Source: Planctomycetota bacterium (GTDB lineage Bacteria > Planctomycetota > JAJSAM01 > JAJVHW01). From it: a stretch of 64,000 nt of DNA. The DNA lies in NCBI GenBank assembly GCA_965248445.1, contig CBDFJG010000004.1:1600001-1664000 (forward strand), given 5' to 3'. Both the position numbers and the translations under genes were made by a program. Positions within the stretch are counted from its first letter, which is position 1. Each line of letters opens with the position of its first letter. This document shows, one piece after another, positions 1 through 64,000 of this stretch. The notes under the pieces were generated by a model that did not search any database, was not told the DNA's origin, and saw only the letters and a program-made list of their open reading frames with translations.

Positions 1-1161
1 CCCGGTGCGGTAGATCCGCCCGAAGTCCGGGTGCTCGGGGAAGTGCTGGGCGGTCAACTGCGGACGGTTCAGATATCCGCGAGCGAGTCCGATGCCACCG
101 ATGCAGAGCTCACCCTCCACGCCGTCCGGCACCGCGCGCAGAGCGTCATCGACGACCCAGGCTTTCGCATTTCGCACGGGTCGTCCGATCGTGACCGGTT
201 TCGCTGCGTTCAGCGTGCCGCGCAGGCAGACCACCGCGCACTCGGTCGGACCGTACCCGTTCTCGAGTCGACGTCCCGGTGCCCATCGATCCACGACGTC
301 CTGTGGGATGGCCTCGCCCCCGGTGTACACGACGCGCAGATCCGGCAGCGCGCTCTGGGGGTCGTCGCAGCCGGTCGTGCGCAGCAGTGTCGGTGTGGGC
401 GCCAGGACGTTGATGCGCTCGCGCGCCAGCCAGTGCACGAGGTCGGGACCGAGTCGCACGGCGTCGTCGTCAGCGACCACGAGCGTGGAGGCGGCCGCGA
501 ACGCAAGCCACGTCTCCTCGACGGACGAGTCGTATGCGGGCGAGGAGCTGTGCAGGACGCGATCGTGCGTACCGAGGCCGAACACGGCCAAGTCGTCCGC
601 CACGAGGTTCGCGACGCTGCCGTGCTCGATCAGCGTCCCTTTGGGCCGGCCAGTGGTGCCAGACGTGTAGATGACGTAAGCGAGGCTTCGGGGAGTGAGC
701 CACTCGGGCTCGTCGACGCACTTGGCCGACGGCTCGATCTCGTGCACGTCGATCATCTCGGTGAGAGAGAGCCCCATGCGTCGCGCGCGATCGATACCGG
801 CGGCGTCGGTCAGCAGGGCGCCGGCGCCGCAGTCTTCCATGACGAACCGGAGCCGGTCGTCCGGGAACGAGCTGTCCATTCCGACGTATGCGCCGCCGGC
901 CGATAGCACGCCGAGTTGCGCGGCGTACAGATGGTGGGAGGCGCGTGGCAACAGGACTGCAACGACGCACTCGTCGGTGACGACGGCGGAGAGCCGTCGG
1001 GCGACGCCGTTCGCCAGCTTATCGAGTTCGGAGTACGTCACCGTCGCGCGAGCGGGGCGGCCGCGGCCCGGAGGCGTGTCTACCGCCACGTGGTCGCCGT
1101 GCAGAGCAACGCTCCGGGCGAAGAACTCGTGGAGCAGCCGCGGCTCTTCAGCCGTGTTCAT
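1..1161 (-). CDS. Amino-acid adenylation (NRPS A-domain) protein, Pls/PosA-like; runs off the window at its 3' end
   Basis: Manual translation from ATG 1161 (ATGA overlap with the SET gene stop): LLHEFF, TYSELD, AYVIYTSGTTGRPKG, AYDSSVEETWLAF, GGEA, NGYGPTE, GELCIGGIGLARGY, RIYRTG. Absent from the ORF track because there is no stop inside the window. Confidence 0.92.
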   Translation of the reverse strand, partial: MNTAEEPRLLHEFFARSVALHGDHVAVDTPPGRGRPARATVTYSELDKLANGVARRLSAVVTDECVVAVLLPRASHHLYAAQLGVLSAGGAYVGMDSSFPDDRLRFVMEDCGAGALLTDAAGIDRARRMGLSLTEMIDVHEIEPSAKCVDEPEWLTPRSLAYVIYTSGTTGRPKGTLIEHGSVANLVADDLAVFGLGTHDRVLHSSSPAYDSSVEETWLAFAAASTLVVADDDAVRLGPDLVHWLARERINVLAPTPTLLRTTGCDDPQSALPDLRVVYTGGEAIPQDVVDRWAPGRRLENGYGPTECAVVCLRGTLNAAKPVTIGRPVRNAKAWVVDDALRAVPDGVEGELCIGGIGLARGYLNRPQLTAQHFPEHPDFGRIYRTG

Positions 1162-1652
1162 TTACTGCGCTGCGCGTCCCACCACGACCTGAGGTGGTCG
1201 GAGAGATGCGGACGCAGACGGTCGCGCTCCTGGTCCGTGAGGTGACGAAATCCGGCCACCTCGGCCCCTTCGCAATCCTCGTGCTCGCACATGCACCGGA
1301 ACGGGCGCGTGATCTCATACTCGGTCGTGTTGTAGTCCAGAGTCACCTCATCCCACGGCCCGACGTCGCGAAGCGCGACGACCTCGCGGTCACGGACCGC
1401 AGCGTTCGGGCGGCAGGAGTGATTCAGGAACCGATGCGCATAGTCGTCCAGCTCCTCGTGGAGCGACACGCCGTCCGGGACATCTATGTGCCGGGCGACG
1501 TCGACCTGAAGCGAGTGAACGGAGGGGCGGTCACGTACGGTGCCGTGGATTCCCACGACCACCTCGCCGGCCGCGATCTTGTGCCTGGCGCGCACGGAGA
1601 ACACCAGGTCCGCCCGCACGATCGCGACGCGCGCTCCCATGTCGTCACTCAC
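1158..1652 (-). CDS. SET-domain protein (putative N-methyltransferase) with post-SET Cys motif
   Basis: RFLNHSCRPN, EVTLDY, CMC-x4-C motifs. Confidence 0.88.
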   Translation of the reverse strand: MSDDMGARVAIVRADLVFSVRARHKIAAGEVVVGIHGTVRDRPSVHSLQVDVARHIDVPDGVSLHEELDDYAHRFLNHSCRPNAAVRDREVVALRDVGPWDEVTLDYNTTEYEITRPFRCMCEHEDCEGAEVAGFRHLTDQERDRLRPHLSDHLRSWWDAQRSK

Positions 1653-1678
1653 CGGATCCCCCCGTCAGAGAGCCACTG

Positions 1679-2467
1679 TCAGAGAGTCGCCGCTGCTGCT
1701 GCGCCGACACCGATGGCTGCGAGTGTCGCAGCCGCTGCGATGGGCGTCCACCACCGCGTGGAAGCGAACACGGCGAAGGGCACCGCCAGAATGCAGACGA
1801 AGCTCAACTCGGGAACCGCGGCATGCGTTTCGAACCGTCCGCTCATGACGAGACCCGGCACGAGAACGGCGAGAGGAGCGACCGCACCGGCGAACGCCGC
1901 CGGCCCGCGCAGGAGGAGCAGTACGGGCGCGGTGGAGGCCGCGACTACGCCCGCAAGCTGGGCGAACTTGACGATCGCACAGCGTTCCATCAGCAGTGCT
2001 GCGCCGATGATCCAGATCCCGAGCACGAGTGCGAATCCGCGGGGCTCGGCGGTGGTGGCCGCGCGCTCGAGTACCGCCCACGCGAGCACGATCGCAACGG
2101 CAACGGCGCCCATCCACGCAAGCTGACTGTCTGCGAACGCGGCGTAATCCGGGACGAGAGACCAACCGGCGAACGCGGCCACACCGACGCGCAGTCCGAC
2201 ACGGATCGCACGCGGTACTCCGTCCGCAAACATGCCGATCCCCGCGCCCGCAATCGCGAGGCGGGGCAGCCAGTGCCACGCCCGCTCGACCGTGTACGAA
2301 GCCCATGGGAGCGCAAGCCAGGCGATCACGAACCCGAGCGCGACGGCGAACGCGCCGGCGGCCCGGAGTTGCTGATCGCGTGTGAACGCGCGGCGCGCCC
2401 AGAGACAGATCCCGAGCGCGATCGCCAGTGGGATGGCGGCTCCAAACACCAGGACCTCAGTGAGCAT
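1679..2467 (-). CDS. Multi-pass membrane protein, unknown function
   Basis: Several hydrophobic segments; tight operon spacing. Confidence 0.75.
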   Translation of the reverse strand: MLTEVLVFGAAIPLAIALGICLWARRAFTRDQQLRAAGAFAVALGFVIAWLALPWASYTVERAWHWLPRLAIAGAGIGMFADGVPRAIRVGLRVGVAAFAGWSLVPDYAAFADSQLAWMGAVAVAIVLAWAVLERAATTAEPRGFALVLGIWIIGAALLMERCAIVKFAQLAGVVAASTAPVLLLLRGPAAFAGAVAPLAVLVPGLVMSGRFETHAAVPELSFVCILAVPFAVFASTRWWTPIAAAATLAAIGVGAAAAATL

Positions 2468-2481
2468 CTGCCGGTCGGGCG

Positions 2482-3123
2482 TTAGCGCGTGCCGCTGAAC
2501 GTCGCGGCGATCGACACGTCGTCGTGCACCTTGTCGGGACCGTAGCTGATCCCGAACTCCTGGCGCTTGATCGTGAACTCGGCCGACACGGTGAGCGTCG
2601 GATCGGTCCAGGCGATCGTCGCGGGGAACGAGACGGACTCTGTCACGCCGTGGAGCGTGAGGTCACCGGTGACCGTGTAAGTCGCCGCGCCCTCGTCCCC
2701 GGCGACCGCAGTCGTCGTGAACGTGGCCGTCGGATACGTGTTCACCTCGAAGAAGTCCGGTGACTTGAGGTGCGCCGTCAGCTTGTCCGTGTCGGACCAC
2801 ATCGACGTGGTGTCGATCGACAGGGTGAAGCGGGTCGACGTCAGGTCACTCGCGACGAACATGATCTCGCCGGTGACCGTCTTGAAGCCCCCGTCGTGCT
2901 TGCCGTCGTCCTTCGTTCCGATCCAGTCGATCTTCGCGTTCTCGGCGGTGACGCTCAGGTTCACCGGGCGCTCAGCAGGCTCGGTACCACCGCCCGTTCC
3001 GCTTGTGGTGTCGCCGTCCGTCCCGCCTGCGGTCGTGTCGGGGGTGTCAGCAACGGTGGCCTCGCCGCATCCGGCGACGAGTCCGGCGGCTACCAAAATC
3101 AGCGTCGTCCACGCTCTGCGCAT
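2482..3123 (-). CDS. YceI-family lipoprotein
   Basis: Lipobox LVAGC; HDGGF, LTAHLKSPDFFEVNTYPTATF, GDLTLHGVT, IKRQEFGI; AAGGAG RBS. Confidence 0.9.
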   Translation of the reverse strand: MRRAWTTLILVAAGLVAGCGEATVADTPDTTAGGTDGDTTSGTGGGTEPAERPVNLSVTAENAKIDWIGTKDDGKHDGGFKTVTGEIMFVASDLTSTRFTLSIDTTSMWSDTDKLTAHLKSPDFFEVNTYPTATFTTTAVAGDEGAATYTVTGDLTLHGVTESVSFPATIAWTDPTLTVSAEFTIKRQEFGISYGPDKVHDDVSIAATFSGTR

Positions 3124-3224
3124 GTGCTTGCTCCTTCTCGTGACGTTCGATCCGGTACGTTAGCGCACGCGCCGCCGGGGGCATCCGGATCGCCGGGAGC
3201 GCGTTCCTCGGGTGGGGGAGGCTC

Positions 3225-3638
3225 ATGACGACGCGCGGATTCTGGGGCGCCGCATCGCGGCCGCTGATGGCGACGCTGGGGATGCTCTGCGTGGTGCTCG
3301 GCGTGATCGGAATCGCGGTGCCCGGCCTGCCGACGACTCCGTTCCTGCTGCTCGCGTCGTGGCTGTTCGCGCGGAGTTCAAAGCGATTGCGTCGCTGGCT
3401 GGCGGAGCACCGTCACTTGGGTCCCTACGTGCGTGCGGTGCGCGACGGCGACCTCTCCCGCCGGGCGGCTGCGCGCACGCTCGCACTCCTGTGGGCCTCG
3501 ATACTCCTCTCGATCGGCGCGCTGGCGTGGACGAACCGGCTCTCGTGGTGGCTTGGTTCCCTGCTGCTCGTATGCGCAATCTGCGTGAGCGGGTTCATCG
3601 CGCGGCGGGTGCGTTCGTCGCGCCCAAGAGAGGGGTAG
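3225..3638 (+). CDS. YbaN/DUF454-family membrane protein
   Basis: LGVIGIAVPGLPTTPFLLLASWLFARSS motif; GGAGG RBS. Confidence 0.88.
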   Translation: MTTRGFWGAASRPLMATLGMLCVVLGVIGIAVPGLPTTPFLLLASWLFARSSKRLRRWLAEHRHLGPYVRAVRDGDLSRRAAARTLALLWASILLSIGALAWTNRLSWWLGSLLLVCAICVSGFIARRVRSSRPREG

Positions 3639-3646
3639 CGCGGGGG

Positions 3647-4015
3647 CTAGTTCTTCTTCTTCTTCTTCTTCTTCTTCTTCTTCTTCTTCCGCTTCCGCTT
3701 CTTCCGGTCCTTCTTCTTGTCCCTCTTCTTCTTCCTGCGCTTGTCCCTCTTTGACGTCTTGTCCTTCTTCGGGGGGGACTCAGCAGCCGGGGTGCGGGCG
3801 GGTGCCGTGGCGGCGCGTCCCGCTCTCTCGCCGACGAGGACGCGCGCCGCCTCGATGAACGCCGCCGCTCGCTCCCTCGCGATGCCCTTCACCGGCTCGA
3901 GATCGTTGGGCGATGCTGCTGCGAGCTTCTGTAACGAACCGAGGCCCGCCAGGCGCAGCCGGCCCGCAAAGCGCTTCCCCAGTCCGGGCACGTCGGTCAG
4001 CTTTGCTCTACCCAT
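3647..4015 (-). CDS. Helix-hairpin-helix domain protein with very basic Lys/Arg C-terminal tail
   Basis: ATG 4015 after AGGAGG; LTDVPGLGKRFAGRL and LEPVKGIARERA HhH-like motifs; ends in K12-N. Confidence 0.8.
   Translation of the reverse strand: MGRAKLTDVPGLGKRFAGRLRLAGLGSLQKLAAASPNDLEPVKGIARERAAAFIEAARVLVGERAGRAATAPARTPAAESPPKKDKTSKRDKRRKKKRDKKKDRKKRKRKKKKKKKKKKKKN
3651..3689. repeat. (TTC)13 trinucleotide tract encoding poly-Lys on the minus strand
   Basis: Directly visible. Confidence 0.95.
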
Positions 4016-4198
4016 CCCGACCCTCCTGCGGCGCGTACCGGGGCACCCAATCCGAGTATCGTGGCCCCGCGGGGGCGGTTGCGAGTCCGGAGTCCGGCAG
4101 CCTCTACACGGACGTGAACGTCCGTTGTTCGTTTCCCCGGGCCGCGCTCTCGGGCGTCTCGCCATGCGCCGAGCAACCGCTGGTACTCTCCCCCCCCC

Positions 4199-5683
4199 TT
4201 GATCGACGACGACCCGGCCCCGCCAGAAGACCTGCCCGAGACTTCGCTGTCTGAGCTTCCGGAGCATCTCCGCGAGGCCTGCGAACGAGCCGGCTGGACG
4301 TCGCTGATGCCCGTGCAGAAGCGCGCGCTCCCGTACGCGCTCGCCGGTCGCGATCTGATGGTCCAGAGCCGCACCGGAAGCGGCAAGACCGGGGCGTTCG
4401 TCCTGCCGATTCTGGATGCGATCGATCCGTCCGTGAACGCGTGCCAGGCTTTGATCCTGGCCCCCACACGCGAACTCGCGAAACAGGTGGAAGCCGAGTC
4501 CTCGATGCTCGCCGGGGACTCGGGCGTGAGGACCGTGGCGGTCTACGGAGGCGCCGCGTACGGGCCGCAGCTCGAGGCGCTGGAGCGCGGGGCGCATTTG
4601 GTCGTGGGCACGCCCGGTCGCGTGCTCGACCACCTGATGCGGCGTACGCTGGAGCTCGACGAGATCGAGATCCTGGTCCTCGACGAGGCGGACCGGATGC
4701 TCTCCATGGGGTTCTACCCCGACATGCTGAAGGTGAAGAGCTACCTGCCGCAACGCGACGTCAACGCGTTCATGTTCTCGGCCACGTTCCCGCCGCACGT
4801 GATGGGGCTCTCGGGACTCTTCCTGACCGACCCGTTGACGCTGTCGCTATCGACGGACCATGTGCACGTGACGGACGTCCTGCACGTCTTCTACACGATG
4901 AAGTCGGTGCAGAAGGACCGCTGCCTGATGCGGATCATGGAGGTCGAGAATCCGACCGCTGCGATCGTCTTCTGCAACACGAAGCGCATGGTCCACTACG
5001 TCAACGTGGTGATGCAGCGGTTCGGCTGGGACGCAGACGAGTTGAGCGCCGACCTGAACCAGGGACAGCGCGAGCGCGTGATGCAACGGGTGCGCGACGG
5101 CAAGCTGCGCATCCTGGTCGCGACGGACGTCGCGGCCCGTGGCATCGACATCCCTGCGCTGTCGCACGTTTTTCAGTACGAGCCCCCGGCGGACCTCGAG
5201 GTCTACATCCACCGCGCCGGCCGGACCGGTCGTGCGGGAGCCAGCGGCCGCGCCATCACGCTCGCGTCGAGCGATTCGTTCGAGCGCATCTCGTTGAACC
5301 GCATCGCGAAGAAGTACAGCATCGACCTGCAGGAGAGAGAAGTGCCTTCAGAAGAACACGTCGCCGACCTGGTCTCGCAGCGCGTGACCGCGCGCCTGGA
5401 AGCCGAGTGGAGGACTCTCGGACAGCTCGAGCAAGAGCGCGTGAAGCGGTTCGTACCGCTCGCGAAGACGCTGGGTGAGATCGAGGACGAGTCCGTCCTG
5501 ATGGCGATGCTCCTCGACAAGTACTACCAGCAGACGCTGCAGGTTGACGGCGGTCCGCCGTCCGGCGGCGGAGACGGCGACGACGCCCCGCGAGACCGTG
5601 GCGGACGAGACCGTGGTGGACGAGACGGCGGCGGCGGAGGCGGCGGTCGGGGTCGTCGAGGCGGCGGGCGCTCGCGCCGATAA
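4199..5683 (+). CDS. DEAD-box RNA helicase with RGG-rich tail
   Basis: Q motif, SRTGSGKT, PTRELA, TPGR, DEAD, SAT, TDVAARGID, HRAGRTGRAG; start codon uncertain. Confidence 0.95.
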   Translation: MIDDDPAPPEDLPETSLSELPEHLREACERAGWTSLMPVQKRALPYALAGRDLMVQSRTGSGKTGAFVLPILDAIDPSVNACQALILAPTRELAKQVEAESSMLAGDSGVRTVAVYGGAAYGPQLEALERGAHLVVGTPGRVLDHLMRRTLELDEIEILVLDEADRMLSMGFYPDMLKVKSYLPQRDVNAFMFSATFPPHVMGLSGLFLTDPLTLSLSTDHVHVTDVLHVFYTMKSVQKDRCLMRIMEVENPTAAIVFCNTKRMVHYVNVVMQRFGWDADELSADLNQGQRERVMQRVRDGKLRILVATDVAARGIDIPALSHVFQYEPPADLEVYIHRAGRTGRAGASGRAITLASSDSFERISLNRIAKKYSIDLQEREVPSEEHVADLVSQRVTARLEAEWRTLGQLEQERVKRFVPLAKTLGEIEDESVLMAMLLDKYYQQTLQVDGGPPSGGGDGDDAPRDRGGRDRGGRDGGGGGGGRGRRGGGRSRR

Positions 5684-5793
5684 CTCCAGGGTCACGGCAT
5701 GCCAGTCGCTCAGGCGAGGGGTACGCTCAGACCGCAGCCCTCCAACCCGCGGCAGCACCCACGAGCTGCGGCGACCGACAACGGAGACTTCCA

Positions 5794-8265
5794 TTGCGAC
5801 GTCACAGCCGATTCCTCGCGACCGCCTCACTCGTGGCAGTGCTCTCCCTCGCCGCTCGTGCGGACGTCGATGCCGAGATCGACACGAAGGCCAAGGTGAG
5901 CAGCGAGCTCGCAGAAGGCGAGGTCGAGACGTTTCGCTTCTGGGCACCACGCGGATCGGTGCTCACGCTGACGCTGGCCGCCAAGAAGAAGGCGCCCCTC
6001 GACTTCGTCGTCGACATCGATGTGGATGCAGGAGAGGCACCGAACTTCAGGGACGCGAAGAAGTTCAAGGACACCGGCACGAAGTTCCAGGTCAAGGGAC
6101 TGGAACTGACGCAATCGGCGTCCTACGCCCTGACCGTTCGCTCCGTGACCGGCGCCGGTGAGTACGCACTCAAGCTGAAGGTGGCGCCGAAGACGAAGTG
6201 GTCCGACGTGTTGCTAATCGGGGCGGGTGAGACCGAGAGCCTCGGCTTCGCAGCGCCGCCCGATTCGGCGGTCACCCTCAAGGCGAAGGCCGCGAAGGGC
6301 AGCGCCGCAGATCCGCGCTTCGGGGACTTCGGCGGAACCGATCTCTCCGCTGAGGGCACGGCCAAGTCGGGCTCGCACACCGTCAAGACCACAGTTCCCG
6401 AGGGCGGGGGCGACGTGTCCGTCGACGTCACCAACATCGGCGCGACCGGCGGCGACGTGAACGTCAGCGCGACGGTCAAGGCACCGAAGGTGAAGACACA
6501 GAAGCTGGACGTGCGTCCGGCTGCCCTGGGCGAGGGCTCGGGAGACGAGAGCATCCTGGCGCGCACGATCGACGCAGGCGCGGGTGGTTCGGTCGTCGTG
6601 GGCGACGGCAGCGGCATCGACGGCGCCGGTGTGCTGATCGATCCCGATGCGCTGGACACCGACACGCGGATCAGCGTCAGCAGCGTCGATCAGCCCGACG
6701 GCCTCCCCGGCCAGAGCCAGGCCGGCGGGCCTTCCGTCGCGTTCGGGCCTTCCGGCGTCGAGTTCTCGAGCCCCGCGACGGTGACGCTCCCCTACGACGA
6801 CGGCATGCTCGCTGCGGACGCCGATCCGAACACGGACCTCAGCGTGCTGCGCGTCGAGGCGGATGGGACGGTCACCGAGAACGCCGTCAGCTCGGTGAAC
6901 ACCGGGGACAACACCGTCACGACGGAGACCGACGGCTTCTCGACGTTCGTGGTGATCGGTCCGAAGGGCACACCACGGATCGAGGGCAACGAGTATTGGA
7001 ACGTCTTCGTCGAGTTCGAGGTCGTCCCGGATCAGGCGGGCATGGACAGCCGCGGCCGTGAGGTCGACTTCGGCTACGGGATCGCGACCTTCGGCGCCGC
7101 CGGCGTGACGAACGACTTCGCGTGGGGCTCCTTCGACAACTTCGTCGACTGGGCGCACGATGACAACGGCAACGTGACCATCAATGGCGCAGCGAACGGA
7201 CTCGACGTCGAACCGGGCACCTGGGACTACGGCTCGGACGGGCGCTCGGTGGAGATCCGCTACGCGGGCGAGCCCGATGTAGATGTATTCGCTCTCAGCA
7301 AGGACGGCCGCTTCCTCGCTTCGCGCTTCGCCGACTCGCCGGGATCTACCGGGGTGGGGCTCGATCTGCTCGTGAAGAAGCCGGACGTGCCGTTCGCGTC
7401 CGCCGACGTGCCCGGCACGTTTTGGTTCGCGGGGATCGACGGGGGTCTCTTCGACGACGGCGGTAACGGACCGATCTGCATCGAGTACGAAGACGGATTC
7501 GGAACCGTGCAGTTCAAGTCGAACGGCACCGTGCGGGTGGACATCACGCACTTCTTCACGGACTTCGACGGACCCGGCGGCGCGTCGGAGAGCTTCGTCG
7601 AGAGGAACCGCGAGACGGGCACTTGGAGAATCGACGAGCAGCCCGGCCCGCTGCTCGGGTCGCTCGTTCTGCAGTTCACCGATGAAGACGGGCCGTCGAC
7701 GGTCCGCGTGATGCCGGGCTGCGACGGCAACGTCATGCTCGGGATCGAAGAGGGCTTCGATCCGAACGATGCCGGCTTCAGCGTGTTCGTACTCGTTCGC
7801 CAGGGCAGCGGTCTGAAGTCGGCTGATCTCTCCGGAGACTTCGGCATGTCGAGCCTCGACTTTGGCCCGAGCACGTACGCCGTCCCGAGTCTCTCCGTCG
7901 TTCCCGACTTCGACGCGTGTGTGAGCGACGGCCTTCTGCAGTTTGACGGATCGAACTCCGTCACACTGACGGACATCATCGCGCGGGAGGTGCGGCGCGA
8001 CGACTCGGCCGCGGGCGGGGTGTTCGTCGACCAGGTCGGCCCGCAGGACGAGGGCACCATCACGTTCTCGCTCGCCAAGAACGGGAAGGTCAGCGGTCAG
8101 GACGCGGCGCCGGACGACACTCGGTTCCTAGGAGCGTTGTCGCCCGATCGCGCTCTCATGGTCTTGACGGACGATCCGCGCGATCGGGTGGAGTTCGCGG
8201 TGCTCACGATCCTGTTCGAGCTGCCGCCGCTGCAGGGCGGGGGAACCATCGGTCCGAAGCGTTGA
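5794..8265 (+). CDS. Large secreted beta-rich hypothetical protein
   Basis: Signal peptide, Lys-rich N-terminal region, FGPSGVEFSSPATVTLPY segment, acidic C-terminal region. Confidence 0.8.
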   Translation: MRRHSRFLATASLVAVLSLAARADVDAEIDTKAKVSSELAEGEVETFRFWAPRGSVLTLTLAAKKKAPLDFVVDIDVDAGEAPNFRDAKKFKDTGTKFQVKGLELTQSASYALTVRSVTGAGEYALKLKVAPKTKWSDVLLIGAGETESLGFAAPPDSAVTLKAKAAKGSAADPRFGDFGGTDLSAEGTAKSGSHTVKTTVPEGGGDVSVDVTNIGATGGDVNVSATVKAPKVKTQKLDVRPAALGEGSGDESILARTIDAGAGGSVVVGDGSGIDGAGVLIDPDALDTDTRISVSSVDQPDGLPGQSQAGGPSVAFGPSGVEFSSPATVTLPYDDGMLAADADPNTDLSVLRVEADGTVTENAVSSVNTGDNTVTTETDGFSTFVVIGPKGTPRIEGNEYWNVFVEFEVVPDQAGMDSRGREVDFGYGIATFGAAGVTNDFAWGSFDNFVDWAHDDNGNVTINGAANGLDVEPGTWDYGSDGRSVEIRYAGEPDVDVFALSKDGRFLASRFADSPGSTGVGLDLLVKKPDVPFASADVPGTFWFAGIDGGLFDDGGNGPICIEYEDGFGTVQFKSNGTVRVDITHFFTDFDGPGGASESFVERNRETGTWRIDEQPGPLLGSLVLQFTDEDGPSTVRVMPGCDGNVMLGIEEGFDPNDAGFSVFVLVRQGSGLKSADLSGDFGMSSLDFGPSTYAVPSLSVVPDFDACVSDGLLQFDGSNSVTLTDIIAREVRRDDSAAGGVFVDQVGPQDEGTITFSLAKNGKVSGQDAAPDDTRFLGALSPDRALMVLTDDPRDRVEFAVLTILFELPPLQGGGTIGPKR

Positions 8266-8317
8266 TAGCGCGTTGAACAACTCGGCGGGCCACGATCTCG
8301 CGACTTGCGGCTTCGGG

Positions 8318-11300
8318 CTAGCCTGATGCCCCGCGCGTTCGCCGCGCGACCGCCTGCCGAACGAATCGCCCGACGTCCGCGAGCAATTGCTCACGGGTGT
8401 TGCCGGACTTCTGCAGGATCTCTTGCACGGAGCCCTTGAGGCGCCTCCCGTCCGCGTCGGTGATGTCCTTCGCGGTCACCACGATCAGAGGCAGCTCCCT
8501 CCAGCGCGCGTCCGCGCGGACCGCCTCGACGAACTGGAAACCGTCCATCACCGGCATCATCAGGTCGAGCACGACGAGGTCGGCACCGTCTTCGTCGAGC
8601 CGGACGAGACCCTCCACGCCATTCGCGGCCTCGCTGATCTGCCATCCCTCGCCGCGCAGGAGTCGCACGACCATCTCGCGTGTCGTCTCGTCGTCCTCGA
8701 CGACCAGGATGCGGTGCTCGGCGCGGTTGATCTGATACGGCGCGAGCACGCCGAGCAGCGTGGCGCGGTCGACCGGCTTGGTCAGATACGCATCCACGCC
8801 CAGGGCGAGCCCGAGTCCGCGCTCTTGCACCATCGTGAGCATGACGATCGGGATGTCGGACAGCTCCGCGTCACGTCGCGCCGCGGAGAGCACCGCCCAG
8901 CCGTCCATGCCCGGCATCATGACGTCGAGGATGATCGCCGTCGGACGCAACTCCCGCGCGATGCGCAGACCGTCGCGACCGTTCGTGGCCTCGACGACCA
9001 CGAAACCCTCGCGCACGAGGTACCGCCGGACCATTTCGCGCGCGTCCGGGTCGTCGTCGATCACGAGGACCGTCGTGTGCGACGCGTCGTGCGCCGCGGC
9101 TCCGTCCGCCGGAGCGTCTGTGGCGTCCAGCGCCGCGGGCGCGTCCCGTGCCGGCAGGCGCACCGTGAACGATGTGCCCTCGCCCGGAGTGCTCGAGACT
9201 TCGATCGTGCCGGACAGCATCTCGACGAATCGCCGCGTAATCGTCAGCCCGAGACCGGTGCCTCCGTACCGCCGCGTGGTGGAGGCATCGGCTTGCGCGA
9301 ACGCGTCCCAGATCGCGGCCGATTGCTCGGCGGCCATGCCGATGCCGTCGTCGATCACCTGCAGCGTCATCCAGTCGTGCGGCTCGCCGCTCTCGCGGTG
9401 CGCCAGCAGACGGATGGTGCCGTACTTCGTGAACTTCGCAGCGTTGGAAATCAGGTTCAGCAGGATCTGCCGCAACTTGGTCATGTCCGAGTGCACCCTG
9501 CCCATGCCCACAGGGACCTCCAGCACGAGCGAGCTCTCGTTCTTCGCGATCAGCGGGTGCACTGTCTCCACGACGTCGGCGAGGGCCTGGTTCAGGTCGA
9601 ACGCCTCGTTGAACACCTCGAGGCGCCCGGCCTCGATCTTCGAGAGATCGAGGATGTCGTCGATCAGGCCGAGCAGATCGAAGCCGGCACCGCGGATCTT
9701 GCCGAGGTCCGAGACGACCTCGCTCTCGCCCCGCTCTTCTATGTCTTCGGCGACCATTTCCGCGTACCCGATGATCGCGTTCAGCGGAGTGCGCAACTCG
9801 TGGCTCATGTTGGCGAGGAACTGGCTCTTCGCGCGGCTGGCGGTCTCCGCCGTGTCCTTGGCCGTCTCGAGAGCCTCCCGCGCCTCGTGCCGCTGCGTCA
9901 CGTCGCGCAACACGCCGACGAATCTCTGCGAATCGGTGTCCCGGATCTCGGTGAGCGCAAGTGCCAGTGGGAACTCGGTCCCGTCGGCCCGCAACCCGTG
10001 CAACTCGACGCGCGATCCGATTACGTGCGGTTCGCGAGTCTCCACGAACCGCCGGAGTGACTCGGTGTGGAGAGTCCGGTAGCACTCTGGCACCAAGATG
10101 GTCAAATCCTGTCCCACCATGTCTTTCGCGCTGCGGCCGAAGATCTCCTCCGCGGCCGGATTGACGGACTCGATCACGCCGTTTGTGCCGGCGGTGATGA
10201 TCCCGTCCGCGACGCTCGTGACGATCGAGCGGACCTTCTCCTCACTGCGCGCGAGGGAGTGTGTGGTCTCGCGCAGACTGTCGGCCGAACGGGCGAACGC
10301 CTGCGAGATCAGGTATCCGACGAGTGCGGCGAGCAGCGCTCCGCAGATGCCGACGGCGAGTGTCCAGTCCGCGAGCCGGCGCAGCGGTGCAAACACGGTC
10401 TCTGTCGGTTGGTTGAGAATCAGCAACCAGCCATGCGCCGGCCGCCCGCGTCGCGTCCGTGATCGCACGAACGCACGCAAGATCTCGCCCTGCGGGGTCG
10501 GCTCGACGACCGTTCCCTGCTTGGCCGACATCAGCGCCGCGACGACGGCTTGCTCGCTGACGTCCTCGCCGAACGCGTTTGCGTCGCCCTGCCGATGGAT
10601 CAGGTGTCCGTTCGCGTCGATGAGTTCTACCGTTGCGTCACCGAGCCGGCTGCGCGTGCTGAAGCCATCGACGATCTGTCGCAGCACGGCGACGTTCAGC
10701 ACGGCTTTCATCACGCCGAGCCGCTGCCCTTCGAGGTTGTCCACCCGGACGCCGATGTCGATCGAGTGGACGCCCGCGCTCTCGTCGAATGCGATCTCCT
10801 CAGAGACCCACACGCGATCACGCCACGCTACCCTCCACCACTCCTCGTCGTCCTGGCGGAAGTCGCTGGTGCGCCCGGTCTGCCCGACGTTCGGGCCGAA
10901 CCGGTTGGTCACGAAGATCTCCGCATAAACGGACTCGTTGCGCTCACGCTCGTAGAACTCCAGCGTGCGCTTCAGGATCTGAGAGGCGGCGCTGTCGAAG
11001 ACCGACTGCATGAACTCGCTCGTCTCGTCCTCGGGAGTTGCGCGCCACTCCGCGTCCCGCCCGTCGATGACAGCCTGCACCCTCGGCTCGGGGCCGAGCA
11101 GTGCGTACTCGCGGTTGGACTCGGCGATGGCTGCGTGCAGTTCGGAATCGGTGCCTGCGAATGCGCGGATGGTCCGGACGCGGTCTCTCATCGCGCGCTC
11201 GATCTCATTCATGAGAGACGCTGCCACGGCTTCCGCGTCTCGCGAGATCGCCGCGTGCATTCCGTTCCGCGCGCGGCGGACGATCACGAACCCGGAGACC

Positions 11301-11368
11301 AGGAGGATGAGGATGACGACGGCGTAGCCGAGGAGTAGCAGCGACCTCTCGCGCGTCGGCGTCTTCAT
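8318..11368 (-). CDS. Hybrid sensor histidine kinase (TM-Cache-like-TM-PAS-HisKA-HATPase-REC-REC)
   Basis: FLANMSHELRTPLNAIIG, NLISNAAKFT, DDGIG, GGTGLGL, two receiver domains. Confidence 0.95.
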   Translation of the reverse strand: MKTPTRERSLLLLGYAVVILILLVSGFVIVRRARNGMHAAISRDAEAVAASLMNEIERAMRDRVRTIRAFAGTDSELHAAIAESNREYALLGPEPRVQAVIDGRDAEWRATPEDETSEFMQSVFDSAASQILKRTLEFYERERNESVYAEIFVTNRFGPNVGQTGRTSDFRQDDEEWWRVAWRDRVWVSEEIAFDESAGVHSIDIGVRVDNLEGQRLGVMKAVLNVAVLRQIVDGFSTRSRLGDATVELIDANGHLIHRQGDANAFGEDVSEQAVVAALMSAKQGTVVEPTPQGEILRAFVRSRTRRGRPAHGWLLILNQPTETVFAPLRRLADWTLAVGICGALLAALVGYLISQAFARSADSLRETTHSLARSEEKVRSIVTSVADGIITAGTNGVIESVNPAAEEIFGRSAKDMVGQDLTILVPECYRTLHTESLRRFVETREPHVIGSRVELHGLRADGTEFPLALALTEIRDTDSQRFVGVLRDVTQRHEAREALETAKDTAETASRAKSQFLANMSHELRTPLNAIIGYAEMVAEDIEERGESEVVSDLGKIRGAGFDLLGLIDDILDLSKIEAGRLEVFNEAFDLNQALADVVETVHPLIAKNESSLVLEVPVGMGRVHSDMTKLRQILLNLISNAAKFTKYGTIRLLAHRESGEPHDWMTLQVIDDGIGMAAEQSAAIWDAFAQADASTTRRYGGTGLGLTITRRFVEMLSGTIEVSSTPGEGTSFTVRLPARDAPAALDATDAPADGAAAHDASHTTVLVIDDDPDAREMVRRYLVREGFVVVEATNGRDGLRIARELRPTAIILDVMMPGMDGWAVLSAARRDAELSDIPIVMLTMVQERGLGLALGVDAYLTKPVDRATLLGVLAPYQINRAEHRILVVEDDETTREMVVRLLRGEGWQISEAANGVEGLVRLDEDGADLVVLDLMMPVMDGFQFVEAVRADARWRELPLIVVTAKDITDADGRRLKGSVQEILQKSGNTREQLLADVGRFVRQAVARRTRGASG

Positions 11369-11381
11369 CCGTGCTGTCCCG

Positions 11382-11738
11382 TCACTCCGCTGCCCCGAAC
11401 GCGCGCAGTGCGGCGAGCACGGTCTCGAGCAGGCCGCGTGTCGCCGCCAGGAGCGGCTCGAGCGACGCATCGGGTTTGTCGCGGGCATGCGCCTCGACAC
11501 GCCGGTACTGCGCGGTCAACGCGGTCATCCCCGCAGTGGCGCTGGATCCGCCGGCTCCGTGCGCGAGCCGGAGCACGGTCGCGGCGTCGCCGCGCGCGTA
11601 GGCGTCCTCGATCTCCGCGAGTTCCTCCCACGCGCGTGGCGCGTAGAACTCGGCGAACTCCGGCACGCTCCAGCCGCAGCCCGACGCCACGCTGCGAACC
11701 GTCGTCTCGTCGATGAGGCCGTTGGAGGGACCGGGCAT
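11382..11738 (-). CDS. Hpt phosphotransfer domain protein
   Basis: LAHGAGGSSATAGM Hpt-like motif; lies between REC and kinase genes. Confidence 0.75.
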   Translation of the reverse strand: MPGPSNGLIDETTVRSVASGCGWSVPEFAEFYAPRAWEELAEIEDAYARGDAATVLRLAHGAGGSSATAGMTALTAQYRRVEAHARDKPDASLEPLLAATRGLLETVLAALRAFGAAE

Positions 11739-11755
11739 CTGCTCTCCAGTCGTTC

Positions 11756-12133
11756 CTAGCTTCGACCTTCTGGATGGAGGAGTGCCTCCATCTTCTGAAT
11801 CAGCGCCGCGACGTCGAGCGGTTTCGTCGCGAAGTCGTCACAGCCCGCCTCGAGAGCGGTCTCGCGATCGCCGGCCATCGCATGCGCCGTCAGCGCGATC
11901 ACAGGCAGGTCTCTGGTCGCATCGCCGGCCTTGAGCTGCCGCGTTGCTTCCCAGCCGTCGACGACCGGAAGACTGAGGTCCATGAGGACGAGGTCCGGGC
12001 GCGCCTGTGCGATGGCATCCAGTCCGGCCTGACCGTCGTTCGCCGTGGTGACCTCGTAGCCCGTGCGCTCGAGCCGCCGCGACAGCATGTCGCGGTTCAG
12101 GTCATTGTCTTCCACGATCAGGATCTTCGGCAC
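11756..12133 (-). CDS. Single-domain response regulator (DivK/CheY-like)
   Basis: ILIVEDN, LVLMDLSLP, ALTAHAM, ATKP. Confidence 0.95.
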   Translation of the reverse strand: MPKILIVEDNDLNRDMLSRRLERTGYEVTTANDGQAGLDAIAQARPDLVLMDLSLPVVDGWEATRQLKAGDATRDLPVIALTAHAMAGDRETALEAGCDDFATKPLDVAALIQKMEALLHPEGRS

Positions 12134-12259
12134 CGCCGCCGCCCTCGGAGTCTCGGATACCCGCCCCCGGACCAGCTTAGCGCAGAGTCTGGGCGAACCC
12201 AGTCTGTCCGTTTCGAAGGGTCGCCCAGTGAGCCCGCGGCTTGGTGATCTTCAGATAGA

Positions 12260-13369
12260 TCACCAGGCTGCGACGAGCTTACGCCGGGTCGATTCGTCGT
12301 AGCGCTCGGGGAACTTCACGCGCTTACCGGTCAGGTCGCGAAGCGCGTCGTGGACGTGCTTGGCGAGCGCGAGCACGCCGCGCTGCTCCCGCTCGTCGTC
12401 TCCGGGAGGAGGCGGGTACGACTGCACCAGAGCCTCCTTCACGGGGGTCCGCGCCATCTTGTGCCTCTCCGCGATCCAGGCCAGCGCGTCGATGGCGATC
12501 TTTGTCAGCCCGTTACGCCACGCGCCCGTCGCTGCGTGCGGTGCAATCGCGGCGACGGACTCCGCATCGCCACACGCCGCTAGCGCCTTGACAGCATTGA
12601 TCCGCAGCACGTTCGGATTGAGACTCTCCTTCGGCTCCGCGACGACGGCGTCCAGGTGTCGCGCAACACCCGGAGTGGGGGACTCTGCGATCGCGGCGCA
12701 GACCAGGTAACGCAGCGGGTCGTTGGGAATGGCGAGCAGCTCCTCGGCCGCAGAGGAGAGAGCGCCCGGCTCCTCCTCGGCCAGGATCTCGACCGCGCGG
12801 TAGCGAACGACGATGTCGTTGTCGTCGAGCGCCGCGAGCGCGGCCTTCACCGACGGCTTCTCCTCGAGCTGTGCCGCGCGCTCTTCCGCGGCGGCAATCG
12901 CTCCGGCCGATGCGGTGCTCCGGATCTTCCCCACGCGCGCCTTCTTCACGGCGGCGAGGAAGCTCTCGACCGACCGCCCCGTGCTGCCCATGCGCTCGAG
13001 CGTCTCGGGGTGGATCAGCCAGTGCTGGGGGTACGACGTGAACCCGAACCGGATGCACGTGCGCTCCGCGGCGAGATCCCCCTCGTTCTTCGAGAAGTCG
13101 CGGAACACGTAGAGCCAGACCGCTTCGTCGTAGGCGGGCTCCAACTCCTCGCGGGGGAGCAACTGCTCCTCCATGACGACGCAGTGGGGTCAATACGTCT
13201 TCGTCAGGTAGACGAAGATCGGCACCTCGCGTTCGATCGCCTGCTTCTGCGCTGCGGCGAAGTCGCGCACCCACGGCGGTCCCTCGGGAGGCGTCTCGCT
13301 GCCTGCCATCGCGGTTACGAGCACGAGGCACGGCACCGCCAGGATCGTGAGCAGTCGCGACAGCCGCAT
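12260..13369 (-). CDS. Putative selenoprotein: secreted thioredoxin-fold (UPHC) plus HEAT-like repeats, 369 aa, Sec60
   Basis: Track ORFs 13190..13390 and 12260..13174 are in frame, joined by TAT TGA CCC CAC TGC GTC GTC ATG (Y-U-P-H-C-V-V-M); signal peptide, GGGAGG RBS, downstream hairpin. Confidence 0.88.
13153..13172 (-). promoter_or_regulatory. Putative SECIS hairpin (GGAGGAGC-AGUU-GCUCCCCC)
   Basis: 7 of 8 stem positions pair; AGUU loop begins 25 nt after the UGA. Confidence 0.75.
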
Positions 13370-13404
13370 GGTGGGTTCCTCCCGCGGCAAGTCTACGGGC
13401 TGAC

Positions 13405-14565
13405 TCAGTCCTGGATCTCCACGCTCTTCTCGACGTACTTCCCGCCGCTCAGCGTGTTGTTCGCCTCGACGTCGTTGGACTTCTCGTCGGTCCCCGCGCC
13501 GCCGTTGACCAGCAGCCCCTTCTCGAACGTGTTGCCGAAGATGTTCACGAAGTCGTCGCCGTCCTGCAGCAATGCCTTGACCTTCTTTGCGGCCGTGCTG
13601 TTGGACATTGCGATCTGGTCGCCGCCGTCTCCGGCCTTGAGTGACGCGCCCTTGGTGAGGGACGTCCCGTTGAAGACGCTGATGGAGTCGACACCGCCGC
13701 CGGTCGAGACCTTGAGCGCACCGCCGACGGTGGCTTCGTCGAAGTTCGTGACGTCGTCGCCGCCTCCGGTCTTGACCTTGACACCCTTCGGAAACTGATC
13801 ACGCGTGGACGTCAGGAACAGACCGCCGTCGCCGCCCGTGATCTTGACGGGCTTGCCGAATGTTGAGTCCTCGATCTGAACGACTTTGCCGCCGTCACCC
13901 GTCTTCATCTTGAAGCTCTTTGCGATTTCGCAACGCGCGATACGGACGTCGTCGCTGCCGTTACCGAGGTCGACGGTCACCTTGCCGTCGCAGTCAACCT
14001 CCTCGAGCGTGACAGAGTTGTTGCCCTCGCCGACGTCGATGACCACGGACTTCCCGACGGTGATGGCCCCGTATCCCATCGCGACCTGGACGATTTCGTT
14101 GCCGGCGCCACCGTTCACGCGGAGTGAGCCGGAGATCGTCGCGTCATAGACCGAGATCACACCGCCGCCGCCGCTGTTGGAGACGGTCAGGTCGTCGAAC
14201 CCTGTGCCCCCGTACCCAACGAAGAAGCTCTCTCCGTCGCCGTCGCCGAGACTGACGTCGACGTCCCCGAGGTCGAGCTCGGCGGAGATGTCGATTGAGT
14301 CGCCACCTCCGCGCATGTCGATGCGAATCCTCCTCTTCGGCAGGGCGAAGTTGAAGGAGCCGTTCTCTCCGTTGACCGTCGTGTTGTTGCCCTTGATCCG
14401 GACGTCAACACCCTCGTTGAAGACTGTGATGCTGTTGGCCTGGTCGTCGCCGGTGATGACGAGGTCCTTCCCCTGCACGTCGACGGTGATGTTCCCGTCG
14501 GCAAGCGCGAGCGGGGCCAGGATGAGGCATGCCAGGAGTGTGGTAGTGCGTGTGTTGGTCTTCAT
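13405..14565 (-). CDS. Secreted repetitive beta-helix-like protein
   Basis: Signal peptide; recurring GxGxD-x-V/I units. Confidence 0.8.
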   Translation of the reverse strand: MKTNTRTTTLLACLILAPLALADGNITVDVQGKDLVITGDDQANSITVFNEGVDVRIKGNNTTVNGENGSFNFALPKRRIRIDMRGGGDSIDISAELDLGDVDVSLGDGDGESFFVGYGGTGFDDLTVSNSGGGGVISVYDATISGSLRVNGGAGNEIVQVAMGYGAITVGKSVVIDVGEGNNSVTLEEVDCDGKVTVDLGNGSDDVRIARCEIAKSFKMKTGDGGKVVQIEDSTFGKPVKITGGDGGLFLTSTRDQFPKGVKVKTGGGDDVTNFDEATVGGALKVSTGGGVDSISVFNGTSLTKGASLKAGDGGDQIAMSNSTAAKKVKALLQDGDDFVNIFGNTFEKGLLVNGGAGTDEKSNDVEANNTLSGGKYVEKSVEIQD

Positions 14566-14730
14566 GGCGCGAGGCTATACGAGCACCGAGTCGGTTCGGC
14601 CGGGGCGAATTGGTACCCCGCCGGGTCCGATCGTTCCTCGTTGGTTACACAGCCGTAACGCGAATTGCCGTGAACCCGGGCCTGGCGTTTGCGTCTGTAG
14701 AGACAGCGCGAAGATCGCGAGGAGGCTGCC

Positions 14731-16230
14731 ATGCAGTTGCGCACCGCTTGGACCCTGTTGGCCGCCGTCCTGCTCACGGCGGGAACGGCACTCGGAGAGG
14801 ACGGGGAGGCTGAGCCGGTAGCGCAAGCGCAAGGCCCCGTCGTCGGCATGGACTTGTCGTTCCGCATCCCCGGAGGCAAGGGCATCTCGCACACGCCCGC
14901 CGTCGTGTTCACCAAGGACGGCAAGCGCATGGTGACCGCCACGTCGGACGGCAAGCTCGTCGTGTTCGCCGCAGAGGACCGCCGCCTTCTCAAGGAGATC
15001 GCACTGCCTGAGAAGGGCAGCAACGGTGTGAGCATCGACCCCGCGGGCAAGTACGCCGCGTGGACGCTCGCCGACAAGGGGCTTGTCGTCATCGACCTGG
15101 CAACCGGCAAGGAGATCGCGCGGGACGCGGAGTTCAAGGCGGAGTGGGTCGCGGTCTCGCCCGATGCCAAGACCGTCGCCGTGACGAGCATCGAGATCCG
15201 CGACCTGAAGACGCTGAAGCGCGTCGGTCACGCGCTCGCTGCGCCCAGCGCCGTCACGAACGTCGCCTGGAACGCAGACGGCAGTCGCCTCGCGTACACA
15301 ACCGCGAGCGGGCACGTCGAGATCCGTGACACGAAGACTCGCAAGCACGTCTTCGAAGCCAAGAAGAGCGTCGCGATGCACGCGCTCGCGTTCGATCCGA
15401 CGGGCAAGTACTTCGCGTTCGGCGGCCAGGACAACCAGGTCTACCAGGTCGATCTCGCGACGAAGGACGAGACCGTCATCTCGAAGAACCAGCCGTTCTG
15501 GATCACATGCCTCGGCTACAGCCCAGACGGCCAGCGCATCGCTGTGGGGGACGAGTCGTGCGACATCTGGCTGTACGACATCGAGCCCGCGCAGTTGACG
15601 TTCCACAACAAGCACCACGTCGAGTGCTGGCTGAGTGAGGTCGCCTGGGCGCCGGACAACGAGACCTTCCTGTTCGGCTGCCGTCCCAACACACACGCCG
15701 GGCGGCCGTCGCTGCACGCGCCGCTCCAGATGGCCGAGGCCTCACGATCGGATGCCGCCCGCGCCACGCGTGCGGGCCTGCTCGCGGCGCTCGACGCCGA
15801 GATCAAGAAAGAGAAGGACGACACTCGGAGAACCTCGCTCTCGCTCTATCGCGACTCGCTCGTGGGCGAGGAGACAGTCGGGATGTACGGCTGGAGCGGA
15901 TACGGCGGCAGTTTCGGCGCCGGCGCTGCTGGTCCCACCACCGGCGGCGGCGAGATCGTGTTCGACGGCGGGGCCGCGGAGACGGTGACGGCGACCGGCG
16001 GGACGTTCGACGGTGGCGGTGGTGCCGGCGGCAAGGGCCGCGCGGGCGCTTCCGCGCCCCCCGACCTTCCGGCGAACGTGCAGAAGCTCCTCGACGCGCA
16101 CCAGAAGACGCTCACCGACGAGGCGAAGAAGGTCGCCGCCGACTTCTGCGTGAACCAGTGGAAGGTGACGCCCCCAACGGAGAAGGAGCCGGAGAAGACA
16201 CCGGTGGAGAAGAAACCCGCCGAGAAGTAG
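14731..16230 (+). CDS. Secreted WD40/beta-propeller protein
   Basis: Signal peptide; SPDG/DPTG/NADG blade repeats; GGAGG RBS. Confidence 0.85.
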   Translation: MQLRTAWTLLAAVLLTAGTALGEDGEAEPVAQAQGPVVGMDLSFRIPGGKGISHTPAVVFTKDGKRMVTATSDGKLVVFAAEDRRLLKEIALPEKGSNGVSIDPAGKYAAWTLADKGLVVIDLATGKEIARDAEFKAEWVAVSPDAKTVAVTSIEIRDLKTLKRVGHALAAPSAVTNVAWNADGSRLAYTTASGHVEIRDTKTRKHVFEAKKSVAMHALAFDPTGKYFAFGGQDNQVYQVDLATKDETVISKNQPFWITCLGYSPDGQRIAVGDESCDIWLYDIEPAQLTFHNKHHVECWLSEVAWAPDNETFLFGCRPNTHAGRPSLHAPLQMAEASRSDAARATRAGLLAALDAEIKKEKDDTRRTSLSLYRDSLVGEETVGMYGWSGYGGSFGAGAAGPTTGGGEIVFDGGAAETVTATGGTFDGGGGAGGKGRAGASAPPDLPANVQKLLDAHQKTLTDEAKKVAADFCVNQWKVTPPTEKEPEKTPVEKKPAEK

Positions 16231-16238
16231 CGGCGCCC

Positions 16239-17372
16239 TCAGAGCCCCGCGTCGTCGAGGAAGCCCCCGACGAAGCGGAGCAGCGGCCACGCCTCGAAGA
16301 AGCCCGGGGTCTCTTGGTCCGGAGCCGCCACGTGCCCGAACAGGTCGGTGACGTGGGTGTCGACGGTCACTCCTCGGCCGCGCAGCGCGGAGGCGAGCGC
16401 CGTGAGGTCCGCTGTAGGAACCACCGGGTCGGCGGTTGCGTGCAACAGATGCACCGGGGCGAGCGGAGTGGCTTCGCGCTCGGGTGACACCGCGGCGAGT
16501 TCATCGCGCATTCGGGACAGCAAGCGCTCCGCGATCTCGGGCGGCAACGGGCTCTCGTTCGCCGCCGCGGCGACGACCTCCGACGCCTCCGGCGGAAGCG
16601 GAATGTCGAGCGCGCGGTTCCCCTGCAGGATCAGCTTCAGGTGCCTGCGTACGCGGTCCACGTACTCGGGTGCCACGAGGTGCTCGACGTTCCCGAGCAG
16701 AACGAGTCGGCGTCCCTCCGTCAGCGGGTCGAACAACTCGCTCGGCGCGTCACCGTCTGATGTCATCCACTTGAACAGCAGCCTCTCCATGTCGGCATAC
16801 CCGCCGAATGCGAGGACCGCACTGACGTCGTCGCGCACCTGCGCGTCGTCGGCGGCGATGATCGCGTACGAGCCCCCGACGGACACTCCCGCCAGCGCGG
16901 CCCGTCCGTCCTCCGCCTCGCCTGACTCCGAAGCTAGCCACCGCGTCACGTCGGCGATGCGTGTGGTGTCCGCGGGGTCGATGCGGAACTTCGCCAGCGA
17001 AGGCAGGTGCGGGACGGCAACGACCATCCCCCGGGCAGCGAACGCTCGCGCGAAGTCGAGCAGGCGGCTGTCGCGCGCCCCGGTCTCGACGGCTCCGTGG
17101 CAAAGGACGAGTGCGGGCAGCGCCTCGTCGCCGGTCCGCGGGCGGAAGAGCAGGACGTCGGTATCCCCCGAGCGTGTGCGCACCCTGACCTCGCTGGACT
17201 GCACCCGCTCGGTCAGATCGGCGGGAGGCTCCATCGCATCGCGCAGCAGCACACCGGCGCGGAGCGCGCTACACGCGCCCGACAGCACGACCGTGAGCAC
17301 GAGCGCCACCGCGATCAGCCCGCCGGCCAGCCATCGCCTGCTCGTCCCACCGCTGCCTTCTCCTGAGGCCAT
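16239..17372 (-). CDS. Alpha/beta-fold hydrolase, membrane-anchored or lipoprotein
   Basis: LVLCHG, GVSVGG nucleophile elbow, LLHATADPVVP, LFGHV. Confidence 0.82.
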   Translation of the reverse strand: MASGEGSGGTSRRWLAGGLIAVALVLTVVLSGACSALRAGVLLRDAMEPPADLTERVQSSEVRVRTRSGDTDVLLFRPRTGDEALPALVLCHGAVETGARDSRLLDFARAFAARGMVVAVPHLPSLAKFRIDPADTTRIADVTRWLASESGEAEDGRAALAGVSVGGSYAIIAADDAQVRDDVSAVLAFGGYADMERLLFKWMTSDGDAPSELFDPLTEGRRLVLLGNVEHLVAPEYVDRVRRHLKLILQGNRALDIPLPPEASEVVAAAANESPLPPEIAERLLSRMRDELAAVSPEREATPLAPVHLLHATADPVVPTADLTALASALRGRGVTVDTHVTDLFGHVAAPDQETPGFFEAWPLLRFVGGFLDDAGL

Positions 17373-17512
17373 GACCGGAGTATCCGTGACCCGGCTCCGA
17401 TCGCATCGCGGTCTCGAACTTCGAGGCTGCGGACGGCTTGCGGTACTCGCGGTTTCCTCCGCGGGCAGGCGCCGCGTACGCTCTCGCCCCGGGATCTTGT
17501 GGAGGGTGGCCG

Positions 17513-19948
17513 ATGACGACGTCGAACCAGTTCGGACGCAGCCTCGCGCGCTGGGCGCGCGAGGCTGACACCGAGACGATCGCCGCGACCGACGTCGATG
17601 CCAACGTCCCCGATCCGGCCAAGTCCGTCGGCGGCGCGCGGTACACGATCGAGGCGAGCATCGGCCGTGGCGGCATGGGAGAGGTTCTGCTCGTGGAGGA
17701 CCGCGACCTGCGCCGCGAGGTCGCCATGAAGGTCATCCGCGAGGAGCGCGCTTCGTCGAGCTCCGAGCGGCTTCGATTCCTCGCCGAGGCGCAGGCGACC
17801 AGCCAGCTCGAGCACCCCGGTATCCCGCCGATCCATGACATCGGCGTCACTCCCGCCGGCCAGATGTACTTCACGATGAAGCTCGTGCGCGGACGCACGC
17901 TGCGCGAGGTGTTGAAGGACCTCTTGCTCGGCACGACCGCTGCGCGCCGCGAGTTCAACCTGCACCGGTTGGCGTCGATCCTCGACCGGGTCGCGGAGGC
18001 GCTGCACTTCGCGCACGTCAAGGGTGTGGTGCATCGGGACCTCAAGCCCGAGAACGTGATGCTCGGCGAGTACGGCGAGGTGCACGTCGTCGACTGGGGC
18101 ATCGCGAAGGTGCGCGGCGAGACGGAGGACGAGGGTGCAACGGCCGTCGAAACGGCCGAGACCGACTCCGGACTCATGACCATGGACGGCGCGATCAAAG
18201 GCACGATCCGTTACATGAGCCCCGAGCAGGCGGCGGGCCGCACGCACGAGATCGACGGGCGCACCGACATCTACGCGATGGGGTGCATTCTGTACGAGAT
18301 GCTGTCGCTGCGTCCGCCGTTCGATGGACGCGGCCCGGAGTTGCTCGAGCGCGTCCGTCAGGGCGAGTTCGTCGACGTCAAGGAGCGCAACTCGAGGCGG
18401 CCTGTGCCCAACTCGCTGGCGGACCTCTGCACGCGCGCCATGTCCAAGGACAAGCATGCGCGTCCTGCAACCGCGCGCGCGTTCGCCGAAGAGCTGCACG
18501 AGTGGCTTGACGGGCGTGCCGAACGTGAACGTCGCCGCGAGGAGGCGGAGCAACTCGCAGGCGCCGGCAGGAAGGCCGCTGCCAAGTACCGCTCGCTCAA
18601 GGCGGAGGTCATCGAGGCCGAGGCCGCCGCCAAGAAGGAGGCCGCCCGCTACAAGCCGTGGCAGCCCGTGACCGAGAAGAAGAGCGCGATCGCGGCGGCG
18701 AAGCACGTCGAGGATCTCAAGACGGAGGTGGCGCTCGCCTTCGCGGACACGACGAACACGCTGACCGCTGCGCTCGTCGCCGAGAAGGGTAACGAGACCG
18801 CACGCGCAGCGCTGGCGGATCTCTACAGGGAACTGCTCGAGGAAGCCGAGGCCGCCGGTAACGGTCCTGCCGTCGCGCACGCGGAGCAACTCGTCCGACG
18901 CTACGACGACGGTCGCCTGGCGCACTTCCTGTCCGGCGACGGCACGCTGCAACTCGAGAGCGACCCGCCCGGTGCGGAGGCGCTGCTCTACCGCTTCGCG
19001 GACCGGGACGGGATTCTCACGCCGACCGACGAACGACGTCTCGGCACGACGCCCTTCGGTGCGGTGTCCCTGCCGATGGGCTCCTACCTCTGCGTGCTCA
19101 AGTCGAAGGGCTGCCGCACGCTGCGCTACCCCGTGCACATCACCCGCAACCGCGAGTGGCGCGACAAGGTGCAGATGCGCACGGAGCAGGAGATCGGCGA
19201 GGGTTTCGTGCATGTGCCGGCCGGTCCGTTCCTGTACGGCGAGGGACAGGCGCGCGTCGAGCGCGTGCTGAAGGACTTCGCGATCGGTAAGCACCCCGTG
19301 ACGTACCGCGAATACGGCGAGTTCCTGGCGGCAGTCGAAGCGGAGGAAGGGTTGGAGGCCGCGGAGAAGCGGATTCCCTCCACGGGTGGTCACGGTGCAC
19401 TGATGGAGCGGACCGCCGAGGGTCGCTACGACCCGCTGGCCAACACGATCGTCGAGCGCGAGGCGTTCGCGGAGTGCGTCAAGGCATACGGAGACGACTT
19501 CGCGTGGGACGTGGCCGTGTCGGGTGTCTCCTGGCACGACGCGGCGGCGTATTGCGAGTGGCGATCGAAGACGACGGAGCAGGAGTGGCGTTTGCCCACC
19601 GAGCAGGAACGCGAGAAGGCGGCGGGCGGTGTCGACGGTCGCCGCTTCCCGTGGGGCGATCTCGCGGACGCGACGCTCGGCAAGTGCCGCGACTCCCGCA
19701 GCTGGAACACGCAGCCCGAACCTGTGGGCTCGTACCCGCAGTCGGCCTCGCTCTACGGCATGGGGGACGCGGCCGGCGGCATGTGGGATTGGACGTCCTC
19801 GACATTCGCCGCCGACGAGTCGCTGCGCGTGCTGCGCGGCGCCTCGTTCTACAACGACGCCGAGGAACTCGCCTGCGCGAACGCCAACCGCAGCGAGCCC
19901 CACGTCCGCAACCCGAACTTCGGCTTCCGCTGCGCGCGCAGCCTCTGA
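17513..19948 (+). CDS. Ser/Thr protein kinase fused to FGE-sulfatase (SUMF1/EgtB-like) domain
   Basis: GRGGMG, VAMK, HRDLKPEN, DWG, YMSPEQ; RLPTEQEREKAA, RRFPWG, GFRCAR. Confidence 0.93.
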   Translation: MTTSNQFGRSLARWAREADTETIAATDVDANVPDPAKSVGGARYTIEASIGRGGMGEVLLVEDRDLRREVAMKVIREERASSSSERLRFLAEAQATSQLEHPGIPPIHDIGVTPAGQMYFTMKLVRGRTLREVLKDLLLGTTAARREFNLHRLASILDRVAEALHFAHVKGVVHRDLKPENVMLGEYGEVHVVDWGIAKVRGETEDEGATAVETAETDSGLMTMDGAIKGTIRYMSPEQAAGRTHEIDGRTDIYAMGCILYEMLSLRPPFDGRGPELLERVRQGEFVDVKERNSRRPVPNSLADLCTRAMSKDKHARPATARAFAEELHEWLDGRAERERRREEAEQLAGAGRKAAAKYRSLKAEVIEAEAAAKKEAARYKPWQPVTEKKSAIAAAKHVEDLKTEVALAFADTTNTLTAALVAEKGNETARAALADLYRELLEEAEAAGNGPAVAHAEQLVRRYDDGRLAHFLSGDGTLQLESDPPGAEALLYRFADRDGILTPTDERRLGTTPFGAVSLPMGSYLCVLKSKGCRTLRYPVHITRNREWRDKVQMRTEQEIGEGFVHVPAGPFLYGEGQARVERVLKDFAIGKHPVTYREYGEFLAAVEAEEGLEAAEKRIPSTGGHGALMERTAEGRYDPLANTIVEREAFAECVKAYGDDFAWDVAVSGVSWHDAAAYCEWRSKTTEQEWRLPTEQEREKAAGGVDGRRFPWGDLADATLGKCRDSRSWNTQPEPVGSYPQSASLYGMGDAAGGMWDWTSSTFAADESLRVLRGASFYNDAEELACANANRSEPHVRNPNFGFRCARSL

Positions 19949-19996
19949 GGCCGAAACAGCGGTAGGTACGCGCGAGGCACTCCACGGAACGAGGAG

Positions 19997-22198
19997 TCAG
20001 TCGGCGCCGAGCCGCTCGAGCGCCCTTCTCTCGGATTTCACGACCCTTGCAACCTGCGTGATGACGCTCTGGACCGGCTTGCCCTTCGCGAGTTTCCTCA
20101 GCGCCTTGCCGAGCCGCTTCGCGGCCCGCTTCAACTGTTTCCGCGCGGGCTTCGGCCCGAGCTTCCGTTTCTTCGCCGCCGCATCCGGGTCGGCAATCAG
20201 ATCGTCGGCCAGGGCGAGGGCCGACACGAGCAGTTGTTTCGCTTCGCGGAGCCGCGCGTGAGCATCTCCGTCCGGGTCCTCACCGAGGACCTCGAGCATG
20301 CCGCTGGCGGCCAACTGGTGCTCGATGGCAACCACTACGAATTCCCTGAGTTGCTCGGCCCTCGTGGCATCGCCAGACAGCGGGGCGTTGAAGACGATCA
20401 CCGGGTCGTCGATACCGAATTCGGCCCCGGGTCCCACGCCCTCCACCCGGACCACCGGCACCAGCGCTCCGGTGAGGTTCGGCAGAGGGATTGCTGCGAT
20501 CTCCCCGAACTCGCCCGTGCCCGCCTCGCGTGCGAGGAACCGCAGAGTGGTTCCGTCGTGCTCGACGGCGACATCCGCCCGGTCGGCTCCGGTCAGAACG
20601 AACGGATCGCCGAGCGGCCCATCCCCCGTCGCTGCCTGGAAGCAGAGATCATCACCCGTGATGACCAGTTCCAGACAGTGGACGTCCTCGGATCCTGCCT
20701 GCTCCAGTTCGAGTCGCATCTTCCCGCTCTCGAGTCCGGCGCGCCGCTGCTCGTCGAACACACCCACCGTTACCTCGGCGCGGAACGGACTGCGCAACTC
20801 GCGACCGATCCGCCAGCCCGCCTTGCCTTCGGTCGTGGCGCGCTTGTTCGCGCGCAGCGCGAGGTACCGGTTGGTCTCCTCCGTCTCCTTCGCGGACGGA
20901 CTGGGGAGATCCGGAGAGAGCGCGGCGATGTTCACCAGCCACGCGCGGGGGACCTCGACACTCGGCTGGCCGATCACGAGCCTACGGCCGCTCATGTCCA
21001 CACTGAATCCGAACCGGTCGGCCTCGCCCGTGTCGGGCGAGACCAGCGTGTTGCGGAGCGATACGAGGCCGCCTGAACCGATGCGATACAGGCTCACCGT
21101 TCCCGGTGGCCGACCGGCCGCGAGCAGACTCGCCGGCGCCCCGACGGCAATGTCGTTCCCGTAGACGGCGACGGCGCTTCCGAAGAACTGATTGACCGCC
21201 TCCGTAGCCGGCGCAAGCACCGAGATCGGGTCCGCAGGGGTGGCGCCACTGTTCGGCTCGTACACGTACGCCGTTCCGCGCGTCTCCAGACTCACCTGCG
21301 CTCCCGGTGCGCCGACCACGACTCGCCCCAGGTGAGCATCCACCGACGTTCCGAACGCCTGGCGCACGCGCGGATCGTCGGGCCGGAGCTGCAGCTTCTC
21401 CTCCCACAGGCTGGCGGCTCGCTCGAACACGTACGCCGTGCCGCTTTGCGGTCCCGATGTCGACTTCCCGGGAGCCCCTACGACGAGCAACTCCCCGTCG
21501 AGTGCAACCGAGAAGCCGAACAGGTCATTGTTCGCGTTGTCGTCCGGCACGATGCGCTGCCGGAACGTCCACGCTGAGCCGGTCCAGTGGAACACGTGGA
21601 CCGACCCGGAGTTGGTCCGGCCGCTGGCGGCCACGACGAGCGTGTCCCCCTCGATGTCGAGAGCACGGCCGAACCGGTCGATCGCGGCGGCTGGCGACGC
21701 CTCGAGCATCTGCGGGTCGGTCCAGTTGCCATCGACGTGACGGGTCATATAGACCACGCCCGCGAACGACCCGGCGCTCGTTGCCGTGTTGGCAGCGCCG
21801 ATGGCGAAGTGATTCCCATCAACTGCCACGGCGTCCCCGATCGCGGCTCCAGGAAGCGGTGCGTCGAACGTCTCGGAGTAGACCCAACTCCCACTCTCAT
21901 CGAAGACCTGATAGACACCAGTCCAAGTGCCGAAGTTGACGGACGGCGCTCCGACGACAGCCCAGAGCGGCGCCACGGCAACCGAGTCGCCCCAGGCCGA
22001 GCCTGCCGAGAAGCCGCCACTGAGCGTGAGTTCGGTGAATGCGGCGACCGCGGCCACCGTTGGGCGGGACGAGGTGAATTTCATCTCGACGTAGCCTTCT
22101 CCCAGTAGCGGGAGGCAGCCGGATGCCGCCACCGCCGACAGGACCACGACGACGCCCAGACGTCGAGCACTCGCGAACACGTGTGCCGTGTCTCTCAT
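19997..22198 (-). CDS. FG-GAP repeat lipoprotein with basic helical C-terminal domain
   Basis: Lipobox-like ASGC; repeated FGxSVA...VVGAP blades. Confidence 0.85.
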   Translation of the reverse strand: MRDTAHVFASARRLGVVVVLSAVAASGCLPLLGEGYVEMKFTSSRPTVAAVAAFTELTLSGGFSAGSAWGDSVAVAPLWAVVGAPSVNFGTWTGVYQVFDESGSWVYSETFDAPLPGAAIGDAVAVDGNHFAIGAANTATSAGSFAGVVYMTRHVDGNWTDPQMLEASPAAAIDRFGRALDIEGDTLVVAASGRTNSGSVHVFHWTGSAWTFRQRIVPDDNANNDLFGFSVALDGELLVVGAPGKSTSGPQSGTAYVFERAASLWEEKLQLRPDDPRVRQAFGTSVDAHLGRVVVGAPGAQVSLETRGTAYVYEPNSGATPADPISVLAPATEAVNQFFGSAVAVYGNDIAVGAPASLLAAGRPPGTVSLYRIGSGGLVSLRNTLVSPDTGEADRFGFSVDMSGRRLVIGQPSVEVPRAWLVNIAALSPDLPSPSAKETEETNRYLALRANKRATTEGKAGWRIGRELRSPFRAEVTVGVFDEQRRAGLESGKMRLELEQAGSEDVHCLELVITGDDLCFQAATGDGPLGDPFVLTGADRADVAVEHDGTTLRFLAREAGTGEFGEIAAIPLPNLTGALVPVVRVEGVGPGAEFGIDDPVIVFNAPLSGDATRAEQLREFVVVAIEHQLAASGMLEVLGEDPDGDAHARLREAKQLLVSALALADDLIADPDAAAKKRKLGPKPARKQLKRAAKRLGKALRKLAKGKPVQSVITQVARVVKSERRALERLGAD

Positions 22199-22314
22199 CG
22201 CTTGTCTCCCTCCGCGCACGATCTGCCTTCGGACCGGCGCGTCGCCCGGGCGGCAGCTACAATCCCCGCGCTGGGGCGGCCACGTCGGTCCACCCACGCA
22301 TTCGGAAACGGCTC

Positions 22315-22911
22315 GTGAAACCTGACACGCGTAATGCGGGGCCCCGGGAGCCGGCCACTCCGGGGCGGGTGACGGAGATCCTCCTGGAGCTCCGTGGCGG
22401 CGCCGACGGTGCGCAGGACGACCTGTTCCGTCTCGTCTACTCCGAGCTGAAGCGGGTGGCCGCCGCGCAACTCCGCAAGCAGCGGCGCGCGCCGACGCTC
22501 GACCCGACGGCGCTGGTCCACGAGGTGTACCTGCGCCTCCTGGGCGGGCCGGCCGAGAGCTTCGAGGACCGGCGGCACTTCTTCGGCGCGGCCGCGCACG
22601 CGATGCGTCTCGTGCTCGTGGATCTGATCCGTCGTCGCAACGCCAAGAAGCGGGGCGGCAGCCGCATCCGCGTCACGTTCGACGAGTCGCGCCACGCCGA
22701 CAGCGACCGATTTCACGAGGTGCTCGCCGTGCACGAGGCGCTCGACCGCCTGCGGGCGATCGACGAGCAGAAGAGTCGCGTCGTCGAACTGCGCTTCTTC
22801 GCCGGCCTCACGATCGAGGAGATTGCCGGCGTCCTCGACGTGACCGAGCGGACCGTATACCGGCTGTGGGATCGCGCCCGCGCCTGGCTCTACCACGAGC
22901 TATCGAAGTGA
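22315..22911 (+). CDS. ECF sigma factor of the kinase-associated planctomycete type
   Basis: LVYSELKRVA, TLDPTALVHEVYLRL, VVELRFFAGLT, WDRARAWL. Confidence 0.93.
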   Translation: MKPDTRNAGPREPATPGRVTEILLELRGGADGAQDDLFRLVYSELKRVAAAQLRKQRRAPTLDPTALVHEVYLRLLGGPAESFEDRRHFFGAAAHAMRLVLVDLIRRRNAKKRGGSRIRVTFDESRHADSDRFHEVLAVHEALDRLRAIDEQKSRVVELRFFAGLTIEEIAGVLDVTERTVYRLWDRARAWLYHELSK

Positions 22912-25900
22912 CGCTCTCCCGCGCCCGGCGGATCGACGAACTGTTCGACCGTGCGCTGGACCGCGAGGAGCGCGAGCGCGCGGCGTTCCTCGACGGTGAG
23001 TGCGGCGACGACGCGGAACTGCGCGCTGAGGTTGACGCGCTCCTGACTTCGCACGCGGAGATGGGGGACTTCCTCGGCCGGCCGGCGACGGAGAGCGTCG
23101 GCGAGATCGTGGCAGACGCGGTCGAGCCGCTGACTCCCGGCACGGTGGTCGGCGCGTACGAGATCCAGCGACTGTTGGGCACCGGGTCCGCAGGCGCGGT
23201 GTATGAGGCCGTGCAAGCGCGCCCGCGCCGGCGCGTCGCGCTGAAGGTCATGGCGTCAGGGCTGGGTTCGGAGCACGCGCTGCGCCGTTTCCAGGAGGAG
23301 GCAGAGATCCTGGCACGCCTGGAGCACCCCGGTATCGCGCACGTGTACGAGGGCGGCGTGCATCGCGTGGACGACGTGGACCTGCCGTTCTTCGCACTCG
23401 AATTCGTGGCCGGCGGGCGCACGATCGTCGAGTACGCGGACGCCGAAGGGCTGCGCACCCGGGCGCGACTCCAACTCGCGGCGCGCGTGTGCGAGGCCGT
23501 GCACCACGGTCACCAGAAGGGCGTGATCCACCGGGATCTCAAGCCGGGGAACATCCTCGTCGGCGACAACGGGCAGGCGAAGGTGATCGACTTCGGGATT
23601 GCCCGCGTCGAGGGCCTGGACGCCGATCGGCGAGAGATCGCCGGAACACTCCAGTACATGAGCCCGGAACAGTGCCGTCCCGGCGGCGAGGACGTCGACG
23701 TGCGGAGCGACGTCTACTCGCTCGGCGTCGTGCTCTACGAACTGCTTGCCGGGCGTGGGCCGTACAGAGTCGACGATCTTGCGTTGCCCGAGGCGTTGCG
23801 AGTCGTCCAGTTGCAGGCGCCCGCTCGCATCGAGCAGCACTCACGGGCGCTGCGCGGAGACGTCGCGGCGATCGTGCACAAGGCGCTCGCGAAGGACCCT
23901 CCCGCGCGCTATGCGTCGGCGGCGGCGCTCGCCGCCGACATCCGGCGTCATCTCGAGTTCGAACCAGTCGAGGCCGTGGCCGGCGGTGCGCTCTATCACC
24001 TGGCGAAGTTCGCGCGGCGACGGCGGCTGGCCGCGCTCTCACTCGTCGCCGTCGTGCTCGTGTCCGTGACGGCGGCGGTCGTCGGGACCAACCTCGCGTA
24101 CGAGAAGGAGCGCGAGCGCGAGCGCTCGGAGTTCCAGGCGTACGTCGCGAACCTCGCGGCGGCGTCGTCGGCGCTTCGCGTCCACGACGTCGCGGACGCG
24201 CGGCAACGGCTCGAGAGCGTGCCGGAGCCGCTGCGCGGATGGGAGTGGCGCGTGCTGCATTCCCGCCTCGACCTGAGCAACGAGACGCTGCGATGGGAGG
24301 ACGCGAGGCTTCGCACGGGCGCGGTGAGCCCGAGCGGGGCGCTCATCGCCGCGAGTGGCGAGCTGCTCCCGGATCGCCAGACGCGTCAGGTGCAGGTGTG
24401 GGACTCCGGTACCGGCCGGGTGTTGCATTCGTTCGCGGCGCTACCGCGCGCCGACTCGCTCACGTTCAGCGCAGACGAGACGCTGCTCGCGATCGGGTAC
24501 TACCAGGGCTCCGTCGAGATACGCGACGCCACGACCGGAGCGCTCGTGCGCGAACTCGCCGGTCACGTGGACGAGGAGCGGCCCATCGCCGAGACGCACG
24601 TCAACGCGCTCGTGTTCGACAGCGACGGTCGACACCTCGTCTCGGCGGCCGGCGACGGGCGCATCAGGTTGTGGGACGTCCAGACAGGCGAGCTCGTGCG
24701 GGAGCTGGCCGGGCACGACGACCGCGTCATCTCCCTCGCGCCGCTTCCTGGCGGCGAGCGCATCGCGTCCGGCGGTCGCGATGGGCTGGTCAAGGTCTGG
24801 GAACTCGCGTCCGGTCGGGAACTGCAGCGCATTCACGCGCACGATGCGAGTGTCGAGGGCGTGGCAGTCAGTCCGGACGGCACACGCCTCGCGACCGTGT
24901 CGCGTGACGAGACGGTCCGGCTGTTCGACTTGAGTACGGGCGAGCTTGTCGCGTCTCGCCACGCACACTCGAACAATGTGCGGGCCGTGGCGTTCAGCCC
25001 CGACGGGCAGCGGTTCGCGTCTGCGTCGTGGGACCGGACGGTGCGACTCTGGAGCGCGGCCGACGGCAGCGAGTTGGCGGTTCTCCGTGGACACCGCGAC
25101 GCCGTCGTCGCGCTCGCGTTCCTGCCGGACGGAGGACAGCTGGTCTCGTTCTCCGTGAGCGGGGCCGTGAAGACGTGGTCCACGGATCTCGGCCGGCACG
25201 TTCCGGCGCTGCGCGGGCACGCAGACCACGTCGTCGCTGTCGCGTTTACTCCCGAGGGCCGTCGAGTTGCGTCGCTCTCCGCGTTCACCGACCGGACGGT
25301 GCGCGTGTGGGACGTCTCGACCAGACGGACCGTCGCGCTCTTCGAGGACGTGAAGGCGCCGAAAGCGCAGTTGCGGGTCTCGCCGGACGGCGAGTGGCTG
25401 CTTCGCTGTGCGCCGCAAACCGTTTTGCGCTCGTGGTCACTCCGCTCCGGCGGGCCGGCTCGGGACGTGCCGACGATTCAGCACGTCGGTGCCTACGCAG
25501 GAGTAGGTTCTCGCATCTATGTGTTGGCCGCGGCGGGCGAGGTGCAGGCGTTCGATACGGGCTCGTGGGAAGCCGTCGCTCGGTTCAGCACGGATCATGA
25601 GGCCTGCGTTCGGCTGGAGGCGAGCCCGGACGGCGACGTGATCGCCGTCGGCTCGGCTGCCGGCGAGGTCTCGCTCTGGTCAGCGACTTCACACGAGCGC
25701 GTGGCGGCATGGCGGGGAGACGGCACCCATGTGCTCGACATCGCGTTCGACCCGTCGGGCTCGCGCGTGGGCGTCGCCGTGCGGGGAACGGACGACGTGC
25801 AGGTTCTCACCTCGTCGCGACTCACCCCTGTTGCGACGCTGCGGGGCCACGTGGGAAACGTCCGCGCGGTCGCGTTCTCCCCGGACGGCCGGCGCATCGC

Positions 25901-26099
25901 GACCGCCGGCGACGATTCCGCCGTGCGCATCTGGGACGCGACCACGTTCGAACTCGTGGTCGTGCTACACGGTCATCGCAACGCGGTGCGCGACTTGGCT
26001 TGGAGCCCCGACAGCACGACGCTGGTGACCGCCGGCGGCACACTCGAGGAGCCCGGCGAGATCCTCCTGTGGGAGTCTCACGCGAACGGAGTGCGCTGA
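22908..26099 (+). CDS. Ser/Thr protein kinase with C-terminal WD40 repeats
   Basis: GTGA overlap with the sigma gene; HRDLKPGN, DFG, YMSPEQ; TM; many GH...WD repeats. Confidence 0.94.
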   Translation: MTLSRARRIDELFDRALDREERERAAFLDGECGDDAELRAEVDALLTSHAEMGDFLGRPATESVGEIVADAVEPLTPGTVVGAYEIQRLLGTGSAGAVYEAVQARPRRRVALKVMASGLGSEHALRRFQEEAEILARLEHPGIAHVYEGGVHRVDDVDLPFFALEFVAGGRTIVEYADAEGLRTRARLQLAARVCEAVHHGHQKGVIHRDLKPGNILVGDNGQAKVIDFGIARVEGLDADRREIAGTLQYMSPEQCRPGGEDVDVRSDVYSLGVVLYELLAGRGPYRVDDLALPEALRVVQLQAPARIEQHSRALRGDVAAIVHKALAKDPPARYASAAALAADIRRHLEFEPVEAVAGGALYHLAKFARRRRLAALSLVAVVLVSVTAAVVGTNLAYEKERERERSEFQAYVANLAAASSALRVHDVADARQRLESVPEPLRGWEWRVLHSRLDLSNETLRWEDARLRTGAVSPSGALIAASGELLPDRQTRQVQVWDSGTGRVLHSFAALPRADSLTFSADETLLAIGYYQGSVEIRDATTGALVRELAGHVDEERPIAETHVNALVFDSDGRHLVSAAGDGRIRLWDVQTGELVRELAGHDDRVISLAPLPGGERIASGGRDGLVKVWELASGRELQRIHAHDASVEGVAVSPDGTRLATVSRDETVRLFDLSTGELVASRHAHSNNVRAVAFSPDGQRFASASWDRTVRLWSAADGSELAVLRGHRDAVVALAFLPDGGQLVSFSVSGAVKTWSTDLGRHVPALRGHADHVVAVAFTPEGRRVASLSAFTDRTVRVWDVSTRRTVALFEDVKAPKAQLRVSPDGEWLLRCAPQTVLRSWSLRSGGPARDVPTIQHVGAYAGVGSRIYVLAAAGEVQAFDTGSWEAVARFSTDHEACVRLEASPDGDVIAVGSAAGEVSLWSATSHERVAAWRGDGTHVLDIAFDPSGSRVGVAVRGTDDVQVLTSSRLTPVATLRGHVGNVRAVAFSPDGRRIATAGDDSAVRIWDATTFELVVVLHGHRNAVRDLAWSPDSTTLVTAGGTLEEPGEILLWESHANGVR

Positions 26100-26106
26100 C
26101 GAGCGC

Positions 26107-27989
26107 CTAGCGTTCGCTGAGGCCGACGCCCATGCGTCCGGGAGCGATCTCGATCTCCATCCGCTCCGCGCCGCGGTAGAGGACGGCCTTGACCGTCGCC
26201 GCACCCGCGGGCTTCGCAGCTTGGATTGCCTGCCTCAAGTCTTCGATCGAGCCGAGCGTCTGCCCGTCGTAGCTGGCGAGATAGTCGCCCGCCTGGACGC
26301 CCGCCTTGACGGCGTTGCTGTCATTGGCGACGTTCGTCACCTGCAGCGCCGGCGCCGGCATCGTGCCCTCCGGGGTGCGGTACAGGATCAGGTAGGAGCG
26401 AACGACGTGGCCGGCCTGGTTGATTTGCTTCTCGCTGGGGCGTTGGTCCTCGGGCGCATCCGAGAAGTCGTACGGCTTCGGCTCGTACCCGAACGCGGCC
26501 GTCTTGCCCGCAAGGAGGTGCGGTGTGACGTTGATCCACCACGGATGGACAATGTCGCCCGGCGCCCAGCCCGCGCGTGCGTACTTCCACGTCCCGAACT
26601 GCGGGCGGTTGGGGTTCAGGTAGCAGTCCGTCTTCCAGAGCACGTTCTCGAAGCGGTGCTCAGCAGGCGACTCGACCCCGAAGTCCGGGACGAACACCAG
26701 CGAGCGCGCCGAGGGCGTGAACTCCCCGACCTGCGAGTGCCCGGTGGTGAACGTGCAGACGCGTGCGGCCTTCGCGTCGTCGCCGATCTGAACCATGTGC
26801 CGGTCGAAGAAGTCCCGGAAGTGGTTCTCGGCCGACTTGTACTTCGCCCGCCCGTGCCAGAGCGTCACCACGCGGTACGGCTCGAGCTCCGGCTTGCCGT
26901 GATGGAAGTCCAGCGACACGCTCATCATGTAGCCGCGGTTCTTGTAGAACGTCGTCCCCGCTGCGATCTCGAACTTCGTCTTGCCCGCGAGCCAGGGCCG
27001 GAAGTGTGTGACGTCCACCTCCCAGTGGCACTCGGTGCGATACGAGGTGATGAACGGCACGATGTCGCGCTTCTCACCGTCGGGATCGATCACGTAGAGG
27101 TGCCCGTTGCGGTCCCACTCGTCCCAGTCCTTGCCTGCGTCGTGGATGTCGAGCGTCAGGATCACGCGATCGAACTCCCAGTTCGCGGGGGGCAGTTCCA
27201 CCTCCGCCTCGAACGACGTCTTCGAGTTGTCGGTCAGGACGTGGTTGAACACTTCGAAGTGCTTCGCCGGCCGGCGACGGACGGCGGGCGTCGCCGCCTC
27301 GAACGCACGTCGCGCACGTCGAAGTAGGTCGCCAGGTCCGGCCGCGTCCCAGCGCCGATCGCGAGCCGCGACGTGTGGGGCAGGAGGTGAGGGACGAAGT
27401 AGCGGTCGTACACGGCCTCACCGGCGAGCTTCACTGTGACGTCGGCGCCCCCGATCACGTGCTCGACGACGATCTCGCAATCGGCCCAATCGCCGCGGAA
27501 CTCGGCCGGTGCCACGCGCTTGACGAGCTCCCGCCCGTCGAAGTGCAGCGACACCTCGCGTTGCGGCAGCCCCTCGTAGTTGCCCCACGGTCCGAAGGGT
27601 TCCTCGTTCTTCGGGTTGTGCACGTCGATGCCGACGGCGAACGTGCCGCGCAGGTTCGGCTCGACCCAGCTCTGAACGAAGGGCGCCGGACCGCGTTCGC
27701 CGTACTCGGCGGTGTTCAGGAAGGCGAACGCGCCTCCGTCCCCGCCCTCCAGCACGCGGAGCTTGCAGGTCTGTGAGACGCGTTCGTACGCGCCCTTGCG
27801 CTCGGCGTCCCACGCCACGGCATTCGACTGGCCGGTCGAGCCGTCCCCGTCGAGCACCCGGTAGACGCCCATCTCGCTTGACGGACCGGACCCTGCCCCG
27901 AATTGCGAGAGGTGGGGGTCGGCGGCGAACGCGGCGCTCGCGAGCGCCAGTACGAGCAATGCGAGCAGTGCGACGGTGAGTCGGGACAT
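26107..27989 (-). pseudogene. Secreted lectin-like + PNGase F-like + PDZ protein split by a 1-bp frameshift near 27305 (pseudogene or sequencing error)
   Basis: Signal peptide from ATG 27989; GGDGGAFAFL, FAVGIDVHN; then DEWDR, TTGHSQVGEF, GTWKYARAGWAPG, PDZ-like AVKAGVQAGD; frames join at GTG-CG-TTC. Confidence 0.8.
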
Positions 27990-28036
27990 GGGCACCTCCG
28001 GAGAGGCACCGTCATACCGAGTGCGAAGCGCGACCG

Positions 28037-30328
28037 CTACTCGCAGATGAGCTTTGTGCCCTTGCCGTTCAGTGTGCAGGTCGCGACAGTGCCCGCGCGG
28101 ACCGCCCGGCCCGAGTGTGCGCGCAGCGTGAGTGGCGCCTCCACGAGCTCCGCCAGCTCCGGCACCCTGAGCCTCACCTTGAACTCGTAGACCCCCGGCT
28201 CCCTCTTCGACGGCTTGAACGTCGTCTTGACGGTGCGGCGCAGGCGTCCGCGGATCGTCCCGTTCTTCTTCACCTTGCAATCATCCGAACCGATCCGCAC
28301 GACCTCCAGCGGCGTAGCGCCGTGGGCGATCGTGAGCGTGAGACCGCCCGAGACGTCGAGCACGTCGTCGGGTCCGTTCACGCCGGTGGTGACGGTGCCC
28401 TTGATCCGGATGACGCCCTTGCCGCTGTTGCGCCGCCGCACGCGCCCACGGTCGATCGCGATCGAGGGAGCGGGGGAGAAGTACGCGGTGGCCTGCGCGA
28501 CGGCGTCAGGACCGATCTCTGATCCCATCAGCCGCCCGGGGATGTCGTCGGCGCGTGGGTGGATGCCGCCGTAGATGCGCGAAAGGCTGCACTCGTCCGC
28601 TGCGTCGAAGTATGTCGCCCACTGGAGTGTGATGTCCGTGCTCGGCCCGTCCTCGAACACGAGGAACTCGTTCTGCGGCGCGAAGAACTCCCCGAGTCCG
28701 CCGGGGAAGTACTCGTCGCCGGTGAACTGCGTCATCACGGCTGCGGCGGCGCGGCTGTACGTGCTGTGACCGGACACGTAGCCGGCGAATGGCGGCGTCA
28801 CGAAGCTCGGCCGCTGGTAGGGCCACCAGTTCTCCGCCAGGATCCAGCCGACTCCGGCTGTCGTCGCGTCCGGGTCGCCGATGAAGTCCGGCCCGCGCCA
28901 GGCGAGCACGGCGATCTTCCCGACGTTCTCGTTGCCGGCGAGGTGCTCGTGGCGCTGTCCCGGGGCCGCCGAAGCCGTCGTGACCACCTCGATCACGTCG
29001 GCGAGCAGCGGGATACCGGCCGGGTGATAGCCGGGCTGGCCGGGGTCAGAACTCTGCCCGAGGTCCGCCATCGCGCGAATCGCGGAGACCGGACGGATGT
29101 AGTCGTACCAGCCCTTCACGCCCCACGCGGCGACCGCGCAGTCGTGCATCGCACCACCCATCGTCAGATAGAGCTTCACATCCCACTCGAGGCGGTTGAC
29201 TTCGGGGCCGGCGCCGGCGATGCGGTGTTCGACGTCCGGATGGTCCGAGACGTAGTTCGCGATCGTGAACCAGTGCCCCGGCGGGGTCTCCGAATCGGGC
29301 CCGTCGGCCCAGAATTCGGCCAGCACGCGGTAGTAGTCACCGGCGGGAACCAATTGCGGCGCGTACGGCTGCCCGGTCGCCGGGTTCGTCGCGCGGCCGG
29401 AGCCGTCGTTCGTGCCGAGGGTGTTGTTGCCGCGCGTCGCGGGACTGATGTCGGTCATCTCCCCGTCCGCGGGGTCGAGCAGACTGCTCCACTCGACGAC
29501 TTGAACGAAGCCGGCGCGATACTCTTCGTCGCCCACGCCGCGGTGCTGCAGCGGCGCGCCAGGATCGTGGAACACGACGTACTCCGACCCTCCGCGCGTG
29601 TACACGGCGCGGTCCTCGGCGAGGAGTGCGAACGGTGTAACCGCGCCCCACTCGGGACTCAGGAAGTCGGGCGTCCCCTGGGGCAGGACGTTGCCGCTCT
29701 GATCGATGAAGAACTCGAGAGCCAGCGGCTGCCATCGGTTGAAGTCATCGAGTTCGGGATTGCCCGGGAACACGGGCAGGAGCGGATCGTTGACCGGACG
29801 GTAGAAGACGTTCACGTAGCCGTTCGCTTCGTTTGCGCCGTCGCCCCCCCCGAACGCGAGCACGGCCGCGGCGATGCGGTTCCCGAGCGCCGCGGGTGTG
29901 GCGCTCGCGACCTCTACAACGCTCGGGTCGAGACCGAGGTCGTCCATCTTGGCGTCGAGAGCGGGGATCGTCTCGTCGGCGCCGGGAGATCCGGCGAAGC
30001 GGGACGACAGGACGCGGTAGGCGGCGTAGCTGATCGCGATTTCGCGCGCCTCCTCGACGTCCACGGCGCCGGCTCGCTCGTGGTGGAGGTACGTCGCGGC
30101 GGTGTCGTCGTACGCCGCCCACGCGTCCCACATCGCGACTGACGTGTGGAACAGGTTCCGTGCATGCACCGTCGGCCGCGCAAAGTCGTTGCGGATCGCG
30201 TCCAGCAGGAGCTCGTTCCACTGTCGGGCGACCGAGTGGCCGTCCGCTTCCTGGGCCGTCGCGAACTCAGGGGCCGCCGACAGCGACAGCACGGCGATGC
30301 AGATCGCGAGAACACGTCGCAGTCCCAT
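28037..30328 (-). CDS. Secreted vanadium-dependent haloperoxidase / PAP2-superfamily enzyme
   Basis: KGWYDYIRP, PPFAGYVSGHST, SRIYGGIH; signal peptide. Confidence 0.88.
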   Translation of the reverse strand: MGLRRVLAICIAVLSLSAAPEFATAQEADGHSVARQWNELLLDAIRNDFARPTVHARNLFHTSVAMWDAWAAYDDTAATYLHHERAGAVDVEEAREIAISYAAYRVLSSRFAGSPGADETIPALDAKMDDLGLDPSVVEVASATPAALGNRIAAAVLAFGGGDGANEANGYVNVFYRPVNDPLLPVFPGNPELDDFNRWQPLALEFFIDQSGNVLPQGTPDFLSPEWGAVTPFALLAEDRAVYTRGGSEYVVFHDPGAPLQHRGVGDEEYRAGFVQVVEWSSLLDPADGEMTDISPATRGNNTLGTNDGSGRATNPATGQPYAPQLVPAGDYYRVLAEFWADGPDSETPPGHWFTIANYVSDHPDVEHRIAGAGPEVNRLEWDVKLYLTMGGAMHDCAVAAWGVKGWYDYIRPVSAIRAMADLGQSSDPGQPGYHPAGIPLLADVIEVVTTASAAPGQRHEHLAGNENVGKIAVLAWRGPDFIGDPDATTAGVGWILAENWWPYQRPSFVTPPFAGYVSGHSTYSRAAAAVMTQFTGDEYFPGGLGEFFAPQNEFLVFEDGPSTDITLQWATYFDAADECSLSRIYGGIHPRADDIPGRLMGSEIGPDAVAQATAYFSPAPSIAIDRGRVRRRNSGKGVIRIKGTVTTGVNGPDDVLDVSGGLTLTIAHGATPLEVVRIGSDDCKVKKNGTIRGRLRRTVKTTFKPSKREPGVYEFKVRLRVPELAELVEAPLTLRAHSGRAVRAGTVATCTLNGKGTKLICE

Positions 30329-30417
30329 CAGAAAACACTCCCGTTCGATGACCGCCCCGGCAACCCACCACCCATTCTGAGTCTACCGCTCCCGTGCGGG
30401 CCCGGGGTGGGACGGAC

Positions 30418-30948
30418 TCACTCCGCGAAGTGCTTCTTTGCGAGGCGCCGGACCGTGTTGGTGGTCCTTGCGGTTGCGGTTCCGGCGAGCCGCACGATCT
30501 TCTGCAGGTTGATCGTCGAATCGAGGATCGACCCACGTGGTAGCCAGTGAATCTCGCGTCCGATCAGTTCGAGCCGGTCGGCTTTGGTGGCCAACTGCAG
30601 GATTGCGTCCCTCTTCGTGGGGGACGGCGTCGTCGCCAGCAGCCAGACGTGCTCCTTGCCCCAGGTACTCACCAGCCGCGCGGGGAACACGTCCCGAGCG
30701 GCGATCTCCAACACGTCGGGTCCGGTGCGCAGGACCGTCGGCACGTCGTACCCGAGCGCCTTCTTCAGTCCCTTCTCGATGCGCGCGGCGACGTTCTTCT
30801 TGCGCCCCGCGTCGAACACCACGTTTCCGCTCGCGAGGAACGCAGACACGTCCGAGAACCCGAGCGCCTCGATGTGTCCGCACAGCTCGGCGTTCGTGAT
30901 CCGGTGCCCGCCGACGTTCATCCCGCGCAGGAAGGCCACGTATCGCAT
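30418..30948 (-). CDS. DUF1697-family protein
   Basis: YVAFLRGMNVGGHR, LASGNVVF, TARTTNTV. Confidence 0.9.
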   Translation of the reverse strand: MRYVAFLRGMNVGGHRITNAELCGHIEALGFSDVSAFLASGNVVFDAGRKKNVAARIEKGLKKALGYDVPTVLRTGPDVLEIAARDVFPARLVSTWGKEHVWLLATTPSPTKRDAILQLATKADRLELIGREIHWLPRGSILDSTINLQKIVRLAGTATARTTNTVRRLAKKHFAE

Positions 30949-31002
30949 GTGGCGGGAGTTCTAGCAGGCAACGCCCTCGCATGGGTATATCGGATATGAT
31001 AT

Positions 31003-31869
31003 ATGTCGGAGATGAGCACCTCCGGAGACCTGATCCTCGAGGCCCGACACCGCGCCGGACTCTCCCAGTCCGAACTCGCGCAACGCCTGGGCACGAGCCA
31101 GCCGGCGGTCGCTCGTTGGGAGGGCGGAGGCACCCGGCCGCCGATGGAGCGCGTCCTGGAGGCGCTGCACGCCTGCGATCTCGACCTGAGGTTCCGGGTC
31201 GTCAAGCACGAGGACCACGACGTCGTGCTCGGCCTGAACAACCTGCGCCTGACTCCGGCCGGCCGGATGCGCGAGCACTCAGCGATGTCGGGGTTCGTCG
31301 GGAAGGCGCATCGCGCCGCTGCGGCCCGACACCGCCCTCGTGCCGACCGCGTGAGTGAGGGTCGCGGCGAACCCGTTCCGGAGTTTCGCCCGGAGGAAAT
31401 CCTACGCGTCTTGGCGGCGCGCTCGGTGGACTACGTGCTGATCGGCGGACTGGCGGGAGTTCTCCACGGCTCACCGCACAGCACACGCGACGTGGACATC
31501 TGCCCCTCGCGCCAGCCCGCCAATCTCGATCGCCTCGCTGCCACCTTGCGCGATCTGGATGCGAAGCTGAACGTCGGTGGCGCCGATCCGATCTCGTTTC
31601 CCTACGACCCCGCTTTCCTCGCGCGCGTCTCCGTGCTGAACACGATCACGCGTGCCGGAGGCCTCGATCTCAGCTTCGAGCCATCGGGGACGCGCGGACA
31701 TGGAGACCTGCGGCGCGCCGTCGAGTTCGTGGAGGTCGATGGCGTGCCTGCTCCGGTCCCGGTCGCCTCTCTCGCCGATGTCATCCGCTCGAAGGAAGCG
31801 GCCGGCCGCGACAAGGACCGCGTCGTCCTGCACGTGCTGCGCGAACTCCTCCGCCGGCAGCGCGACTGA
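31003..31869 (+). CDS. XRE-type HTH fused to nucleotidyltransferase-like domain
   Basis: AGLSQSELAQRLGTSQPAVARWE; VLIGGLAGVLHGS...TRDVDI; SKEAAGRDKD. Confidence 0.85.
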   Translation: MSEMSTSGDLILEARHRAGLSQSELAQRLGTSQPAVARWEGGGTRPPMERVLEALHACDLDLRFRVVKHEDHDVVLGLNNLRLTPAGRMREHSAMSGFVGKAHRAAAARHRPRADRVSEGRGEPVPEFRPEEILRVLAARSVDYVLIGGLAGVLHGSPHSTRDVDICPSRQPANLDRLAATLRDLDAKLNVGGADPISFPYDPAFLARVSVLNTITRAGGLDLSFEPSGTRGHGDLRRAVEFVEVDGVPAPVPVASLADVIRSKEAAGRDKDRVVLHVLRELLRRQRD

Positions 31870-31889
31870 GGACGCGCCGTGAATGCGGG

Positions 31890-32408
31890 TCAGCTTCCAC
31901 TCTCGGACAGGAGGCGAATGACCCAGTACGCAAGGAATGCGAGGATCGCGAGGCCGGTCAGCTTGCGCAGCATGCGCGTCACCCTCCGGTACTTGTCGAA
32001 GTACCAGTACGAACCGACCCAGGAGCCGAGCGTGACCGACCACTTCACCCAGGTCTCCGCCTGGAAGTCGCGGAAGAACGCGAGGTAGCCGATGTAGCAG
32101 GCGATCGCGAACCCCAGCAGCCCCGCGAACGACTTGTCGGCCTCCTCCGGCGTCGTCTCGGTGTGGAGCTTCCCGTCCGCGCCGACGGTGATCTTCCCGT
32201 GCGTGCCCTGCGCGCTCTTCTGCTGCGCGGCGCGTCTCGGCCGCGAGGGCGGCGGATCCGGCGCGTACACTGATCCCGAGCCGCCGCACATCGGGCAGCT
32301 CTTGCGCACCTGACGGGTCTGGAACATGCCGCCGGCCGGATTGTGAATCCGTTCCGTGGTGTAGTAGCCGCCCGTGCCGTGGCAACTTCCGCAGGTCTTC
32401 TGACCCAC
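31890..32408 (-). CDS. DnaJ-type zinc-finger membrane protein
   Basis: CGSCHGTG and CPMCGGSG, then TM segments; GTG 32408 after GGGGAGG (alternative ATG 32450). Confidence 0.75.
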   Translation of the reverse strand: MGQKTCGSCHGTGGYYTTERIHNPAGGMFQTRQVRKSCPMCGGSGSVYAPDPPPSRPRRAAQQKSAQGTHGKITVGADGKLHTETTPEEADKSFAGLLGFAIACYIGYLAFFRDFQAETWVKWSVTLGSWVGSYWYFDKYRRVTRMLRKLTGLAILAFLAYWVIRLLSESGS

Positions 32409-32449
32409 CCTGGACCTCCCCGAAGGAGGATAGACGACGCGCGGCGGCA

Positions 32450-33373
32450 TCAGCCTCTCGTCACGGGCAGCTGCCCGGCCAGTTCGAAGTGCTCGTACCC
32501 GTGCGCGAACGGTCGGCCGAACCACGCTTCGAAGCACGGCTGCTCGTCCGGCACGTAGCCGCTCTGCGGCAGCCACGTCCTGAACAACCAGTCGATCGCG
32601 CGTTGTTCGAGGTCGATCGTGCCACGCACCTCCACCTCCGCCACACGCATGGCGGGGAACACGAGGCTGCCGACTTCGCCGTGTGGGACGACGTCGTCCA
32701 CCACGACGGCCACGTCGTACCGGCAGTCCTCGAGCGCGACGATCTCGGGGTCTTCCCACATGTACCCCAACCACTGTCCGTCGGCGGCGCCGCGCGCTTC
32801 GGCCCATGCGAGCAGGCGCTCGTACGCTTCGAGGACCCCGTGGCTCCCGAACGGGTTGAGCACGCGGACGTACGCGACTCTCCGTTCGGGTAGATCGCGT
32901 AGCGTCACTTTGAATCCGTCGGGGTTCTCGCCCGGCTCGAGTCGCGAGGAGAGGTGGTGGCGCTCGGACTCGTTGACGCGACCCTCGAGGTCACCGCGCT
33001 TGTTGTCACGCCACGTCTGCAGATCGAACACGCTCGGCGGCACCCCGTAGCGCTGCTTGAAGCAGCGCGTGAAGTCCGACGACGACGAGAACCCGCACGC
33101 GAGTGCGATCTCGGTGAGCGAACGCTTCGGCGCGTGGGACATGAGGAACAGTGCACGTTCGAGGCGCAGCCGCTTGACGAACTGGTTGAGCGTCTCGCCA
33201 ACCAGCGTGCGGAACACGCGGTGGAAGTGGAACGGCGAGAAGTACGCCACTTCCGCCACGTCCTCGAGCCGCAGGGGTTCGTCGAGGTGGTTCACGATGT
33301 GGTCGATCGCGCGGTTCACACGCGCGGCGTAGCCGACGTTGGCGGGTTCGGCGGTTCGGTCGTCGATTAGCAA
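32450..33373 (-). CDS. AraC-family regulator with GyrI-like effector domain
   Basis: FSPFHFHRVF, LTEIALACGFSSSSDFTRCFK, CRYDVAV, WLPQSGY. Confidence 0.93.
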   Translation of the reverse strand: MLIDDRTAEPANVGYAARVNRAIDHIVNHLDEPLRLEDVAEVAYFSPFHFHRVFRTLVGETLNQFVKRLRLERALFLMSHAPKRSLTEIALACGFSSSSDFTRCFKQRYGVPPSVFDLQTWRDNKRGDLEGRVNESERHHLSSRLEPGENPDGFKVTLRDLPERRVAYVRVLNPFGSHGVLEAYERLLAWAEARGAADGQWLGYMWEDPEIVALEDCRYDVAVVVDDVVPHGEVGSLVFPAMRVAEVEVRGTIDLEQRAIDWLFRTWLPQSGYVPDEQPCFEAWFGRPFAHGYEHFELAGQLPVTRG

Positions 33374-33455
33374 GATCTGGAAAGCAGTCTAGTGACCGTT
33401 CTGGGACGCTGCCACTCGCGCGGACAGGACCGCGCGCCCCGGAGCACAACTCAAC

Positions 33456-33986
33456 ATGAAGCCACTACTCGCACTGTGCATCTTCGCTCTCGTAGCCTGC
33501 TCGGAGGCCGACGAGCCGGCCCCGGCCACGGCCGCTGTAACGACACAGCCCCCTGCGACGACATCGCCCCTGGTCACCCCTCCCGAAAGGACGAACACCA
33601 TGGAACTCGGCGCATTCTCCATCAGCCTCGCGGTCAAGGACCTCCCGACGTCGCGTGGGTTCTACGAGAAGCTCGGCTTCGAGTCGGTCATGGGCGAGCC
33701 GACCCAGAACTGGCTCATCCTGCGGAACGGCACGACCACGATCGGGCTCTTCCAGGGGATGTTCCCGAACAACATCATGACCTTCAACCCCGGCTGGTCG
33801 CCTGCCGCCGAACCCCTGCCGGAGTTCCAGGACGTGCGCGACATCCAGACCTCCCTCAAGGAGCAGGGTGTGGAGTTCGTCCAGGAGGCCGATCCCGAAA
33901 GCACCGGCGTCGCGAGCTTCGTGATCACCGATCCGGACGGCAACTCGATCCTGGTGGACCAGCACGTCCCGCGACCCGGCAACTGA
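33456..33986 (+). CDS. VOC/glyoxalase-family protein with possible lipoprotein leader
   Basis: LGAFSISLAVKDL, FYEKLGF, IGLFQGMF, DPDGNSILVDQHV; LVAC lipobox; alternative start ATG 33600. Confidence 0.88.
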   Translation: MKPLLALCIFALVACSEADEPAPATAAVTTQPPATTSPLVTPPERTNTMELGAFSISLAVKDLPTSRGFYEKLGFESVMGEPTQNWLILRNGTTTIGLFQGMFPNNIMTFNPGWSPAAEPLPEFQDVRDIQTSLKEQGVEFVQEADPESTGVASFVITDPDGNSILVDQHVPRPGN

Positions 33987-34180
33987 CCGCCACCTCCCGC
34001 CGCCGCGGGAATGCTCGCAACTTCCGCGGTCGCTTCCGTCATGGAGGGGTGCACCCCTTCGACGGCGAATTCGCAGTCAGCGACGTGACCCCCTGGTTCA
34101 TTGCGGCGAACTGACAGCCAAGATCGGGGGTTGAACCGACTGACGGCGCCCGACGGGTGTCCAACGGGAGGACGAGAACG

Positions 34181-35422
34181 ATGCGAGCAGCAACAGCAGC
34201 CGTCGTGGCCGCGATCGTGTTCGCCGCACTGGCGGCGATGTACGCATACCAGACGCATACCGCGGCCGCCGATGCGGTCCGAACGAGCGACGCCGCGCGG
34301 ACTCGGGAGGCCGCAGGTCTGACCGACCGCACGAGCGACCTCGAACGGGAGCTCGCGAGCCGGAATCGACGCGTCCAGCGGGCCGAGGGCGACGCCGCGG
34401 CACTGCGGAGGCAGCTTGCGGCGGCGAAGGCCGACCTCGCGACGGCGACGGAGCAGCTCGCGGCGCTCACGGCAGATGCGGAGCCTCCCGTGGTCGCGAA
34501 CCGTCGCTACCCCGCCTTTCTCCCGGAGGGTCTCGAAGAGGCCCTGGCGGACATCGACTGGGACGTCGTCGGGACGAGCATGTCGAGCATGCCGCCCCTG
34601 ATCTCCGAGCTCGCCGCCGCCCTTGCGGACGGGCGCGCGAAGTCGGACTTGCCGGCCGAGACGATCGGTGCGATCCAGCGCCACAACGGACCCATTCTCG
34701 CGGCGGCGATGAAGCTCGCGCAGCGCGACATCGCGGGGAAAGAAGTGAACAGCGCATTCACCCATCCCGGCTTTGTGTCGAATGCGCTGGCCGCAGCCCT
34801 GGATGCGCTGGAGCTGCCGCTCACGGATGAGCAGCAGGCGGCGCTCGAACGCATCACACACGACTACTCGGCGCGCGAGACGCGGCGGGTCGCGGCGTAC
34901 GACGACGCGACATACGTCCTCGAGGAGTTCGTCGATGAGTCGCTCCTCAAGCACGCGTACTACGCCGAGGTCTACCGCGTGCTCACGAAGGAGCAGCACG
35001 ACGCGATACGTCCGGAGTCCGTGCGCGGCCGCACGAAACTCGACATCTTCGGCCGCGGCCTCGTCTGGACCGGGCGTGCGGGACCGGTCCTCAGTTCCGA
35101 TCGGGAGGAACTCGCCGCGAAGGTCACCGAGTGGGTGACCCGCCGCGGCGGCATTGCGGACGACCAGCGGGAGCACGCGCAGGAGATCGTCGGCGCGTGG
35201 GCGGAAGACCTCCCGGAGGCGTTCGTCGCCTGGGAGCCGGATGCTCTCGTGAAGGCCGGGATGCTGCAGGCCGAACACGTGGAGGACAGCGGCGCGCGCG
35301 TCCTCGCGCTCCTGCGCACGCTCGACACCGAGCTCGAACTCGACGACGCCGGCCACAAGCGCCTGCGCGCGGTGCCGGGCACGGTCGTCGTCTACATGCG
35401 ACCGGCCCCGGACGACAGCTAG
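34181..35422 (+). CDS. Exported coiled-coil hypothetical protein
   Basis: GGGAGG RBS, N-terminal hydrophobic segment, coiled coil, LTDEQ/LTKEQ motifs. Confidence 0.78.
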   Translation: MRAATAAVVAAIVFAALAAMYAYQTHTAAADAVRTSDAARTREAAGLTDRTSDLERELASRNRRVQRAEGDAAALRRQLAAAKADLATATEQLAALTADAEPPVVANRRYPAFLPEGLEEALADIDWDVVGTSMSSMPPLISELAAALADGRAKSDLPAETIGAIQRHNGPILAAAMKLAQRDIAGKEVNSAFTHPGFVSNALAAALDALELPLTDEQQAALERITHDYSARETRRVAAYDDATYVLEEFVDESLLKHAYYAEVYRVLTKEQHDAIRPESVRGRTKLDIFGRGLVWTGRAGPVLSSDREELAAKVTEWVTRRGGIADDQREHAQEIVGAWAEDLPEAFVAWEPDALVKAGMLQAEHVEDSGARVLALLRTLDTELELDDAGHKRLRAVPGTVVVYMRPAPDDS

Positions 35423-35446
35423 GTAGTCGCCGCAGCAACGGAACGA

Positions 35447-35520
35447 GCGCAGCGAGCGACGACGCCGAGACGCGCAGCGTCGAAGGCTCAGCAGAGCGAG
35501 GGCGAGGTCGCGTAGCGACC
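35447..35520 (+). repeat. Cluster of GC-GNA-GC mini-hairpins (REP-like)
   Basis: GACGC-GCA-GCGTC 35469-35481; GGTCGC-GTA-GCGACC 35506-35520; GCGCAGC 35447-35453. Confidence 0.6.
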
Positions 35521-35556
35521 GAAGCAACCTGGGACCAGCCCCGCGACTCGTCTGTG

Positions 35557-35633
35557 TGGTAGGCCGGCCAGGACTCGAACCTGGGACCAAGGGATTATGA
35601 GTCCCCTGCTCTGACCAACTGAGCTACCGGCCC
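35557..35633 (-). tRNA. tRNA with CAT anticodon, most likely tRNA-Ile2 (lysidine)
   Basis: GGGCCGGTAGCTCAGTTGGTCAGAGCAGGGGACT-CAT-AATCCCTTGGTCCCAGGTTCGAGTCCTGGCCGGCCTA-CCA; 77-nt cloverleaf, encoded CCA, Ile2-like anticodon arm and variable loop. Confidence 0.93.
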
Positions 35634-35816
35634 ACCGTGTTGCACGCCAAGCACTTACGGCGTTCGTCAGGTGCACCTGCGGACGCGCGGCTACTTCCCG
35701 GGCTACTTGTCGCCCTCGATCTCGGCACGCAGCGGCGCAGAGGCTATCCGTGCCGCGGGGCGAGTCCGAGTCCGTTCGCTACTCAGGTCCGACGTTGAGC
35801 GACTTATCGCAGCCGA

Positions 35817-36326
35817 TCAGCGGACCATCTCGCCAAGGCTGGCGAACCGAAGCATGTGTGCTTGTCCTGCATGGAGGGCGTACTCGTCGATCATCTTCAC
35901 CAATGCCGCCCCCAGCGGCCATCCGTGACCGGGCCCCTTCGTATCAATGGAGGCGATCTCCTTGATGACAGCGTCCGATTTCTCGACCTCGGCGAGATAC
36001 CCACGCAGGTCCTCGTCGATCGTCTCGACTGATCCACCGGCATAGTCCTCCTCCCCGCAGACCATCACCAGCTCACCACCGCCCATGCCCCGACTGAGAT
36101 AGAAGTGCTCCATCTGCGTCATGTGACGGACCAACCCCAGCACAGAGAGCTCCACCGGGGGCACTGAAAACGCGACGAGTCCTTCGGGCGTCAGGTCACG
36201 CAGCTTGCGGAGGAACTCGTGCCGCTGAAAGCGGAGCCATCCTTCCAGGTACTGACGAAGATCGCTGCTCGGCTCCGGCTGCTCCCATGCGGAGAGATCA
36301 AGGCCGCTCAAGATCTCGATCGACAT
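35817..36326 (-). CDS. DinB/DUF664-family protein
   Basis: LSVLGLVRHMTQME, MIDEYALHAGQAHMLR. Confidence 0.82.
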   Translation of the reverse strand: MSIEILSGLDLSAWEQPEPSSDLRQYLEGWLRFQRHEFLRKLRDLTPEGLVAFSVPPVELSVLGLVRHMTQMEHFYLSRGMGGGELVMVCGEEDYAGGSVETIDEDLRGYLAEVEKSDAVIKEIASIDTKGPGHGWPLGAALVKMIDEYALHAGQAHMLRFASLGEMVR

Positions 36327-36402
36327 GCGCGGCACACTAGTCCTCAGCCGTCAGTGACACAATCGAGTTGACCCGCTTCGGTGGACAGTCGGGTGCTTGC
36401 GG

Positions 36403-36616
36403 TCATGAGGGCGGGCCTGTCGTGCTGCTTCTCGTCACGACAGCCAAGAGGTGAACGGCCGAAATCACGGCCGTGCCGGTCCAGTTCTTCCACCACATGT
36501 TCAGCAGCACACCAATCAGCAGAGCGCCCCTCACCAGAGGGGCGCGCGCGTGCGGTATGCTGCGGGGCGAGCCCGACCCCTCCTGGAACCGCGATGCGAT
36601 CCACCCTACTCCGCCT
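36403..36616 (-). pseudogene. 3' remnant of a membrane-protein gene cut by the IS66 end
   Basis: Open hydrophobic frame LVRGALLIGVLLNMWWKNWTGTAVISAVHLLAVV running up to the IS boundary. Confidence 0.35.
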
Positions 36617-38148
36617 GTACCCGTTCAGCCCTTGGTTCTGAGCTCGGATCCAGATCGCTTTCCGTTCGGTCGATGAATCGGATGTGGGCACCGATGAGCT
36701 GCGTGATCTGGTCGAGCGCCTGACCCGTCGTCTGGACGCTCGGGACGAGACGATTGCCGAGCAGGCGGAGGTGATCGAGCGGCAGGCGGCACGGATCGAC
36801 GATCTCGAGAGCCGTCTTCGCCGGGACTCCCGCACCTCCTCGCGCCCACCGTCCTCGGATCCGTCGTGGTCCAAGAAGCGGCGGCGGCGCAAGCCGCCGT
36901 CGGACAAGCGCCAGGGTGCGCAGCCCGGCCACAAAGGGGCGACGCGCAAGCTCGTGGACGAGTCCGAGGTCGATGGCGTAGAGGACCACCGCCCGCGCGA
37001 GTGCAGCGCGTGTGGGAGCGACGTGCTCGTCCCGATCGATCGCGCCCCGACACGCCAGCAGGTCTTCGAGGTCCCGCCACGGCTGATCCAGGTGACCGAG
37101 CACCGGTTGCACCGGGCACGGTGCACGGACTGTGGCGCCACGTCCACTGCCTCGCTGCCAAGCGGTGTGACGGCGAGTCCCTTCGGCCCGCGACTCTGTG
37201 CGCTCACCGCGGCTCTGGTCGGCGTCTTCCGCCTGTCGCGGCGCGAGACCAGTCGTCTGTTGCGTGACGTCATCGGCGTCTCGATGTCACCGGGCACGGT
37301 CAGTGCGATCGAGGAGCGGGTGTCGGGAGCCATCTCCTCAGCGCACATCGAGGCCCTCGGGGCCGTACGCACGAGCAGCGTCGCCTATGTAGACGAGACA
37401 CCGTGGTCGCGTCGTGGCACGCTGCATTGGCTGTGGAGCGCGGTCTGTGAGCACGCCACGGTCCATCGTATCGATCGGCGCAGGAGCGCCAAGGCCATGC
37501 GGCGACTCGTGGGCAAGCGCTTCAGGGGCGTCCTCGTGACCGACCGTATGGGCGCTTACGACCAGCATCCCACCGAGCGCCGCCAGATCTGCTGGGCGCA
37601 TCTCGAGAGGGACTTTCGAGCGCTGGCCGAGGGCTCGCGCGGCGGCCGGCGCTTCGGCAAGCAGGCCGTGCGTCTCGCCCAGGCTGTCATGCGAGCTCAG
37701 CGTCACTTCGGCGAGCACGGGGACCGCGACCGCATGCGGCGTGAGCTGCGTCTCACATGGGACCGACTCCTGACGCTGCTCGTGCGCGGCGCAGACAGCA
37801 AGCACCGCCGAGTACGCGGAACGACTCGGCATCTGCTCGACCGAGCGGAGGCTCTGTGGACCTTCGCCGACGTCCCTGGCGTCTCCCCGACGAACAACGC
37901 CGCTGAGCGCGCGGTGCGCAAGCCGGTCCTGTGGAGACGCGCAACGCACGGAAGTCAGAGCGAGCGCGGACTCCGCTTCGTCGAGCGCATCCTGACCGTC
38001 ACCGCCACGCTCCGCCAGCGTGGCGAGAGCGTCTTCGATTACCTCGCAGACGTCAGCGCGGCACTCGCGCACAACCGCTCGCCGCCGGCTCTCGTCGCGC
38101 TCCCGATCACGCGCTGAGGCCGCGGATCGTCATACCCTGAACGGGTAC
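36617..38148 (+). mobile_element. IS66-family element, single-ORF (ISBst12-like), 1532 bp
   Basis: 12-bp terminal IR GTACCCGTTCAG/CTGAACGGGTAC; no flanking direct repeat. Confidence 0.9.
36684..38117 (+). CDS. IS66-family transposase
   Basis: SSRPPSSD, GAQPGHKG, Zn finger, VDETPW, QICWAHL, PTNNAAERAVR. Confidence 0.95.
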   Translation: MGTDELRDLVERLTRRLDARDETIAEQAEVIERQAARIDDLESRLRRDSRTSSRPPSSDPSWSKKRRRRKPPSDKRQGAQPGHKGATRKLVDESEVDGVEDHRPRECSACGSDVLVPIDRAPTRQQVFEVPPRLIQVTEHRLHRARCTDCGATSTASLPSGVTASPFGPRLCALTAALVGVFRLSRRETSRLLRDVIGVSMSPGTVSAIEERVSGAISSAHIEALGAVRTSSVAYVDETPWSRRGTLHWLWSAVCEHATVHRIDRRRSAKAMRRLVGKRFRGVLVTDRMGAYDQHPTERRQICWAHLERDFRALAEGSRGGRRFGKQAVRLAQAVMRAQRHFGEHGDRDRMRRELRLTWDRLLTLLVRGADSKHRRVRGTTRHLLDRAEALWTFADVPGVSPTNNAAERAVRKPVLWRRATHGSQSERGLRFVERILTVTATLRQRGESVFDYLADVSAALAHNRSPPALVALPITR

Positions 38149-38312
38149 CGCTACGCGACCCCCGCGCCACGCCTCGCTCGCTCTAACGCAACAAGTGCAG
38201 CATCGCTGCTCCCGCTACGGAAGCCGTTGTTCACGGCCGCTCCTCGTCCGCTGACACGCGGACTTGGGTCGCGGGCGTTCGCTCGCACCGCTCGGCGCGG
38301 CGCTCCCTCACA

Positions 38313-38333
38313 GGGCGGGGCGCTGCCCCGCCC
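38313..38333 (-). terminator. GC-rich hairpin downstream of the thioredoxin-like gene
   Basis: GGGCGGGGC-GCT-GCCCCGCCC, 9-bp perfect stem, no U tract. Confidence 0.45.
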
Positions 38334-38368
38334 GCGAACTCGTCGGGGACGTCGCGGTGCTCCCGGCG

Positions 38369-38647
38369 CTAGCTGTCGTCTGACAGCTCGGTCAGCACTT
38401 CGTTCGTTCCGGTCACGCTGCGCCGCCCGTTGACGAACAGCACGAGATGCGGCACGCCGCCGATTCCGTGCTGCTTGGCGATGGGAGCCCGCTTCGGATC
38501 GCGAATCACGATCTTGCGCAGGTAGACGTCGTCGTGCTCTCTCGCGTGAGCCTCCAACTGAGGCTTCAACTCCCGGCAGGCGGGTCACCAGTCGGCTACG
38601 TACGCGAACACGGTCCGCCCGTGCGGCACCGCGCACGAGTCGAGCAC
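38369..38647 (-). CDS. Putative selenoprotein thioredoxin (ADW-U-PAC); 5' end uncertain, possibly truncated
   Basis: GCC GAC TGG TGA CCC GCC TGC CGG in frame with track ORF 38369..38569 (GIGGVPHLVLF cis-Pro motif); first in-frame GTG at 38647, no in-frame ATG. Confidence 0.75.
38549..38565 (-). promoter_or_regulatory. Putative SECIS hairpin (AGCCUC-AGUUG-GAGGCU)
   Basis: 6-bp stem; loop begins 25 nt after the UGA. Confidence 0.72.
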
Positions 38648-38805
38648 GAGAGCCTCGCCCTTGCTGATGGTCGCGACGGCGGCGCGGCTGGCCGGGTCCG
38701 CGTCACGACACTCTGCCCGAAGAGGCCGAGGCGCTCGCGACAGTGCTGCGCACGCGTCCCTTGCCGGCCACCGTCGAACTCGTTTCAGAGAGGTAGGGAC
38801 ACACG

Positions 38806-39242
38806 ATGCCGCGACGCGAGTATCGGGCTAGTGACGGCGACAGCGTGCTTGGCGTCGAGTGGTCAGGAAAGTGGGAGGACGTCCGGGTGACGCTCGACGG
38901 GGCGGAGATCGGGCAGATCTCCACGGAGCGCGAACTCGACCGCGGGAAGTCGTTCGAGACCCCATCCGGCGGGAGCGTGCGCGTCAAACTCCTGCGCGGT
39001 ATCGCCGCGAGGGACTTCGAGGTGCGCCTCGACGGGCGGTTGGCCGAGGGCTCGCCCAGCGACGCCGGCTCGCTGGTCAAGCTCTGCGGTGTCGATACGG
39101 CAGCATCAGCGTCAAGGAGATCCTGGTTCATGTCCCGGTGATCGGGCTGTTCACACTAGGCTTCACGGCGATATCGAAGTTGAAGGCGAAACCGGATACG
39201 GCGGCGGCCCGTAGGCGCCGGCGCCGCACCCGACGAACGTAG
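38806..39242 (+). pseudogene. Probable internally deleted or frameshifted hypothetical gene
   Basis: Plausible N-terminal domain (38806-39141) with a hydrophobic tail VPVIGLFTLGFTAISKLK in another frame. Confidence 0.45.
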
Positions 39243-39280
39243 CGCGGGGGTCGCGTAGCGAGCCGCGTGACGCGACGCAG

Positions 39281-41785
39281 TCAGTACTCGAAATCGAGCA
39301 GGTTCTCGATGTCGGTGCGCCAGGCTTCGCCGAACGTCAGGACGAGCAGTTCCTTGATCAGCGCGCTCTCGTCGCTGAGGAGAACTGCCTTGCCGCGTCC
39401 GGCTTCGGCCGTCTCGCGGTAGCGGTCGAAGAACGGGCTGTTCCACGAAGAGAGGTCGTCGCGCTTCTTGCGTGCCTTGATGTCGATCGAGACGCGCTTC
39501 GTGTCGGTGTACAGCGCGTGCAGGACCGCGTTGTTCTCCTTCGTGCAGAACTTCTTGATCGTCGCGATGAACGTGTCGTGGTACTCGGGATGGTGTGGCG
39601 CGTCGCCAGCGTAGACGACGACCTTGTGTGCCTGCGGGCGCCAGTCGAGCTTCTCCATTGCGTTACGCGTCGTCTCGAACACCGCCTCCGGCAGGTCGCC
39701 GCCTTGGCCGTGGACGCAGTTCTGCAGGAAACCCGGAAGCTTCCAAGTGTCGTACGTGAGCGGTGTGCCGTACCAGACGTACGTGTCGCCGTAGTCGCGG
39801 TACGTGAACACCGACACACGAAGACTGGGCAGCAGACCGTTCAGCTCGTGGATGATCTCGCCCGTGCGCTCCTTGGCCGCCCGGATGAGCGCTGCCATCG
39901 AGTACGTCGAGTCGAACAGCAGCGCGATGTCGAGGCCCTTCCACTTGAGGTCGCGCGCGGCTTCGGACAGCTTGCCCGTGATGGCGGCGCGCGCCCGTCC
40001 TCCGCGCTTCGGTAGGGCTCCGTCGCGGCCCTCCCACCACTTCCTCCAGCGCTTGATCGCTCCGGCGCGCTCGTTGCCGGCGCCGTCCGCCTGGAACTCC
40101 TGCGAGGTCTCTCCGATCGTCTGGAGCGCGAGGTTCGCGCGGCGGCGCTGCTCTTCCAGCGCGCTGCCGAGCCCTGCGATCAGTGCTGGTACGGCGTGCG
40201 GTGGGCGGACGGCGTCCAGGCACTCGCGTGCGGCCTTCTCGAGGCGCGGCAGCTTGGTGTCGAGGTAGAGGCCGACGACTTGCCGCGACGGCGTCTCGGC
40301 GAGTTCGAAGTCGCCCGACTGAGTGAGCCGAGCGAGCGCGAGACACGCGTTCGTCCTCACGCCGAAGTCGCGGTCGTGCAGACGACCGACGACCACGTCG
40401 AGGACGTCATCCGGAACAGGATGGTGGGCCAGCGACGCAAGCGCCTGCTCGCGCACGCCGTAGTCCGCATCCTTGAGAGACCTCGCGAGGGCCCGTAGCA
40501 CGCCGTCCTCGGTCGTCCGGTATCGGAGCGTCCGGATCGCCATGACGCGCACCATGTACTTCCCGTCGCGCGTGGCGGTGATCAGGCCGGCGGTCGCCTC
40601 GGGGTGATGGATGCCGTCGAGAGCGCGCAGCGCGCCGATGCGGATCTCGCCGGCCTTGTCTCTGAGCGCCTTTCGCAACGCCTTCGCCGACTCCCCGCCG
40701 CCGATGCGGCCGAGCGCCATCACCGAGTTCTGGCGCACGCCGTGCTGACTGTCGCCGAGTCCCTTTGCGAGCTTGCCGACGAGTTCCGGCAGCGCCGCCC
40801 ACCCAGCGCCGTAGCTGCCCGCCACGCGGACCTCGTTCTTGTTGTGCGAGATCGCAGAGGAGAGTTTCGGGTGCACGACGCCGCTTTCCGCGGCGCGGCG
40901 ACCGAGTCCCTCGGCGGCTCCCATGCGTAGGAACGACTTCTTGCTCCACGGCTTCTTGGCGAGCAGGGCCGCTACGAGGATCTTCTCGGCCTCCTTGGAG
41001 TCCGCGCGCGCGAGCGAGAGTCCGATGAGGTACTGCTCGTAGCGGTCGCCGTTGTCCTCGATGTTGGTCGAGTCGACCCGCACCTCGTCCTTTGTGTCCA
41101 CGAGCTCCTTCACGGCCTTCAGGAGCGTCTCGACGGCGGCCTCGTCGCCGAGGGCGGCAAGTGAGCCGAGCGCTTCGTAGCGAATGTCGAGTTCGTTGTC
41201 CTCCGACAGCGCGCGGAGACGCCCCGCGGCCTTGTCGGTGACGAGTGCGCCGAGCGCGCGCGTCGCGGCGAGACGGACGCCGACGTCCTCCTCCCGCGAG
41301 GCCTCGAGCAGCACTTCGACGGAAGTGGGTGCGCGGATCTCGCCGAGTGCGAGAACGCATTGCCGGCGCAGTTCGATGAACTTCTTCTCCGCGCGGTACG
41401 CGTCGGCGAGGGCCGCCGCTTCCTCCGTACCGCCGACGATTGCGAGGCATGACGCACTGAACGCACGTGTCTCCCAGTCGAGCTCCTCGAGACCGATCAG
41501 CAGGGCGGGGATCGAGTCCTTGCCGTGCACGACCAGATCGTCTCGGAGCGACGACCAAACGCGGAAGTCACGGTCGCGGAATCCGTCCACGAGTGCGATC
41601 GACGCCTTCGCGGAAGCGGGCAGGTTCTCGCGGCGTTCTTCGAGCTCGAGCTTCTTGCGGCGCTCGACGACCGCGGGGTCTTCGGGCTTCTCGCCCTCAG
41701 AGCCCTTCTCGTCCTGCGCGAGTACCGCGGGGGACGAAAGCACGAGGGCTGCGATCAGGGCAATCCGAACGAGTCCATGACGCAT
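39281..41785 (-). CDS. Secreted HEAT-repeat + VWA domain protein
   Basis: Signal peptide; many VRxAAxxALG repeats; DIALLFDSTYSM, YRDYGD, GGDLPEAV, GDAPHH. Confidence 0.9.
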   Translation of the reverse strand: MRHGLVRIALIAALVLSSPAVLAQDEKGSEGEKPEDPAVVERRKKLELEERRENLPASAKASIALVDGFRDRDFRVWSSLRDDLVVHGKDSIPALLIGLEELDWETRAFSASCLAIVGGTEEAAALADAYRAEKKFIELRRQCVLALGEIRAPTSVEVLLEASREEDVGVRLAATRALGALVTDKAAGRLRALSEDNELDIRYEALGSLAALGDEAAVETLLKAVKELVDTKDEVRVDSTNIEDNGDRYEQYLIGLSLARADSKEAEKILVAALLAKKPWSKKSFLRMGAAEGLGRRAAESGVVHPKLSSAISHNKNEVRVAGSYGAGWAALPELVGKLAKGLGDSQHGVRQNSVMALGRIGGGESAKALRKALRDKAGEIRIGALRALDGIHHPEATAGLITATRDGKYMVRVMAIRTLRYRTTEDGVLRALARSLKDADYGVREQALASLAHHPVPDDVLDVVVGRLHDRDFGVRTNACLALARLTQSGDFELAETPSRQVVGLYLDTKLPRLEKAARECLDAVRPPHAVPALIAGLGSALEEQRRRANLALQTIGETSQEFQADGAGNERAGAIKRWRKWWEGRDGALPKRGGRARAAITGKLSEAARDLKWKGLDIALLFDSTYSMAALIRAAKERTGEIIHELNGLLPSLRVSVFTYRDYGDTYVWYGTPLTYDTWKLPGFLQNCVHGQGGDLPEAVFETTRNAMEKLDWRPQAHKVVVYAGDAPHHPEYHDTFIATIKKFCTKENNAVLHALYTDTKRVSIDIKARKKRDDLSSWNSPFFDRYRETAEAGRGKAVLLSDESALIKELLVLTFGEAWRTDIENLLDFEY

Positions 41786-41834
41786 GGTTCCGACTCTACT
41801 GGACAGCCGGTCGGGCGCTGGTGTTCCGCCGGTC

Positions 41835-43052
41835 TCAGAACTCCGTCGTGGTCACAGCGGGTGCGGCCTCGAAGTCGAGCACGAGCGCCAACGCGTCGTT
41901 GTCTCCGTCGCCGTCGGTGTCCACGTCCGCCGCGAGCGCCAGGATCGGTCCGAGGGGCGGGAGGTCGGCGACCTCGGCTTCCGCCGCGGCCGCGAGCAGT
42001 GCCGTCAGCACCTCGACGGGGACCGCGACGCCGATCTGCCCTTCGGCACCGGCCTCCGTGAGGCTGCCGGCGAGCCGTATCAGCGTCGTAACCGGGAGTT
42101 CGACACCGCCGAGGTCGAGGTCCGTTGAGTCCACGGCCACCGAGAACCCGCCCGACTCGAGTGTCCCGGCTGCGCGGGCAAGGGGAAACCCGTCGTCGCC
42201 GAGCAGGGCCGGTAGGACGACGAACTCCTCGGTCCCGGACGCGTTGTCGCCGGTGTCACCGTCCGTGTCGAGCCCCGGTACCACGCCGATCTGGATGAAC
42301 GGATCGTCGGTGAACGAGTCGAGACGCCAGATCTGGAGGAGCGTGACGACTGGGTTTGTGCTGACGAGTTCGTCGAAGAGCATGTTGACGTCCAAGTCGA
42401 GGCCCAATTGGTCGGCGGCCGCGAGGATCGCCGACAGCGAGTTGTCGGAATCGCCGTCCTGGTCCAGGTCGACGCCGCTCTCGGAGAGACCGACAGCCGA
42501 GACGACGAACGTCGCGTTCAGGTCGTCCCCGAATGCCAGCGTTCCGGCCGCGCGCAACGCACGGGAGTTCCACAGGAGCTTGGCAACGACGCTCGGCGAC
42601 AGATCGGCCCGGTGATGCAGACGGCGCACGCGGCGGCGCACTCTCTTCGGGCGGCCCTTCGTGGCGACTTCGTGCAGTTCTTCCAGCGTGTGGTGGATCA
42701 GTGCTTCGAATGCGCCGTTCAGCTTCCGGACCGCCGTGGAGAGGTCACGGTTGTTCGCGAACTTCGCGCGTGTGATCCGTGCGACGCGTGCGGCGATCCG
42801 CGCCTGCTCGGCCGCGGTGGATACTCCCTCGGTGTCCGCGAGCAGCTCGCGAGCGCGCGTCGCACAGCTGAACCGCCGGCGCACCGACGGCGTCTGGCTC
42901 CTCGTCAGGAGCGCTTCTTGGAGATCAACGAGTCGCGCATCGACTGCGCGGATTGCACTTCCGAGTTCGCTGTCGTCCGCGCCGTGTGCCGAAGCGGTGG
43001 TGGAGAGCAGGAGCAGGATCGGAACGGCCGCGAAGGCCAGTGGGATGCGCAT
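41835..43052 (-). CDS. Secreted hypothetical protein, paralog of 43110-44348
   Basis: Signal peptide; basic helical N-half; acidic C-half with DxDxDG motifs. Confidence 0.8.
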   Translation of the reverse strand: MRIPLAFAAVPILLLLSTTASAHGADDSELGSAIRAVDARLVDLQEALLTRSQTPSVRRRFSCATRARELLADTEGVSTAAEQARIAARVARITRAKFANNRDLSTAVRKLNGAFEALIHHTLEELHEVATKGRPKRVRRRVRRLHHRADLSPSVVAKLLWNSRALRAAGTLAFGDDLNATFVVSAVGLSESGVDLDQDGDSDNSLSAILAAADQLGLDLDVNMLFDELVSTNPVVTLLQIWRLDSFTDDPFIQIGVVPGLDTDGDTGDNASGTEEFVVLPALLGDDGFPLARAAGTLESGGFSVAVDSTDLDLGGVELPVTTLIRLAGSLTEAGAEGQIGVAVPVEVLTALLAAAAEAEVADLPPLGPILALAADVDTDGDGDNDALALVLDFEAAPAVTTTEF

Positions 43053-43109
43053 GATGTCACCCGACCCGGGACGTGGGGCGCAGAGCGTAGCACGCCGGCT
43101 GGGGGAGGA

Positions 43110-44348
43110 CTACGGCGCTGCCGGCACAGCCGTTGCGCGCACCGACTCGAAATCGAACGCCATGGAGAGAGCGTCCGCGCTCCCGTTGCCGTCGAGGTCG
43201 ATGTCGGCGGCGTTCGAGATCGCCAACTGGAGAAGAAACGGCACAGCCTGGCCGGTCGCGGTCTCCACGAGATCGAGGAACTCGGCTACCGGGAGGGCGA
43301 CCCCGAACACACCGTTCACCTGCGGCTCGCTGACGGTTCCGATCGCCCGTACGACGCCATCCTCGGGCAGCACGATGCCGCCGATGGTCTGCTCCTGACC
43401 CGTGAAGGTGACGTCGAAGCGACCGTTCGCGAGTGATGCGGCCGTGCGCGCTGACGGATGTCCATCGTCGTCGAGCCCCGGCCCGTACTCGAACTGCTCG
43501 GAGCCGCTGAAGTTGTCACTCGCGTCCGCATCCGTGTCCTGCCCCGAGATCATTCCGATCTCGATGAACGCGTCCTTCTCGAGCGAGTCGAGATTCCAGA
43601 GTTCGAGCAGCGTCACGGTGTCGCCGTTCGACACCGCGTCGGCGAGCACGGCGTCGATGTCGATCTCCTGACCGAAGTTCGCCGCGAGCGCGAGCAGCGT
43701 GGAGAGCGCATTGTCGGGGCTGCCGTCGCCGTCCAAGTCGAGTCCCTCGTCCGATGCGCCGAGCCCGGAGACGACCCACGTTGCCGTCTGCCCGCCGGAG
43801 ACGTACGGTCCGCCGGCCTTCAGCGCCCTTGCGACGAGCTTGTACGCGGCGGCATCGTCCGCCGCGGCCACGGCGAGATCCACGAGTGTCTGGATCTTGT
43901 TCCGGCGCTTCTCCAGACGCTTTCGCGCGCGCCCGGCCTTCTTCCCCGGACTCTGCAGCCCCGGGTTCTGGGTGAGCAGGACGTCGATGGAGCCGATCGC
44001 CGACACGGCAATGTCGTAGTGTGCGTCGCGCGCGGTGCCGACCACGACTTGCAGCTCCTCGTCCGTGCCCTTGAACTTCGACGCGACCTTCGCGACTTTC
44101 GCGCCCGCCTTCGCTTCGTTCGCCACCGACTTGGCGGTCTTGCTCTTCACCAGGAGCCGGCGCAACTGTCCGACCCGGCGTAGCTGCTTCGCCACGTCGC
44201 GCGTCTGCTCGCCTGCGCTCAGCTCGCCCTCGAGTGCCGACAGGCGGGAGTCCAACGGGTCCAGGATGCCGGAGCCGATCGACGCCGCGACTGCCGAGGC
44301 CGTGAACACGACGACCAGGACGATGGTGAGTAGCGATGTGGTTCGCAT
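43110..44348 (-). CDS. Secreted hypothetical protein, paralog of 41835-43052
   Basis: GLDLDGDGSPDNAL vs GVDLDQDGDSDNSL; TLLELW vs TLLQIW; DNFSGSEQF vs DNASGTEEF. Confidence 0.82.
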   Translation of the reverse strand: MRTTSLLTIVLVVVFTASAVAASIGSGILDPLDSRLSALEGELSAGEQTRDVAKQLRRVGQLRRLLVKSKTAKSVANEAKAGAKVAKVASKFKGTDEELQVVVGTARDAHYDIAVSAIGSIDVLLTQNPGLQSPGKKAGRARKRLEKRRNKIQTLVDLAVAAADDAAAYKLVARALKAGGPYVSGGQTATWVVSGLGASDEGLDLDGDGSPDNALSTLLALAANFGQEIDIDAVLADAVSNGDTVTLLELWNLDSLEKDAFIEIGMISGQDTDADASDNFSGSEQFEYGPGLDDDGHPSARTAASLANGRFDVTFTGQEQTIGGIVLPEDGVVRAIGTVSEPQVNGVFGVALPVAEFLDLVETATGQAVPFLLQLAISNAADIDLDGNGSADALSMAFDFESVRATAVPAAP

Positions 44349-44400
44349 TGGAGGGCTCCGTCACGCCGAGCCGTCTGCTCGACGCGGCCTCGGGAGAGTA

Positions 44401-45096
44401 TCAGCCGGCGGCGGCTTTGGGCACGCCGGCCGCCGCCACGGCAGTCAGGAGGGCGTCGAGGTCGCGCCAGTCGGGGAGCACGTGCGTCACTCCCTCCCTG
44501 CGGAGCCGATCGGCGCGGGCGCCGGTCGCACGGCCGACGAGCGGCCAGCCGAGTGCGCGGCAGGTCCGCGCGTCCCACACGGCGTCGCCGACATAGACGA
44601 CGCGCTCGTGCGCGCCACCACGGCTGCGGGCAGCGCGGAGGATCTCCTCGCGTGAAGGACCGTCCTCGGAGAAGGCTCCGGGCATGCCTCGAAGGTCCAG
44701 GCCGGAGTGCCGGACCTTGAGACGCGCCGTGACTTCGAAGCACCCGGTCGCGAGCGCGAGTGGATGACCCGCGTCTGCAAGTGTTGCGATCGCCTGATTG
44801 GCTCCGTCGACCAAGCGGAACGAGGTCCGCGACGACGCGGCATCGGCCTCGAGACGATCCACGAAGGTAGTGCGGAACGAACTGACCTCATGATCCAGCG
44901 GTGCACGGCCGTGCGCCTCTCTCCAGAGCGAGTCGACCAGCCCGGTGTCCGACGCATGTGGGTAGGATTCCCACGTCATGTCGAGTTCGATGTCGCCGAG
45001 GTGCTCGCGGACGGTCGCCACGAACGCGCGGGCGTCCGTGTGGTACGTCTCGGTGAGCGTGCCGTCCAGGTCGAACACGACCAGGGGCAGCGTCAT
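44401..45096 (-). CDS. HAD-family hydrolase
   Basis: VVFDLDGTL, ALATG, VYVGDAVWD. Confidence 0.92.
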   Translation of the reverse strand: MTLPLVVFDLDGTLTETYHTDARAFVATVREHLGDIELDMTWESYPHASDTGLVDSLWREAHGRAPLDHEVSSFRTTFVDRLEADAASSRTSFRLVDGANQAIATLADAGHPLALATGCFEVTARLKVRHSGLDLRGMPGAFSEDGPSREEILRAARSRGGAHERVVYVGDAVWDARTCRALGWPLVGRATGARADRLRREGVTHVLPDWRDLDALLTAVAAAGVPKAAAG

Positions 45097-45323
45097 CTGT
45101 CGCTGCGGATCTCAGCTTCGGCCGCGGCGTACGCATCCGCGGCAGGCGGAGTCGCCTCGGTTGCTCCCGCCGAGTGCTTCAGGTTGCCGACGCGGGACTC
45201 GAGCGCCTTGACGCGCTCGCGCAGATCGTCGCGCTGGTGGTCGAGGCGCACCATCCGCAGGAAGACGAAGACGAACGCCGCCAGCAGCGCGGCCAAGACA
45301 ATCAGCAACCAGGGGTCCGGCAT
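45093..45323 (-). CDS. Small membrane-anchored coiled-coil protein
   Basis: N-terminal TM; ATGA overlap with the HAD gene. Confidence 0.7.
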   Translation of the reverse strand: MPDPWLLIVLAALLAAFVFVFLRMVRLDHQRDDLRERVKALESRVGNLKHSAGATEATPPAADAYAAAEAEIRSDR

Positions 45324-45365
45324 GACGGTCGGATCCTACGCGCCCCCGGAGCAACCCAAGCAGGG

Positions 45366-48107
45366 CTACTCGCGGCTTGTGACTGCGGGCGTGACGCGGC
45401 CCAGGAACAGCAGCACCGACGAGGTCGTGCGCACCGGCCCGTTCAGTTTGAACCGGCTGGTCTCCTCGAAGCTGCCGTCGTCGAACTGAATCGTCATCAG
45501 GTGGCGTGAGCCCGTGGCGTACCAGCGCTCGCCGGCCAGGATCTCGATGCTCAACAGCATGGCGAGTCGCTGGATCGCGAAGAGGTACGCGGAGTATCCC
45601 GAGTCGCTGCTCGCGCTGACCAGCGCGCCGTCGGCGAACACCGGCTGACGGCGGATGTCGAAGTAGCGGTCCAGCCACGCGAGTCCGCGTTGCACGCCCT
45701 GCAGACTGTCGTAGTCGAACGTGCTCGACTTGTCGCCGAGCTCACCCGCCTTCGCGATCACGGCCAGCGACGTCAGCGACGCCACCGTCGTGCCCGTGAG
45801 CCAATCGTCGTGGCCCTTGATGCCACGGGCACCGAACAGCCCGTTCGCCGCCCGGAACGTCTTGGCGAAGCAGGAGCGCGGCACCTTCGCGCCGCGGCGC
45901 TGCGCCAGCCACAGGCTCTCTGCAGCGAACAGCGCTTCGAACGCCTCGCCGTCTTCTTTGGAGTCGAGCGCGCCGGCCCAGAACCCGTTGGACTTCTGGC
46001 CCTTCACGATGGCCTTGATGAGCCCCTTGACGAGATCTCCCTCGGGATCCTCGCCGCCACCGATCAGTGCGCGCAGCGCCAGTGTGGTCTGCTGCGTGCC
46101 GCGGTACGCGGACTTGCCGTCCACGAGTTCCTGCGCCTGTTCGCGCAGGATGGTCCACGCTTTCGCGACGCGTTCGTCGTCTTTGTCGATGCCGACAGTC
46201 GCGAGTGTCCACAGGCACTGCGCGTTCGAGAACATGGTCGGCTTGTTGATCGAACCGATTCTGGCGGTCTTCGACGAACGGAACTCGCGCAGCGCGAACG
46301 CTCCGGAGCCCGTCCTGTTGCACGTCAGGAGGAAGTCGACGGCGTTGTCCATCATGTCGCGGATCTTGTCGGCCTCGTCGGCCGAGGGGGGCGAAATGCG
46401 CTGGCGCCGGGCTTCGACGGTCGCGGCGACGTTCGGGACCGCCTTCTCACCGTCGCAGAGCACGCAGTCGGCGGATTCGAACGGGATCTTGCCCTTCTTC
46501 TTGCACGTCTTGCACCCGATCGCGCCGTTCTTGCACCTGTCGCACTTGAGCCCGCCCTTGCCGTTGCAGCGGTCGCACTTGGTCGCCGAAGCGATGGTGC
46601 CGTCGGTGAAGACCATCAGGCGGATGCCGTGGCCGTTGCAGCGTCTGCAGAGGGACTTTGCACGGCCGGAGCACTTGCCGCAGCCCTCGTTGCCCGTGCC
46701 GCCGCACTCGTCGCACGTGGTCATGAGCCCTTCGACGGCGCACAGCGGGCACGCGGCGTCGTCGTCCTCCCCGCACAGACGGGACAACAGATCGGTCACG
46801 CCGGACTCGGGGCACGGAATGAGGCCCTTCTCGCACCCGGGGCAGTCGCGCGTGACCTTGCCGCGGCGGCAGACGGGGCACTTCTCGTTGCCCTTCCCTG
46901 TGCACACCCTGCACTTCACCTCGTTGTCACCGCCGCAGTACCTGCACTTCTCCTTGCGGTCGTGCTGCGGGAAGTAGTGCCATCCGTCGCTGCAGGACAC
47001 GGACGGGCACGTCTGGCGGCCGCGGCAGGACGAACACGCGACCTTCGCTGTGCCGGCGCAGTCAGTGCAGGCGATCTCCAGCTTGCCCTTGCCCTCGCAG
47101 AGGGTGCAGGTCAGCTTGCCGGCGTCGCAGACGCCTTCCTCGGCGGCCGCGGGGGCGATCTGCTTGGCTGCGTCGGCGAGCGGCATTCCGAACGCCTTGG
47201 CGAATGTCGCGGAGTCGGCTTCATCGGCGCCGGCGAAGACCGACACAGCGTCGGTGATGTTGACGCCCTTCGCGACGCCCAGTTCCACGAGCCGGCCCAT
47301 GAAGGCGCGCGCGTTCGTCGGGGGACCGTCCTCGGCGTCCAGCGCCGGCGCCAGGTCGAACGCTTCGCTGCCTGCGCACCGGTGGCCGGGTGTGGGGAGC
47401 GGAACGCCGTCGATCTGCGCCGAGAGCCAGAGTTGCACGCCCTGGCGCAGCCACTTGGGCGCTTCGCCGTCCAGAGGCCGCTGTATGAGCAGTCGTTCGG
47501 CCATGACGTCGCCGAACCTCGCCACGTCGGGCGCGAGACCCGACGCGCGACGCCAGAGTTCGACGCGCAGGCGGCCGGCGGCGTCGAGCACGTCGCGCTG
47601 CACGGTCGCACCATCTTCACGCTTGCGCAGGTGTGGCAGCGTGCCGCGCTGTGACACTGCACCCGCAGTGGAACCCCGGCGCACCAGCAGCGCTCCGCCG
47701 TCCTTGCTCAAGATCACACGTCCCGCGTCGCCCGGCGTCTTGACCTCGACGACGATCAACTCGGACGGCGTGTACCCCTCGGGCGCCAGGCCCGCCTTGG
47801 TCATCGCGGCGACGCCGCGCAGGATCGCCGCGCTGACCCTCGCCGCCCGCGCCTCCCGGCGCTCGGCGGTGCCGGGAGTGCAGAAAACGAGTCCAGCCGG
47901 CTTCACACGGACCCGCTCGTCCGAGCGAGTGAGGCGGTTCTGCGCCTTGTACAGGCGGCTCGCCAGATCCTCGTCCGACACGCCGGACTCCGCGAGCTCG
48001 TCGAAGATCGAGTCTTGGGCGGCCGCAGGGGGCGCGGTCCCCAGCACCAGCAGTGCGATGCCGAGCGTCGCAACGATCAGAGGCCTATTCAGAGGTAATG
48101 TGCGCAT
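45366..48107 (-). CDS. Secreted protein with 15 CxxC motifs and a C-terminal alpha/alpha-barrel-like (prenyltransferase-repeat-like) domain
   Basis: GGAGG RBS, signal peptide; CxxCxGxG repeats; QKSNGFW, RGLAWL, QFDDGSF motifs. Confidence 0.82.
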   Translation of the reverse strand: MRTLPLNRPLIVATLGIALLVLGTAPPAAAQDSIFDELAESGVSDEDLASRLYKAQNRLTRSDERVRVKPAGLVFCTPGTAERREARAARVSAAILRGVAAMTKAGLAPEGYTPSELIVVEVKTPGDAGRVILSKDGGALLVRRGSTAGAVSQRGTLPHLRKREDGATVQRDVLDAAGRLRVELWRRASGLAPDVARFGDVMAERLLIQRPLDGEAPKWLRQGVQLWLSAQIDGVPLPTPGHRCAGSEAFDLAPALDAEDGPPTNARAFMGRLVELGVAKGVNITDAVSVFAGADEADSATFAKAFGMPLADAAKQIAPAAAEEGVCDAGKLTCTLCEGKGKLEIACTDCAGTAKVACSSCRGRQTCPSVSCSDGWHYFPQHDRKEKCRYCGGDNEVKCRVCTGKGNEKCPVCRRGKVTRDCPGCEKGLIPCPESGVTDLLSRLCGEDDDAACPLCAVEGLMTTCDECGGTGNEGCGKCSGRAKSLCRRCNGHGIRLMVFTDGTIASATKCDRCNGKGGLKCDRCKNGAIGCKTCKKKGKIPFESADCVLCDGEKAVPNVAATVEARRQRISPPSADEADKIRDMMDNAVDFLLTCNRTGSGAFALREFRSSKTARIGSINKPTMFSNAQCLWTLATVGIDKDDERVAKAWTILREQAQELVDGKSAYRGTQQTTLALRALIGGGEDPEGDLVKGLIKAIVKGQKSNGFWAGALDSKEDGEAFEALFAAESLWLAQRRGAKVPRSCFAKTFRAANGLFGARGIKGHDDWLTGTTVASLTSLAVIAKAGELGDKSSTFDYDSLQGVQRGLAWLDRYFDIRRQPVFADGALVSASSDSGYSAYLFAIQRLAMLLSIEILAGERWYATGSRHLMTIQFDDGSFEETSRFKLNGPVRTTSSVLLFLGRVTPAVTSRE

Positions 48108-48127
48108 CACTGCACCTCCGCGCGGGC

Positions 48128-49627
48128 GTAACCGTTCACCCCTTGACAGCGTGTGAGCCTCAGCGTGCGACGGGCAGCGGGACCATGACGGGCGGGTCGG
48201 CGCCGGTGAGGTGCGCGGCGACCGAGTCGGCGAGGAAGTCGAAGACTTGGTCGCCACGGCGTCGCAGCGTGGCCGCGGCGGTCAACACGCGCTCGGCGAA
48301 GCGGAGTCCGCGAGCGGACTGGCTTCCGAAGGAGCCCTTGCGCCAGAGCACCGCTTTGCGGACCGCGCGCTCGGCGGCGTTGTTCGTCGGACTCACGTCC
48401 TGGGTCCGCGCATAGGTGAAGAGGGCGACCACGCGGGGGCGCAGATGGTTGGCCAGAGCCGAGTCGTCGTTCGCGATCAGTCGCTCGAGCCGTCCGCGCA
48501 GCACAGCGGCTTCGCCTTGCAGCCGGTCACGGTCGCCGTGCTCACCGAAGAGCCGGTAGCTGCGCATGACCGACTGCGCGATCATGACGCCCTTGTTGCC
48601 GAAGCGGCGATGTTCTCGCGGGCCTTCGGCCAGCGCACGGAAGGCGCGCTCGATGTGCGCCCAGCAGAGCTGGCGGCGGGCAAGTGGGTGTGACTCGTAG
48701 GCACCCATCCGGTCGCTGATCACCGTGCCACCGAAGCGCCGCCCGATCAGCCGCCCTTTCGCCTTGGCACTGCGGCGGCGATCGATCCCGAAGGCTGTGG
48801 CGTGCTCGCTCTCCGCCGCCCACAGCCAGCACACCCGGCCCCGTTCCTTCCACGACGTCTCGTCCACGTTGGCTCGCAGCGACGTGCGGACTGCCCCGAG
48901 GGCTTCGAGGTACGACGAGTGCAGAGCGTCACTGAGCCGACGCTCACAGTCGCTGATCTTGCCCAGCGACATCTTCACACCGAAGATCTCACCGAGCAGC
49001 CGCTGCGTCTCCCGCACGCTCACGCGGTACACGCCGCGCAGCGCGCCGGCAAGTGTGGTCAGCCGCGGACCGAAGGCCCCGGTCGGCACGCCATCGGGCA
49101 GGACCGCCGTCGTGACCGCACGACAGCGCCGGCACCGCGCCTTGTGCAGCCGGTGCTCCCGCACCGTGACGAGCACGCGCGGGAGCACCGTCACCTGGTG
49201 CCGGTACGGATCGCCGATGCCCTGCTCGAGATCGTCGTGTCCGCACGCGTCGCAGAGGTCGGGACGGTGCTCCTTGGTCTCATCGACGTTGGACGGATCC
49301 ACCAGCTCGCGCGCCGTGCCCTCATGGCCCGGCTGTCCGCCCTGCTGGCGACCGCTACGCGGCCTTCGGCCGCGACGGCGCTTGGACCACGCCGGGTCCG
49401 ACGACGGAGGCCTCGAGCTGTTGCGGGAGTCACGCTTCAGACGCGACTCGAGCTCGTCGATGCGGCGCAGATGCTTCGCTTCGCGACGCTCCAGCTCCTC
49501 GATCCAGGCCAGAAGGCCCTCGACCATCGCCCGCAGATCCTCGTCCTGCCGCTCGCCCACAACCTCTTGATCGACCGATGGCCGAACGATCTGGATCCTG
49601 GCTCGCGACGAAGGGGTGAACGGTTAC
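48128..49627 (-). mobile_element. IS66-family element, single-ORF, 1500 bp
   Basis: Perfect 17-bp IR GTAACCGTTCACCCCTT/AAGGGGTGAACGGTTAC; no flanking direct repeat. Confidence 0.92.
48160..49560 (-). CDS. IS66-family transposase
   Basis: NSSRPPSSD, GGQPGHEG, VDETSW, QLCWAHI, PTNNAAERAVR. Confidence 0.95.
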   Translation of the reverse strand: MGERQDEDLRAMVEGLLAWIEELERREAKHLRRIDELESRLKRDSRNSSRPPSSDPAWSKRRRGRRPRSGRQQGGQPGHEGTARELVDPSNVDETKEHRPDLCDACGHDDLEQGIGDPYRHQVTVLPRVLVTVREHRLHKARCRRCRAVTTAVLPDGVPTGAFGPRLTTLAGALRGVYRVSVRETQRLLGEIFGVKMSLGKISDCERRLSDALHSSYLEALGAVRTSLRANVDETSWKERGRVCWLWAAESEHATAFGIDRRRSAKAKGRLIGRRFGGTVISDRMGAYESHPLARRQLCWAHIERAFRALAEGPREHRRFGNKGVMIAQSVMRSYRLFGEHGDRDRLQGEAAVLRGRLERLIANDDSALANHLRPRVVALFTYARTQDVSPTNNAAERAVRKAVLWRKGSFGSQSARGLRFAERVLTAAATLRRRGDQVFDFLADSVAAHLTGADPPVMVPLPVAR

Positions 49628-49811
49628 CGTCAGGTTCTCGTCGGTGTCAACTTGTGGGTTGACGCCGCTCAACAGCGACACGTACTCTCAAACGTGTCGA
49701 GTGTGCGCGAAGGCATTCGTGTCAACAATTGGCACGACGCGCCGCGACGAGAGAGATACGTGATCGGCGGCTGCTGGCGACAGTATCTGTACGATTCAAC
49801 AGGAGGATGTC

Positions 49812-50633
49812 ATGCGTCACACTTCGCGGATCTTCGTCAACGCCTGCCTCATCGGGGCGTTCAGCTTGTTCGGCATCGTCATGGCCAGAGCAGACGGTTC
49901 CGGCGGAGGCAGAGGCGGCTGGGGACAGGGACCGGCCAATGGCTGGTCTGATCGGGACGGCGAAGCGGGTGAGGACACCGGCACCGGGTCGGCTGGGAGC
50001 GGGGGCGCAAAGGGCGCGTTCGGTGCCGACGGCGGGGTCTTTTCACTCGTTGTGGTCGTGCTGACGGACGACCTCCCGGCCGTCGCAATTGCAGCTGACG
50101 GAGAACCTGGAGCGCGAGGGACGGACGGCGGCACCGCGACAGGAACCTGCTCCGGCGGAGGCGGAGGAGCCGGTGGTGATGGTGGGATGGGACAGGACGC
50201 GGAGGCAACGTGCGCTAACGAGACCATCGCGCCCGGCACCGCGCACGCATGGGCTAGGGGCGGAAACGGTGGATGGGGTGGAGACGGTGGCAACGGAGGC
50301 CACGCGGATCAGGGCGACGGCGGTGACGGAGGTGACGCAGGCAATGGAAGCCACGGTGGAGAAGCCGAGACCGGCGGCGGGTCCGGCGCGACGCTGACCC
50401 CTGTACCCGGAACCGGCGGATCGGACGGCAGCGGTGGGGTTGGCGGGAGTAGTTCTGGCGGAGGCTTGGGAGGTGACGGTGGGGACACCGGCGAGACTGG
50501 GGGAAGCGGTGGCTACGCCTACGAGGGTGGCGCACATGTCCCCGCGAAGGACGGTGCTGCTGGAAATGGTGGATCGCCGGGCGACGGTGGAAACGGCGGA
50601 GCCGGCGACGGCTACGACGGAAGTAGCTACTGA
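49812..50633 (+). CDS. Secreted glycine-rich (GGX-repeat) protein
   Basis: AGGAGG RBS; signal peptide; GGNGG/GGDGG repeats. Confidence 0.8.
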   Translation: MRHTSRIFVNACLIGAFSLFGIVMARADGSGGGRGGWGQGPANGWSDRDGEAGEDTGTGSAGSGGAKGAFGADGGVFSLVVVVLTDDLPAVAIAADGEPGARGTDGGTATGTCSGGGGGAGGDGGMGQDAEATCANETIAPGTAHAWARGGNGGWGGDGGNGGHADQGDGGDGGDAGNGSHGGEAETGGGSGATLTPVPGTGGSDGSGGVGGSSSGGGLGGDGGDTGETGGSGGYAYEGGAHVPAKDGAAGNGGSPGDGGNGGAGDGYDGSSY

Positions 50634-50654
50634 CCAATCCCTGGGACACGCATC

Positions 50655-52049
50655 GTGAAGGACCGTTCTCCTACCCGTGTTCTCCGCACCGTGGTCGCGG
50701 TCTCGTTGATCGGGCTGGCGCTCGTAGCGTACTTCGTCAGTTGCGAGAGCGGTTCGAACTCGTCCGCAAGCGCGGACTTGGCCTCTTCGATGCCGGACTC
50801 TGAGCGCGACACAACCCGCCGGTCTCGTGTGACCGACGTGCCAGCTGAAGAGAGCACAGTGGAGACAGACGACGGCGCGAGTCGAGAGGCTCGCGCCGTT
50901 TGGCTTCACGACGGAACACCTGCGCGAAACATCGCGCTCTGCGTCTCGCATGGCGACAGAGGTGACAGGAGAGAGACACGCCTGAACACGGACCAGCGCG
51001 GGGTGGTACGCATCCCCCGTGGCGTCTCACCCGCGCAGATCGCGTCTCGAGACTCGAGCGTCGTGGTGTTCGCATCGCAGTCAGGCGCGGAGACGCAACT
51101 TCGGCTCTTGATCGCGCGCTCGGTGGAGATCGAGGTGACCGTCACCGCCACCGATCTGGATCCGGGAGAGTTACCCTCAGGACTCACGGTGAGCCTTGAA
51201 CGTCTCGACGTCCTGGAACTCAGTCCGGACCTTCAGTCAGTAGAGGGCTTCACGAAGGCTGAGTTGGTCGCCGCCGATGTGCCGATGCGTTGGCGTCTGG
51301 ACGTCGATCCGGCCACGGGCCGCGCCACCGAGAGGGTGTCGGCGATCGACCACCTTGTCGCGCGGGCGAGTGCGTTCGGGTATGTGCCGACGGTGGCCGA
51401 GTTGGACGTCGTCACCCATGCATTCGGCACTCCGCTCCGCGTACATCTGACACTCTCGCGTAGCCGGGAGATTTCTGGCCGCGTCGTGGGGCCCGACGGC
51501 GAGCCCGTCGCGGGCGTCCCGATCTCGATCACGAGTTGGCGACGCCTCGCCACCGAGGGGATGGACCTGGCCAAGTACGGTGGCTTGACGGCGCGCGCAT
51601 CCGTCGGTATTCGCGGAGTGTCTCAGACGCACAGCATCGTGACCGTCAGAACGTACGCGACTTCCGAGGCCGATGGCTCCTGGCGATCCGAGATCGTATT
51701 CGACGGCACGATCGAGGTCGTTGGTTTCGCAACTTCACGGAGCCCGGCCCGTGCCGGCGTGGCGTGGTCGCAACTCGATGACGTTCAGTTGCGCGTAGGT
51801 CCGCTCCAGGACACTTCGGTCCAACTTCTCCATGACGGGGCTCCGATTGCAGAGGCTGCCGTCGTGATCGTTGATCTCAGCAGCGAGGATCAGACCGGGT
51901 CGCCCAACCTACAGACGGACAAGACCGGTCGGGTGAGCAGCACGTTCCTTGTTCACGGACGTCACTACTACATCAGAGCCCGGCGCGCTGAGGGGTCGCA
52001 TCGCGTGTTCGTGGACTGGGAGGGCCAGTCCTCGATCACGTTCGAGTAG
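50655..52049 (+). CDS. Membrane-anchored protein with carboxypeptidase-regulatory-like beta-sandwich repeats
   Basis: ISGRVVGPDGEPVAGV, TSEADGSW, TDKTGRV. Confidence 0.75.
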   Translation: MKDRSPTRVLRTVVAVSLIGLALVAYFVSCESGSNSSASADLASSMPDSERDTTRRSRVTDVPAEESTVETDDGASREARAVWLHDGTPARNIALCVSHGDRGDRRETRLNTDQRGVVRIPRGVSPAQIASRDSSVVVFASQSGAETQLRLLIARSVEIEVTVTATDLDPGELPSGLTVSLERLDVLELSPDLQSVEGFTKAELVAADVPMRWRLDVDPATGRATERVSAIDHLVARASAFGYVPTVAELDVVTHAFGTPLRVHLTLSRSREISGRVVGPDGEPVAGVPISITSWRRLATEGMDLAKYGGLTARASVGIRGVSQTHSIVTVRTYATSEADGSWRSEIVFDGTIEVVGFATSRSPARAGVAWSQLDDVQLRVGPLQDTSVQLLHDGAPIAEAAVVIVDLSSEDQTGSPNLQTDKTGRVSSTFLVHGRHYYIRARRAEGSHRVFVDWEGQSSITFE

Positions 52050-52060
52050 AGCGCGGAACA

Positions 52061-52381
52061 GTGGTAACTAGCGTGAACGTGGAAAGGCGATCGCAGTTTC
52101 AAGCGGCTTGCGCGGAACTCGCTCGCGCCGGTCTAATCACAAGCCAGAAGCCGAATGCTGGGATCCTCCGCGGCGCCATCCCAGCGGGCGACACACCGCG
52201 CCTCATCGCGCGGCTCGCGACGCACTACGTCGAACTCGATGGCCGCACCGGCAAGGTGGTGCGCAAGATCGAGCAGATCCCGCACACCCACGGCGCCGCC
52301 CTCAGTCCAGACGGTGCGACCGCATTTGCGATCCACCCCGAGACCGGCGACGTGACGTCGGTGCCGCTCACAGACAACTAG
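52061..52381 (+). pseudogene. Probable chimeric remnant ending in a YncE-like propeller blade
   Basis: ELDGRTGKVVRKI...HGAALSPDG; too short for a full propeller. Confidence 0.4.
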
Positions 52382-52546
52382 CCGCGATGTAGTCACATGC
52401 ACGGAGACGCGGTCCGTCGCGACTCCTCGCTCGGCGTGATCGCTGGGCGGTAAGGGTGCGTGCGGGGGAGTGACGGCGATTAACCCAACTGAGCCAGACC
52501 GGCGCCTTCGTCGGGTCGCTGCCCGACGTGGACGTCGAGGTCGAAC

Positions 52547-52684
52547 AGTGGCGTTGGCGCGTGAATGCCGGGTGGCGCGTCTGCCGAGCCTGAGCCATCG
52601 CGAAGTGGCTTTGGCTCGGGCAGGACTGGCAGCACGCTCAAGCTCGACGCGGACGCCAGGAGGCATTCATGCACCAACGCCCCT
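52547..52684. other. Long imperfect hairpin (about 138 nt) in intergenic DNA
   Basis: Arms 52547-52569 and 52662-52684 pair at 20/23 Watson-Crick plus one G-U; pairing continues inward. Confidence 0.7.
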
Positions 52685-52763
52685 CCCGGTAGCTTCTCGG
52701 CAGGGTTCCGCGCAGAAATCGACACCCAACACCCTCCGAGTGGGACTTGACTGGAGAGGCATC

Positions 52764-54137
52764 GTGACTGAACCCGCCACCGTCCCCATCGACACGCTCC
52801 TGGAGCACCGGACCTGGGTCCGGTCCCTCGCCCGGTCCATCGTGGGGGACGTTCACCTGGCCGAGGACGTGGCGCAGCAGACGTGGGTGAGCGCACTTCG
52901 GGCTCCTCCTGCGCACGGCGGGTCGATCCGAGGTTGGTTGGCCACGGTGACCCGGAACGCCGCGCGGAAGGCACGACGCTCGGAGGGCCGGCGCGCGGCG
53001 CACGAGAGCGCGGCCGAGGGCCCGCCGGCGGGGCCGTCGCCCGCGGACCTGGTGGCCCGGGCGGAAGCCCATCGCCTGGTGGTGCGCGCCGTCCTCGCGT
53101 TGCCGGAGCCCCAGCGCACCACCGTGCTCTTCCATTTCTTCGAGGACCTGCCGTTGCGTGAGATCGGGCGGCGGACCGGAGTGCCCTACGAGACCGTCCG
53201 CGGCCGATTGCGGGCGGCGCTCAGGTTGCTCCGGGCCGCTCTCGCGGCGCCGGCGCGAGGCCACGACGCGTTCGGGCTGGGTCTGCTGGCGCTGGCGACC
53301 AGTCGCGGGCTGGACACAGCCGGCACGGGCACGGCCGTCGCAACTACGGGAGGTGTCGTCGTGGGTATCGCTTCCAAGGTCACTGCAGGGATCGCCGTGG
53401 TATCCCTCTGCGCCGCCGCGTTCTGGGTCGGCCGCACGTCGGCACCGGGAGTGGACCCCGCCGACCTGGCGGCCGTTGCACTTAGGGTCGACGAGTTGGC
53501 GGCGCGTGCCGAAGCCGTGGACCGCGCCCCGACTCGGGGCCGGGCGGCCGCTTCGTTGCTGGAGGGGCGCGTGGCCCAACTCGAGTTGGCTGCCGCCGGC
53601 CGGCGAGCGGGGCGGCGCCGCGTCGGCGGCTCCGCAAAGGAACCGGCTGGGACGGGGGAGGACGCCGCCGGGGTCGCGAGCAGAGCCGCCGAACTCGAGG
53701 CGGCGACGAAGGCAAAGACCGATGCGGCCATCGATCTGTTGGAGGCTACCCAGACCTCTCTCGAGCGGGCGTTCCGTCAGCTCGAGCTGCGTCTTCTCCC
53801 GGAGGCGGAGCGCTGGGAAGTGGCCCGTACCACGGTGGGCCTCTCCGAGTATCAGGTGGCCGGCCTGCAGCGGGCGGTGGCCGCGCGGGACGCCGCCTAC
53901 GCCGCGGCGACCGTCCAGTCCGTGGAACGCGGTCCGAACGGACCGGTGGCCGTCACCGCCGTGGACGCGGACGCGGTCGAGCGGGCGGACGCCGAGTACG
54001 CACGGGCGTTCAACGGCGCGCTGAACGAGAAGGAGCGCGGCGCGTGGGTCGAGGGCGGGTTCGCCGGTGCCTTCGGCGATGACAAGCCGACCAACGAGCG
54101 GCTGGACCTGGAGGTCTTCGAGAAGGACGACTACTAG
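52764..54137 (+). CDS. ECF sigma factor with transmembrane C-terminal extension
   Basis: LAEDVAQQTW, GWLATVTRN, LPEPQRTTVLFHFFEDL...ETVRGRL; TM segment then helical domain; GGAG RBS. Confidence 0.9.
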   Translation: MTEPATVPIDTLLEHRTWVRSLARSIVGDVHLAEDVAQQTWVSALRAPPAHGGSIRGWLATVTRNAARKARRSEGRRAAHESAAEGPPAGPSPADLVARAEAHRLVVRAVLALPEPQRTTVLFHFFEDLPLREIGRRTGVPYETVRGRLRAALRLLRAALAAPARGHDAFGLGLLALATSRGLDTAGTGTAVATTGGVVVGIASKVTAGIAVVSLCAAAFWVGRTSAPGVDPADLAAVALRVDELAARAEAVDRAPTRGRAAASLLEGRVAQLELAAAGRRAGRRRVGGSAKEPAGTGEDAAGVASRAAELEAATKAKTDAAIDLLEATQTSLERAFRQLELRLLPEAERWEVARTTVGLSEYQVAGLQRAVAARDAAYAAATVQSVERGPNGPVAVTAVDADAVERADAEYARAFNGALNEKERGAWVEGGFAGAFGDDKPTNERLDLEVFEKDDY

Positions 54138-54375
54138 CCTCCCTCTCTCACCACGTCGGCGCGGAACTCGTCGGACTCTCGGTCAGCGGTCGTCGCGCGA
54201 TCTTGCAGTGGCGCTCCAGTCCGCGCGGAGGCCGCTGCGCGTTGAGCCCCGTACCCTGCTCCTGCGATGTGCGGTCGACGAGCTGCGCTCTTCAGCGAGT
54301 AGGCCGTCAAGGCGGTCGATGTCGCTCTCGAGCGCCGGGATGCGGACTTCCGTCAACTCCGCCTACTCTGCCGGC

Positions 54376-55605
54376 CTAGTCCCCGCGTCCACGTACCCCT
54401 GGGTCCGATGCCGACGCGCGGTAGACCCACTTCTCGTCGAACGGATCGACCTCTGCCAGCGACGTGGCATCGGTGACGCAGACCCGGGTCTCGTCCGCGG
54501 GGAACTCCTCGCCGACGGAACGCGGATAGTAGAGCCATCCCCTGCCGGAACCCGCGCCCGACCAACGTACGCGGAACGGCCCGAACGCGATCACCTTCAC
54601 ACCCTCGGTTGAGCCGCTCTCGACAGCCCCGTTCAGGCGATCGAGGGACGCGGCCCCATCCTCCCGGAATGCCCATTGCACGGACGTGCGCTCTGGCGTC
54701 ATCGCCTGCCCGCGCAGCGCGAATGCGCCCACGGCACGGGCGTTCCGCACAAGGATCACGCGACCATCCCGAACGCCAAGCCCACGGGACGCTCCACGGC
54801 GCCACAGGTGCGGACAGTCCTCGCGTCCGCTCTGGCCGACGGCGATCTGCCAGGCGGCGCCCGTGTGACCGAAGCGGATGGCCTCACACTCCACGCAGGT
54901 CTGCCGCACGATCACATCTCCCGCCACATCGCCCTCGGGAACCGGGACGTGGGGTCCGCCCGACGGCTGCGGATCGTCTGGTCGCGTGCTACGCCGCTCG
55001 ATGCGCAGTGCATCGACGAGCCAGCCGCGGGTGCGCGACCAGACGAATTGCGCCTCGACGTCGGATGCGCCGCCCTCGAACAGACCCACCATGGTGTGCC
55101 GGCTTCGGACCCGTTCGCCCTTCCAGCGCGGCTGTCCTTGGTGGCGAGGTGTCCGAACGCTGACGAACGCTCCGTGTTCCTGACGCAGTTTCGCCAACAC
55201 CTCCATCGACATGCCCGGACCCGCAGCGGGCGGCGGCGACGCGTCGCGCTCCGAGCCGAACGCAGCGGCAAGGAACTCGTCCACGATCCGGTCGCGCAGC
55301 AGCCCGTCCACGCGCTGCGGGGTGCGACGTTCAGCTTCCGGGTCATGGGCTTCGTGCTCGCGCAGCGCGGCGATCATCTCCTGGTCTTCGTCGGAGAGGA
55401 GATGCAATCGTTGCTGCCATCTGCTCAGCCACTCAGTCTGGTAGGCGTGCCAGCCCTCATCGATGGTGCCTGCGGACGCATCACGCGACGAAGGCGGGGC
55501 GGCAGGAGTGTCTTGCTGGGTAGCAATCCAGAAAGCACCCAGGCCGATGCAAGTAACCGTCAACGCGACACCGACGAGCACGATCCAGATCTTCCTCGGG
55601 TCCAC
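54376..55605 (-). CDS. Membrane-anchored hypothetical protein beginning with the shared MDPRK module
   Basis: TACCAT-N6-GTG start; N-terminal TM; 409 aa. Confidence 0.7.
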   Translation of the reverse strand: MDPRKIWIVLVGVALTVTCIGLGAFWIATQQDTPAAPPSSRDASAGTIDEGWHAYQTEWLSRWQQRLHLLSDEDQEMIAALREHEAHDPEAERRTPQRVDGLLRDRIVDEFLAAAFGSERDASPPPAAGPGMSMEVLAKLRQEHGAFVSVRTPRHQGQPRWKGERVRSRHTMVGLFEGGASDVEAQFVWSRTRGWLVDALRIERRSTRPDDPQPSGGPHVPVPEGDVAGDVIVRQTCVECEAIRFGHTGAAWQIAVGQSGREDCPHLWRRGASRGLGVRDGRVILVRNARAVGAFALRGQAMTPERTSVQWAFREDGAASLDRLNGAVESGSTEGVKVIAFGPFRVRWSGAGSGRGWLYYPRSVGEEFPADETRVCVTDATSLAEVDPFDEKWVYRASASDPGVRGRGD

Positions 55606-55621
55606 GCCCCGATGGTAGCGG
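55591..55621 (-). repeat. Dispersed 31-bp repeat, copy 1 (promoter + start module)
   Basis: CCGCTACCATCGGGGCGTGGACCCGAGGAAG, identical at 57603-57633 and 58939-58969. Confidence 0.95.
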
Positions 55622-55751
55622 GCGTGTCGGCGCATGAGCCGGCCCGGTCGCGCATCGCCGCCGTCATCCCGAGCCTGACGCCGTTCCGGAGCGGCGCGTG
55701 CAGGTTCATCGCGTATGCTGCTCGTTGGTTGGACGGGGCGTGGAGGCGCTC

Positions 55752-56900
55752 ATGACTGCAACACGCCGCCGCAGGGCACTCGTCCGCAACGTGATAGCTC
55801 TCGCCGCCGCCATCACCGTGTGCTCCACGGTGCCCGGCGTTGCAGGTCGCAAGCGCCCCCGCCGCGCGACGATCTCCGTCGAGACACCACTCGGGCTTCA
55901 AGGGCGCCGGAGTGCCGGAGAGCGCGTCGCGATCGTCTTCCACCTGGCCGACCGACGCCGCCGGCGGTTGATAGTGGACGTCGAGTACGGCTGGGACGTG
56001 AACGGTGATGGAGTCGTGAACGGCGGGTCGGACGGTCACATCTCAGGGCTCCCATCGGAGTACTACCCGGCCACCATCGCGGCCGACGACCCGCGCGATA
56101 CGGGCACTACTCGCCGCCGCCGCCGCGATCGGAGTCGGTTGCAGCGCGTCTTCGGGGCGTCGCGAAGTGGCGCTGCGCAGATCGTCGTGTGGGACTCGCT
56201 CCGTGACATCGGACGGTATCCGATTCTCTTCGGTCCCGTGCCGCTACGCACGCCACAGGGTCGCACGATCCCGGACCCCGACAACTCCCCGGGCAGCGTC
56301 CTTGTCAGATGCACTTCGCTCGGCGTCGTCATGCGCATGCGAGCCCGGCGTATCGGCCGCCGGTCCCCCCGATCGGACTGGGCGTACGCGCATCCCTTCT
56401 CGATCGACAACATGTCCGTGCCTTCGGCGGAGATCGAGGCGATCGGTGCGGTGGAACTGCCGGATGGCGTTGTGGCCATCGACTGGCGCGCGTTCCACGA
56501 CGACAGCGAGGACAAGGACGGCGACGGCGTCCTCGACCTGCGCGACCTCGAGGACTGGAACGGCAACGGCCTTCTGGACGCACTCCCCGTGGCGGTGGCG
56601 TTTGACCATCACCGGATCCAGCCCGGTGAGACCATCCCCGAGTTGGAGCACGAGCTTGCGGAGCTCGACTGGTGGCCGTGTACCCGGGCTTCCGATCGCG
56701 GCGACCCGGACGACGGCGTGCCCTCCGCGCCGACCGGCGTCGGTCGCGCCGCGACGTTCGTGTGGGACTTGGCCTTCGACCGCGGCTTGGCCGTCGACGC
56801 CGAGGGCGAGTACCTCGTGCGCGCGACTCCGTACGACGGCGCGAACGTCGGCGCGCCGGTGTACCGGCTCACCTCGGTGGCGATACCTGCCGACCGCTGA
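55752..56900 (+). CDS. Exported hypothetical protein with DxDGDG Ca-binding-like motifs
   Basis: GGAGG RBS; Arg-rich signal; DVNGDG, DKDGDG, DWNGNG. Confidence 0.72.
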   Translation: MTATRRRRALVRNVIALAAAITVCSTVPGVAGRKRPRRATISVETPLGLQGRRSAGERVAIVFHLADRRRRRLIVDVEYGWDVNGDGVVNGGSDGHISGLPSEYYPATIAADDPRDTGTTRRRRRDRSRLQRVFGASRSGAAQIVVWDSLRDIGRYPILFGPVPLRTPQGRTIPDPDNSPGSVLVRCTSLGVVMRMRARRIGRRSPRSDWAYAHPFSIDNMSVPSAEIEAIGAVELPDGVVAIDWRAFHDDSEDKDGDGVLDLRDLEDWNGNGLLDALPVAVAFDHHRIQPGETIPELEHELAELDWWPCTRASDRGDPDDGVPSAPTGVGRAATFVWDLAFDRGLAVDAEGEYLVRATPYDGANVGAPVYRLTSVAIPADR

Positions 56901-56907
56901 CGTCCCC

Positions 56908-57162
56908 GTGCATCCACCCCGCCGCCCGCGCCGCTGGAGCCCTCGTGCGTTCGGTGTCGTCGTGCGCGTCGCGGTGGTCGTCGGCCTGGTGGCGATGGTG
57001 GGGTGGCCGCAGAGGCACGCAACGTCGCGGAACCGATTTCTTGGAGGCGACTCCTGCCGCTATCGGCTGCAACTCACGCTTCTGCCGGGGGAGGTCGTCA
57101 GCCATTGGCACGGGAGCTGGCGCGACTCCTCCCTCGGCGTGATCGCTCCGCGCGGGGAGTGA
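56908..57162 (+). CDS. Small membrane protein or remnant starting MHPPRRPRRWSPRAFG
   Basis: GTG 56908; TM segment; 5' end homologous to 58482. Confidence 0.45.
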   Translation: MHPPRRPRRWSPRAFGVVVRVAVVVGLVAMVGWPQRHATSRNRFLGGDSCRYRLQLTLLPGEVVSHWHGSWRDSSLGVIAPRGE

Positions 57163-57335
57163 TGCGCACTCCGCTGGGGATGTGGCGTTGTGGCGGCTAG
57201 TAGGGGACACCCCCGATACGCTGGGCGTGCGAGCGCCGCGACCCGCCACGATCCCAGGGGCTTCGCGATTGCGACGCTCCCGTTGCAGGCGGGCCGACCG
57301 GCCCCCTAGAGTCGCGGGCTGAAGAGAGGTGGCTC

Positions 57336-57536
57336 ATGCTCGCGACCGCGCGTCTTGCATCCTGGCTCGTTACCGTCGGTGGACTCGCCGCGGGGGTCTA
57401 CTTGGTCGCGGGCTCGCCGGACGATGATGACTTTCTCACGCCGCGTGTACTCGTCGCCGCCTGCGGCATGGGGGTGCTGGCGCTTGTGATGTATCTGCTC
57501 GTGCTCCGTCCGCGCGGGAAGGGGCCTCCGGAGTGA
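57336..57536 (+). CDS. Small two-TM protein
   Basis: GAGGT RBS; two hydrophobic helices. Confidence 0.6.
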   Translation: MLATARLASWLVTVGGLAAGVYLVAGSPDDDDFLTPRVLVAACGMGVLALVMYLLVLRPRGKGPPE

Positions 57537-57592
57537 CCCCGAGGGCTCTTCCCGGCCCGTGAACACGGCACGGACCACGCCGAACAGCGACC

Positions 57593-57635
57593 AGCGGCGG
57601 GGCTTCCTCGGGTCCACGCCCCGATGGTAGCGGAG
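57593..57635 (-). repeat. Dispersed repeat, copy 2 (43 bp identical to copy 3)
   Basis: Direct comparison with 58929-58971. Confidence 0.95.
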
Positions 57636-57834
57636 GGGCGACTCACTACCCCTCCGCCAGCGCGACCAACCGCGCGACTCGGCGAAGGTAGGCTGCATCC
57701 CCTACGCTCTCTGCGATGAAGTACGCAGCGTCGAGTGGCCCACTTGCGGGCTGCTTGAATTCAGAGGCAAGGTCTCCCGACGCAGCCCTGGCCGACGCGA
57801 CGAGGACACTGCCGGACGCGCCGAGAGCGCCCGC

Positions 57835-58416
57835 GTGAGGGCTGCGTTCTCGCGTGCGGTGCTCGTCGCAGTCGCGACGTGCCTCGCCCTGCTCGTCTCC
57901 TGTGCGCTGGCGTGGGCCCCGGCGGGGCTGACGTGGCTCGCCGCGCCAGTAGTCCTGTTCGTTGCCACGTACTTGCTCGTTGTGCTGGGGCGGTTGCGGG
58001 CGACATCAGCGGATGGCGCCCCGGACTCGCGAGCCAGCGCGGTGCGACGCATTGGCGTCGTCTGCGTGTCGCTCGTCGTTGGCTCACTCATCCTGTTGGC
58101 GCTGGACCTCCCGGCCCGCGTCGCCTTCGTCGTCTGGCGGCACGACTTCGATCGGACGGCTGGCGCGTTCCATCCTGGCGAGCCGTGGCGGCAGGTCGGC
58201 CGCTACGTCGGCCCGTATCGCATCGACATGATCACGCGAGACGAGCGGGGTGGCCTCTACATCCGCGTTCGCGAGGAGTCGGGCATCCTGGAAACGTACT
58301 CCTACGGCTTCGCGCACGACGCCAACGCCGAGGGCACCCCGTTCGGCGACGCGGGGTACGCACGTACCCACCTGCGCGGCGGCTGGTCGTGGTTCGCCGT
58401 CAACGACGACTGGTAA
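57835..58416 (+). CDS. Hypothetical membrane protein
   Basis: Three TM segments then a soluble domain ending HLRGGWSWF. Confidence 0.7.
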   Translation: MRAAFSRAVLVAVATCLALLVSCALAWAPAGLTWLAAPVVLFVATYLLVVLGRLRATSADGAPDSRASAVRRIGVVCVSLVVGSLILLALDLPARVAFVVWRHDFDRTAGAFHPGEPWRQVGRYVGPYRIDMITRDERGGLYIRVREESGILETYSYGFAHDANAEGTPFGDAGYARTHLRGGWSWFAVNDDW

Positions 58417-58469
58417 GCCGCCGCCCACGCGGACTGACCTGCCGCTCCGCCGCGGGAACGTCGAGTCGC

Positions 58470-58559
58470 TAGACTGTCCCCATGCAGCCGCCCCGTCGGC
58501 CGAGGACATGGAGTCCTCGCGCGTCCGGTGACACCGCGTTCAACCCGCTAGTTCGATGA
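58470..58559 (+). pseudogene. Orphan promoter + 25-codon N-terminal module (MQPPRRPRTWSPRASG...)
   Basis: TAGACT-GTCCCC-ATG at 58470-58484; homologous to the 56908 start. Confidence 0.55.
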
Positions 58560-58928
58560 AGCAGGCTGTCTACTCAGTGTCCGAGACGAGCGAGAATACG
58601 TCGTCGTCGAGTGGCACGCATTGACTGGCGAAGCGGTGAATCACCCGATCTTCGAGCGTCTTCATGTCGCGGTACGTCAGAACCTCAACATGCGGAACAG
58701 CGATCGAACGGACCCGCACATGGCGCGCCTCACCGCCGAGCGTGAGCGCGAGTACGCACGCCGTCGTGAACCCGCGTGCGATCCACTTTCGCCGCGAGCC
58801 CCCGAGGCTCAGGGCGCTTCTAGGACGCCTCGGTGCGAACACACGCTGGGCTGAGTCCATTCGGCGAGTCGATCTGGAACTCGCGCTCATCCACGGGAGC
58901 CGGGTGATCACCTCGCACCTGCGCACGG

Positions 58929-58971
58929 AGCGGCGGGGCTTCCTCGGGTCCACGCCCCGATGGTAGCGGAG
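58929..58971 (-). repeat. Dispersed repeat, copy 3
   Basis: Direct comparison; begins track ORF 58570..58953. Confidence 0.95.
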
Positions 58972-59028
58972 CGACTCTTACCACGATGGCGGCGGACCTC
59001 CCGGGACGTCGCCAGGACCACGGAAGGA

Positions 59029-59295
59029 CTACGAGCGACTCCCCGGTGGCGGGTTCCGCCAGTGGTCGATCGCGTTAAGCAGCGCAAGCAGCGCGAACGG
59101 AAGGACCACGATCGTCACCATGGTCACGCCGACCTCGAAGCGGGACGGCTCAGGTCCGAACACGAGACCTGCGGCGCGCCGACCGCCGGCCCCGGCGACT
59201 CCCGCCATGAACCCCGCCAACGCTACGCAGAACAGGCACTCCGGTTGACGGCCAGACTCGTCGCGCCGGCCAATCGGCCATGTGCGTGTCTTCAC
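59029..59295 (-). CDS. Small membrane protein
   Basis: TACACT-N6-GTG start; two hydrophobic segments. Confidence 0.5.
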   Translation of the reverse strand: MKTRTWPIGRRDESGRQPECLFCVALAGFMAGVAGAGGRRAAGLVFGPEPSRFEVGVTMVTIVVLPFALLALLNAIDHWRNPPPGSRS

Positions 59296-59450
59296 GCTGC
59301 GAGTGTACTCAGTCACCGTGATCGAGTCGGAGGGTCCCGGTGAGCCCCGCGACCGACGAACACGACCGCACCAAGGTCGACTGGCTCACGATCATGCACG
59401 GCACGCAACGCGGCGTTACCGTGAGTCGAGCCGCGACGCGCGCGCCCTAG

Positions 59451-61053
59451 CCGCATCTGTTCACGAGACGTCGCGATGACGGTGCTTTCGGAGTCCACAG
59501 GGTCAGATCTTGGCCAGGCGAGGGCGGATGCTGTCGTCGTTGCCACAAGGGCAACGCGAGTGAGCGGCCGAAACGGCGCGGATTCTGCGGTGTGGGCAGA
59601 CCGTAGGCCGGGCGGTGGTGTGGCGGACGGCGCGGCGGGACGTCAGGTCGGCTTCGGGGATGCCAGCAGTCGTTGCGCGCAGCGCTCGAAGACGTGCTGC
59701 CAGGGCCACGACGAGGACATCGAGACCCAGATCCGGCGCGTCGTGATCCGCACGAGCGCGCCGATCTTGAGCAGCCGCAGGCGGATCGTGCCGGCTTGCG
59801 CACGCGCCATCTCGGTGCCGGCGAGACCGATGCGTCGCAGCGCACAGGTCAGGACGTAGGCCATGGCCGACATGGCCATCCGCACGGCGTTGCCCTGCAT
59901 CGTGTGCACCGACAGACGGGTGCCGAAGAGCTCGAGCTGCTGCTCCTTGATGCGATTCTCCGCCTCGCCCCGGGCGCAGTAGAGCTGCTCGTAGAGACGC
60001 TTGCTGCTCCAGCTACGAGGCGGCAGATTGGTCACCACGAAGCGGGGATTGCGCTTGCCGCCCGGCAGGTGCTCGGCCTTGGCGACCACGCGACGCCTCT
60101 GGCTCCAGCTCCCCAGCGTGGTCCAGGCAAAGTCGCGAAAGACCCGGGCTGCTCGGCCGGTCTGCACGGCACGGGCTGCGGCCTCATCGAGCGCGTCTTC
60201 GACGTGTCGCTCAAGGCGCTCATTGCGCGCCATGCCCAGCAGGTAGAAGTGGCCGGCGGCCTCGCACCAGGCCATCAGCTCCTCGCGGCAAAAGCCCGAG
60301 TCTGCGCGCACGAGCACCTTGGCCCGGGGCCAGCGGCGCCGCAGACGTAAGACCAGCGCACGGAGCTCGTCCACGACTCCGCGCGCGGGATCTCTGTCAG
60401 CGGTCTGGAGCCGAGCGAGCAAGAGGTGCTCGCCGCAGAAGACGTACAGCGGCAGGTAGCAGTAGTGCCCGTAGTAGCCGTGGAAGAAGCGGCCCTCCTG
60501 CCGGCCGTGCAGCCGCACGTCGGAGTGGTCCAGGTCCAGCACGAGCAGGCCCGGATCCTCCGGCCCCATGGCCTCGCAGAAGACGTCGCTGAGCACGCTG
60601 TCCACGCGCTCCTGGTCCATCTCGATCTTGGCGTAGCGCGTCTGTGCCGTGGCGCCGAGCTGCGTGGTCTCGAGCCGCGAGAGCGTCGGGTGCGTGGCCA
60701 GAGCACCCTCGCGCTTGCCGCACGCCGCGGCAAACAGCGGGTCCTTGCCGACATGGTCGTGGTCCACCAGATCCTCGTAGCCCGCGCACAGCCCGAAGAC
60801 CCGCTGACGCAGCATCTGGCCGACCGTGTGCTCGACCCGACGCGGGTCCCGGTGGTCCCCGAAGCAGCGCGCAAACCGCGAGAGCAGATCGATGCGACGA
60901 TCGGTCCGCTCGAGCAGCAGCACGCCCCCGTCGCTCGTCACGGTACCGGCGTCGAAGCGCGTCACCGCGGTGCGTCCACAGATGCCCGCGAAGAGGGTCC
61001 CCTGCGGGCTACAGTCTGTCGTCATCGGGCCGGCGCTCCTGTCGGTGCAAGTA
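59451..61053 (-). mobile_element. IS1380-family copy lacking its upstream IR end (first 1607-bp tandem unit)
   Basis: Matches 61058-62660 throughout by visual comparison; bounded by CTAG at 59447 and 61054. Confidence 0.9.
59643..61025 (-). CDS. IS1380-family transposase
   Basis: TSDGGVLLL, HGRQEGRFFHGYYGHYCYLPL, RADSGF, YCARGEAENRIKEQQ. Confidence 0.95.
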   Translation of the reverse strand: MTTDCSPQGTLFAGICGRTAVTRFDAGTVTSDGGVLLLERTDRRIDLLSRFARCFGDHRDPRRVEHTVGQMLRQRVFGLCAGYEDLVDHDHVGKDPLFAAACGKREGALATHPTLSRLETTQLGATAQTRYAKIEMDQERVDSVLSDVFCEAMGPEDPGLLVLDLDHSDVRLHGRQEGRFFHGYYGHYCYLPLYVFCGEHLLLARLQTADRDPARGVVDELRALVLRLRRRWPRAKVLVRADSGFCREELMAWCEAAGHFYLLGMARNERLERHVEDALDEAAARAVQTGRAARVFRDFAWTTLGSWSQRRRVVAKAEHLPGGKRNPRFVVTNLPPRSWSSKRLYEQLYCARGEAENRIKEQQLELFGTRLSVHTMQGNAVRMAMSAMAYVLTCALRRIGLAGTEMARAQAGTIRLRLLKIGALVRITTRRIWVSMSSSWPWQHVFERCAQRLLASPKPT

Positions 61054-61057
61054 CTAG

Positions 61058-62726
61058 CCGCATCTGTTCACGAGACGTCGCGATGACGGTGCTTTCGGAG
61101 TCCACAGGGTCAGATCTTGGCCAGGCGAGGGCGGATGCTGTCGTCGTTGCCACAAGGGCAACGCGAGTGAGCGGCCGAAACGGCGCGGATTCTGCGGTGT
61201 GGGCAGACCGTAGGCCGGGCGGTGGTGTGGCGGACGGCGCGGCGGGACGTCAGGTCGGCTTCGGGGATGCCAGCAGTCGTTGCGCGCAGCGCTCGAAGAC
61301 GTGCTGCCAGGGCCACGACGAGGACATCGAGACCCAGATCCGGCGCGTCGTGATCCGCACGAGCGCGCCGATCTTGAGCAGCCGCAGGCGGATCGTGCCG
61401 GCTTGCGCACGCGCCATCTCGGTGCCGGCGAGACCGATGCGTCGCAGCGCACAGGTCAGGACGTAGGCCATGGCCGACATGGCCATCCGCACGGCGTTGC
61501 CCTGCATCGTGTGCACCGACAGACGGGTGCCGAAGAGCTCGAGCTGCTGCTCCTTGATGCGATTCTCCGCCTCGCCCCGGGCGCAGTAGAGCTGCTCGTA
61601 GAGACGCTTGCTGCTCCAGCTACGAGGCGGCAGATTGGTCACCACGAAGCGGGGATTGCGCTTGCCGCCCGGCAGGTGCTCGGCCTTGGCGACCACGCGA
61701 CGCCTCTGGCTCCAGCTCCCCAGCGTGGTCCAGGCAAAGTCGCGAAAGACCCGGGCTGCTCGGCCGGTCTGCACGGCACGGGCTGCGGCCTCATCGAGCG
61801 CGTCTTCGACGTGTCGCTCAAGGCGCTCATTGCGCGCCATGCCCAGCAGGTAGAAGTGGCCGGCGGCCTCGCACCAGGCCATCAGCTCCTCGCGGCAAAA
61901 GCCCGAGTCTGCGCGCACGAGCACCTTGGCCCGGGGCCAGCGGCGCCGCAGACGTAAGACCAGCGCACGGAGCTCGTCCACGACTCCGCGCGCGGGATCT
62001 CTGTCAGCGGTCTGGAGCCGAGCGAGCAAGAGGTGCTCGCCGCAGAAGACGTACAGCGGCAGGTAGCAGTAGTGCCCGTAGTAGCCGTGGAAGAAGCGGC
62101 CCTCCTGCCGGCCGTGCAGCCGCACGTCGGAGTGGTCCAGGTCCAGCACGAGCAGGCCCGGATCCTCCGGCCCCATGGCCTCGCAGAAGACGTCGCTGAG
62201 CACGCTGTCCACGCGCTCCTGGTCCATCTCGATCTTGGCGTAGCGCGTCTGTGCCGTGGCGCCGAGCTGCGTGGTCTCGAGCCGCGAGAGCGTCGGGTGC
62301 GTGGCCAGAGCACCCTCGCGCTTGCCGCACGCCGCGGCAAACAGCGGGTCCTTGCCGACATGGTCGTGGTCCACCAGATCCTCGTAGCCCGCGCACAGCC
62401 CGAAGACCCGCTGACGCAGCATCTGGCCGACCGTGTGCTCGACCCGACGCGGGTCCCGGTGGTCCCCGAAGCAGCGCGCAAACCGCGAGAGCAGATCGAT
62501 GCGACGATCGGTCCGCTCGAGCAGCAGCACGCCCCCGTCGCTCGTCACGGTACCGGCGTCGAAGCGCGTCACCGCGGTGCGTCCACAGATGCCCGCGAAG
62601 AGGGTCCCCTGCGGGCTACAGTCTGTCGTCATCGGGCCGGCGCTCCTGTCGGTGCAAGTACTAGCGAGTACGAGCACTTAGACAGACGACGGCCCGCTCA
62701 GATTCCCGGCTGGTGAACGATTCGGG
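61058..62726 (-). mobile_element. Complete IS1380-family element (about 1669 bp) flanked by CTAG
   Basis: Imperfect IRs CCGCATCTGTTCAC and CCCGAATCGTTCAC (reverse complement of 62713-62726); CTAG at 61054 and 62727. Confidence 0.88.
61250..62632 (-). CDS. IS1380-family transposase, identical second copy
   Basis: Same 460-aa translation as 59643..61025. Confidence 0.95.
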   Translation of the reverse strand: MTTDCSPQGTLFAGICGRTAVTRFDAGTVTSDGGVLLLERTDRRIDLLSRFARCFGDHRDPRRVEHTVGQMLRQRVFGLCAGYEDLVDHDHVGKDPLFAAACGKREGALATHPTLSRLETTQLGATAQTRYAKIEMDQERVDSVLSDVFCEAMGPEDPGLLVLDLDHSDVRLHGRQEGRFFHGYYGHYCYLPLYVFCGEHLLLARLQTADRDPARGVVDELRALVLRLRRRWPRAKVLVRADSGFCREELMAWCEAAGHFYLLGMARNERLERHVEDALDEAAARAVQTGRAARVFRDFAWTTLGSWSQRRRVVAKAEHLPGGKRNPRFVVTNLPPRSWSSKRLYEQLYCARGEAENRIKEQQLELFGTRLSVHTMQGNAVRMAMSAMAYVLTCALRRIGLAGTEMARAQAGTIRLRLLKIGALVRITTRRIWVSMSSSWPWQHVFERCAQRLLASPKPT

Positions 62727-62732
62727 CTAGCC

Positions 62733-62761
62733 TTGCGGCTGCTCCGCACAAGTGATAACCT
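62733..62761 (+). promoter_or_regulatory. Putative sigma70 promoter of the 62829 gene
   Basis: TTGCGG-N17-TAACCT with extended -10 TG. Confidence 0.5.
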
Positions 62762-62828
62762 TTCCCTTGTCTAGACACCGCCTGGGCACCCGTTCAGGCA
62801 CACGCGATCCCACGTGGGAGATACAAGC

Positions 62829-63482
62829 ATGACGAGCAATAGCTTTGTTGTGGCTGCGACTCTCGGAAGCCTGCTGATGCTCGGCGGCCTTTCGTACGTC
62901 CAGCCTTCATCTGCTGGTTGAGGTCCTCCGTTCGCCTGCGGTGCAGGCACGAAGACCTTGGAAGTTGCCTGGGACTCGGGACTCCCGACTCCTGGTGAGG
63001 TCGAAGCCGCCATTACCGGTGTGCTCGCGTCCGAGACGGTTGGAGACGAGGAAGAAGAGGCGGAGTGGACGGTCGAAGAGCTGACCGACGCGAAGCCGAC
63101 GTTCCTCTACTACTACCGGAACAACAACACCGACCGGAACATGCACGAGGACGAGTACGAGTTCTCGCGTCGCTTCGAGATGGGCCTTCAGGAGAAGACC
63201 ATCACGCGCCTCAACGAGAAGTGGCGTGCGAAGAAGCTGCCCATCGACATGGATGTGGAGCTGAAGAAGCGTGAAGAGATGACCCGCATCGAGCTTTGGT
63301 CTGCCATGGAGACCAAGATGAAGGCGCTGACGATCAAGAAGAACGATCAGAAGCTCCTGGGCGCGGGCCCGCTCATGCGCATCCTTCGCAAGTACGAGAA
63401 GGTGAACAAGAATCTCTGCAAGAAGGAGATCAAGCGCCTCGAGAAGATCCAGAAGGACCTCGAGAAGAGCGCCTCGAAGTAA
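62829..63482 (+). CDS. Putative novel secreted selenoprotein, 217 aa, Sec31 (AG-U-GPPFAC)
   Basis: GGGAG RBS + ATG 62829; signal-peptide-like 30 codons; TGA 62919-62921; frame continues into track ORF 62958..63482; hairpin follows. Confidence 0.75.
62921..62958 (+). promoter_or_regulatory. Putative SECIS (GCCUGC-GGU-GCAGGC upper stem; AGGUC/GACCU lower stem)
   Basis: Loop begins 18 nt after the UGA and contains GU. Confidence 0.7.
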
Positions 63483-63498
63483 GTAGGCCGCTTACGAG

Positions 63499-63533
63499 AA
63501 CAACGGCCGGTCGCCCTGCGACTGGCCGTTGTT
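63499..63533 (+). terminator. Intrinsic terminator-like hairpin
   Basis: AACAACGGCCGGTCGC-CCT-GCGACTGGCCGTTGTT, 16 nt after the stop. Confidence 0.75.
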
Positions 63534-63688
63534 GATTCCTGCCTGGCGCTCTTCTCGTTGCTGTTTGATCCGTCTGCTGACGAGACGGCACCTGGCCGGT
63601 CGATCAGGCGCCGAGGCGCGGATCCGCACGGCTCATCCGCTTCCGTGCGCTGCCGCCGCGCCCGCCCGCGGACGTAGGGAGACGGCGC

Positions 63689-64000
63689 CTACTCGCTGGC
63701 GCGGTCGTCGTCGGCTTCCGGCTCGGCGGCCAGCAGGAGGCGACCGGCCGCCCGGCCCATGTGCCTCGCCACGATGGGGGACATGTCTTCGCCGGCCCGT
63801 GCCAGGGTCAGGGCCAGTTCGAGGCGGGTGGTGCCCGCCGTGAGACCGCCCGCGCGCTCGACCGACACGACGTAACTGCGCGGGAGGTTCAGCGTCCGGA
63901 GTGCCGCCTCGGGATCGTCCAGCCGCTCTCGATGGGCCGAGCGGGCGCGGCGGAGCAGATCCGGTAGCGCCTCGGCGGCATGGACGGCGCTGTCCTCGCA
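63689..64000 (-). CDS. C-terminal part of a hypothetical protein entering from beyond the window
   Basis: Open 104-codon frame CEDSAVHAAEALPDLL...DDDRASE-stop. Confidence 0.55.
   Translation of the reverse strand, partial: CEDSAVHAAEALPDLLRRARSAHRERLDDPEAALRTLNLPRSYVVSVERAGGLTAGTTRLELALTLARAGEDMSPIVARHMGRAAGRLLLAAEPEADDDRASE

What the first reader, a model, noticed from the sequence alone, without database searches (positions are those of the whole stretch)
12260..63482. Hidden selenoproteome: three UGA-recoded genes in 64 kb
Seen: three unrelated loci each have an in-frame TGA with coding sequence on both sides, a nearby Cys (UPHC, UPAC, UGPPFAC) and a 3' hairpin with GU in the loop 18-25 nt downstream, while many other genes here use TGA as a true stop. 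Known: bacterial Sec insertion needs UGA plus an immediately downstream SECIS bound by SelB, and UxxC replaces CxxC in thioredoxin-fold selenoproteins. Inference: three per 64 kb suggests an unusually selenoprotein-rich lineage with exported Sec proteins that standard gene calling fragments.
Basis: partly seen in the sequence, partly recalled or inferred. Interest (0 to 1): 0.9.

Follow-up and report, generated by a model that had tools for sequence, protein, structure and literature searches.

The report
Selenoprotein-rich planctomycete with uncatalogued family
Three apparent stop codons in this uncultured planctomycete are almost certainly read as selenocysteine, the genome hides some thirty or more such genes, and one of the three belongs to an exported protein family, missing from the catalogue I read, that carries its selenium on a short arm at the start of the mature protein.

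Summary
All three TGA codons and their hairpins are there. The genome has selA, selB, selD and tRNA-Sec, and 32-38 UGA-recoded genes. That is far above the 'rich' threshold of six but below the published top ten (46-63). The window is a rich tile: the genome mean is 0.45 per 64 kb. Gene 1 (13369-12260) is an exported UxxC thioredoxin/HEAT protein with TGA kept in 5 of 5 full-length orthologs. Gene 2 (TGA 38587) is a UxxC thioredoxin that has lost its N-terminal anchor and may be decaying. Gene 3 (62829-63482) is not UxxC: Sec follows the signal peptide (G-U-GPPFAC) on a thioredoxin fold without CxxC. Its TGA and hairpin are kept in 12 of 12 genomes, and Cys-only homologs carry a Cys-rich arm there. 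It has no Pfam or NCBIfam match and none in the 119-family table I read. It lies head-to-head with selD in 4 of 7 same-family relatives. Public gene calls cut genes 1 and 3 at the TGA. This scan has noted N-terminal-Sec proteins of this kind before on other DNA. The arm's role (redox relay or soft-metal/selenium binding) is inferred.

The parts
12260..13369 (-). Gene 1: 369-aa exported Thioredoxin_7-type protein with HEAT repeats; U60 in a UxxC site (U-P-H-C)
   Evidence: Translation. PF13899 at residues 33-86 spans U60 and HEAT_2 lies at 175-248. GGAGG precedes the ATG. The signal peptide is judged by eye and by hydropathy.
13190..13192 (-). Sec codon (TGA) of gene 1
   Evidence: TGA at the same site (TKTH-U-PHC) in 5 of 5 full-length orthologs, G002, G008, G010, G012 and G014. 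Distant homologs have CxxC (L043, L044, L050, L052).
13156..13169 (-). SECIS upper stem-loop of gene 1 (5 bp, loop AGUU, 25 nt after the TGA)
   Evidence: The same hairpin folds in L034-L038.
38369..38700 (-). Gene 2: thioredoxin (PF00085) with U-P-A-C. The N-terminal membrane anchor of its relatives is missing; the first in-frame start is a GTG at 38647.
   Evidence: PF00085 E 7e-10 spans U. Homology starts at 38695-38701. Start codons.
38585..38587 (-). Sec codon (TGA) of gene 2
   Evidence: Of the 4 relatives with a match, G005 has TGA and G001, G006 and G007 have TGC at this site; the paralog L117 in this genome has TGA. No differences in contigs of four runs of one sample.
38549..38565 (-). 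SECIS upper stem-loop of gene 2 (6 bp, loop AGUUG, 25 nt after the TGA)
   Evidence: G005 (TGA) keeps the same loop on a longer stem; the three TGC orthologs do not have this loop.
62829..63482 (+). Gene 3: 217-aa precursor of an uncatalogued family: signal peptide, G-U-GPPFAC arm, thioredoxin fold without CxxC, C-terminal helix
   Evidence: Translation. GGAG lies 8 nt before the ATG. No Pfam or NCBIfam match at E<=0.1. Fold.
62829..62915 (+). Predicted signal peptide of gene 3, ending in an A-x-A-type motif before Gly30
   Evidence: The hydrophobic core and the small-x-Ala motif are kept in 12 of 12 orthologs. Judged by eye; no signal-peptide predictor was run.
62919..62921 (+). Sec codon (TGA) of gene 3; residue 2 of the predicted mature protein
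   Evidence: TGA in 12 of 12 genomes at 28-66% identity to gene 3. Cys at or next to this position in 7 full-length public homologs.
62934..62948 (+). SECIS stem-loop of gene 3 (6 bp, loop GGN, 18 nt after the TGA); it overlaps the codons for A-C-G-A-G
   Evidence: 91.7% of cells paired against 22-43% in slid controls; one pair changed on both sides in 2 sequences. Loop G22 and G23 are invariant.
62958..63419 (+). Thioredoxin-fold domain of gene 3 (about residues 44-197); no Cys at the usual CxxC site
   Evidence: VIA-align Z 9.6, rmsd 3.1, 103 aligned to 3f9u; Z 8.1 to DsbH 2ju5. No conserved Cys column in the domain. The placing of the CxxC site at E-F-S-R is by analogy and recalled.
59494..62731 (-). 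Two tandem copies of a DDE_Tnp_1_4 insertion sequence directly upstream of gene 3, where several relatives have selD
   Evidence: Pfam; copies mapped. The same element also lies directly upstream of selD on contig C3.

Best explanation
All three TGA codons are selenocysteine codons decoded in the standard bacterial way: SelB binds the hairpin just downstream and brings tRNA-Sec. They are part of a selenoproteome of about 32-38 genes, mostly cell-envelope thioredoxin-fold proteins. Genes 1 and 2 use Sec as the first residue of the CxxC site; gene 2 has lost its anchor and may be cytoplasmic or decaying. Gene 3 is exported and cleaved before Gly30, which leaves Sec at position 2 of a short arm (G-U-G-P-P-F-A-C-G) on a thioredoxin fold with no active-site cysteines of its own. 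Most likely the arm is the reactive centre and the fold presents it or binds the partner, with the arm acting as a selenol/thiol redox relay in the periplasm. Shown: codons, hairpins, machinery, conservation, Cys counterparts, predicted fold. Inferred: translation as Sec, export, cleavage site, chemistry.
For: Machinery: selA, tRNA-Sec, selB and selD, all over their family cut-offs; selD itself has an in-frame TGA. TGA-specific enrichment of x-x-C plus hairpin. TGA kept in 5 of 5 (gene 1) and 12 of 12 (gene 3) orthologs, and TGA/TGC alternation at gene 2. All 11 relatives with a gene-3 ortholog have a selA match. Of 49 public homologs of gene 3, 6 keep the signal peptide and all 6 have Cys there; the other 43 begin downstream of the site. 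A homologous subfamily (hhalign probability 94.4, E 8.7e-8) has A-x-[AG]-G-U-C at the same place, with hairpins of varying sequence, in 9 genomes read at that site, and G-U-U in a further copy. It also keeps an invariant Cys in the fold (C138) that could be the arm's partner. More distant members in five genomes of other families also have TGA right after a signal peptide. Inside this genome, 9 of 14 Thioredoxin_7, 5 of 19 AhpC-TSA and 3 of 7 Thioredoxin matches contain a TGA.
Against: No experiment and no RNA or peptide data. The hairpin covariation test for gene 3 is weak on its own: one pair with a two-sided change, 8 of 500 shuffles reach the score, and the sequences are related. Cys37 is Pro in 2 of 12 orthologs, and gene 3's fold has no conserved Cys, so in those two no resolving thiol is evident. 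The Cys-only homologs have 2-5 Cys in the arm, which fits metal binding at least as well as a two-electron relay. One member of the paralogous subfamily has neither U nor C at the N-terminus (L102). Gene 2 has no convincing start upstream of its homologous region. Three accepted genes (DsbD-like, C3+1530783, selD) have only a 3-bp upper stem. The confidence given is for the whole statement; Sec decoding alone is about 0.97 for genes 1 and 3 and 0.85 for gene 2 as a live gene.
Confidence: 0.55

Rival explanations
1. Same Sec decoding, but the N-terminal arm of gene 3 is a binding hook for a soft metal or for selenium itself (free amine, selenolate, Cys). The protein would act as a periplasmic carrier, store or sensor, possibly tied to selenium supply for SelD.
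For: The Cys-only homologs carry Gly/Cys-rich arms with up to five Cys (P0010, P0042, P0044, P0048, P0051, P0082). The paralogous subfamily has invariant H114, H117 and C138. Gene 3 lies head-to-head with selD in G004, G005, G006 and G007, and one gene away in G003; G001 has terC there instead. The review says the in vivo selenium donor of SelD is not fully known (PMC13188914, section 7). A likeness to the N-terminal nickel hook of NiSOD is recalled, not tested.
Against: No selD within 1.5 kb in the four f2 genomes (neighbours QueG, a methyltransferase and HIT) or in G001; in G002 the contig ends 285 bases upstream. The five linked genomes are kin, so this may be one ancestral arrangement. No ligand data.
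Confidence: 0.35
2. The TGA in gene 3 is a true stop: a 30-aa peptide is made, and the domain is translated separately from a downstream start, as the databases have it.
For: 43 of 49 public homologs are called this way. A TTG lies at 62958.
Against: The called starts differ from homolog to homolog, while signal peptide, TGA, G-x-P-F and hairpin are kept in 12 of 12. Cys-containing homologs are called full length.
Confidence: 0.03
3. Gene 3 is a lipoprotein-type precursor in which A-G-U is a lipobox and Sec is the lipidated residue.
For: A-G-[U/C] resembles the end of a lipobox (recalled motif), and it is invariant in the 12 orthologs.
Against: The residue before A-G is polar or charged (S, D, K, N, E). 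A polar stretch, often with Pro, separates it from the hydrophobic core, and an A-x-A motif ends before the Gly. Some homologs put extra residues between A-G and the first Cys (P0044).
Confidence: 0.04
4. The TGAs are sequencing errors, nonsense mutations or a general TGA=Trp/Gly code.
For: The genome does hold broken genes with in-frame stops where paralogs have W, R, Q or S. Gene 2 looks damaged at its 5' end.
Against: TGA ends 2546 of 4079 called genes. These three TGAs align with Cys or with TGA in other genomes. Of the 21 TGAs that aligned with a non-Cys residue or gap in a paralog, 20 had no GU-loop hairpin.
Confidence: 0.03

Closest known systems
Bacterial Sec insertion through an in-ORF SECIS (consensus model as given in PMC13188914, section 5, read in full)
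   Same: [quoted passage not shown]
   Different: Nothing in the mechanism.
UxxC thioredoxin-fold selenoproteins: Trx (PF00085) and thiol:disulfide interchange protein (PF13098), listed in Table 1 of PMC13188914
   Same: Genes 1 and 2 have U at the first Cys of CxxC inside a thioredoxin-clan match.
   Different: Gene 1 adds HEAT repeats and has no named NCBIfam family (best NF041199, 16.8 bits against a cut-off of 300). Gene 2 lacks the anchor of its orthologs. Gene 3 has its Sec outside the fold.
Extracytoplasmic thioredoxin-fold domains (DsbD C-terminal type 3f9u and 1vrs; DsbH 2ju5)
   Same: Fold of gene 3 (Z 8.0-9.6) and of its paralog (Z up to 12.0); export signal.
   Different: No CxxC; the reactive residue sits on an N-terminal arm; sequence identity is 8-21%.
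Selenoprotein-rich bacteria: Syntrophobacter fumaroxidans 39 (PMC5029168, passages); BSepDB top ten 46-63 (PMC13326102, Table 2)
   Same: Tens of Sec genes per genome.
   Different: This is a planctomycete with a heme-copper oxidase gene. Its set is mostly envelope thioredoxin folds, and no TGA was found inside four molybdopterin-domain matches. No planctomycete is named in the BSepDB top ten. The one planctomycete paper found speaks of six putative antioxidant selenoproteins in strain P1 (PMC4807772, passages).
C-terminal Gly-Cys-Sec-Gly arm of animal thioredoxin reductase, and the N-terminal nickel hook of NiSOD (both recalled, no call)
   Same: A reactive Sec or Cys near a chain end; the paralogous subfamily reads Gly-Sec-Cys-Gly.
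   Different: Unrelated folds; analogy only.

Membership tests
Bacterial Sec-decoded gene | In-frame UGA with homologous coding sequence on both sides | tested here: met
   Family matches span U in genes 1 and 2; orthologs align on both sides in gene 3.
Bacterial Sec-decoded gene | SECIS: loop 16-37 nt after UGA, G in the first two loop positions, stem of 4 bp or more, energy at or below -7.5 kcal/mol | tested here: met
   Spacing 25, 25 and 18 nt; stems 5, 6 and 6 bp; -17.5, -15.5 and -16.7 kcal/mol over 45 nt. At 68% GC the energy criterion does not discriminate.
Bacterial Sec-decoded gene | selA, selB, selC and selD in the genome | tested here: met
   all over the curated cut-offs.
Bacterial Sec-decoded gene | Cys- or Sec-containing homologs at the same position | tested here: met
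Bacterial Sec-decoded gene | Selenium shown in the protein | not testable with these tools
   Needs 75Se labelling or mass spectrometry.
UxxC thioredoxin-fold selenoprotein (genes 1 and 2) | U at the first Cys of CxxC inside a thioredoxin-clan domain | tested here: met
   PF13899 over its cut-off for gene 1 and PF00085 over its cut-off for gene 2.
UxxC thioredoxin-fold selenoprotein (gene 2) | Intact gene with a start upstream of the domain | tested here: inconclusive
   The first ATG/GTG/TTG is at 38647, about 18 codons inside the homologous region, with GAGG 5 nt upstream; CTG codons lie at 38788 and 38743.
UxxC thioredoxin-fold selenoprotein (gene 3) | U within a UxxC or CxxU site of the fold | tested here: not met
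   U31 lies before the aligned fold (about residues 44-197) and no Cys column is conserved in the domain.
Any curated NCBIfam or Pfam family (gene 3) | Score at the family's cut-off | tested here: not met
   0 families at E<=0.1 in Pfam and in NCBIfam release 20.
Exported (signal peptidase I) protein (genes 1 and 3) | Signal peptide with a cleavage motif | tested here: inconclusive
   Hydropathy and motif by eye; no predictor available.
Selenoprotein-rich organism | At least six selenoprotein genes (definition in PMC5029168) | tested here: met
   32 genes supported by family models or homologs, 38 with weaker candidates.
Record-size selenoproteome | 46 or more genes (BSepDB top ten) | tested here: inconclusive
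   My count is 32-38. The scan misses short, frameshifted or hairpin-poor genes, and the genome is 92% complete.

The most novel reading that the evidence does not exclude
Uncultured Planctomycetota have a class of exported selenoproteins in which the reactive Sec has left the thioredoxin fold for the tip of the mature N-terminus. The member in this window, ancestrally paired head-to-head with selD and replaced by poly-Cys arms in its Cys-only homologs, is a periplasmic selenium or soft-metal carrier that feeds or reports to the selenophosphate pathway. The architecture alone is about 0.9 likely; the probability given is for the link to selenium supply.
Probability: 0.15. Interest if true: 0.85.

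Novelty: new variant of a known kind. Interest (0 to 1): 0.6.

Why it matters
It adds a phylum that the recent review and database texts I searched do not mention to the selenoprotein-rich bacteria, with an envelope-centred set in an organism that has an oxygen-reducing oxidase gene. It also shows why one family is missed. Gene callers drop the signal peptide and the Sec, and BSepDB finds genes by searching with known families (PMC13326102, section 7). A small, soluble, single-domain protein with Sec at residue 2 is easy to express and assay, so the question of what an N-terminal Sec arm does can be tested directly. If the selD linkage is functional, it would give a candidate for how selenium reaches SelD, which the 2026 review calls incompletely understood.

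Tried and rejected
A pattern scan of genome contigs with gene 3 found no relative. ESM Atlas gave no usable hit, which shows neither novelty nor absence. A sequence search of PDB with alignment A1 gave best E 0.15. Foldseek gave no match at E<=0.001, though all top rows were thioredoxin folds. No RNA holder was listed. The scan's own findings gave no look-alike by sequence. Candidates fetched but dropped before the count of 38: 7 of the 40 regions. Four are two separate genes or a true stop by Pfam (L086, L090, L092, L095); L087 has Q/K/H in paralogs and no G-loop hairpin; L093 and L094 have no family match across the TGA. The other 33 regions, the window's three genes and two double-TGA genes make 38. 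Twenty further weak candidates printed were not fetched, apart from the FG-GAP gene. Three extra Cys-aligned TGAs were dropped after inspection. One search was meant to count TGA-containing Thioredoxin_7 genes per relative, but 105 matches were not listed, so no counts are drawn from it; TGA-containing matches do appear in f1 and f2 genomes. Literature searches; none of the listings showed a paper on this family. Haft and Tolstoy 2025 (PMC12013261) is not held, so its families were seen only through the review's Table 1 and NCBIfam. The groundwater MAG study (review ref. 66), which reports unvalidated new candidates, was not read. BSepDB's supplement is cut in storage; I saw only that its species list has 752 'planctomyc' hits, not per-genome counts or Table S2. 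These unseen sources bear on the claim that the family is uncatalogued.
Full report
Observation. The three motifs occur once each in the window: TKTY-U-PHC at 13192(-), ADW-U-PAC at 38587(-) and SSAG-U-GPPFAC at 62919(+). Each is followed by a 5-6 bp hairpin whose loop starts 25, 25 and 18 nt after the TGA and has G in its first two positions. This fits the bacterial SECIS model as given in PMC13188914 (section 5, read in full). TGA is otherwise the main stop codon: 2546 of 4079 genes called by my own dicodon model and 27 of 44 in the window.

Machinery and lineage. The window is G000:C4:1600001-1664000 of a 5.40-Mb genome in four contigs, 92% complete. selA, tRNA-Sec(UCA), selB and selD all pass their family cut-offs, and selD has its own in-frame TGA. 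The phylum is Planctomycetota by the record title of L111, which is identical to a same-family relative; a homolog of the paralogous family is also labelled Planctomycetes. selA passes its cut-off in 49 of 61 genomes searched, G000 included, and all 16 same-order relatives have a match. G000 also encodes a heme-copper oxidase subunit I.

Chance. I scored all 139,898 stop codons in six frames. Among those with coding-like sequence on both sides, a GU-loop hairpin follows 47 of 405 TGA, 19 of 361 TAG and 3 of 61 TAA. Of these, Cys stands at +3 after 16 TGA and after no TAG or TAA. With looser filters, 19 of 43 TGA-x-x-C sites have the hairpin, against 0 of 16 for the other two stops. Independently, a TGA lies inside 9 of 14 Thioredoxin_7, 5 of 19 AhpC-TSA and 3 of 7 Thioredoxin matches in the genome.

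Size of the selenoproteome. I fetched 40 candidate regions and scanned them with TGA read as U; 33 were kept and 7 dropped. With the window's three genes and two double-TGA genes this gives 38. For 28 a redox-family model spans the U (one only at E 0.009): SelD, a deiodinase-like protein, two Trx7/PDZ-type genes with two U each, an ArsC-like protein, a SelW-like protein, three AhpD-like proteins, two DUF3179, one DUF1223, and 16 thioredoxin, redoxin or DsbD-type domains. Four more rest on homologs: gene 3, its two paralogs, and C4+1210341, whose matches in three relatives each contain one TGA (position not checked). Six rest on motif or hairpin alone. A hydrophobic segment lies upstream of U in 31 of 38 (crude, no control). 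The mean is 0.45 per 64 kb; 3 of 83 tiles hold three, with about 0.9 expected. So this window is a rich tile, not a measure of the genome. Published marks: six defines 'rich' and 39 was the 2016 record (PMC5029168, passages); the BSepDB top ten span 46-63 and name no planctomycete (PMC13326102, section 11). The string 'planctomyc' does not occur in the main text of PMC5029168, PMC13188914, PMC12013277 or PMC13326102, though BSepDB's species list includes planctomycetes. One paper reports a few planctomycete selenoproteins (PMC4807772, passages).

Gene 1. A 369-aa protein with a signal-like N-terminus, Thioredoxin_7 across U60 and HEAT repeats. Five full-length orthologs (51-56% identical) among 60 relatives all have TGA at the same site and the same hairpin. 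The 59-aa stub that ends at the TGA is in public collections. It is an ordinary UxxC selenoprotein.

Gene 2. A thioredoxin with U-P-A-C. Of 4 relatives with a match among 20, one has TGA with the same loop and three have TGC without it. The four orthologs and the in-genome paralog have a hydrophobic N-terminal segment; this copy does not. Its similarity begins near 38700, and the first ordinary start codon is a GTG at 38647, inside the similar region. Contigs from four runs of one sample, probably the source, show no difference over 38122-47000, so this is not an evident assembly slip. The codon is Sec by descent; the gene is either a shortened cytoplasmic form or decaying.

Gene 3. A 217-aa precursor with no Pfam or NCBIfam match. 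It has one ortholog in 7 of 7 same-family genomes and in 4 of 5 genomes of a sister family, and none in the other 48 searched. All 12 have a signal-like peptide ending small-x-Ala, then G-TGA-G-[PAV]-P-F. The hairpin is kept (91.7% of cells paired, 22-43% in slid controls), with one pair changed on both sides in two sequences; this test is weak on its own. Cys37 is Pro in those two. In public collections, 43 of 49 homologs start downstream of the site, including this gene's own 174-aa call. The 6 that keep the signal peptide have Gly/Cys-rich arms, as does P0010 from the other search. AlphaFold2 (run with Cys for U; mean pLDDT 83.9) and VIA-align give a thioredoxin fold of the DsbD/DsbH type over residues 44-197 (Z 9.6, rmsd 3.1, 103 aligned). 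U31 lies before the fold, and the fold has no conserved Cys.

A wider family. G000 has three more distant copies: C4+680592 (AEAG-U-CP), C1-334643 (PPT-U-PG) and a Cys form on C3. This subfamily is homologous to gene 3 (hhalign 94.4, E 8.7e-8) and was found in 11 of 40 relatives. Of the 15 loci returned, 13 could be read at the N-terminus: 9 have G-U-C, one G-U-U, one T-U-P, one Cys only and one neither. The hairpins differ freely in sequence. Its arm is predicted disordered (pLDDT under 50, residues 29-64), whereas the segment after U in gene 3 is moderately ordered (74 for residues 31-40). Its fold is a clear thioredoxin (Z 12.0, rmsd 2.1, 104 aligned) with invariant H114, H117 and C138. A profile search found matches in 20 of 401 genomes of the phylum. 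Of the 8 outside the order, five have TGA right after a signal peptide (G-U-G, C-U-G, G-U-C) with a hairpin, two are second domains of longer proteins, and one has no U.

Neighbourhood. Gene 3 lies head-to-head with selD in G004, G005, G006 and G007 and one gene away in G003. G001 has terC there, G002's contig ends, and the four f2 genomes have tRNA-modification genes. In G000 the same insertion sequence lies directly upstream of both gene 3 and selD, now on different contigs. That fits an insertion followed by rearrangement, but with about 70 copies of the element it could be chance. The linked genomes are kin.

How it works. Shown: codons, hairpins, machinery, conservation, Cys counterparts and predicted fold. 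Inferred: SelB-dependent decoding, export, cleavage before Gly30, and Sec at mature position 2. For the arm I put a selenol/thiol redox relay at 0.55, because of the fold, the paired Cys in most members and C138 in the paralogs. I put a soft-metal or selenium binding hook at 0.35, because of the poly-Cys homologs, the His-His-Cys set and the selD linkage. A lipidated Sec, a true stop or an artefact share the remaining 0.10. The Gly codons of the arm supply the SECIS loop, so peptide and RNA constraints overlap. Most Cys-only homologs keep C-G-x-G although they need no hairpin, which argues that the Cys matters to the protein.

Novelty. The decoding mechanism and genes 1 and 2 are known kinds. 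Gene 3's architecture matches none of the 119 families in Table 1 of PMC13188914 by domain and motif (parts 1 and 2 of section 7 read); I judged this from names, motifs and the empty NCBIfam scan, not by aligning to each representative. Eight literature searches listed no description of it. Two relevant sources could not be read (see Tried and rejected). This scan has already noted exported N-terminal-Sec thioredoxin-fold proteins of Planctomycetota in other genomes; I reached the reading before that look-up (note), and those notes are not independent support. What this locus adds is the G-U-G-P-P-F-x-C subfamily, its poly-Cys homologs, the selD linkage and a genome-wide count. Verdict: real, a new variant of a known kind, interest 0.6.

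Noticed in passing
G000:C2:719266 (+) and G000:C3:1611745 (-): Two more genes with two in-frame TGAs: DH-U-U-PSF with an 8-bp hairpin, and R-U-DP-U-K in a Thioredoxin_7 match. C3:1539463 has R-U-VP-U-AGC (Trx7/PDZ family). One hairpin would have to serve both codons.
   Followed up: partly
L109:1465-1470 (G003): Tandem TGA TGA right after a signal peptide (G-G-U-U-A-GGG) in a member of the paralogous subfamily.
   Followed up: no
G000:C4:1210341 (+), L084: Exported protein with L-D-E-E-F-C-U-T-N and an 8-bp hairpin, no Pfam or NCBIfam match; matches in three relatives each contain a TGA. The motif recalls animal selenoprotein N (from memory, untested).
   Followed up: partly
G000:C4:226830 (-), C4:812149 (+), C2:189625 (-), C3:877035 (+): Unnamed candidates with 6-7 bp hairpins: a small membrane protein (AFA-U-PNC), a membrane protein (AGT-U-VV), a leucine-rich-repeat protein with U inside a repeat, and an FG-GAP protein (PDG-U-SCVW). 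Homologs were not checked.
   Followed up: no
G000:C3:1081689 (-): selD's own downstream hairpin has only a 3-bp upper stem, yet a similar weak fold appears in selD of G004, G005 and G007.
   Followed up: no
window 59494-62731 and genome-wide: A DDE_Tnp_1_4 insertion sequence has 78 hits in the genome, about 70 near full length and over 99% identical, several in tandem pairs: a recent burst.
   Followed up: partly
window 35557-38148: tRNA-Met (35557-35633) followed by a multi-copy element (about 36620-38148; summed contig depth 100-390 against 5-30 around it) next to gene 2.
   Followed up: no
G001-G060: selA passes its cut-off in 49 of 61 Planctomycetota genomes searched, mostly one per family, so Sec use looks widespread in the uncultured part of the phylum.
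   Followed up: no
L111:1554-2465 and G000:C4:135754 (-): The gene between selD and gene 3 in G003 is a Thioredoxin_7 protein with H-G-F-Y-C-P-P-C-W, while G000 has a candidate with H-G-F-Y-U-N-P-C-W: a likely Cys/Sec pair.
   Followed up: no
G000:C1:92080 (+), C3:878512 (+), C4:1561052 (-): In-frame TGAs without a G-loop hairpin where paralogs have other residues: broken genes, useful as negative controls.
   Followed up: partly

Follow-up and report, generated by a model that had tools for sequence, protein, structure and literature searches.

Does the in-frame TGA of a planctomycete gene for a predicted secreted thioredoxin with HEAT repeats encode selenocysteine, and which role could the resulting protein play in the cell envelope? 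The gene lies in a 64,000-nt stretch of DNA (the window), to whose positions all coordinates refer unless a genome or contig is named; G000 denotes the window's own genome. Translation of the minus strand from 13369 to 12260 yields a single 369-codon frame with one internal TGA, which confirms that the two open reading frames joined in an earlier note on this DNA form one reading frame. The internal TGA (13192-13190) is codon 60, its surroundings reading PIFVYLTKTY-U-PHC, and the terminal stop (12262-12260) is also TGA. According to translation, Pfam and a structural model, the whole gene (12260..13369, minus strand, as are all features of the gene described below) encodes a signal peptide, a thioredoxin domain with the motif U60-P-H-C63 and HEAT/alphaRep repeats. 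Direct reading of the sequence also reveals a Shine-Dalgarno-like GGGAGGAA (13376..13383) 5' of the ATG. A scan for sigma-70 promoters and terminators at the gene found nothing.

A sequencing slip can be ruled out, as contigs from the runs X1 and X3 span the stretch with identical letters and a contig from run X4, identical except for one single-base gap at 13007, has the same TGA. All three runs come from one sample, which is probably the source of the window DNA.

Conservation of the TGA and a covarying hairpin

Altogether, 69 loci including that of the own genome were examined, and 64 of these cover position 60. TGA is found in 61 of the 64 (a number that includes the own genome and five duplicates or near-duplicates), TGT in two and a frameshift in one, and the conserved TGA spans 12 families within the phylum. 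Of the 401 genomes of a phylum-wide sample, 29 contain a match to the thioredoxin-HEAT family; 28 of these carry the TGA, and the site is deleted in the remaining one (G005). In the G005 locus (L028, 1228-1830), two in-frame internal deletions have taken out a single repeat, the active site and the greater part of the thioredoxin domain; the locus represents either a pseudogene or an assembly collapse.

The machinery for selenocysteine insertion is in place: the own genome contains selA, selB and tRNA-Sec along with selD, which itself has a TGA. Among the other carrier genomes selA is present in 28/28 (27 above the cut-off), compared with 288/401 in the phylum sample, and selB in 25/28; considering the kinship among the genomes and the high selA background, we take this as supporting evidence only. 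TGA is also the commonest true stop in the own genome (1717 of 2715 training ORFs) and terminates this very gene, which indicates that the codon is recoded at this site and that the genetic code as such is unchanged.

Automated annotation has systematically missed the active site, an error corrected here. In the public protein collection, 96 of 115 matches, one of them the window's own protein, start just after the active-site motif and are labelled "HEAT repeat" or "hypothetical"; 14 are full-length proteins with C-P-H-C, and five start later still. The named matches belong to Planctomycetota, with the cysteine forms named from Phycisphaeraceae and Gemmataceae MAGs, and the thioredoxin-HEAT family is widespread in uncultured planctomycetes. 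The cysteine in these homologs stands exactly at codon 60 (13190..13192), in agreement with the earlier proposal that the TGA occupies the N-terminal redox cysteine of the motif.

The second line of evidence is a bSECIS-like hairpin, GG-A-GGAGC-AGUU-GCUCC-CC (13154..13172), identified by folding and covariation. It consists of a 5-bp core plus two further pairs, with the AGUU loop 25 nt past the UGA and a G at loop position 2, and it fits the bacterial SECIS model as given in PMC13188914. The predicted fold energy is -22.1 kcal/mol over 63 nt, and the single-sequence z-score is modest (-1.4 to -2.5 for folds of 50-83 nt, -0.3 for 103 nt). In an alignment of 55 distinct TGA loci, pairing is seen in 90.5% of the cells, all slid registers are worse and the covariation score was reached by 0 of 500 shuffles, bearing in mind that related sequences may beat shuffles without any structure. 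RNAalifold recovers the same five-pair stem unaided, and pair 25-36 alternates between A-U (23 loci), G-C (22) and C-G (4). At the codon level this appears as a coupling of residue 68 with Leu71: AAG68 occurs together with CTT71 in 21 of 22 loci and GAG68 together with CTC71 in 19 of 21. In addition, the codon for Leu70 is TTG in 48/55 loci, and both CTT (3.5%) and TTG (5.9%) are rarely used for leucine in this genome. Such a coupling of rare codons is hard to explain without an RNA structure. The (E/K)QLL peptide encoded over the hairpin is retained in the selenocysteine forms and drifts in the cysteine forms. The family offers an unusually clean case of SECIS covariation, where the hairpin fixes an amino acid as well as a rare codon.

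Based on these data, we are almost certain that this is a real selenoprotein gene in which UGA60 encodes selenocysteine. The homologs display what the earlier note had anticipated, either a conserved TGA or C-P-H-C, together with the covarying hairpin, and its refuting case, a TGA in this genome alone and no conserved hairpin, is excluded. A nonsense mutation, a true split into two genes or a TGA read as tryptophan is very improbable: gene callers do report a separate "HEAT repeat" ORF of 300-304 aa for the downstream part, but this ORF has no signal peptide and begins inside the thioredoxin fold, the TGA is kept across the 12 families with a covarying hairpin, and a tryptophan reading conflicts with the use of TGA as the predominant stop, including at the end of the same gene.

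Architecture, cysteine forms and known families

The first 22 residues (13304..13369) form a predicted cleavable signal peptide ending in A-M-A and followed by a conserved GSETPP; this segment has a low pLDDT in the model, and the assignment, which agrees with the earlier note, relies on the sequence with its hydrophobic core. Of 61 loci tested for such a core, 59 have it, and the two exceptions are fusions with a DsbD-alpha domain in which the signal lies further upstream.

Residues 29-150 (12920..13285) constitute a Thioredoxin_7 domain similar to DsbH and DsbD-gamma, and residues 155-369 (12263..12907) a HEAT_2/alphaRep-like repeat domain. Pfam Thioredoxin_7 (PF13899) matches residues 33-86 with 33.4 bits (cut-off 27); neither PF13098 nor PF00085 scores at E<=0.1. 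The AlphaFold2 model, built from a 92-row alignment, reaches a pLDDT of 93.5 and a pTM of 0.88. Since a Foldseek search with the 369-aa model found no structure at E<=0.001, the fold assignment is based on VIA-align, which superposes residues 29-150 on Chlamydia DsbH (2ju5; Z 13.8, rmsd 2.3, 115 aligned residues), the C-terminal domain of a Bacteroides DsbD-like protein (Z 13.1) and DsbD-gamma (Z 11.2, rmsd 2.8). Pfam and the model agree on the typical features of a thioredoxin fold, with (U/C)xxC at a helix start and a proline loop before the next strand. The latter corresponds to S112-Y113-P114 (13028..13036), a putative cis-proline loop already pointed out before, whose invariant P114 directly precedes strand E115-119 in the model. 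The HEAT-like repeats proposed to follow the thioredoxin domain are likewise borne out: the region consists of tandem two-helix repeats that match the alphaRep and CpcE repeats with Z 14-16 and alphaRep chains in a profile search with E 1.6e-19, although the Pfam HEAT_2 score taken alone (residues 175-248, 24.9 bits) stays below its cut-off of 27.7.

None of the 59 rows covering U/C60 and C63 deviates at either residue, and P61 (1.00) and H62 (0.97) are nearly as strictly kept. Further invariant positions are P114, R107 and R132 as well as D217, N251 and N286, the last three of which lie in conserved loops of the repeat domain (PNDPxR with D217 and R220, SxNPNVLR with N251-R256, NGLT with N286). 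We do not claim a structural disulfide between C224 and C266: the two residues are conserved to 89% and 92%, yet covary weakly.

The cysteine forms appear at several places among the selenocysteine forms in a quick, unrooted tree of 65 rows, built without short fragments and without six loci that were duplicates or nearly identical. Eight changes are counted, of which at least five are forced by well-supported branches, and monophyly of the cysteine forms is rejected (p-AU 0.0002), which shows that one family has switched repeatedly between selenocysteine and cysteine. The nesting in this unrooted tree suggests repeated changes from selenocysteine to cysteine. According to PMC13188914, such changes are rare in bacteria and cysteine homologs usually dominate. 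In the thioredoxin-HEAT family, the opposite ratio is seen with selenocysteine forms outnumbering cysteine forms, and if the repeated changes hold true, this family would also run counter to the rule that such reversion is rare in bacteria. At locus L030 (G030), two related Trx7 genes lie close together, one with a TGA (U-P-P-A) and the other with cysteine at the same position.

When representatives at 50% identity were searched with a profile, 106 proteins were retrieved at E<=1e-30. Distant relatives share the layout either with CxxC (P0233, P0237, P0251, P0252) or without it (P0151, P0191, P0208, P0211, P0217, P0253). The same search uncovered a subclade (P0118, P0126, P0142, P0262, L069, L078) in which a DsbD-alpha domain with a CxxxxC pair is placed N-terminal to the thioredoxin-HEAT unit, giving proteins of 535-587 aa. 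A profile made from 18 DsbD-alpha regions matches solely the four fused proteins of 270 (E<=1.3e-7), Pfam DsbD_N hits one of the fusion proteins with E 0.0028, and DsbD-alpha structures rank first in a Foldseek search with a fusion model (E about 2e-4). Pairwise BLAST with the DsbD-alpha domain of the own genome gives a weak match (E 0.028), and a PDB sequence search with a six-row fusion alignment returned irrelevant kinesin rows alone, so that the alpha assignment is based on the profile, Pfam and Foldseek results. As the fusions form a single clade (4 rows, support 100), all members of which are cysteine forms, we count them as one event. A search for longer fused forms of 689-2000 aa found none, which is weak evidence.

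Is this architecture known? Thioredoxin-HEAT is absent from all 119 family rows in Table 1 of the 2026 catalogue PMC13188914, and the sole match in NCBIfam 20 is NF041199, whose score of 16.8 bits lies below its cut-off of 300; this agrees with the earlier note, in which the architecture was not recognised among the described selenoprotein families. The term "HEAT" is also missing from the accessible text of PMC13188914, BSepDB and deep-Sep and from the BSepDB supplement. We found no published description of a thioredoxin-HEAT selenoprotein in the literature consulted; the BSepDB database, the deep-Sep supplements and Table S9 of PMC4807772 may contain members that are named generically as UxxC thioredoxins. 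The architecture of the protein is uncatalogued, but its class, the UxxC thioredoxin selenoproteins, is well known. With these catalogued proteins it shares the UxxC motif, a bSECIS inside the ORF and cysteine homologs, but HEAT repeats occur in none of their rows. The loosely defined row "Thiol:disulfide interchange protein" with PF13098 and UxxC is linked to the family by precomputed PF13098 matches on some cysteine homologs and is not matched by the window protein. The Trx7/PDZ (seleno)protein NF041199 is comparable in that a Thioredoxin_7-type N-terminal domain with selenocysteine precedes a protein-binding domain; however, it combines CxxU (motif from Table 1 of PMC13188914) with PDZ instead of UxxC with HEAT. 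DsbH (NF043050) and DsbD-gamma are the closest solved thioredoxin domains among the matches listed, but lack both selenocysteine and a HEAT domain and share 14-17% identity; as the NF043050 profile gives no match at E<=1, the likeness to DsbH is one of fold alone.

Candidate functions in the envelope

For the function, we propose the following scenario. SelB and tRNA-Sec would decode UGA60 via the in-frame SECIS hairpin, and the product would be exported to the periplasm by its signal peptide, with the thioredoxin domain packed on the HEAT/alphaRep solenoid. The Sec60-Cys63 selenenylsulfide could be kept reduced by a DsbD relay, in which electrons would pass from cytoplasmic thioredoxin to the beta, then the gamma and then the alpha domain of DsbD and finally to the thioredoxin-HEAT selenoprotein. 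On envelope proteins, the selenolate may attack sulfenic acids as well as disulfides that are wrong or oxidised, Cys63 would resolve the mixed intermediate and the HEAT repeats would bind and hold the client. As a whole, the protein would act like a monomeric reductase-isomerase of the DsbC/DsbG/DsbH type that has its own arm for client binding or chaperoning. Such a DsbD-fed envelope reductase/isomerase with HEAT-mediated client binding is in our opinion moderately probable; export, the direction of electron flow and the role of the repeats are the points we infer. That the protein is an exported Sec-dependent oxidoreductase, as the earlier note had put it, is supported by the data, with the oxidoreductase part deduced from motif and modelled fold.

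Because no conserved neighbourhood exists, the argument for this mechanism has to be indirect. Gene order is not conserved beyond close kin, and the largest clusters comprise four loci and reflect either synteny within a genus or a response regulator of a generic kind. In the window, a co-oriented downstream region (8318-12133, minus strand) encodes a hybrid histidine kinase, an Hpt protein and a response regulator, none of which recurs beside homologs. Upstream (13405-14565, minus strand), a secreted glycine-rich repeat protein has no family match and is not kept beside homologs either.

Information on the direction of electron flow comes from the redox partners. A DsbD/CcdA transmembrane domain is encoded in 28/28 carrier genomes, a feature that is common in bacteria (10/14 control genomes); DsbB was found in 0/28 carriers and not in the own genome, and VKOR in 12/28 carriers (MAGs 82-98% complete). 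Together with the DsbD-alpha fusion, this pattern favours a reductase/isomerase over a DsbA-like oxidase. According to PMC3322552, DsbD is the hub from which periplasmic isomerases and reductases receive electrons, and DsbH, the closest fold, is described in PMC5193440 as helping to maintain a reducing periplasm. The DsbD of the own genome (L125; G000 C1:397665-399623, minus strand) has a complete alpha-beta-gamma arrangement with selenocysteine in gamma (U-I-N-C). Of 31 DsbD loci examined in carriers, the gamma motif was readable in 18, and 14 of these have a TGA there. Besides, one VKOR match (G334:C337:58099-58446) has two internal in-frame TGA codons and could be a selenocysteine-containing VKOR or a broken gene.

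An alternative that we rate as unlikely, if worth keeping in mind, is a detached DsbD-gamma-like shuttle, which would transfer electrons from membrane-bound DsbD/CcdA to soluble DsbD-alpha domains or to envelope peroxidases/Msr and whose HEAT repeats would dock the partner enzyme and not misfolded clients. The fold near DsbD-gamma would suit such a role, and the fusion can equally be read as an alpha domain fed by a gamma-like domain. The own genome also contains several redoxin/AhpC-type selenoprotein candidates and a soluble DsbD-alpha-like protein (C3:1134380), and relays from TlpA to PprX are known (PMC3322552). Against a shuttle speaks the fact that the carriers' DsbD already has a gamma domain in the 18 readable loci and that peroxidase or Msr genes were not seen linked to homologs. 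The soluble DsbD-alpha-like protein (G000 C3, minus-strand ORF with its upstream end at 1134380) stands alone, has a signal peptide and the motif C-N-E-E-Q-C and is in itself a possible soluble electron relay.

About equally unlikely is a DsbA-like oxidase. Such a selenocysteine protein would put disulfides into exported proteins, would regain its oxidised state through VKOR, oxygen or small molecules and would use the HEAT domain in place of the helical insert of DsbA. Here, the near-invariant U/C-P-H-C is the main argument: E. coli DsbA, a protein exported as predicted here, has the same CPHC motif with a potential of -122 mV (PMC5193440), and by analogy the P-H dipeptide points to an oxidase and against the reductive reading. 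The own genome (92% complete) also has VKOR and no PF01323 DsbA match. However, the DsbA partner DsbB is missing in the carriers, VKOR is confined to fewer than half of them and the VKOR of the own genome is already equipped with a CxxC thioredoxin domain. In addition, the fold resembles DsbH and DsbD-gamma with no DsbA among the 50 matches listed, PF01323 does not match the window protein, and the helical insert of E. coli DsbA sits inside the thioredoxin fold, whereas in the model of the window protein the thioredoxin domain (29-150) is uninterrupted and the HEAT repeats come C-terminal to it. As the DsbD-alpha fusion points the opposite way as well, the evidence on redox direction leans to the reductive side.

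The protein could also serve mainly as a chaperone or ligand scaffold, either a chaperedoxin similar to CnoX/YbbN or a metal/cofactor carrier, in which Sec60/Cys63 would shield client thiols or bind metal and turnover would be secondary; we consider this rather improbable. CnoX/YbbN is a cytoplasmic chaperedoxin composed of a thioredoxin and a TPR domain, and weak Foldseek rows recall this layout of a thioredoxin followed by helical repeats. We count the survival of the two-domain layout in distant relatives without CxxC in favour of a scaffold role, both here and in the DsbD-fed scenario above, and the HEAT loops (N251, D217, N286) are conserved equally with the active site. Nevertheless, the active-site pair is invariant in 59/59 covering rows and selenocysteine is costly to keep; the repeats are HEAT and not TPR, the whole-chain superposition on YbbN is poor (rmsd about 21 A), and the window protein has an intact UxxC and is predicted to be exported. 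Finally, a CcmG/ResA-like reductant dedicated to the maturation of apocytochrome c is quite improbable: it would fit an exported thioredoxin on the DsbD side and the CxxCH motifs in 50 of 3689 coding-like ORFs, but no cytochrome-maturation genes were recognised among recurring neighbours and no ResA/CcmG model matched, though other candidates in the genome do match ResA/TlpA models.

A selenoprotein-rich genome

In an all-stop coding-potential scan of the own genome, a cysteine-type redox motif was found at 39/390 TGA, 13/483 TAG and 0/46 TAA sites, and sites picked by eye amount to about 26 candidate selenoproteins (L114-L133 and others). This is a large number, yet below the 46-63 selenoproteins of the richest genomes reported in PMC13326102. 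Pfam models match 17 of 21 scanned candidates, comprising 14 thioredoxin-fold proteins, two CMD/AhpD and one DUF3179. By inspection, most candidates have signal peptides, and the majority appear from their sequences to be exported thioredoxin-fold proteins with differing C-terminal scaffolds, e.g. Trx7-TPR at C4:454098. The others are three AhpD/CMD-type and two DUF3179-type proteins, a deiodinase-like protein and SelD.

It is tempting to speculate, as a tentative idea, that uncultured Planctomycetota run a selenium-based envelope reducing network, in which a DsbD with selenocysteine in gamma would feed about 15 exported selenocysteine thioredoxins, each with a different client-binding scaffold (HEAT here, TPR or other helical repeats in paralogs), and that the thioredoxin-HEAT family would be its periplasmic selenium chaperone-reductase. 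If true, this role would be one that we did not find described for bacterial selenoproteins in the accessible parts of the literature consulted. Apart from this, the data add an uncatalogued family dominated by selenocysteine and point to a selenoprotein-rich envelope redox system in Planctomycetota, a group whose name ("Planctomyc") has 0 occurrences in the text of the 2026 review PMC13188914. Since the chemistry of UxxC thioredoxins is familiar, known biology is widened and not overturned.

Two further candidates differ from the thioredoxin-HEAT gene. The window contains a second one (38369-38827, minus strand; TGA 38587-38585), a small thioredoxin that matches PF00085 with 39.3 bits. Its motif W-U-P-A-C is followed downstream by a hairpin; as no clear start codon lies upstream, it may be 5'-truncated. 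The other (L128; G000 C4:1209867-1211183, plus strand) is an exported protein that matches no Pfam or NCBIfam model and has the motif LLGQLDEEFC-U, which is reminiscent of eukaryotic selenoprotein N.
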